IMG/VR virus record: IMGVR_UViG_3300032177_003246 | DNA from: an uncultured virus (IMG/VR IMGVR_UViG_3300032177_003246) | Lineage: Duplodnaviria > Heunggongvirae > Uroviricota > Caudoviricetes | DNA: 20,000 bases | Reading direction: 5' to 3' (one strand) | Notes under the pieces: generated by a model | Databases searched by the model: none | Told to the model about the DNA's origin: nothing | What the model saw: the letters and a program-made list of their open reading frames with translations, nothing else | Part shown: positions 1-20,000 of the stretch, one piece after another | Position numbering within the stretch: the stretch's first letter is position 1 | Layout: each line of letters starts with the position of its first letter | Translations under genes and position numbers: made by a program

Positions 1-378
1 TTCTTCGAGGAAGCGACGGATGTGCTTCACCTTGAAGTCCATGTCGTGCTCGTCCGTCTTGGGCCGGAACTTGATCTCCTTCGTCTCGAAGACCGTCGTC
101 CCCTTCCGCTGCTGGCGCTTCTTCTTCGCTTCCTCGAACTTGAACTTGCCGTAGTCCATGATCCGGCACACCGGCGGTGCCGCGGCCGGAGAGATTTCGA
201 CGAGATCGCAGCCCTTCTCCTGGGCGAGCGCTTGCGCCTGATGCGTCGGCATGACGCCGAGCTGATCGCCCTCGAAGACGACGCGCACCTCTTGCGCACG
301 GATGCGGTGGTTGATGCGGTGCCCGTTGTTGTCGGGCCGGCGGCGCTCGAAGCGCCCATGACCTGGACGGCCATTCAT
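1..378 (-). CDS. infC: Translation initiation factor IF-3, 5' part (runs off the left edge)
   Basis: Manual translation from ATG at 378: MNGRPGHGRFERRRPDNNGHRINHRIRAQEVRVVFEGDQLGVMPTHQAQALAQEKGCDLVEISPAAAPPVCRIMDYGKFKFEEAKKKRQQRKGTTVFETKEIKFRPKTDEHDMDFKVKHIRRFLEE. It carries the IF-3 signatures RIN-x-RIR, DLVEISP-x-A-x-PPVCRIMDYGKFKFE and KEIKFRPKTDEHD. Confidence 0.97.
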   Translation of the reverse strand, partial: MNGRPGHGRFERRRPDNNGHRINHRIRAQEVRVVFEGDQLGVMPTHQAQALAQEKGCDLVEISPAAAPPVCRIMDYGKFKFEEAKKKRQQRKGTTVFETKEIKFRPKTDEHDMDFKVKHIRRFLEE

Positions 379-415
379 AGGTGGTGCATGTGCAGGGGAA
401 GTCCTCGTGGGCAGC

Positions 416-445
416 GTTGTACTGCATCCACAGAACCTGTCGCAA
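416..445 (-). promoter_or_regulatory. Possible sigma70-like promoter for infC
   Basis: Minus strand reads TTGCGA-N18-TACAAC, upstream of a GAGGA SD-like site at 402-406. Motif match only. Confidence 0.3.
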
Positions 446-553
446 GACGAACAGCAACGGCCACGAGCCGTCCGTCAGACACTCGTAAGGGGCGGGATCT
501 GCTCGATCGGGCAGCTTCTTCGCCTGGTAGGGGCGCGTGATACACAAGATCGC

Positions 554-1456
554 ATGGGCGATAACGCGGAACTCCACCGCAAGATCCACGACTTCCTCCT
601 GACCGAGTGGGCGCGGAAAGACAACCGCCAGCTCGTCGAGGTTCACCTCATGTACGCGCCCACCGGAGGCTATCGCAACGAGCCCATCCGTAAGTGGATA
701 CGCGCTGACGAGCCCGAATTCTTTGCCGAGATCATCAACGTCGAGAAGCTCGTCACGCAGATCGTCGAGATTGCCGAGGGCGAGGTCGACGGAAAACCGC
801 CTGGAAGGCACAGCTTCCGCCTACGCACGCAGCAGCATCTAGGGGAGCAGGCGAGCATGTCGTTCGCCCTCCAGCCCAGCTACAACGGCAACGACGAAAA
901 CGCGATCATGTCGAACTTCAGCGGCGCTCGTGGTGGCGGTGGTGGCGGTGGTGGCGGATCAGAAATCGCTGCGGCACAGATCCTCGCGAGCAACAACGGG
1001 CAGCTCATGCGGATCAACACCCAGATGTTCGATGGGACGATCCGCGTCCTCGGACATCAGGTGCAAAACCTCCACGAGCAGGTCATCGCCCTGACTGCCG
1101 AGAACTCGAAGCTGCGTACCGAGCTAGAGGAGGCGCGATCGAACCGCATGGATCGCGAGTTCCAGATGGCGATGGCGCACGAAAAGAACGCGCGCAGCAA
1201 CCAGGCTCTCCAGAAAGTGCTCCAGCTCGGTACCGTCGTGGTCGCCAAGATCGGTGCCGATGGATCAGGCTCCCAACAGATGGGCGAGGGCAACCCGCTC
1301 ACGATGCTGATCAGCGAGTTCTATCAGTCCCTGCGCGAAGATCAGCGCATGGGTCTCGTGCAGATCCTCGACATGCCGCAGAAGATCATGTTCTTCGAGA
1401 TCGTGAAGCTCGTGACCCCGCAGCAGGGGCAGGGCCAGCCGCCACCGGCGAAGTAA
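554..1456 (+). CDS. Hypothetical protein (300 aa) with poly-Gly linker and coiled-coil segment
   Basis: Long ORF with GC3-rich codons. Start more likely at ATG 554 (MGDNAELHRK) than 407. Heptad-like stretch VQNLHEQVIALTAENSKLRTELEEARS. Converges on the minus-strand array at 1456/1460. Confidence 0.8.
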   Translation: MGDNAELHRKIHDFLLTEWARKDNRQLVEVHLMYAPTGGYRNEPIRKWIRADEPEFFAEIINVEKLVTQIVEIAEGEVDGKPPGRHSFRLRTQQHLGEQASMSFALQPSYNGNDENAIMSNFSGARGGGGGGGGGSEIAAAQILASNNGQLMRINTQMFDGTIRVLGHQVQNLHEQVIALTAENSKLRTELEEARSNRMDREFQMAMAHEKNARSNQALQKVLQLGTVVVAKIGADGSGSQQMGEGNPLTMLISEFYQSLREDQRMGLVQILDMPQKIMFFEIVKLVTPQQGQGQPPPAK

Positions 1457-1459
1457 CAG

Positions 1460-1948
1460 CTACGCCTTGACCGTGCGGCTCGGCTTGCCAGGCTTCTTGC
1501 CTTGGTCGCGAGCTTCATGCGCGAACGGGCGCAGCGCAGCGGTGACGAGCTTGAGATCCGTCGACGCCGGCCGTTTCCTCAGCAGCTCGGCCCGGAACAC
1601 CTTCTCGCGCTCCAGGGCGACGTCGTGGGCGTCGTCGTAGTTGACGCCGCCATAGAGGACGAGGTTGCGCTCGACGATCTCGTGAAAGACCGTCGCGATG
1701 CGATCCAGCACGTGCATGGCATCGTCGATCCAGATCTCACCCGGAGGGACGTAGCCAGGATATGCAGCCTCGTTCCCACCCTGCGTGAAATCGATGTCGA
1801 TGTCGTTGCGCACCTTCTCACCAGACACGAGGTACACGGGGAGCCCCGTGACGTAACCGAGCCGGCGAATGCGGGGCGATTCAAGGGCCAAGGCTTGCTT
1901 GATTTCGCGATCTAGCTGCGCGTGCGATTTCCTCGAAGGTGTTGCCAC
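1460..1948 (-). CDS. Hypothetical protein with HExxE...YxxAH putative metal-binding motif and N-terminal AQLDREI tag
   Basis: FHEIVERNL...YDDAHDVA resembles a zincin-like metal site. AGGA lies upstream of the GTG start. Confidence 0.7.
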   Translation of the reverse strand: MATPSRKSHAQLDREIKQALALESPRIRRLGYVTGLPVYLVSGEKVRNDIDIDFTQGGNEAAYPGYVPPGEIWIDDAMHVLDRIATVFHEIVERNLVLYGGVNYDDAHDVALEREKVFRAELLRKRPASTDLKLVTAALRPFAHEARDQGKKPGKPSRTVKA

Positions 1949-1981
1949 GGGGTCATCCTAGCCTGTCTGCCGGGCAGACAC

Positions 1982-2773
1982 TTACTTCGTTTCCGTCGAG
2001 CGAAGCTCTTCACGAATGATGCGGCGTAGGGCGCTCTCATCCGCAGCCCCTTCCGCCTTGTCCCGCAGCCCACGAATCGCGGAATAGAGTCCTGCGGCAC
2101 CCATGATCCCGAGCGCTGTCAGCGCACCGATCTTGAGGACACCCAGGATCGCCGTCGCCTCAGAGCCGTTCCCCTCATCGGCGTTCTGCCAGATCGTCTT
2201 GGGGAGTGATGTCGGCTCCGTGCTCTGAAGCGTGACGCCGTGCGCGCGGGCGAGCGCGCGCAGCTGCTTGAGCCGGCTCCACCACTGCTCGAACGTCTCC
2301 CAGCTCGTCGCCATGCGCGTCCACCACGACCTGTTCTCGCGCGCGACAAACTCTCCAAACTCGGCGAACGTCGGCGTGACATCTGCGGCGATCCAGTGCA
2401 CGACGCCGCTCACGTCGGCATCTGGGTCGCTCTTGTTCCGTGCGACCCACAGCGCGAGATCATTCGAGAGCGCCTTGAAACCCGTCGAGACCTGCATCAT
2501 CGCGCGCTCGCGATCCGCGACGGTATGAAACAGCTCTTGCCCGACGATCGTCGCCGGTTTCGCAGCTTCGTCCCGACCGCCGATGCCCTTCGTCGCGGCC
2601 CACATACGCTGCGCACCACGCGCGCCCTTGTAGACGTCGCCGATCGCAGGCAACGCAGGACGCAGCGCGGCGCCGACGGTTTCGTCGCGCACGTAGTCGA
2701 GCGTTTGCTCGCCAACCCATCCAGCCACGAAATGCTGGTCGTCTGGACCGTATGAGCCACGATCGCGCGTCAT
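1982..2773 (-). CDS. Membrane-anchored helical protein, local paralog family A
   Basis: ATG at 2773 overlaps the upstream TGA (ATGA). Starts MTRDRGSYG. Contains LFHTVADR, TSWETFEQWWSRLKQL and PTSLPKTIW, plus a C-terminal hydrophobic helix. Homologous to 8829-9510 and the C-terminal part of 9507-10934. Confidence 0.8.
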   Translation of the reverse strand: MTRDRGSYGPDDQHFVAGWVGEQTLDYVRDETVGAALRPALPAIGDVYKGARGAQRMWAATKGIGGRDEAAKPATIVGQELFHTVADRERAMMQVSTGFKALSNDLALWVARNKSDPDADVSGVVHWIAADVTPTFAEFGEFVARENRSWWTRMATSWETFEQWWSRLKQLRALARAHGVTLQSTEPTSLPKTIWQNADEGNGSEATAILGVLKIGALTALGIMGAAGLYSAIRGLRDKAEGAADESALRRIIREELRSTETK

Positions 2774-3534
2774 CGTCCCCACCCTACCCCGGATCGCCCG
2801 TAGCATCCGCGCGTGTTCCCCGACACGTGCGGCGCCAGATCCTTGCGTAGATTCCAGTACGCCGTTCCTACCCGATCAACGTAATAGTGACCGTTCTTGG
2901 TGGGATTGAGATCCACCGCCGTTCCCTTGTCAAAGAGTTCCCAGCGGGCTGGCGTGGGAGGCTTTCCAGGCTTGCGATCTGCGGGTGACTCTTTCCACAA
3001 AATCCAGTGCTTGATGCCAGCGGCCATCAAAGCATCCTTCGCGTCGTCCCACGTCCGTTGAATCGTCGCCCCCGACGTGTCGAGCCGCACGTCGTCGCGT
3101 CCTCCCGCCTTGACGCGCGCGATGACTTCGTCGACGGACATCGGGGTGCCTTTGCCGCCACGAACAACGTCCGTCACGAATGTCCCCAGCCGACGCTGGA
3201 ACTCGTCCTGCGTGAACTCGTCCGCCCCAAGTTCCCAAAGGTAGAAGCGCGCGTCGTCTCGCGTGCGCGCGCTTGGATCCAGCTGCTTCGAGCGCGGCGT
3301 GTTCGCGACAGGAGCCATCCAGAAAAACAGGGGCTGCGCGTCTTTCGGACGCGGCGGTAGCGCGGGGGCTGGCTGCGAAGGAGCGCTTCCACCGTCAGTT
3401 CGAGCGTCGCCCCCGCCTCCTCCGAGACCGAAGCCGCCGAAGCCGAAGTTTCGGATGAGCCAGTAGAGACCAAAACCGACGCCAACGCCGAGCGTGAGCT
3501 TGCCGAGCGTTTCTGCTGTGGAGTTCTCAGCCAT
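2770..3534 (-). CDS. Membrane-anchored hypothetical protein, possible ExbD/TolR-like periplasmic subdomain
   Basis: N-terminal TM (LTLGVGVGFGLYWLI), Gly/Pro linker, segment DDVRLDTSGATIQRTWDDAKDALMAAGIK, and C-terminal RGCYG tag. Confidence 0.7.
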   Translation of the reverse strand: MAENSTAETLGKLTLGVGVGFGLYWLIRNFGFGGFGLGGGGGDARTDGGSAPSQPAPALPPRPKDAQPLFFWMAPVANTPRSKQLDPSARTRDDARFYLWELGADEFTQDEFQRRLGTFVTDVVRGGKGTPMSVDEVIARVKAGGRDDVRLDTSGATIQRTWDDAKDALMAAGIKHWILWKESPADRKPGKPPTPARWELFDKGTAVDLNPTKNGHYYVDRVGTAYWNLRKDLAPHVSGNTRGCYGRSGVGWGR

Positions 3535-3540
3535 GCCGCC

Positions 3541-4497
3541 TCATCCGATCACCTGCTTCATGATCGGATCGATCTTGTCCCAGATGTCTTGGCACGTCAC
3601 GGTCTTCAAACCGAACGGATCAACCTCGGTACCCTTGCCGGTCGTCACGATCAGCTTCACCTGCGACGTTGACGGATCCCAGACCGCTCGAAGCCTGACG
3701 TTGTACTTACGCGTGTCGATGTTGTAGGGATTGCTGCCCGCGACGCCCATCCCTTCGGATCGCAGCTTCACCAGGAGCGCGTCTTTGACGCGCTCCGTGA
3801 CGCGCTTGTACGTGCGCACACCGCACTGCCCAACGCCGAGAGCTTTCAAGGCAGCGGCGATGCGCTTGTTGTTCTCGTCGACCTTCGCCGCGCTGTCGCT
3901 CACCGCTTGGCGCTCATCTTGGGTCTGTGCATTCTTGGCAGCTTCCGCCGTGTTCTGCGCGGCTTGCTGATTCGCGTCCGTGGCCTCAGCGACATGATCG
4001 GTTGCGACGTCCGCTGCTGCCTGCGCGCCATCCGGCGGCTGCGGTTGCTGCGGCTGCGGCTGCGGTTGCTGGGGCTGCGGCTGCGGCTGCGGTTGCGGTT
4101 GCGGTTGCTGGGGTTGCGGCTGCGGCTGCGGCTGCGGCTGCGGCTGCTGTGGCTGCGGCTGTGGCTGCGTCGGTCGCGACTGCGGCTGAGGTTGCGGTTG
4201 TGGTTGTGGTTGTGGTTGTGGCTGCTGTGTCGGGCGCGGCTGCGGTTGAGGCTGCACCGGCGGCCTCGGGCGTGGTGGCGCCTCCGGTGCTGTGGAAGCA
4301 GCTTGCTGCTGACGACGCGCTGCGGTCACTGTCGCGTTTTGCGCGTTGTTCAAATGAGCATCAGCCGCCTGGTGAGCCGCGTGAGCCGCGCGGATCGCCT
4401 GCGCGTAGGCGTCGACCCGTGAACGCGTCCGCGGCGAAAATTCGTACGCGGTGAGTGCCACGCCGATGCCGAGCGCGATCACGATCAGCGGGATCAC
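3541..4497 (-). CDS. Membrane-anchored protein with Pro-Gln stalk and C-terminal family-B-like domain
   Basis: N-terminal TM (IPLIVIALGIGVALTAY), Ala-rich helices flanking a long (PQ)n tract, and a C-terminal domain that begins after VGQ and has two Cys. Confidence 0.8.
   Translation of the reverse strand: MIPLIVIALGIGVALTAYEFSPRTRSRVDAYAQAIRAAHAAHQAADAHLNNAQNATVTAARRQQQAASTAPEAPPRPRPPVQPQPQPRPTQQPQPQPQPQPQPQPQSRPTQPQPQPQQPQPQPQPQPQPQQPQPQPQPQPQPQQPQPQPQQPQPPDGAQAAADVATDHVAEATDANQQAAQNTAEAAKNAQTQDERQAVSDSAAKVDENNKRIAAALKALGVGQCGVRTYKRVTERVKDALLVKLRSEGMGVAGSNPYNIDTRKYNVRLRAVWDPSTSQVKLIVTTGKGTEVDPFGLKTVTCQDIWDKIDPIMKQVIG
4036..4250. repeat. Imperfect 6-bp coding tandem repeat (GGCTGC/GGTTGC/GGTTGT)n encoding (Pro-Gln)n
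   Basis: Directly visible microsatellite-like tract inside 3541-4497. Confidence 0.95.
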
Positions 4498-4700
4498 GGG
4501 ACGTTCACGATCTCGTCGAGAAAGTCTCGCGCATCAATCTGCGCAAGCGCGTGACCCCCGGTCGAAAGCTTTTGCTGACCAGCCGATCGCAGGCCTTCAA
4601 CCGCAAACGCGGCCGAGCGAGCGGCGCACACTGCATCGCCGCTGCGATCGAACACGAGCGCGTAGGTCGCCGCCCAGACGAGACGCTCGCCGTCGCTCAT
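4494..4700 (-). CDS. Small hypothetical protein (68 aa)
   Basis: Start and stop both overlap neighbouring genes by 4 nt (ATGA at 4697-4700, GTGA at 4494-4497). Confidence 0.65.
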   Translation of the reverse strand: MSDGERLVWAATYALVFDRSGDAVCAARSAAFAVEGLRSAGQQKLSTGGHALAQIDARDFLDEIVNVP

Positions 4701-4903
4701 CGAGGCTTCCTAGGAACGAGGGCCGCACGATCGGCAACACCTTCACGCGTCATTCGCGCGTTGTAACGCGCGACGCAGGTCGTTAGGAGAAGCGTGCTCG
4801 GACACCGAGCCGTAAGCCTGAAGGCCTCCGGTCGAAAAGTCATGACGGTGCCGTCACGCTTCTCGATCATGACGGAATAGTCTTCGAGCACGTCGGTCGG
4901 CAC
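4697..4903 (-). CDS. Small hypothetical protein (68 aa, MPTDVLEDYSVMIEKRDG...)
   Basis: 3' part of track ORF 4697-5254. GTG at 4903 is preceded by a GAAGGGAG SD, and the stop overlaps the next ATG. Confidence 0.6.
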   Translation of the reverse strand: MPTDVLEDYSVMIEKRDGTVMTFRPEAFRLTARCPSTLLLTTCVARYNARMTREGVADRAALVPRKPR

Positions 4904-4914
4904 GTGGGCTCCCT

Positions 4915-5316
4915 TCACAGCTTCTCGGCGATGAGCCCCATGCCGCCCCACAGCGCAGAGCGCGTGAAGTTCACGCAGCCCTCCGACAGGCGGGTGAGTG
5001 CGTCGGTGCTGCCGAAGCTGCCAGCCTTGCCGCTGAGCACGCGGCGATCGATCTGGCAGCCCGCATACTCGACGAGCGTTCCCAAGATCCCGTACGCGAA
5101 GCCGCGCGCGAGGATCGGCCAGTTGTCCACGTACGGCGCGACGGCCGTAAGTACGACGCCGTTGACCGCGTAGACCGGCATGAACGGGATCTTCGCGCCT
5201 TGAAACACCGACGAGTAGCGGTCCTGTTCGCAGAGCGCGTTCTCCGCGACCCATCCGCCAACGCCGAACAGGGCCATCTTTTGGACGATGTCTCCGATAT
5301 TTACTTTCGATGCCAT
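4915..5316 (-). CDS. Small integral membrane protein resembling the DUF1113 / putative ABC-export permease pattern
   Basis: AGGAG SD. Pattern FGxxGWxxE...PFMPVY...hydrophobic...VEYxG...LWG, with several TM helices. Family call is from recalled motif only. Confidence 0.6.
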   Translation of the reverse strand: MASKVNIGDIVQKMALFGVGGWVAENALCEQDRYSSVFQGAKIPFMPVYAVNGVVLTAVAPYVDNWPILARGFAYGILGTLVEYAGCQIDRRVLSGKAGSFGSTDALTRLSEGCVNFTRSALWGGMGLIAEKL

Positions 5317-5348
5317 GGCTTCTCCTGTCTCAGCGTGAGATCGCTCTT

Positions 5349-5395
5349 AGTATATCTCGGCCACGCGCGCCTACTCGAACGCGGCACGCGCGTTC
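5349..5395 (-). promoter_or_regulatory. Intergenic stem-loop plus TATACT -10-like box upstream of the 4915-5316 gene
   Basis: Perfect 7-bp stem GAACGCG-N5-CGCGTTC at 5377-5395, and TATACT on the minus strand at 5349-5354. No good -35 element. Confidence 0.35.
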
Positions 5396-5407
5396 CTTTC
5401 AGTGCGT

Positions 5408-7294
5408 TCAACCAACCGTCACGATCGGAGCGTTGGGGATAACAGCCCGCGGCTTTGCATCACCGATCGCCTCGTCGTGAATGCGCGCGCTGCCGTCCGG
5501 ATCCTTGTCACAGGCCGCGGCGTAGATGAAGACCTCGCGATTGCGGGTCGCGTGCTGGAGCCATTCCATCGCGCGCGCGAGGCTGCCGAAGCCGCGGCCA
5601 TGGAGCGTGCCGTCCGCGTACTGGATGACACCCGCAGCCTTGCCCTGCTTCGTGCTCGCGTGCGTGCGTGCAACATCGCGCATGTCTTCGAGGGCAGCGC
5701 CGACGATCTCTTCCCATTGGCCGACGGTCGCGATGTCGACCCAGCCGCCAGGCGACGCGCCGACGATCTCCTGCCAGCCAGAGACGTTCGGTCCACGACC
5801 TGTCGCCTTCTCCCAGAGCTTGGCCCCCCACTCGCTCTTCATCGCGTTCGCGACGAGATCGGCCACGGCCTTGGCAGCTGGATCACCATTCTCGGCATCC
5901 GTCGCAACGGCCGCGATCTGTTGCTGCGCGTTGGGGTCGCCCTTGGCTGCCTTCTTCGCGGTGTCCTGGACGTGATGCGCCGCCGTCGAGTTCGCGACCG
6001 CCTTCGTGGCCTCTTTCAGCGCGAGTGCGGTCACCGGATCGGTCTTCGCCTGCGCCTGCGCCTGCTGGACGGCCTTCGTCGCCTTGCTGTCGCCCGCTGC
6101 CGACTGCACGAGGTCGTTGGCGAGCTTGCCAGCGATCGGTGCAGCGATCGGCCCGACGCCCGGGATAGCCATCGCCGCCGAGGCGGCGGCGATTCCAGCG
6201 GCGGCCCCGATCGGACCCTTGAGCTTCTTGAACGTCGCCGCGACGCCGCTGGCCACGCCCGTGACGGCGCCCTTCACGGCTCCGGCGATGTCGCCGAGGA
6301 TGCTGCCGCAGATCGTGTCGACGTGCTTGGCAAGCAATGCCCCGACGATCGCATCCTCGGCCATACCGACCGCCGTCTCGACGGTGCTGACGACCGTCTC
6401 CGGTGCTGGCTTGGGCGCGTGCATTCCATCGTGCCAGCTCGCGAGCTTCTGCATGACCATCGCGATCGCAGGCGCGAGGTTCATCGACGTCTCGTAGCAC
6501 TTGCCGTCGACGCAGATCTTGACGTGCAGGACCTGCTTGTCGTCGAGGCGCTTTTCGACCGTGACGCCACCAGTGGCGGGTGCGACGATCGGCGCCAGAT
6601 CTTTCGTGAGACCTGTGCGCTGCTCGGCACCGACACTCTCGCGCGTTACGCCTGTCTGCTGGCGAACCTCAGGGAGGACCTTGCGAGCCTCGACAAGGCC
6701 CAGGTGCGGCAACTCGCGACGCCGTAGGAAGCCCTGGTTTGGATACGGAGCGAACGGAGCGCTTTTTTCGAGAGCGCCAAGAAGCTCTCGGAAGGCGAAA
6801 ATCAGTGCAGGCGTGCCCAGCTCCTGTACAGGCCCGTGCGATGCCGAAGCCCCATGAAGGCGCGCGTTGATGCGCTCGGAGAGCGAAAGCAACTCCGACC
6901 GAACGGGCTCATAAACGTTGGTCTCCCAGACGAGCACCGGATACGCCTTCTTGTGACGCTGATAAACGTCGGAGCGACGTTCCGCAAACGCGTGCTGACG
7001 CTTCACCGACGCGACGCGCTCGTCATACGACGTCAGGGTCTTGTGCCGATCTGCTTCTGCCACCCAGGCGTTTTGGATCGACGCGTACTCAGGGCTGCCC
7101 GTGATCTGCGCCGTCGCCGCGCCCACGGCAGCCTGCACGTCTCGCCAGAAGCGCGAGAACTCGGCGTACGCCTGTTGAAAATCCTCCGCCTCTCCTCCAA
7201 CGACCACCCCGTAATAGGGGCGGTACCACGGCCGAAAAAAGCCGAAGCCGGGCGCAGAAAGGGCGGTGAGTTCAGCTCCAAGGGTATGTGTCAC
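5408..7294 (-). CDS. Multidomain protein (628 aa): helical N-domain, family-C core, VG-repeat linker, family-D domain
   Basis: GGAGGAG SD before the GTG. The core (LAPxxAPATGG...HVKICVDGKCY...AxxGDPxA...GAKLWExATGRGP) is shared with 7350-8420. The C-terminal domain is shared with the repeats of 11734-13455. Confidence 0.85.
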   Translation of the reverse strand: MTHTLGAELTALSAPGFGFFRPWYRPYYGVVVGGEAEDFQQAYAEFSRFWRDVQAAVGAATAQITGSPEYASIQNAWVAEADRHKTLTSYDERVASVKRQHAFAERRSDVYQRHKKAYPVLVWETNVYEPVRSELLSLSERINARLHGASASHGPVQELGTPALIFAFRELLGALEKSAPFAPYPNQGFLRRRELPHLGLVEARKVLPEVRQQTGVTRESVGAEQRTGLTKDLAPIVAPATGGVTVEKRLDDKQVLHVKICVDGKCYETSMNLAPAIAMVMQKLASWHDGMHAPKPAPETVVSTVETAVGMAEDAIVGALLAKHVDTICGSILGDIAGAVKGAVTGVASGVAATFKKLKGPIGAAAGIAAASAAMAIPGVGPIAAPIAGKLANDLVQSAAGDSKATKAVQQAQAQAKTDPVTALALKEATKAVANSTAAHHVQDTAKKAAKGDPNAQQQIAAVATDAENGDPAAKAVADLVANAMKSEWGAKLWEKATGRGPNVSGWQEIVGASPGGWVDIATVGQWEEIVGAALEDMRDVARTHASTKQGKAAGVIQYADGTLHGRGFGSLARAMEWLQHATRNREVFIYAAACDKDPDGSARIHDEAIGDAKPRAVIPNAPIVTVG

Positions 7295-7349
7295 GACGGC
7301 TCCTCCGTATGCCTGAGGGCAGCCCCAGACTTCATGCGATTGTCTTCGG

Positions 7350-8420
7350 TCACCACGACCACGAGCCGACTGTTCCGGGCCCGCGCCCGGTGGCGCGCTC
7401 CCAGAGCTTCGCGCCCGCTTCTGACGACATGGCGCTCGCGATCAGGTCAGCAACGGCCTTTGCGGCAGGATCGCCCCTCTCCGCACTCTGGGCGACGTCG
7501 ACGATCTTCTGCTTCGCTGCGGGGTCGCCGGCCTCGGCTTTTTGGGCGGTGTCCTTCACGTGATACGCAGCAATCGTCTGAGCGACCGCATCCTGAGCGC
7601 TCTTGAGCGCTTTCGCCGCGACCGGATCTGTCTGGGCCGCTTTCTCGGCCGCTACGACGTCCGGATGCTTCGTCTTCTTACCGAACTCGGCAGTCTGATC
7701 GATGATCGGGCCGACGAGCTTGGCAGCCGCGGCCCCCGCAAGGGGTCCGCCGTAGACGGTCGCGACCGCCGTGGCCGCTCCTGTGATCGGAACTTTGAGC
7801 TTCTTCACGAGACCTGAAGCGACTTTGTGGATGCCGAGAACATCCAACTTCAACGTGGTGTTCACGACCTTGGTCAGCCCGCCCTTGATGTCGTCGAGCC
7901 ACCCGCCGCTTGCCACATCGATGTGGCGCGCGATCAGCGCGCCAACGATGGCGTCCTTCGCGGCGCCGACCGCAGTCTGGACCTTGTCGACCACGATCAA
8001 CGGTGCGGGCTGCGGAAGATGCATGCCTTGATGCGCGCGCGCAATCTTCTGCATCACCATCGTGATCGCAGGCGCGAGGTCCATCGACGTGGCGTAGCAC
8101 TTCCCGTCGACGCAGATCTTGACGTGCATGACTTGCCGGTCGTCGAAACGCGTCTCGACGAGGGCGCCGCCTGTTGCTGGAGCGAGGACCGGAGCAAGCT
8201 CGGCGGTGAGCCCGGCGCGCGAGGGAAGCTCGCCTCCTACGATGTCTACCCAGCCACTGACGAAGGCGCCGTCAAACAGCTCCCGGGATTCGCCATCTGC
8301 CGCTGGTACCCAGCTCGGAATCTCGCGGTAAAACGGGTGTCCACCCCACTGCGCGCGCGGCAGAATGATACCCCCGAAGGGATCGGTCACGATGACACGC
8401 CAAGGATCCGGGCTGTTCAT
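7350..8420 (-). CDS. Paralog of the central region of 5408-7294 (family C)
   Basis: GAGGA SD. Clear protein similarity and near-identical DNA (6447-6559 vs 8048-8159). Confidence 0.85.
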   Translation of the reverse strand: MNSPDPWRVIVTDPFGGIILPRAQWGGHPFYREIPSWVPAADGESRELFDGAFVSGWVDIVGGELPSRAGLTAELAPVLAPATGGALVETRFDDRQVMHVKICVDGKCYATSMDLAPAITMVMQKIARAHQGMHLPQPAPLIVVDKVQTAVGAAKDAIVGALIARHIDVASGGWLDDIKGGLTKVVNTTLKLDVLGIHKVASGLVKKLKVPITGAATAVATVYGGPLAGAAAAKLVGPIIDQTAEFGKKTKHPDVVAAEKAAQTDPVAAKALKSAQDAVAQTIAAYHVKDTAQKAEAGDPAAKQKIVDVAQSAERGDPAAKAVADLIASAMSSEAGAKLWERATGRGPGTVGSWSW

Positions 8421-8472
8421 GGCGTCCTCATCATAGGCGCAGACAGCTGCGCGGTCTCTTTATCGTCACCCC

Positions 8473-8832
8473 TCACGGCCGTTTGGTCCCGTATTGACCG
8501 CGTGCGTTGAGGGCTTGCGCCACCTTGGGCTCATCCGGGCGACGCGCAGGGGGGATCGGCGGTCCCGGAGGCACCGGCAGCCGCGCGGTTGCCTGAAATT
8601 CCTCGGCCTGCGCCTGCCCACGTCGAACGAAGTACCGCGTGAGCACGAAGAGGCCTCCAATGAGGCCCGCGGCGCCAACAAGGTGCCCTGGACCGAAGGA
8701 TGTCGTCGAGAACACGTCCTTGGTGAAGAGCGGGTGCTTCGGCGGCGGCGGACGTGGCGGCGGCGGCGTCGTCAGCTTCGTCGTGACCGTCTTCTTGAAG
8801 TCCGTCCAGTCCATCTTCGGCGGCCAGCTCAT
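8473..8832 (-). CDS. Pro-rich single-TM protein (119 aa) with C-terminal RGQYG tag
   Basis: ATG at 8832 (MSWPPKMDW) has a GGAGG SD and an ATGA overlap with the upstream stop. TM is LVGAAGLIGGLFVLTRYF. Confidence 0.75.
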   Translation of the reverse strand: MSWPPKMDWTDFKKTVTTKLTTPPPPRPPPPKHPLFTKDVFSTTSFGPGHLVGAAGLIGGLFVLTRYFVRRGQAQAEEFQATARLPVPPGPPIPPARRPDEPKVAQALNARGQYGTKRP

Positions 8833-9510
8833 TGGCCTCCCGCTGGTAGCGCGCGGCGTCCGCGAATCAACGCGGTGTACGACGCCGCAGTGTCTTTTCC
8901 GCTGCGCAAGCTCGACGCGAGGCTCGTCACTGCCACGACAGCGCCGATTCCCAGAGCCGCGTACGCGCCGTACTTGAGGAACTTCCACGTGTCCCCGGCT
9001 CCCGCCGATACGGCACTCGCGGTCTTCTCGACAGCCGTTCCTGCTTCGTGCCACACGGTCTTGGGCGGATCTGCCGGCTTCGGTGTGTGCATCGTCTGCC
9101 CGAGGATCCGCTGCACTTCAGTACCGACGTGACCGTGAAGGTTCTGGACGCGCTTGCTCCAGTTCTCGTACGTGTCCCAGTCGGTCTTCCACTCCTCCCA
9201 GGAACTTTGCTCGCTGTAGAACGCCTTCCACTCGTTGAACACCGGCATCACCGTGTCGTGCCACAGCGGATAGAGCGGACTGTTCCTGATCCGACGCGCG
9301 GATCCGCTTCACGGCGTTGGCCGGATCGAGCCGGTGGATGTTGAGCTTGAGCGTCTCCGGATCGCCGCCCATCTTGCGGTACAACTCGTTGATCAGCTGA
9401 TTGAAGGAAGTGTCCGTTTCCTCGACGAGCTTGTCGCGATCACCAACGGTGTGAAACAGCGCGCCCGCGACGGCCGCCCGCGACATCCCGTAGTGCCCGC
9501 GCGCGCTCAT
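8829..9510 (-). pseudogene. Family A membrane protein gene split by a +1 frameshift (pseudogene, recoding or sequence error)
   Basis: The N-half (MSARGHYG...LFHTVGDR) is in ORF 9118-9510. The C-half (RIRNSPLYPLWHDTVMPVFNEW...TDWDTYENW...TM) is in the frame of 8829-9251. Joined, they align along the C-terminal part of 9507-10934. Confidence 0.75.
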
Positions 9511-10934
9511 GCGTCCTCCGAGCCCGACGCGAGGGCGCGCTGTTCGGAACCCGCCGGAAGCTTGCGCGGCGAGCGTCCTCCACGACGGCCCTGACGGATC
9601 AGCTCCATGTACTTGTCCCCCGGATCTTTGCCACTGCGCAGATTCGACACGACGCTGGTGATCGCAACGAGAGCGCCGATGCCGAGCGCTCCCCAGACGC
9701 CGTACTTCACCGTTTTCCAGACATCGCTAGCACCCTCGGCTAGTGTGCTCGCTCCTGATTTCAACGCGCCGCCGGCATCTGCCCAGACAGTTGTCGCCAG
9801 CTCGGTTGGTTTGGGCGCTTCAACGACGAAGCCACGCTTCTCCGCGTCGGCGCGCAAGTTGTCGAGCTTCTTCTTCCAGTCCTCGTACACATCCCAGTTG
9901 GTCTGGAAGCGCTCTGCGAACGAGATGTACGCATCCGCGACGGTGCGATCCCCGCCGATTTGGTCGACCTTGAACCTGTGCCACTGTTTGAACAGTGGAA
10001 GAGCGTACGACTTCCACCAGGAGACCTTTGCCGGATCGAAGCTCGCCTGCACCGCCTGTCCGCGTTTCTCGGTGAGATCTCGCGCGCGCGCAATGGCCGC
10101 GCGGCGCTGCGCTCTCGGCATGAAGGTGTCGAGCGCTTTCTTCGCGTCGAGGAACCCCTGCTTGAAGCCCTCCGCAGGCCCTGCCGCGTACGAAGTGATC
10201 TCCGTGTACGGCGGATCAACTTCCTCGCGCCAGTGCCAGGTGAGCTTCTTGTTGATGCCCGCGGCGTTGAGCAGCTTCTCTTTTTCGTACACCGTTTTGA
10301 GCAACGGCTGCCACGAGTCGACGACCTTGGAAGCCGCCAGCTCTTCTTCACGTGCCTTCGCCGCCGCGGACGTCTTGCCTCCCATCGGACCACCCATTGC
10401 GTCCGTGACATCGCCGACCTGCGGAGCGAGGTTCGCGTAAAGAGCGTCCCAGTCGAGGGCCATCTGCTTGACAGCGTCAGCACGATCGCCCACCGAGTGA
10501 TAGAGCGTGATCCCGACGAGCGGTGTCGAAACGGGAACGTCCTCTGCGAACGCGCCGCCTACTGTCGTCGCGCCGAACGTCTGAAGGAGTGGTGTGATCC
10601 CCTGGAGAACCTTCTCGTAGTGGCGACGGACCGACGGCACCTCGTCATCGCGATGCACTTCACGATCGGTGATCGAAACTTCGAGTCCGTTGAACTGCGG
10701 GTACCATTGCACGTCCACCCATCCCGCATTTCGAAGCGCGATTTGCCAGTGGTGCTCACCGATCGCGGTCTGCGTGCCGTTCTTGGCCAGCTCGCTCAGG
10801 AGCTTGGCGACGCCGCCGGTCTTGACGTGATCGTACCGCTGCTTGAGCGTGAGCACCTGCACGAGATCCGCACCGACGTACGTGCGACCGTAGCCGTTGG
10901 CTCCGTAGTTACCGTACTGACCGCGTCCGTTCAT
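9507..10934 (-). CDS. Two-module membrane-anchored protein: family B domain plus family A domain
   Basis: Starts MNGRGQYG. The family B domain lies between YVGA and GATTVGG. It is followed by LYHSVGDR...TNWDVYEDW and a C-terminal TM (VKYGVWGALGIGALVAITSVV). Confidence 0.85.
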   Translation of the reverse strand: MNGRGQYGNYGANGYGRTYVGADLVQVLTLKQRYDHVKTGGVAKLLSELAKNGTQTAIGEHHWQIALRNAGWVDVQWYPQFNGLEVSITDREVHRDDEVPSVRRHYEKVLQGITPLLQTFGATTVGGAFAEDVPVSTPLVGITLYHSVGDRADAVKQMALDWDALYANLAPQVGDVTDAMGGPMGGKTSAAAKAREEELAASKVVDSWQPLLKTVYEKEKLLNAAGINKKLTWHWREEVDPPYTEITSYAAGPAEGFKQGFLDAKKALDTFMPRAQRRAAIARARDLTEKRGQAVQASFDPAKVSWWKSYALPLFKQWHRFKVDQIGGDRTVADAYISFAERFQTNWDVYEDWKKKLDNLRADAEKRGFVVEAPKPTELATTVWADAGGALKSGASTLAEGASDVWKTVKYGVWGALGIGALVAITSVVSNLRSGKDPGDKYMELIRQGRRGGRSPRKLPAGSEQRALASGSEDA

Positions 10935-10947
10935 GCGCTGACCCTCT

Positions 10948-11334
10948 TCACGGCGGATCCTTCGCAGGAAGCGTCGTGTTGTGTGGTGTGTTGCCCTCGG
11001 GGAGCATCCTGGCGAGCTTCCATCCGAGCATCATCGCGATCGTGTCGCCCGTGATGTTTTTCCAGGTGTCCTGCGTCGGGTTGGGCCACAGCTCAGGCCA
11101 CTTGTCCTTGAACTGCCGCTCGATCACCAGATCGAAGAAGAGTCCGCTCGCGAGCGTTGCCCACGCTGGCAAGCGTCCGAGACCCGCCATGACACCGAAC
11201 GCAGCGTGCGCTGCCGTGAAGCGATCGATGAAGCCGTAGTTGTCTTCGCCCGGCAGTGCCGTGCGTTGCTGACCGACGACAGGAGCGCTGGATGCAACGT
11301 GCGCGTTGTAGGGGGGCTTCATCTTGTCATCCAT
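10948..11334 (-). CDS. Small integral membrane protein with D-x5-H...E...N-x3-D...GW pattern (possible intramembrane metal site)
   Basis: IDRFTAAHAAFG...FFDLVIE...DTWKNITGDTIAMMLGW, with about three hydrophobic helices. The leader ends in PVVGQ. Confidence 0.7.
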   Translation of the reverse strand: MDDKMKPPYNAHVASSAPVVGQQRTALPGEDNYGFIDRFTAAHAAFGVMAGLGRLPAWATLASGLFFDLVIERQFKDKWPELWPNPTQDTWKNITGDTIAMMLGWKLARMLPEGNTPHNTTLPAKDPP

Positions 11335-11335
11335 C

Positions 11336-11737
11336 TCAAAAGGGCTTGGCGACCGCGCCCGATTTGAGGACTCGGAACAAATCCCTGGCGGTCACGTCGA
11401 TGAGCGTGCTGGTGTCGACGTAGTAGATCATCTTGCGAAGATACGCGCGCAACTTGCCGAGGAAGTCGGGTCGATTGATCAGCGTGTTCGCCCGATCGTT
11501 GATGAACCCCTGCCGACGCAGATGCGCGATGACCTGCGCAGCGATCCGGTTGAAGGTTGCGTCGTCGCCGATCACCGCTTGGATCGTCGACAGTACCAGC
11601 CCACGCGCACCAGCCCAGTTCGGATCCTTCGTAGGATCGTAAGACGCTGCGTAAACCGTTTCACCAACACCCGTCCATGACCAAGCCGCCGCGACCGGAT
11701 AGTAGTGCCCGTCTTGACCAACGTAGTAGTCATTCAT
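11336..11737 (-). CDS. Hypothetical protein (133 aa)
   Basis: ATGA-coupled to the upstream gene. The N-terminus MNDYYVGQDGHYYP parallels MNAYADYVGADGHSYP of 11734-13455. Confidence 0.75.
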   Translation of the reverse strand: MNDYYVGQDGHYYPVAAAWSWTGVGETVYAASYDPTKDPNWAGARGLVLSTIQAVIGDDATFNRIAAQVIAHLRRQGFINDRANTLINRPDFLGKLRAYLRKMIYYVDTSTLIDVTARDLFRVLKSGAVAKPF

Positions 11738-13455
11738 TGCGCTGCTCCTTCACGCGCCATCGGCACGCTCGCATCACCGAAGTTCTCTGCCTGGACGTAC
11801 GCCTTGCCGTTCGAATCCTTGTCGAACGCTCCGGCATACGCGTAGTTCGCCTTGCCCAGGCTCGTTGCGCGGTTGAGTCCGTCGATCGCGTCATCGAGCG
11901 TGTTGAACGGTTGCGAGTGCGCCCTGCCGTCCACCGTGATCACAACGACCACGGCAGCACCCGGCTTCGCCGTTGCGATCTGCTGTGTGCGTGCGCGATA
12001 CGCTTCGATTTCGGCACGCGTCGCGCCGACGATCGGAGCGCGCCGTGGACGAGGTCCCGGTGCGGCCTTGCCGTAGCCACCGAACTTCTCGATGTACGGC
12101 GCCGGCCAGCTGTCGCCACGCTTGTCGAAGTACGCGGCGTACGTGTACGCGTTCTGATCTTGCGTAGCCGTGTTCAGCCAGTCATCCGCATCGTCTGGGC
12201 TGTCGAACGACAGCGCGTGCCACAGGTTGTCGCGCGTCGTGTGAATGATACCGATCGCATCGCCCGCACGCTTCTGCGCCATGAGGCGAGCGCGCGCGCG
12301 AAGAGCGTTCCGTGCTTCTTCGAGCTTCCGTGCTTCTTCGTGCCTGGCTTCTTCGGTTGTGACCCCCACCATGTACTCGTCGTACTGACCAACAGCCGTC
12401 GACGAACGGTCCGTGACGTACTGCGAGATCATGGCAAGGTGCGCGGGGTCGTAACTCTTGCTCCACGAAACCGGGCTTGGCCAGTGGCGGCTCGTCTTAT
12501 CGAACACCGCGCGCGCGATGATATCGGACTGTTGACCGAGTGCGCGAACGTAGTCCTTCGCTTCGTCAAGCGCGGTGAAACTCAGGATCTGCGGCGAGGG
12601 CGCGAACGTGACCTGGCGACCTCCGGACGGAGACGGAGACGGAGACGGAGCTGGCAGCCACCACACGTAGAAGTTCGCGGGCGGCATCGACGGGGTGTAT
12701 TCCGCGATGTCACGGATCGCGCTCTGGATCAGAGAGCGCGCCAGCGCGGAGGCTTGCCGCTTCGCGGCTTCATCGACCTGCGCGCCGACCCACGGAGCGA
12801 ACTCCACCCATGGTGCGTTCCCCACGATGTCCACCCATGGAGCGTTCCCCACGATGTCCACCCATGGCGCGTTCCCCACGATGTCCATCCACGGCTCAGC
12901 GCCAACCGGCGGTACGCAGCCGACGAAGTCGACCCACGGATCGTCACCGACCGAAGGAACGCCGCAGCCGACGAAGTCGACCCACGGATCATCACCGACC
13001 TTGGGCGGCGCGCCACCCGGCAGAAGAGGCCGCACGACGTCGCGCAGCGGCGTGACGTTGGGACGTGACGCGGGCGGCTCTTGGTACCGCCGTAGGAAGT
13101 AGCCCGCAGCGCCGCCAAGGGGCAGTCCGAGGAAGAAGGGCCACACGTTGCCGACCTGCTCGTTACCGACCATCGGCGTCCGATTGAAGTGCTCCATGCC
13201 GGGCACAGGCGCGTCCAGATTCGACAGCGCGAACACGGCAGCGTAGTCGTGCTCGGGCTGCTGCTGGATGTGGCTGCTGAACCAGCCCTGCGCGTCAGGC
13301 AGCGTTCCGAAGAGATAGACACTCTGCCGCAGCCCGCTGCGAATGTAGCCGTAGTACGGCGACGGATTCTGCGTGGCGGCGTTTCGCACAGCCCTCGCGG
13401 CAACTTCGGGGTAGCTGTGACCGTCGGCTCCGACGTAATCAGCGTATGCGTTCAT
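11734..13455 (-). CDS. Polyprotein-like protein with four family-D repeats, one TM segment and a W-x-D-[IF]-VG repeat array
   Basis: ATG at 13455 has a GAAGGAG SD. Four ~75-aa repeats share F-x-[ST]-[LP]-x-[DE]-A...[YR]A-x-x-F-(DK). TM is VWPFFLGLPLGGAAGYFL. Confidence 0.85.
   Translation of the reverse strand: MNAYADYVGADGHSYPEVAARAVRNAATQNPSPYYGYIRSGLRQSVYLFGTLPDAQGWFSSHIQQQPEHDYAAVFALSNLDAPVPGMEHFNRTPMVGNEQVGNVWPFFLGLPLGGAAGYFLRRYQEPPASRPNVTPLRDVVRPLLPGGAPPKVGDDPWVDFVGCGVPSVGDDPWVDFVGCVPPVGAEPWMDIVGNAPWVDIVGNAPWVDIVGNAPWVEFAPWVGAQVDEAAKRQASALARSLIQSAIRDIAEYTPSMPPANFYVWWLPAPSPSPSPSGGRQVTFAPSPQILSFTALDEAKDYVRALGQQSDIIARAVFDKTSRHWPSPVSWSKSYDPAHLAMISQYVTDRSSTAVGQYDEYMVGVTTEEARHEEARKLEEARNALRARARLMAQKRAGDAIGIIHTTRDNLWHALSFDSPDDADDWLNTATQDQNAYTYAAYFDKRGDSWPAPYIEKFGGYGKAAPGPRPRRAPIVGATRAEIEAYRARTQQIATAKPGAAVVVVITVDGRAHSQPFNTLDDAIDGLNRATSLGKANYAYAGAFDKDSNGKAYVQAENFGDASVPMAREGAAQ
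12803..13000. repeat. Coding tandem repeats: 3 x 27 bp (12803-12883) and 2 copies with 48-bp period (from 12915 and 12963)
   Basis: The unit TCCACCCATGGNGCGTTCCCCACGATG encodes NAPWVDIVG. The unit CGCAGCCGACGAAGTCGACCCACGGATCRTCACCGACC encodes VGDDPWVDFVGC. Confidence 0.9.
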
Positions 13456-13601
13456 GGCTTGTTCTCCTTCGGCGCCGGACACCTTCGGCGTTGGCTTACT
13501 GCGATTGCGAGCTTCGCGATCTCTGGGGCCTTCGCGAGGATCTCTTGCGCGGCTAGGTTACCCTGCGCCGCGTCCTCGGTAACTTTATTGTACGTGCTCA
13601 C
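13452..13601 (-). CDS. Small 49-aa protein not in the ORF track (MSTYNKVTEDAAQGNLAAQEILAKAPEIAKLAIAVSQRRRCPAPKENKP)
   Basis: Fills the gap exactly: the GTG overlaps the upstream TGA (GTGA) and its TGA overlaps the downstream ATG (ATGA). Confidence 0.6.
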   Translation of the reverse strand: MSTYNKVTEDAAQGNLAAQEILAKAPEIAKLAIAVSQRRRCPAPKENKP

Positions 13602-13981
13602 CAGCGCACCTTACCCAGCGGCGCTTGGGGCGTTGGTGCCGCTGATGGTTGCGCGGAAGCAAGGCCGCGCATGCCACCCAGTCGTGCGTCCATGGCGTCC
13701 GGCATGACTTTCGGTGGAGGCTGGAAAAGCACCGAGCGAAACACGTGAGGCACGCCATCCTTCCACCACTGCACGGTCCCGCACTTACCGCAGGTGTGCG
13801 AGCCAGGATCGCCCACGTTGAACGCGCCGAGATGCTGCCAACTGTTCCCACAAGATTCGCATGTATGTCTGTGGCAATCAAAAACATACAAACCAAGTGC
13901 CGTAATACCTACGGCTGCGCCAAGTGTGATCGCGAGCGTGCGTAGTGTATTAGGAGAGCTATGCGGTTTGCGATCATTCAT
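13598..13981 (-). CDS. Single-TM protein with zinc-ribbon (CESC...CGKC)
   Basis: TM LAITLGAAVGITALGLYVF, followed by HTCESCG...HTCGKCG. Confidence 0.75.
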   Translation of the reverse strand: MNDRKPHSSPNTLRTLAITLGAAVGITALGLYVFDCHRHTCESCGNSWQHLGAFNVGDPGSHTCGKCGTVQWWKDGVPHVFRSVLFQPPPKVMPDAMDARLGGMRGLASAQPSAAPTPQAPLGKVRW

Positions 13982-14738
13982 CTGAAGCCTTATCAGATGA
14001 TATTTGGTGTGTCGTCAGCAAATGGCTAAGGTCTGCGTGACGCAAGTAGTGCGCGGCGCGTTCTAGTAATTCAGGATCGTCGTTCACGCACCCCATAATT
14101 ATGTTGCACCGACTGCACACGAAACCGCGCAGACGTCCGGTCGCATGATCATGATCCAACGAGAGACGGCGGTTCTTGCGAGACTCAGGAAACTTGCAGA
14201 TTGTGCATAATCCGTCACAGGTCGCGAACAGTACGGCGAACTGGTCAACGGTGATTCCAAAACGCTGTTTCAAGTGAATGGCGTCGCGGACTTTTTCGTT
14301 GCTGCGCTTAATAGCCGCCTTGTACTTTTCTGGATTGTTTTTTCGCCAAACCTTGCTCTGTACGTCTGCGCATTTTTTACAAATGGATCGCCAATAGACT
14401 GTTCCCGTAGGGCCGGTGCTCTGACGATGAAAGGAAGAGGGGCGTCGGCTTTTTTTGCACTTAGTGCAAAGCTTAAATGGTCCTTGCACCGCTACTCGTT
14501 TGGCAGCGCGCGCGGCATAGAAACCTTGCAGTCTTTCTGCCGCCTGCGCTGCAAACGCTCCATCGAGTAATTGAGCTGCTCTAAGCTCACGGCCTGCCCT
14601 TCTAAATTCACCGCAAGCGTGTGCGGCTACAGCTCGTGTCACAAATCCGTCGAAAATTTCGAGCGAGTCCTCATGAAGGCTGTGCCGCATCGCTAAAGTT
14701 ACTTCCAAACGCTTGTGATATTTAGATGTTCGCGCCAT
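13974..14738 (-). CDS. Endonuclease VII-like (HNH-fold) nuclease, probable free-standing homing endonuclease; start uncertain (14849, 14738 or 14489)
   Basis: N-terminal CTKC...CKKC zinc finger, then LKQRFGITVDQF...CTIC...LSLDHDHATGRLRGFVCSRCNIIMG...ELLERAAHYL, matching the recombination endonuclease VII family pattern. Visibly more AT-rich than its flanks. Confidence 0.88.
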   Translation of the reverse strand: MARTSKYHKRLEVTLAMRHSLHEDSLEIFDGFVTRAVAAHACGEFRRAGRELRAAQLLDGAFAAQAAERLQGFYAARAAKRVAVQGPFKLCTKCKKSRRPSSFHRQSTGPTGTVYWRSICKKCADVQSKVWRKNNPEKYKAAIKRSNEKVRDAIHLKQRFGITVDQFAVLFATCDGLCTICKFPESRKNRRLSLDHDHATGRLRGFVCSRCNIIMGCVNDDPELLERAAHYLRHADLSHLLTTHQISSDKASDE

Positions 14739-14832
14739 CCAGCTGCAAAGATAGAGCGAGGGCCTGACAGTCGCGTCAGGATAGTCGTGCGTGTTCGCGC
14801 TGAATACGGCATTCCCGGTAATTTTCGCGTAG

Positions 14833-15177
14833 TTAGCGAGAGCCGTCATGCCGCCTCTTGTGCTTGCTCTTGTGCTTGCGCCCGTACTCACCGCGCTCGT
14901 TGCAGCGATCACGGTCGTCGTCGTCGTCGTGATCTCGCCGCTTCATGTGATGGTGTGCCGGCGTCCGCGCGAAGGGCTGCTGGGGCAATGACGGCGCTGC
15001 TTGCGTCATGCGTACCTGTCCTGGTGCGCCCTGTTCAGGCGCGCCTTCCGGTAGCGACGAAGGTCCCGCTGTTTTCGAACGAGGGCCGCTGACGATGAAA
15101 TATCCGACGAGCAGCGCGAGGCCGCCCACACTGCCGCCAACAAGCAGCTTCTTCTTGGTCTCGTCGGAGAGCGCCAC
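14833..15177 (-). CDS. Single-TM protein (114 aa) with His/Asp/Lys-rich tail and RGEYG tag
   Basis: 3' part of track ORF 14833-15870. GTG at 15177 lies just after the upstream stop. TM is LLVGGSVGGLALLVGYFIV. Confidence 0.7.
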   Translation of the reverse strand: MALSDETKKKLLVGGSVGGLALLVGYFIVSGPRSKTAGPSSLPEGAPEQGAPGQVRMTQAAPSLPQQPFARTPAHHHMKRRDHDDDDDRDRCNERGEYGRKHKSKHKRRHDGSR

Positions 15178-15179
15178 GA

Positions 15180-15662
15180 TCAGCCCACCTTCTTCAGCAT
15201 GAGGGCTGACGGAAACGTAATGGTGCCCGAGCCACCGCTGCCGCTGATCCGCTGTGTGAAGACCCACGGCCCGCGGATCTCGGTAACGACGTAACGGTTC
15301 TTGTCGTCGCGATCCGCCCGCTTGACGATGTCGCCAACACCGATGGACGAGCCGTGGAGGACGGCGGGCGGTACGGTGACCGCGGTGAATGCGCGCGCTG
15401 TCGTCGCGTGCGCGTGCGAGCGGCGGCGCGAAGACGTTTTCTTCGGCGATCGCTTCGTCGTTTTCTTCGACGCGTGCTGACGTGAAGACTTCTTCACGCC
15501 GAGTGCGCGACGGAAGCGGCGTGCCCCCGTCGGGTATGCCGCCCAGTCGGGCGAAAAGCCGCCGCGCGACAGCCAGCGTTGAAGGTTGGCAACCGCTTCG
15601 CGCGTGTCTGCATCGACGCGCGAGGCCTCGTCGATCATGCGCAATGTCGCGTTGGGATCCAT
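15180..15662 (-). CDS. Basic hypothetical protein with Lys/Arg/Ser-rich linker and possible SH3/KOW-like C-terminal domain
   Basis: KKSSRQHASKKTTKRSPKKTSSRRRSHAHAT linker, then IGVGDIVKR...RYVVTEI. The ATG directly follows the upstream TAG. Confidence 0.7.
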   Translation of the reverse strand: MDPNATLRMIDEASRVDADTREAVANLQRWLSRGGFSPDWAAYPTGARRFRRALGVKKSSRQHASKKTTKRSPKKTSSRRRSHAHATTARAFTAVTVPPAVLHGSSIGVGDIVKRADRDDKNRYVVTEIRGPWVFTQRISGSGGSGTITFPSALMLKKVG

Positions 15663-16322
15663 CTAGGCGCTCCTCCCCTGCCGCTTGGGACGTGCGTGCT
15701 CTGCGAGCCCGCGCAACGTCGTGCCCGCATCCTGCCGCAAGCTCGTCAAAAAGCTTTGCTGTGGCAGATCGAGTTTTTTGTAGAGCTGATCGATCAGGCG
15801 CGCCTGATGCCGGTTCCACAGCACCACACCCACGAGCGCGACCGCGCCGAGGACCTGCGCGATCGGCCACGAGGACTTCCGATCGATGTAGATCGTCGCG
15901 ACGCGATCGGGCTGTCCGACAGCGCTTTCAAGCGTGGCGCCCACAGCCGTAGCCCCCGAGCGCAGAAGCACGGACTCGATGTTGTCAGCGAGGATGCTCG
16001 CGAGCTGCTCGCGAACACGCGCCGTGTCGTCCACGCTGTGAGCGCGCGTGCTTTCGATCGTGACGACAAGCGAACCCGCGAAGTCGGGCAGCCACGAGGT
16101 GCGGACCCGGGCAGCGGTGTCAGCAAGTTCGAATTCCCACACGTTCGTCTTGATCGACTTGCCGCTGCCGGATCGCGCCAGCGCCGTGAGCAGCTCTTGC
16201 ACCGTGGCAGCTTTGACCCCACCGTACCGCTGCACCAACCGAATGCCGGGCACGAAGGTCGCGCCGACGTCGGCGTTCACGCCGATCGGACCACGCGTGC
16301 CGTAGTGCCCGCGAGCCGTCAT
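15663..16322 (-). CDS. Family B domain protein with C-terminal TM
   Basis: Starts MTARGHYG. The domain between DVGA and GATAVGA aligns with the N-domain of 9507-10934. TM is WPIAQVLGAVALVGVVLW. Confidence 0.8.
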   Translation of the reverse strand: MTARGHYGTRGPIGVNADVGATFVPGIRLVQRYGGVKAATVQELLTALARSGSGKSIKTNVWEFELADTAARVRTSWLPDFAGSLVVTIESTRAHSVDDTARVREQLASILADNIESVLLRSGATAVGATLESAVGQPDRVATIYIDRKSSWPIAQVLGAVALVGVVLWNRHQARLIDQLYKKLDLPQQSFLTSLRQDAGTTLRGLAEHARPKRQGRSA

Positions 16323-17663
16323 TCAGAAGACTCCGTTGGTGTTCATAAACGCCTGCGTCGTGTGCGGAAAGCGCTTGCGATCGTTTGGATGTTCGAGCCA
16401 GCCCGCAGCGCCATCGAGCCCTGCGTACTGGATGACTCCGAGCATTCCCGAAAGGGTGATCATCTGATTGTTGTCGATGCCCGGCAGCAAAATCGGACGT
16501 CCGAGATACTGCGCGAACAGCTCGCTCGCGACGCCGTGACGATGCGCGTCCGCCAGATCCGCGTCGAGCGCCTGGCGCTGCGCCTCGGACGAATTCTGGA
16601 TGACCGCTGGATTGATACCCAGCTCGACGAGGCGCTCTCGCCGCTGCCTGTACTGGCCGACGTGCTTCGACGAGGCGAATTGCGGAGACTCGCGTTCGAG
16701 ACGGATCACGAAGTCCCGCCACGCGCCGTCGCCAATACCTTGAATCGGCGAGCCGGGATCCATCGCGCGTGTGCGCGCCGCCGCCTGCGGAAGCCCCGCG
16801 GCTTCTTGCATGCGCGCAACCATCTCGGGCGGCAGGCCCGTCGCCTGCGCTGGAGACGACGCGGCAACCGGTGGCGGGACGCTGCCCACGGTAACCTTCG
16901 TCGGCAGCGCCCCGCCCGCTTTCGACACCAGATCCATGAACCGCGCAGGATCGGAGTCGAGTAGCGCGAGGATGTCGTTGTCCGTAACCGTCGTCAGCGG
17001 CCCCTGGGGTGTCGGAGACGCGGCTGCGGGAGACGCCGGGGGCGCGGGCGTAGATGGGGCCACTGGAGCAGCAACTGGTGTTTGCTGCGCCGGGCTCGGG
17101 GCATTCGGAGCACTCGGTCCTGGCGAGGGTGCTGCCTCGTGGGGACGAAGCACGGAGGCCGGTGGAGGTACGACCAAGCAGGCGCGTGCAGGATGCGCGG
17201 GATAGACCGTCGCATCAGCAGCCTCTCTCGGCGATCGGACGGGCGCGCAAGAGCCGCGCTCGTGGCGGACGGGTGCGCATGCGCCGCGGGTGTGCGCGCG
17301 CATGCGCTGCCGCTGCTCGACAACGGGAGCAACGAACGCCATCACGATGTCGGATGCAAGATCATCGCGGCCGATGGCTTGTGCTTCAGCGATCGCGCAG
17401 AGCACGACGGTCGGTGGCGGCGTACGCCCAATCCTGATGATCTCGCCGAGCACCGCGATCGGTCCCGGCACGCCTGGAGGAAGTGGCGACGTCCCTGGAG
17501 GAAGCGGCGACCCTCCTGAAGGAAGCGGTGCAGGTTCCAACCGGAACGGACCCGGCGCGCGCGGCGCAGCCAGTTGACGCGACGGCGGTGCCGCGTCACG
17601 CGACGAGTTGCGTGCAACAGCAACAGCGATCGCGCCGAACACAAGGATAGGCAAAAACCACAT
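16323..17663 (-). CDS. Membrane-anchored Pro-rich protein with C-terminal lysozyme-like / lytic transglycosylase-like domain
   Basis: N-terminal TM and long Pro/Ala linkers. The C-terminal RES...GQYRQ...LxxLGI...Q...YLGRPI...ITLSGMLGVIQYAG follows the ES...GxYQF...ITxSGLLAAAHLxG pattern of lysozyme-fold muramidases. CDS is clear; the function call is tentative. Confidence 0.65.
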   Translation of the reverse strand: MWFLPILVFGAIAVAVARNSSRDAAPPSRQLAAPRAPGPFRLEPAPLPSGGSPLPPGTSPLPPGVPGPIAVLGEIIRIGRTPPPTVVLCAIAEAQAIGRDDLASDIVMAFVAPVVEQRQRMRAHTRGACAPVRHERGSCAPVRSPREAADATVYPAHPARACLVVPPPASVLRPHEAAPSPGPSAPNAPSPAQQTPVAAPVAPSTPAPPASPAAASPTPQGPLTTVTDNDILALLDSDPARFMDLVSKAGGALPTKVTVGSVPPPVAASSPAQATGLPPEMVARMQEAAGLPQAAARTRAMDPGSPIQGIGDGAWRDFVIRLERESPQFASSKHVGQYRQRRERLVELGINPAVIQNSSEAQRQALDADLADAHRHGVASELFAQYLGRPILLPGIDNNQMITLSGMLGVIQYAGLDGAAGWLEHPNDRKRFPHTTQAFMNTNGVF

Positions 17664-17666
17664 AGA

Positions 17667-18332
17667 TCACCGACCTCCCCGCCATGAGGGAACCACATCA
17701 GCGATCTCACGATCGAGTTGTGCCGAGCGTGTCTTGGGCGTGTTCGGCATTGCCGAGACAGTGCTGTGCGAGCGTCCGGTGGCGCGCCCGTACTGCGCGC
17801 CGTACGTCTCGCGCAGCCACGAGTCCATCGCGTTGGCGTCCGCGATTTTGAGAACTTGCTGCCGCGCCACGGGCGCGCTCGTCGGCCAGAGCGCGAAGTA
17901 GGCGTTGTTGGGAACCGACCACTCGACGCGCAAGCTCTCGGGAGTCCGCCACGCGATCTTCTTCGCGTGATGCGTCGGCACCAAGCGCGGCTTGCTCAGC
18001 TCTTTCTGCTGTTTCTTCGGCAAGAGATGATCGTAGTTCCCCAGCTCGAACTCCGCCTCGAAGTCGCGTGTGAGATCTTCGGCGGTGATCTTGCGCGTCG
18101 ACGCGTCGAACATCTTGTGCCACGCCTGTCCCGGCGAACCGAATTCCTTGGCGTACTTCTTCGCACCGCTCTCCGCGAGATGTCCGAACGCCTTCACCGC
18201 GAGATCGTGCTTGTACTGACTCTTGATCTTTTTGGACGCAAGATTCTTCAAGATCGGCACGTGCTGTTGCCGATGCAAGGAAGCATCGTTGTCGATGTAG
18301 AGCTTCAGCTCGTGTGCTTCGGTGGTGCTCAT
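17667..18332 (-). CDS. Basic phage-type hypothetical protein with C-terminal AQLDREI tag
   Basis: TAGGA SD. The N-domain ELKLYIDND...PILKNL...GAKKYAKEF resembles uncharacterised phage proteins (recalled, unverified). Confidence 0.75.
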   Translation of the reverse strand: MSTTEAHELKLYIDNDASLHRQQHVPILKNLASKKIKSQYKHDLAVKAFGHLAESGAKKYAKEFGSPGQAWHKMFDASTRKITAEDLTRDFEAEFELGNYDHLLPKKQQKELSKPRLVPTHHAKKIAWRTPESLRVEWSVPNNAYFALWPTSAPVARQQVLKIADANAMDSWLRETYGAQYGRATGRSHSTVSAMPNTPKTRSAQLDREIADVVPSWRGGR

Positions 18333-18343
18333 AGGGTCCTAGA

Positions 18344-18889
18344 TCATATCTTGCTGGTGTAACTTCCGCCCATCCCGAGGCGCTTGGACGGATCTTCAAC
18401 GAGCGGATTTTGCTCGCCCATGCTCTGGTACTGCTGCCAGCCAGGCATGCCGACGCAGACGTGCACCATCTGGATCCCATCCTCGGGAACCATGTGCGCC
18501 GGGTGTCCCAACCGCACCATCATGTCCTTGGGAACGTTCCGCCACTTGATGAGCGGCTCCGCGGCCTGGCCAAGAACGCGAAGCTCCGCGACGCGCCAAG
18601 CCACGAGCCGGTCACAGTCACCATGGCCATCCTTGAGGACCTGTGGAATGTCCTTCCAGTTCTCCTCGCCGGGCGGATCTTCCTTGTAGCGAACACCCGA
18701 CGCGTAGAGCGGTGGAATCGGATAGCCAAGGCCCTTCTGGGCGCGGCGAAGCGAGCGGCGCAGGTGCCACTCGTTGACTTTGATGAGGCCTTCGAGCAAC
18801 GGGATGATCGGCGCGAAGTGCCGATCTTCGTCGCGATCGTCCTCGTCAAAGTTCTCGGGAAGCGTCAGGTGGACCTTCGGCGTCAGCAT
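18344..18889 (-). CDS. Transglutaminase-like cysteine protease-fold protein (Cys-His-Asp triad)
   Basis: GVRYKED...ENW...VLKDGHGDCDRLVAWRVAEL...MVHVCV...VEDPS gives a GDC nucleophile motif, an HV strand and a downstream D. ATG at 18889 overlaps the upstream TGA. Confidence 0.8.
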   Translation of the reverse strand: MLTPKVHLTLPENFDEDDRDEDRHFAPIIPLLEGLIKVNEWHLRRSLRRAQKGLGYPIPPLYASGVRYKEDPPGEENWKDIPQVLKDGHGDCDRLVAWRVAELRVLGQAAEPLIKWRNVPKDMMVRLGHPAHMVPEDGIQMVHVCVGMPGWQQYQSMGEQNPLVEDPSKRLGMGGSYTSKI

Positions 18890-19371
18890 CACAGCCACCC
18901 GTAGCGCGGCGCGTACGAGCGCAGGACCTGGTCACGCGCCCACTCCGCGTAGTCAGGATTCTCGTAGCCGCGGTAGTACCAGAACAGGTACTGCCAGTAC
19001 CAGTACCAGTACGGATCGTAGTACGGATACCAGCGCGGCCAGTAGTCGTAGCCGGGCACGAAGATGTAGTCGTCGTGCTGGTGACGTGGCCGGCGACGGC
19101 GATCGTCACCGTCGCGATCACGATCGCGGTCACGATCGCGGAGATCCTCGGGACGTGTCGTGACCCGCGGATCGTACGACTGCTGTGGCTGCGGCTGTGG
19201 CTGTGGCTGTGGCTGCGGTGTCGGACGCGGTGGCCGCGGATCACGCGGCGGGACACGCGGGCCTACCGGCTGCCCTTGCGGCGCGCGATGATCACGGACG
19301 ACCGGGCCTTCCCCACGTCGGTGATCGCGAAACTCTTGGCCCAGAAAAGTGACGGACGGATCCCATGTCAT
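18889..19371 (-). CDS. Low-complexity protein: PQ and RD repeats plus Tyr/Trp-rich C-terminus
   Basis: TGATG overlaps at both ends. Contains (PQ)n, (RD)n and YDYWPRWYPYYDPYWYWYWQYLFWYYRGY. Confidence 0.7.
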   Translation of the reverse strand: MTWDPSVTFLGQEFRDHRRGEGPVVRDHRAPQGQPVGPRVPPRDPRPPRPTPQPQPQPQPQPQQSYDPRVTTRPEDLRDRDRDRDRDGDDRRRRPRHQHDDYIFVPGYDYWPRWYPYYDPYWYWYWQYLFWYYRGYENPDYAEWARDQVLRSYAPRYGWL

Positions 19372-20000
19372 CAGAGCACCCCCAGTTTGTGCAGTAGCTC
19401 GACGATCGATCCGCCGCCGAGAATGCCGCCCGCGATCTTGGCGATCGTGGCGCGGTGATCTTTCTTGGCCTGTACCTTGTCGAGGCCTTCTTCTTTGGTC
19501 ACCTCGACCTTGGCAAGTCCCTCCGCCCTCGACACCTCGACCTTCGCCAACTCATGCGCCTTGTTGACGTCGACCTTCGCCGTGAACGTGACGTGCTCAC
19601 GCTCCGCAGCCTGCTTGGTCGACTCCTTGACGAGACCGATCAGCTCGGTGAGCGCTTCTTTTTGGCCATCGAGCTTGCCAACGGCCCCGCCAACATCGGT
19701 GCGCAGGCCCCCGACTTCACCAGTGAGCTTCTTGACGTCGGCGCGAACGTCTTTGACGTCGTCCTTCAACTCGTCTCGAACATCTTTGACGCTGCGCTTC
19801 AGCTCGTCGTGGCGTTTCTCGACGTCGCGCTTCAGCTCGTCATGTTTGGTTTCAAGATGGCTGAAACGCTCATCAGGAGGGCGAGTCGCTCGACGTTCGT
19901 CTAGCTCTTCGCCTTCATAGCGCTCCGTGATCTCGTCACTCGCAAATTCCTTCACCACGCCGCCACGATCCCGCTCTTTGCGCGCTTCGAACCCCGCCAT
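19371..20000 (-). CDS. Coiled-coil protein with C-terminal hydrophobic segment (start may lie at or beyond the window edge)
   Basis: Repeated KHDELKRDV/KRHDELKRSV/DVRDELKDDV helices, AKVEV repeats and C-terminal IAKIAGGILGGGSIVELL. Confidence 0.75.
   Translation of the reverse strand: MAGFEARKERDRGGVVKEFASDEITERYEGEELDERRATRPPDERFSHLETKHDELKRDVEKRHDELKRSVKDVRDELKDDVKDVRADVKKLTGEVGGLRTDVGGAVGKLDGQKEALTELIGLVKESTKQAAEREHVTFTAKVDVNKAHELAKVEVSRAEGLAKVEVTKEEGLDKVQAKKDHRATIAKIAGGILGGGSIVELLHKLGVL

Follow-up and report, generated by a model that had tools for sequence, protein, structure and literature searches.

Does a short peptide signal recur across the proteins of this locus, and what would the enzyme encoded beside them do with it? 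The window (the whole stretch of 20,000 nucleotides that we analysed) would hold some of the structural genes, clustered in one block, of an uncultured virus-like element. The preliminary description took recurrent Val-Gly (VG) pairs at leader ends and domain junctions for a cleavage or assembly signal. Every string that it quoted is present in minus-strand ORFs at the genes named: TIVGQELFHTVADR, PLVGITLYHSVGDR, TYVGA, ATTVGG, ADVGA, ATAVGA, GVGQC, VVVGG, ESVGA, WQEIVGA, VGQWEEIVGA, WVDIVGG, PVVGQ, YYVGQ, DYVGA, YMVGV and PIVGA.

VG is more frequent than chance predicts. The 22 ORFs (5,782 amino acids) contain 66 VG, a count raised by paralogous positions and Gly-zipper membrane helices (e.g. 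VALVGVVL, GAAVGITA), versus 38.1 expected from composition. None of 2000 composition-preserving shuffles reached 66 (mean 38.8, sd 5.6). When the tandem-repeat stretch is taken out together with the eight W-x-[DE]-h-V-G copies, 54 VG are left where 35.9 are expected, a number reached in 1 of 2000 shuffles. In a background of 115 long ORFs from 16 Myxococcota loci there are 291 VG for 293.6 expected (ratio 0.99). The recurrence noted in the preliminary description is confirmed. In 42 of 64 cases VG is followed directly by A, Q, D, G or N, A being the commonest residue there.

The excess could arise simply from composition and from the Gly-rich membrane helices that GC-rich genes encode, and reflect no motif. 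Several VG do lie within Gly-zipper membrane segments, and paralogy raises the counts. This explanation is nevertheless contradicted by the shuffles, by the background ratio and by the invariant Gly at the junctions described below. It is also contradicted by a six-frame scan, in which extended motifs occur in coding frames only (8 and 7 matches on the minus strand, 0 on the plus strand); W-x-D-h-V-G, for example, has 8 matches in minus-strand coding frames and 0 in plus frames. We consider it extremely improbable. Synonymous codon positions differ among the motif copies, and therefore selection acts on the peptide.

The proteins that carry the motif appear to be mosaics in which modules of families A and B, core C, domain D and other types have been shuffled, and many have a single membrane helix as anchor:

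1982-2806, minus strand: module-A protein; RGSYG close to its N-terminus, then TIVG ahead of ELFHTVADR, and a C-terminal membrane helix.
5408-7294, minus strand: MTHTLGAELTALS module ending VVVGG, extra domain, ESVGA and core module C, followed by a disordered linker with GWQEIVGA and GQWEEIVGA, domain D and the end ...TVG.
5699-5776, minus strand: W-Q-E-I-V-G (5759-5776) and W-E-E-I-V-G (5699-5716) in the linker ahead of domain D.
7350-8420, minus strand: N module (MNSPDPW...), GWVDIVGG and core module C, with the end ...TVGSWSW.
8235-8252, minus strand: W-V-D-I-V-G in 7350-8420.
8829-9510, minus strand: module-A copy in two overlapping frames, with blastp matches to 9507-10934 and 1982-2806.
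9118-9510, minus strand: one of the two frames of this copy, leader MSARGHYG plus LFHTVGDR.
8829-9251, minus strand: the other frame, the C-terminal part with a membrane helix.
9507-10934, minus strand: leader MNGRGQYG...YVG, module B, TTVGG...PLVG, module A (LYHSVGDR...) and a C-terminal membrane helix (412-430); junction VG codons at 10872-10877, 10557-10562 and 10512-10517.
11734-13455, minus strand: leader MNAYADYVG, N-domain, W-x-D-h-V-G array and two D domains behind YMVG and PIVG.
12820-12984, minus strand: five W-x-D-h-V-G copies found by six-frame scan, W codons starting at 12984, 12936, 12891, 12864 and 12837.
15663-16322, minus strand: leader MTARGHYG...DVG, module B, TAVGA and a membrane helix at 150-168.

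The modules are shared between genes. The protein at 15663-16322 is 35% identical to that at 9507-10934 over residues 1-135. That at 7350-8420 (84 homologues) is 55% identical to that at 5408-7294 over 61-352, and the alignment begins at the VG. The array of 11734-13455 holds five to eight W-x-D-h-V-G copies, three of which form an exact 9-amino-acid tandem repeat (TRF: 27-nt period, 3.3 copies at 12803-12891). The ATG of this gene at 13455 is supported because 141 representative homologues begin at query residue about 10.

A crude test at the ends of paralogue alignments is weak: VG lies at 6 of 20 boundaries where 3.5 are expected (P=0.11), and GA at 7 of 20. Alignments of homologues show the boundary bias better. 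In an alignment of 38 sequences for 9507-10934, which has 62 homologues, G21, G126 and G141 are invariant, as are R4, G5 and Y7, at a mean column identity of 37%; the mean identity is 0.92 for G within VG versus 0.44 for other G. The G preceding domain D is invariant in 40 sequences aligned to 5408-7294. Module A starts with [VI]G[LI]T in 49 of 52 sequences, and module B with VG in 33 of 39. Some of the cases that the preliminary description listed fall within folded parts or membrane segments.

As a signal, VG itself proved too narrow. One junction reads FFGAE, FLGAD or FIGAE in the homologues, and distant loci have IMG, LVG or IIG in place of VG. From these sequences, the conserved unit at module starts is hydrophobic-hydrophobic-Gly (h-h-G), often as W-x-[DE]-h-V-G. 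Across 45 of the 84 homologues of 7350-8420 there are 64 copies of W-x-x-x-V-G. Positions +1, +2 and +3 hold Y in 38, D in 54 and I or V in 56 of these copies, respectively, and the residue before W alternates between G and Q. Other subfamilies carry tandem EPWxSI[VI]G repeats or hVGTGGPR ahead of domain D. The tags are also the points at which homologues are joined into one protein or separated: those that stand alone begin MTNIIGAELTALS, and fused ones read ...GWVD..NMTNxIGAELTALS. Protein ends coincide with G(x)W followed by no more than 3 residues in 38 of 83 homologues and with ..SG or ..VG in 9 of 83; in the window, 2 of 22 ORFs terminate in VG. Sequence comparison supports the conclusion that leader ends and module junctions carry a genuine peptide signal under selection.

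The structure model of 5408-7294 places the W-motif between folds. The W-motif linker (residues 502-533) has a pLDDT of about 30 and is flanked by well-folded modules, domain D reaching 95-98, and 5 of the 8 VG within residues 221-628 fall in four low-confidence segments.

A second conserved unit, N-x-R-G-x-Y-G, also emerges from the sequences. It is also found at the C-terminal end of each of three small membrane ORFs, and small proteins of the window carry one or other tag:

2770-3534, minus strand: protein with a C-terminal tag, end ...NTRGCYGRSGVGWGR.
8473-8832, minus strand: small membrane protein with the C-terminal tag ...NARGQYGTKRP; probable start MSWPPK.
10948-11334, minus strand: 128-aa protein, ...APVVGQ in its N-terminal part; locus L021 has a copy with 82% identity.
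11336-11737, minus strand: 133-aa protein whose 7-residue leader MNDYYVG resembles the start of 11734-13455.
14833-15150, minus strand: small membrane ORF with the tag ...NERGEYGRKHK... near the C-terminus; start tentative.

In this C-terminal position, N-x-R-G-x-Y-G looks more like a docking label than a site of cleavage. A cut there would free almost nothing, an observation against cleavage. Both tags could be docking or assembly labels that are bound but left uncut. The linker peptides would then recruit each module to a particle shell, a membrane or a hub protein, and the enzyme would do something else, or its part would be limited to binding the tags. Encapsulin cargo-loading peptides and the T4 capsid-targeting sequence are such short linear tags: they sit in disordered ends and address unrelated proteins to one shell, and the T4 tag is later removed by the prohead protease. 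Their sequences differ from the tags of the window, and Pfam detected no encapsulin or HK97-fold shell there. Like typical docking peptides, the tags lie at N-termini, internal junctions and C-termini; the motif is within a disordered linker, tandem copies would increase avidity, and at least nine ORFs of the window have a membrane helix. However, no receptor protein was identified, and docking does not explain why the enzyme gene adjoins genes for h-h-G-repeat proteins across divergent loci, where the long acidic repeat runs resemble a disposable propeptide more than an address. We rate this explanation as somewhat unlikely.

What, then, is the enzyme? Its gene and two others lie side by side:

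16323-17663, minus strand: membrane-anchored protein with an N-terminal helix (residues 1-19), a Pro-rich linker and a conserved C-terminal domain.
17667-18332, minus strand: 221-aa ORF between the enzyme gene and the gene of the membrane protein, with tblastn matches in L011, L012, L013 and L015.
18344-18889, minus strand: transglutaminase-fold Cys-His-Asp enzyme, 181 aa from the ATG (a GTG ORF extends to 18898); in GTG-ORF numbering the codons are 18614-18616 (Cys95), 18461-18463 (His146) and 18392-18394 (Asp169).

The GDC...H...D transglutaminase-like protein of the preliminary description is borne out: with 169 homologues, an alignment of 26 sequences has D94, C95, H146, E168 and D169 invariant. 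Pfam Transglut_core matches 19 of the 26 members at E<=1 (best 7.8e-8), and the window's own enzyme at E=0.13 only. By alignment and structure model (pLDDT 84), the predicted fold is transglutaminase/papain-like with a conserved Cys-His-Asp. Its fold matches are modest, with Z scores of at most 6.3: 3kd4 and PeiP at 6.3, PeiW at 5.5, LapG, TgpA and TglA at 4.8. The neighbours include the protease LapG and the putative proteases 3kd4 and 3isr, but also the transglutaminases TG2, TG3, factor XIII and TglA.

A kinship to adenain, poxvirus I7 and ASFV pS273R can be dismissed, as none of 24 window ORFs matches these families in Pfam. Those cysteine proteases mature virion precursors or polyproteins at Gly-containing motifs, yet they belong to another protease clan and to eukaryotic hosts.

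The likeness to true transglutaminases raises the possibility of a transglutaminase or transpeptidase that cross-links modules via tag residues and so stabilises the particle. Flexible linkers are typical transglutaminase substrates, Gln precedes W in 24 of 64 copies, and Gln follows VG in 8 cases, 2.6 times expectation. But Gln is not conserved in the motif, where G and Q alternate before W and A is commonest after VG, and no conserved Lys partner was seen. Cross-linking is very doubtful.

It is also conceivable that motif and enzyme have nothing to do with each other. The motif h-h-G would be a structural signature of linkers or domain caps, spread by duplication and module shuffling, and the enzyme a cell-wall peptidase for lysis or entry. 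The pseudomurein isopeptidases PeiP (8z4f) and PeiW (8jx4) of archaeal phages, best or near-best among the fold matches, are virus-encoded, transglutaminase-like Cys-His-Asp enzymes. They cut cell-wall isopeptide bonds rather than virion proteins, lack the N-terminal helical part of the window enzyme and share 9-13% sequence identity with it. Relatives carry SLT, Amidase_2, glucosaminidase and endolysin-type genes only a few kb away from the enzyme gene. These matches and neighbours make a lytic role a live rival. VG stands directly ahead of helices in modules B and D, where an invariant Gly could be structural capping, an observation that also speaks against cleavage; VG is depleted within the enzyme family itself (ratio 0.67), and the paralogue-boundary test is not significant. 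Yet domain capping fails to explain the tandem 7-9-residue copies because these lie in disordered regions. Moreover, the motif is retained across unrelated module families with different flanks, and it recurs in the immediate neighbour of the enzyme where the latter is only 30-40% identical. We hold such independence to be unlikely.

This recurrence is the check that the preliminary description proposed, namely whether homologous loci keep both motif and enzyme. In 15 Myxococcota loci, which represent some eight or nine independent lineages rather than 15, the ORF immediately upstream of the enzyme gene begins with acidic h-h-G repeats. The first 110 residues of these ORFs contain 48 h-h-G versus 9.3 expected, 13 of the 15 loci have at least two, and some read KWEEIMGDD. 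Judged by these sequences, it is supported that distant loci retain motif and enzyme as adjacent genes. The enzyme profile matches 24 of 301 Myxococcota genomes and the module A/B profile 0 of 301, therefore the enzyme is not dependent on module A/B substrates. Downstream, the membrane-anchored protein is a conserved neighbour, its C-terminal domain (no match in Pfam or PDB) adjoining the enzyme gene in L001, L004 and L005. The 221-aa ORF has no family or Atlas match; four Myxococcota loci contain relatives of it, at a distance of about 7 kb from the enzyme gene.

To explain both the tags and the enzyme, we tentatively favour a maturation protease that cuts at h-h-G, without giving this reading even chances. 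Two systems offer precedents by analogy. LapG is a transglutaminase-like cysteine protease whose cleavage site is a di-alanine motif directly behind an N-terminal module of the substrate (PMC10990149); LapG-type proteases would thus be a precedent for cleavage at paired small residues. LapG (4fgo) and the enzyme model share the fold and Cys-His-Asp (Z 4.8, rmsd 4.4, 109 residues aligned). Unlike LapG with its one giant adhesin, the proposed system would have many substrates, an h-h-G instead of an A-A motif and a virus-like context instead of adhesion control, and Pfam gave no match in the window to LapD, LapA or type 1 secretion.

The prohead proteases of T4 and phiKZ-like phages are serine proteases of a different fold that cut after Glu. 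They may nevertheless be a precedent for one protease acting at one consensus on the propeptides of many particle proteins, including paralogous internal proteins; that of SPN3US (gp245) is reported to cleave eight head proteins (PMC7411985, PMC10052503). No tailed-phage capsid, portal or terminase families were found among the window ORFs. Many homologues terminate within the motif (...SGW, ...GWW) and not after Gly, an observation against cleavage. The literature searched holds no published description of this combination of tag and enzyme.

The element is most likely akin to integrase-bearing islands in Myxococcota genomes. We infer that the motif is the target of the enzyme, that the enzyme cleaves it and that the element is viral. 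Disordered linkers would join the modules and bear both tags, with h-h-G directly at each module start as the recognition site of the co-encoded transglutaminase-fold enzyme. This nearby cysteine enzyme may cut or bind the tags. As a maturation protease, it would trim leaders and separate fused modules, and in distant relatives it would cut up an acidic repeat propeptide.

A preliminary description of this DNA proposed that a Val-Gly (VG) dipeptide at leader ends and domain junctions acts as a cleavage or assembly signal. VG is present at the junctions, and every string quoted there was found in the window ORFs, but comparison of homologue sets reveals that VG is only the visible part of two longer peptide tags. 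The first, W-x-[DE]-h-V-G (h, hydrophobic), has eight copies in the window, all in minus-strand coding frames and none in plus frames. The looser pattern W-x-x-x-V-G occurs 64 times in 45 of the 84 homologues of ORF 7350-8420, where copies are frequently doubled. Across these 64 copies, +1 is Y in 38 cases, +2 is D in 54 and +3 is I or V in 56, and the Gly is followed by A in 30. Many of the remaining homologues contain variants, for instance WYDVIG or WYDITVG.

The second tag, N-x-R-G-x-Y-G, has seven minus-strand copies in the window and lies inside the first 14 residues of 54 out of 61 homologues of ORF 9507-10934. This ORF combines two of the shuffled units of the window proteins, modules A and B. 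At a distance of 8-25 residues, mostly 13-18, comes the VG with which module B begins; 33 of 39 have it. In 22 cases the tag stands 10-21 residues ahead of the start of module A, itself a stereotyped [VI]G[LI]T[LI]YHSVGDR (49 of 52).

Conservation singles out the glycines. In an alignment of the 9507-10934 family (38 sequences, 37% mean column identity), R4, G5, Y7, G21, G126 and G141 are invariant, and mean identity is 0.92 for G within VG versus 0.44 for the other 42 glycines. In a second alignment, the Gly ahead of domain D (a unit of ORFs 5408-7294 and 11734-13455) is invariant and the Gly opening core module C (a unit of 7350-8420 and 5408-7294) is 90% conserved. The residue preceding the latter varies (FFGAE, FLGAD, YVGAE), and hence the conserved unit is hydrophobic-hydrophobic-Gly (h-h-G). 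Other domain-D subfamilies (141 representatives) have tandem EPWxSI[VI]G repeats or hVGTGGPR ahead of the domain, at approximate anchors. The three tagged families comprise 84, 62 and 141 homologues.

Codons of the tag copies differ at synonymous sites, so it is the peptide that is under selection; a nucleotide-level signal at gene junctions was rejected for the same reason. Rhs/YD repeats, sortase-type and CTERM sorting signals and double-glycine leaders were considered and set aside, since they appear compatible neither with the sequences nor with the genes around them. Judged from the encoded sequences, the motif sits at leader ends and junctions of many putative particle proteins.

The enrichment of VG is genuine, though the count is inflated by paralogy and by Gly-zipper membrane helices. 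There are 66 VG in 5,782 residues versus 38.1 expected, and none of 2,000 per-protein shuffles reaches 66. Without the eight W-motif copies and a tandem-repeat stretch, 54 remain versus 35.9 expected, a number that one of 2,000 shuffles attains. In the Myxococcota background the corresponding ratio is 0.99 (115 long ORFs, 16 loci). VG is followed by one of A, Q, D, G and N 42 times out of 64. Given these counts, we regard chance as an extremely unlikely source of the pattern. The proposed boundary bias fared less clearly: the junction Gly is invariant in homologues, but a permutation of paralogue alignment ends, a crude test, places VG at 6 of 20 boundaries versus 3.5 expected (not significant, P=0.11), and GA at a comparable 7 of 20.

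Structure prediction locates the tags between folded units. A model of residues 221-628 of 5408-7294 (pLDDT 75) shows core module C as a beta-meander that leads into long helices, and domain D as an alpha-beta-beta-alpha-beta-beta unit predicted with confidence (pLDDT 95-98). The W-motifs lie in the stretch between them (residues 502-533, pLDDT ~30), and five of the eight VG of the modelled region fall within its four low-confidence segments. Searched as one model, C and D matched no known fold convincingly: Foldseek E-values were 0.96 or higher, and VIA gave Z<=6.3, to helical parts.

The units joined by the tags occur together and apart. Modules A and B are found alone or fused; where they are fused, the N-terminal leader recurs at the internal junction, and two consecutive leaders are seen in some A-only proteins. 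Stand-alone homologues begin MTNIIGAELTALS, and others have the same sequence behind an N module, as ...LFDGAFVSGWVD..NMTN.... Protein ends show a related pattern: G(x)W plus at most three residues closes 38 of 83 homologues of 7350-8420, and ..SG or ..VG closes nine of the 83. Among window ORFs, 2 of 22 terminate in VG.

The candidate processing enzyme of the preliminary description is encoded by ORF 18344-18889 on the minus strand, which has 169 homologues at E<=0.001. Its suggested GDC-H-D pattern holds: D94, C95, H146, E168 and D169 (numbered from the GTG start) are invariant in 26 sequences, and the order Cys, His, Asp is kept. At E<=1, 19 of the 26 family members match the Pfam family Transglut_core (PF01841), the best with 7.8e-8, and one homologue, P0065, has a precomputed PF01841 match. 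The window's own enzyme reaches E=0.13, with a score of 13 bits where the curated cut-off is 23. A PDB sequence search with the enzyme profile gave no match. The enzyme model (pLDDT 84) retrieves nearly exclusively transglutaminase- and papain-like folds, and Foldseek names TgpA, 3kd4 and TG2 as best matches.

Structural matches of the enzyme model
3kd4, putative protease: Z 6.3, rmsd 5.2, 126 residues aligned
PeiP: Z 6.3, rmsd 3.9, 111 residues
PeiW: Z 5.5
TglA, LapG, TgpA: Z 4.8
PNGase, Rad4, TG2, TG3: further down the list

Because the Z scores are modest, the assignment to the transglutaminase fold rests on the consistency of this list together with the Pfam matches. No kinship is seen with the clan CE proteases adenain, I7 and pS273R, which had been cited as precedents: the window ORFs have no Pfam match to them and the fold matches are transglutaminase-like instead. 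The fold covers proteases, isopeptidases and cross-linking enzymes, so several activities are possible. Cross-linking is one of them, and we consider it very unlikely as the role of this enzyme. Some relatives carry two or three transglutaminase-like domains in tandem (L004:1115-2539 in a related contig; homologues P0060, P0062 and P0065). In the tandem forms of 313-322 aa the N-terminal copy lacks the catalytic Cys; by their residues, these forms are a pseudo-enzyme joined to an enzyme.

Motif and enzyme are also paired in distant loci. Whether homologous loci keep both was a suggested check, and they do: in 15 of them, roughly eight or nine independent lineages, an ORF with h-h-G repeats lies directly upstream of the enzyme gene. 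These neighbours start with acidic repeats such as HTDIMGDDILGDE..., KWEEIMGDDDD...AEIVGEED, YDEIIGGLDE and MIVGAEP...LMVGGEP. Their first 110 residues contain 48 h-h-G versus 9.3 expected from 80,039 residues of other ORFs, and 13 of the 15 loci have at least two triplets. Look-alikes of one neighbour protein by language-model features (Atlas) fall into clusters labelled ~80% viral, which serves as a lead only. The module A/B profile was found in none of 301 Myxococcota genomes, the same set as scanned with the enzyme profile and one holding no positive control genome; this speaks against strict coupling of enzyme and modules A/B.

An invariant, linker-borne h-h-G adjoins a Cys-His-Asp enzyme gene across divergent loci, and therefore the best explanation would be that the enzyme acts on the motif. 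By analogy, it may do so as a maturation protease that cleaves at h-h-G, a reading we hold to be quite possible, if short of probable. Membrane-anchored particle proteins would be made as modular precursors and then cut at the tags. Cleavage is favoured because the leaders and acidic repeat regions resemble disposable propeptides, because fused and split forms appear interchangeable, and because there are precedents. The transglutaminase-like cysteine protease LapG is reported to cut at a di-alanine motif (PMC10990149), and giant-phage prohead proteases are reported to cut many head proteins (PMC7411985, PMC10052503).

Other observations speak against cleavage. R-G-x-Y-G is also C-terminal in three small membrane ORFs, and many proteins terminate within the W-motif. 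The tags could instead be docking labels, which appears somewhat unlikely. Predicting a complex between the enzyme and the 50-residue leader of 9507-10934 gave a score of 0.01 against a mark of 0.32, a result neutral as to binding. Alternatively, the enzyme could be an unrelated lytic peptidase and the motif purely structural. The lytic isopeptidases PeiP and PeiW are among the fold matches, and lysis genes lie near the enzyme in relatives, which counts against cleavage as well; we judge this alternative unlikely, the h-h-G repeats beside the enzyme gene being one argument against it.

The setting of these genes bears on what kind of element carries them. Close homologues (up to 94% identity) are metagenome proteins only, some on contigs of 300-500 kb and up to 501,972 bases long. 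No enzyme relative was found in IMG/VR, and neither megablast of the array nor tblastn of two proteins matched phage records. An alignment-based genome scan found distant enzyme homologues (29-50% identity) in 20 loci; a scan with a single protein as query found none. Most of the 20 lie in Myxococcota or Polyangia genomes, among them the cultured Polyangium sp. 15x6, where the island spans ~22 kb and host-like genes restart near L023:4900. The enzyme profile occurs in 24 of 301 sampled Myxococcota genomes, often in several copies per genome. Near distant copies are genes for an integrase, Cro/C1-type HTH, ParB, Peptidase_M78, SLT, Amidase_2, glucosaminidase and an ATPase. The C-terminal domain of 16323-17663, which has no Pfam or PDB match, recurs in a membrane-anchored protein after the enzyme gene in three related loci (L001, L004, L005). 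Two short enzyme-gene contigs are binned with a Casimicrobiaceae bacterium (L004) and a Methanomicrobiales archaeon (L019), and are probably mis-binned mobile or viral contigs. Near the integrated relative on a 2.85-Mb Deltaproteobacteria contig (L020) lie, as context only, an RHS/SpvB/TcdB-mid-domain giant protein (L020:1048-8241, minus strand) and a thiol-activated-cytolysin family protein (L020:16320-18131, minus strand).

The region 1982-20000 is a single minus-strand array of ~22 ORFs at ~64% G+C. Just one of 24 scanned ORFs has a Pfam family above cut-off, a PHROGs search gave nothing beyond weak matches, and at least nine window ORFs have one predicted membrane helix.

Further genes of the window
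1-378, minus: infC (IF-3) gene at the left window end; complete (L022:9272-10015) in the identical contig L022
407-1456, plus: sole sizeable plus-strand gene; nine-glycine run, DNA repeat 930-957, coiled-coil-like C-terminal half; family search without match
3541-4497, minus: membrane-anchored protein with a ~90-residue run of (P-Q)n-type repeats (DNA repeats 4035-4255); weak PHROG match to tape measure protein, E=4.9e-5
8829-9510, minus: one module-A copy divided between two overlapping frames (9118-9510 and 8829-9251), identical in the independent contig L022
13598-13981, minus: small protein with N-terminal membrane helix and a zinc ribbon-like four-Cys pattern (C-x2-C ... C-x2-C)
13974-14912, minus: Endonuclease VII / HNH-type gene, the one Pfam match (E=1.3e-20); GC3 0.53, in a patch of 54% G+C
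17667-18332, minus: no usable match in an Atlas search
18889-19371, minus: lies upstream of the enzyme; runs of PQ and DR dipeptides; C-terminal part extremely rich in aromatic residues (YDYWPRWYPYYDPYWYWYWQYLFWYY), with terminal residues ...RYGWL

The endonuclease gene appears to be a mobile homing endonuclease that has entered the array. The module-A split might be due to a frameshift or to an error in sequencing, or the gene may be a pseudogene. L022 is a metagenome contig, one of only two loci from the metagenome scan. Its IF-3 has 247 aa and a long acidic C-terminal tail; downstream follow a small Cys-rich ORF and then a membrane ORF, with no rpmI-rplT. GC3 of infC is 0.86 versus 0.71-0.80 in the array. 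The gene could belong to the element, as a translation factor of its own, or could mark where host DNA begins.

Neither capsid, portal, terminase or packaging families among the window ORFs nor a tailed-phage capsid, portal or terminase near the related loci were found, and no encapsulin or HK97-type shell has a Pfam match among the 24 window ORFs. A broader reading is that the enzyme would be the maturation protease of an undescribed Myxococcota virus lineage, ranging from ~22-kb integrated islands to elements on 300-500-kb contigs with their own IF-3, whose modular precursors are cut at h-h-G. On the sequence data we deem this possible but doubtful.

The proposed system differs from known ones. 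The BTLCP/LapG system is characterised by calcium-dependent cleavage at a di-alanine site; the tag here has A, Q or G after its h-h-G. Among the 24 window ORFs and 67 ORFs of four related loci, no family corresponds to a LapD-type receptor or to the giant type 1 secretion adhesin that bears a retention module. Compared with polyprotein processing in adenovirus and ASFV, it would be a bacterial counterpart on another protease fold. Among the papers covered by our literature search there is no description of the motif, nor of such an enzyme in virion maturation. Consensus-site processing or addressing of particle proteins is in itself a known kind of system; the candidate here would be a variant that combines an element not described before with an enzyme fold unusual for it. 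The analysis contributes the second tag, the pattern of fusion and fission, and the finding that motif and enzyme adjoin in distant integrated elements.

With the tags, module boundaries and proteins that probably belong to the particle can be spotted among hundreds of metagenome proteins lacking annotation, and the small integrated relative in a cultured Polyangium isolate opens the idea to bench work. If the tags are docking labels, they would still be a new addressing code. If the enzyme cuts them, it would be the first transglutaminase-fold virus maturation protease, and polyprotein-like processing would take place in a bacterial virus-like element of almost wholly unknown proteins.

Follow-up and report, generated by a model that had tools for sequence, protein, structure and literature searches.

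The pentapeptide RGxYG recurs at the free ends of proteins from six gene families encoded by one clade of virus-like elements, where it is conserved as a peptide and not as DNA. We propose that it serves as a docking tag when particles assemble and is distinct from a Val-Gly leader junction, a possible cut site; we give this reading a probability of roughly one half.

The RGxYG tag in the window

When the window (the whole 20,000-nucleotide stretch of uncultured-virus DNA analysed here) was searched in six frames, RGxYG was found seven times, always on the coding (minus) strand and exactly where the initial annotation had placed it. Shuffled sequences gave 0.17 ± 0.42 matches (maximum 2 in 200 shuffles), and a GC-rich bacterial genome of 12.2 Mb, G019, holds 130 (63 forward, 67 reverse), or about 0.2 per 20 kb; a chance origin is therefore rejected. 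The tag starts at residue 4 or 5 in four window proteins and ends 4, 8 or 15 codons ahead of the stop in the other three. The tagged genes and the neighbours that concern us are as follows.

2747..2761, minus strand: tag RGSYG, residues 5-9 of a 263-aa 'HTVxD' membrane protein
1982..2773, minus strand: tagged protein 1, HTVxD family, hydrophobic stretch at residues 208-224
2797..2811, minus strand: tag RGCYG, 8 codons ahead of the stop, with VSG-N-T before the tag
2770..3534, minus strand: tagged protein 2, weak N-terminal anchor, C-terminal tag
8488..8502, minus strand: tag RGQYG, 4 codons ahead of the stop (NARGQYGTKRP-stop)
8473..8814, minus strand: tagged protein 3, 113 aa, TM residues 43-59
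9487..9501, minus strand: tag RGHYG, residues 4-8 in the 5' half of a frame-broken HTVxD paralog
8829..9510, minus strand: the split HTVxD paralog, tagged half 9118-9510, TM half 8829-9251 in the next frame
10911..10925, minus strand: tag RGQYG, residues 4-8, then a YG-rich leader ending in YVG
9507..10934, minus strand: tagged protein 5, 475-aa HTVxD paralog, TM residues 413-429
10948..11334, minus strand: VanZ-like small membrane protein, untagged in the window
14881..14895, minus strand: tag RGEYG, 15 codons ahead of the stop, then a Lys/His/Arg-rich tail
14833..15177, minus strand: tagged protein 6, about 114 aa, inferred GTG start, TM residues 13-29
16299..16313, minus strand: tag RGHYG, residues 4-8, leader with PIG and DVG
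15663..16322, minus strand: tagged protein 7, 219 aa, TM residues 153-169
18344..18889, minus strand: transglutaminase-fold enzyme, invariant Cys92, His143 and Asp166, candidate maturation protease
19371..20000, minus strand: coiled-coil protein with a hydrophobic end, at the window edge

All seven tags are indeed terminal, but the membrane anchor that the initial annotation gave to every bearer is missing from the tagged frame 9118-9510, which has no TM segment (best 17-residue hydropathy 0.73). The frame break in this paralog exists in the population and is no assembly slip, as it is crossed without gaps by contigs from two runs that carry no possible-source flag (X10 7189-10597 and X6 8493-9360). 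The TM segment of protein 2 is weak (1.30, against 1.7-2.2 in its orthologs). None of the seven proteins is named by Pfam or PHROGs; protein 1 has no match in either, and all its matches in an Atlas search fell under 0.9. The seven tags do not count as independent, since four of the proteins are related: one set of paralogs comprises 1982-2773, 9118-9510 and 9507-10934, and the last of these has an N-terminal domain in common with 15663-16322 (35% over 117 aa). About five body families are represented.

The pairing of N-terminal tags with C-terminal TM segments, and of C-terminal tags with preceding ones, is nearly tautological; as it holds for any terminal motif on a membrane protein, it is no evidence for a special design. 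The flanking charges of the TM segments do not place all tags on one membrane side. Five hydrophobic window proteins (3541-4497, 4915-5316, 10948-11334, 13598-13981 and 16323-17663) are untagged, and a universal membrane-sorting signal is therefore rejected.

Conservation of a terminal peptide

In 21 related sequences (206,126 bases), RGxYG occurs 55 times on the coding strand and never on the other, while control patterns gave 0-9 matches in the same bases (RGxFG 1, KGxYG 0, the stop-codon variant 2, and spacers changed by ±1 base 6 and 4). Tyr was never replaced by Phe, nor Arg by Lys, above background. Among the 120 homologs of protein 1 that were listed, 116 keep RGxYG, with Ser, Thr, Asn, His, Tyr or Gln at x. 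Codon differences across 16 orthologs were 0.72, 0.34, 0.50 and 0.79 for the tag codons and averaged 0.60 and 0.62 for other invariant Arg and Gly codons, so that the tag codons vary as much as these. Altogether 51 of the 55 copies are in frame in homology-supported genes, and four lie outside a supported gene frame. Nucleotide conservation independent of the reading frame, as in a cis element, was not found. The suggestion that the signal is peptide rather than DNA has thus held up in the strand count, the freely varying third codon positions and the retention in homologs.

A nucleic-acid signal of the form CGNGGN4TAYGG near gene junctions, with the peptide incidental, is favoured by the location of all copies near gene boundaries and by the tag Arg being CGN in 55/55 cases (AGR takes 5 of 80 other invariant Arg codons and 11.8% overall). 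Two good-consensus copies also sit in mini-ORFs outside a supported gene (L003:640 and L004:5254); both, however, are still in frame after a start codon. Given the in-frame placement of nearly all copies, third positions as free as elsewhere, and stop-codon, Phe and spacer-shifted variants at background, we consider this reading very improbable and reject it.

The tag is short and terminal, with its amino-acid conservation shared among its bearers: 49 of the 55 copies are terminal (33 N-terminal, 16 C-terminal), they come from six gene families, and a hydrophobic anchor is present in most of the bearers. Each protein has a single copy, and RGxYG is restricted to one clade. The families of proteins 2 and 3 have seven tagged members (among 55 matches) and four, respectively, and that of protein 6 has five, recognized by similarity plus gene position; shorter orthologs of protein 7 in L009, L011 and L013 also carry the tag. 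The VanZ-like gene is tagged in relatives (RGxYG in L004, L013 and L014, RGSYS in L011), and the tag has been lost from its orthologs in the window, L009 and L016. The tagged family had no match in genome_contigs, in five genomes behind loci or in the 147 genomes searched from G001's order, where a blank does not equal absence.

N-terminal tags are associated with a second element, since xVG follows within 35 residues in 28 of 34 cases, as compared with 27% of control windows, about half of the 34 being orthologs of one gene. Among the 21 C-terminal matches, just 6, all in one family, have a V(x)G ahead of the tag. Asn is preferred at position -2 of the tag. The initial annotation mentioned neither this preference nor the Val-Gly junction after N-terminal tags, nor the limitation to one clade.

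Tags at the C terminus are followed by tails rich in Lys, Arg and His. Arg-Tyr pairs act as stickers, and RG motifs bind nucleic acid. The tag could accordingly be an Arg/Tyr sticker that acts with the basic tails to hold membrane proteins on the genome or on a condensate in the forming particle, and the long Gly/Tyr/His-rich arms of close capsid candidates, some with HGxYG, agree with this. Stickers do not normally need one exact spacing, however; the tag is present once per protein, x is often acidic (Glu in 8/55 copies), and residue -1 is Asp or Glu in 24/55. We regard the sticker as unlikely.

The structural module and its capsid candidate

The tagged genes lie in an apparent late operon of an undescribed virus with a single-jelly-roll capsid protein, which is probably tailless and membrane-containing and probably infects Myxococcota. 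Gene order is conserved in the 12 loci listed, and the contigs that carry L004, L011 and L016 span 231-461 kb. Because the tagged genes belong to a virus-like structural module, a part in particle assembly is the most likely reading of the tag. No PHROG structural family matches the element, and the viral contig collection gave no match to the tagged proteins, the enzyme alone, the two-domain beta protein or the close capsid candidates; the element therefore marks an undescribed virus group. In literature searches that mostly covered non-subscription journals, 'RGxYG' had no full-text match, and no listed paper described this group in its title or the start of its abstract. No FtsK-like packaging ATPase was seen among the ORFs scanned (about 20 kb per locus).

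A jelly-roll gene is linked to the same module in relatives. The capsid candidate of relatives, P0242, is absent from the window and has a single-jelly-roll fold, with P23-77 VP17 as its best Foldseek match (E 0.004) and a Z of 7.5 against the HCIV-1 MCP (rmsd 3.0, 123 aligned). P23-77, HCIV-1 and HHIV-2 are among its top rows at Z 7.2-7.5, which is below 8 and tied with unrelated jelly rolls. In G019:C693, two tandem jelly-roll genes stand ahead of homologs of the clade module that are 27-56% identical, and this element is tag-less; no such tandem pair was seen for the tag-bearing clade. In L029, a gene built like 19371-20000 (a likeness judged by eye and gene order) comes directly after the jelly-roll capsid candidate. 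A two-domain beta protein of relatives has middling jelly-roll or penton-like matches (Z up to 7.7, from a weak model with pLDDT 63).

Neither the window nor any tag-bearing locus contained a capsid gene, which was seen in relatives only, and cluster look-ups tied no capsid protein to a tag-bearing contig. Close capsid relatives also sit in tag-less elements (G019:C693 and L024), meaning that the capsid family as such needs no tag. Likewise, RGxYG occurs in only 1 of 150 capsid-family representatives and is thus no general feature of capsid arms.

The transglutaminase-fold enzyme

The enzyme at 18344-18889 has a catalytic-type triad, C92, H143 and D166, that is invariant in 49/49 aligned members. 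Pfam Transglut_core (PF01841) matches 29 of the 49 (best E 3.7e-05), the window's own protein not being among them; triad and profile together identify transglutaminase-like cysteine enzymes. Its profile found no convincing solved relative, and its alignment hit a single distant locus in the viral contig collection. The enzyme is also present in relatives without the tag, which fits an enzyme that reads the widespread VG junction and not RGxYG.

It is conceivable, if rather doubtful, that RGxYG is an enzyme sequon, for Tyr O-glycosylation, Arg or Tyr methylation, or as an exosite, cut or cross-link of the transglutaminase-fold enzyme at Y-G. The intolerance of Phe for Tyr and of Lys for Arg would suit a modified residue. 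Candidate enzymes are also at hand: Methyltransf_24, FkbM, GT2, GT25 and an NAD-dependent epimerase are encoded directly downstream of the module in tag-bearing loci, the window itself encodes the Cys-His-Asp enzyme, and L012 has a gene of the papain family. On the other hand, a modification site need not lie within 20 residues of a terminus, as 49/55 copies do; 13 more distant loci with the enzyme have only 3 RGxYG in 161,884 bases; and the varying x offers no fixed Gln or Lys for classic transglutamination. As a modification site, RGxYG would be a new sequon.

A docking model

The initial annotation had offered a docking, sorting or modification tag for particle assembly; the assembly role stands as the most likely reading, and among the modes named we favour docking. 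In the docking model, (N)-x-R-G-x-Y-G would be a short linear motif at the free end of membrane-anchored virion proteins, recruiting otherwise unrelated proteins to the assembling particle. Its reader would be a particle protein encoded by the virus and having a pocket for the tag Arg and Tyr; the likeliest candidates are the capsid lattice, at its base, and a scaffold below it. We propose that the tag works at either terminus because its side chains are read on an unfolded stretch. The N-terminal tag would be part of a leader whose last residues form a hydrophobic-Val/Ile-Gly junction; once the particle is assembled, the Cys-His-Asp enzyme encoded nearby probably cuts there. The elements would accordingly form particles that contain the tagged proteins, with the tags presumably on the membrane side facing their partner. 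The charges of the HTVxD family would put the short C-terminal tail, not the tagged N-terminal domain, in the cytoplasm, which counts against the model. A complex prediction that paired residues 1-34 of protein 1 with a substitute capsid protein, taken from a different virus and present in four copies, scored 0.00 and weighs neither for nor against docking.

The reader may instead be a host bacterial factor for membrane insertion or export, or a host scaffold. The tag is found on single-pass proteins of uncertain topology with no obvious signal peptide, and the clade restriction could reflect host range. However, G019, from the likely host order, shows neither excess nor strand bias (130 matches against 423 for the reversed control, DNA pattern, genome-wide), and we think a host reader quite unlikely.

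A bolder version of the docking model is a two-part address code in large single-jelly-roll myxobacterial viruses, in which an end-independent tag on at least six unrelated membrane-protein families mimics the HGxYG of capsid arms and stands apart from a universal Val-Gly site, which the transglutaminase-fold protease would read and cut. We put this forward tentatively and would sooner bet against it; if true, it would provide a portable, end-independent capsid-loading signal for membrane proteins. Membrane-containing viruses with vertical jelly-roll capsids select their membrane proteins from the host membrane in ways known case by case only, and RGxYG, which is under strong selection at either type of terminus, is a small, directly testable handle, with five residues, two key side chains and natural loss-of-tag orthologs as controls. 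A tag that docks on the capsid would be portable for loading membrane cargo.

Comparison with known systems

The XYG sites of splicease, at which a radical-SAM enzyme excises tyramine (PMC11414181), resemble the tag in having an invariant Tyr-Gly after a free residue. Unlike those sites, the tag has an invariant upstream Arg-Gly and a terminal position on membrane proteins, and no radical-SAM gene was among the 25 + 38 + 42 ORFs scanned within about 10 kb.

The best structural matches of the capsid candidate are P23-77, HCIV-1 and HHIV-2, viruses of the Halopanivirales type with vertical single jelly rolls and with GPS and VP13 membrane proteins; in these viruses, membrane-proximal proteins position the capsid proteins on the vesicle (PMC6414509). 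The available part of that account describes folded GPS proteins, with no shared linear tag and no cleavage. The present element differs from these viruses in its many more membrane genes, its Cys-His-Asp enzyme and its sugar-modifying genes.

In phage T4, the capsid targeting sequence (CTS) of IPI-III is removed by gp21 (PMC9026906); there too a short terminal tag is shared by unrelated proteins, and what directs targeting can be separated from what directs processing. We claim no similarity in sequence. The T4 CTS is N-terminal only and found on soluble proteins inside a tailed phage of the HK97 type, whereas RGxYG is on membrane-anchored proteins and C-terminal in 16/49 terminal copies, so it does not belong to the CTS class.

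In vaccinia virus, A17 has an N-terminal tail whose tyrosines attach to D13 at its base (PMC13672803); I7 cleaves this tail at AG|X, which releases the D13 scaffold (PMC4213562). Both cases have a Tyr-bearing terminal peptide on a viral membrane protein, docking on a jelly-roll lattice in A17 and proposed to dock here, and in both the peptide lies outside a small-residue-Gly site, which a viral cysteine protease cuts in vaccinia and may cut here. Vaccinia uses one protein and one end, unlike the pentapeptide in six families and at both ends; moreover, the virus considered here infects bacteria and would combine a single jelly roll with an enzyme of transglutaminase fold. If the tag docks on the capsid, it would be the bacterial-virus counterpart of the poxvirus A17-D13 link.

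RGxYG copies in the window

The pattern CGYGGNNNNTAYGG was found seven times in the window, always on the minus strand, where 200 shuffles gave 0.17 ± 0.42 matches, and a six-frame scan for RGxYG returned exactly those seven sites. The motif in the window is real, and the seven terminal copies described in the initial annotation are borne out, with nothing beyond them. In G019, a GC-rich bacterial genome of 12.2 Mb, a looser pattern occurred 130 times, alike on both strands, at about 0.2 per 20 kb. The tagged genes are as follows.

1982-2773 (-): protein 1, 'HTVxD' family; tag N-terminal, starting at residue 4 or 5
9118-9510 (-): same family, tagged frame of a broken gene; tag likewise at residue 4 or 5
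9507-10934 (-): same family; tag likewise at residue 4 or 5
15663-16322 (-): tag likewise at residue 4 or 5
2770-3534 (-): tag C-terminal, 8 codons ahead of the stop
8473-8814 (-): tag C-terminal, 4 codons ahead of the stop
14833-15177 (-): tag C-terminal, 15 codons ahead of the stop

Judged by their sequences, these are not seven independent cases, because 1982-2773, 9118-9510 and 9507-10934 form one paralogous group around an H-[TS]-V-x-D core, and the N-terminal domain of 15663-16322 recurs in 9507-10934 (35% over 117 aa). One paralog is broken across two frames (8829-9510, minus strand); the break is spanned gap-free, in the same form, by contigs of runs X10 and X6, and the gene would be either a pseudogene or a case of programmed frameshifting. 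Its tagged frame 9118-9510 has no hydrophobic stretch, the anchor being in 8829-9251, so that the proposed membrane anchoring of all tagged proteins fails for this frame. The suggested rule linking the tagged end to the position of the transmembrane segment is a near-tautology and thus no evidence, and charges counted around these segments did not place all tags on one side of the membrane. The tag marks a subset, since it is missing from five more hydrophobic proteins of the window.

Selection on the peptide

A metagenome scan yielded 27 loci, which together with the window gave 62 matches, every one on the coding strand. Leaving out near-duplicates (L001, L006, L026) and distant loci (L023-L025, L027), the remaining 21 sequences (206,126 bases) held 55 tag matches on the coding strand and none on the opposite one. 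Coding-strand controls in the same sequences were far rarer: spacers one base shorter or longer gave 4 and 6 matches, a stop codon at the Tyr position 2, RGxFG 1, KGxYG 0, RGxHG 9, RAxYG 5, RGxYA 4 and RGxYS 3. Gly is encoded in the tags by each of its four codons, Tyr by both of its own and Arg by any of the four CGN codons, and in 16 orthologs the pairwise codon differences of the tags (0.72, 0.34, 0.50 and 0.79) resemble the means at five other invariant Arg (0.60) and ten other invariant Gly (0.62). This codon-level evidence is proof that the tag is selected as a peptide, as the initial annotation had favoured. With strand, spacing and free synonymous codons all against it, a DNA or RNA element is highly improbable; the one remaining doubt on pure peptide selection is the absence of AGR codons, found in 0/55 tags versus 5/80 at other invariant Arg.

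Protein 1 has 255 homologs in total, and among the 120 matches listed RGxYG stands near the start in 116, with x being S (50), T (42), N (14), H (8), Y (1) or Q (1); three of the other four are missing the N-terminus and one reads RGSYS. R5, G6, Y8 and G9 were invariant when protein 1 was aligned with 40 hand-picked homologs, which included none of these four. Position -2 is Asn in 24 of the 55 tags, giving a fuller consensus N-x-R-G-x-Y-G.

Tagged families and their clade

The 55 matches comprise 33 N-terminal tags (paralog family 26, 15663-16322 family 4, a VanZ-like membrane protein 3), 16 C-terminal tags (2770-3534 family 7, 8473-8814 family 4, 14833-15177 family 5, three of the 16 being assigned partly from gene position), two internal tags, both in a Pro/His-rich protein, and four outside a supported frame. 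Two of these four are mini-ORFs starting just ahead of the tag (L003:640, L004:5254) that look like remnants. The other two lie off-frame within other genes; out-of-frame copies had been named as grounds for a nucleic-acid signal, yet these are at chance level. One C-terminally tagged family has an ortholog with RGYYA. The VanZ-like gene is tagged in loci L004, L013 and L014, reads RGSYS in L011 and is untagged in the window, L009 and L016; the window copy, 10948-11334 (-), has conserved His, Glu and Asp (RFTAxHAAFG...IERxFK...NITGD) and is possibly a membrane metal-dependent hydrolase.

Thirteen more distant loci gave 3 matches in 161,884 bases, both strands counted, and the protein-1 orthologs of L024, L025 and L027 had no tag at their starts. 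Across the loci compared, the tag is restricted to one clade.

The module, its enzyme and a capsid candidate

The window belongs to a module with conserved gene order, whose genes gave almost no matches to known families. In its transglutaminase-fold gene, 18344-18889 (-), Cys92, His143 and Asp166 are invariant over 49 aligned sequences, 29 of which match Pfam Transglut_core. In L024 and L029 the Asp-Cys motif is interrupted by an insertion starting with Cys and ending with His-Asn, an intein pattern; probable inteins sit at the catalytic Cys (L024 1937-2926, L029 1600-2539). L029 also has a partial enzyme duplicate without the Cys motif directly upstream. Because assemblies with enzyme relatives are labelled Kofleriaceae, Polyangiaceae, Deltaproteobacteria and, once, Casimicrobiaceae, the host is likely in Myxococcota. 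That the tag is a signal read by the host seems quite unlikely.

A small beta protein gene lies just upstream of the enzyme in L024, L029, L030, L031 and L034. That of L029, P0242, has a predicted fold with core pLDDT 85-97; its best Foldseek row was P23-77 VP17 (E 0.004), a wide structure search placed HCIV-1 MCP first (Z 7.5, rmsd 3.0, 123 aligned), tied with other jelly rolls, and its family has 3837 representatives at E <= 0.001. Judging from the gene order in L029, a capsid gene belonging to the window would be expected immediately past base 20000. Many proteins, P0243-P0246 among them, have two to five tandem capsid-like jelly rolls, some after a hydrophobic N-terminus. Contig C693 of G019 (~24300-38200, L045) carries two capsid-like genes, then homologs of six module families, flanked by host genes; this integrated, reduced element is without enzyme, tagged families or tag. 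In tag-bearing loci the genes next after the module encode methyltransferases, glycosyltransferases and an epimerase. A conserved 300-aa protein of two beta-sandwiches (L011 14623-15525 and orthologs), with weak structure matches to penton/turret proteins of PR772, PRD1, HFTV1 and STIV A223 (Z 6.5-7.2), is a candidate vertex protein.

Further features of the window are listed below.

1-378 (-): translation initiation factor IF-3 gene
554-1456 (+): conserved coiled-coil gene, inverted; other loci shown have a same-strand copy after the tagged gene
3960-4270 and 19170-19230: tracts of Pro-Gln repeats, in two different proteins
13974-14849 (-): gene of the Endonuclease VII type within a stretch of lower GC, missing from related loci and probably inserted as a homing endonuclease
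18889-19371: Asp-Arg repeat and Tyr/Trp-rich tail

The IF-3 gene may be encoded by the element; in L001 (9272-12989) the genes after it are, in turn, Lar-like, an NAD-dependent epimerase from the element's own family, and HNH-like. With relatives on contigs of 230-500 kb, the virus could be a large one.

The Val-Gly junction and a proposed docking tag

The structural block shows a 1.52-fold enrichment of Val-Gly, other genes a 1.05-fold one. Of 34 N-terminal tags (33 plus one RGSYS), 28 have an xVG in the 35 residues after them, versus 27% of control windows; because orthologs of a single gene make up about half of the 34, this count overstates independence, although the association is still seen in four gene groups. 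All four N-tagged window proteins have xVG 9-12 residues past the tag. V(x)G lies just upstream of the tag in only 6 of 21 C-terminal matches, all from one family, and leaders of the capsid candidates are full of similar junctions. Many hydrophobic-Val-Gly junctions also occur in three large proteins.

11734-13455, 5408-7294, 7350-8420 (-): tandem WVDIVG repeats, and a repeated ~70-aa domain with a Y-A-A-x-F-D end, a candidate scaffold or peptide-binding module

The most likely reading, at roughly even odds (about 0.5), is that RGxYG acts as a docking tag. The pentapeptide would stay unfolded, with its Arg and Tyr seated in a pocket of some particle protein, which is probably either the capsid base or a scaffold beneath it. 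Docking would bring unrelated membrane proteins into the forming particle, and N-terminal leaders would later be trimmed at the Val-Gly junction. A sequon read by an enzyme is possible if doubtful; tag and junction are best read as separate signals, because enzyme and junction exist also where the tag is absent. Some close capsid candidates (P0242, P0368, P0392) have HGxYG in their arms, which is a weak lead, but those arms are rich in Gly, Tyr and His, and RGxYG occurs in only 1 of 150 capsid-family representatives. A nucleic-acid or condensate sticker is an unlikely role for the tag.

Comparison with known systems

The nearest worked example is vaccinia A17-D13: the N-terminal tail of A17 has tyrosines seated in the D13 base cavity (PMC13672803) and undergoes I7-dependent cleavage at AG|X (PMC4213562). 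Also described are a ten-residue T4 CTS with separable targeting and processing positions (PMC9026906), and single-jelly-roll capsid proteins of HCIV-1 and HHIV-2 positioned by membrane-proximal proteins (PMC6414509). A full-text search found no use of 'RGxYG' in the papers it covered, nor did titles and abstract starts of the papers listed yield a description of the virus group. T4 and poxviruses already provide the general scheme of a terminal tag common to several virion proteins and accompanied by a maturation protease; the differences here are one exact pentapeptide, at both kinds of terminus, in six families of one clade, and the codon-level evidence for it.
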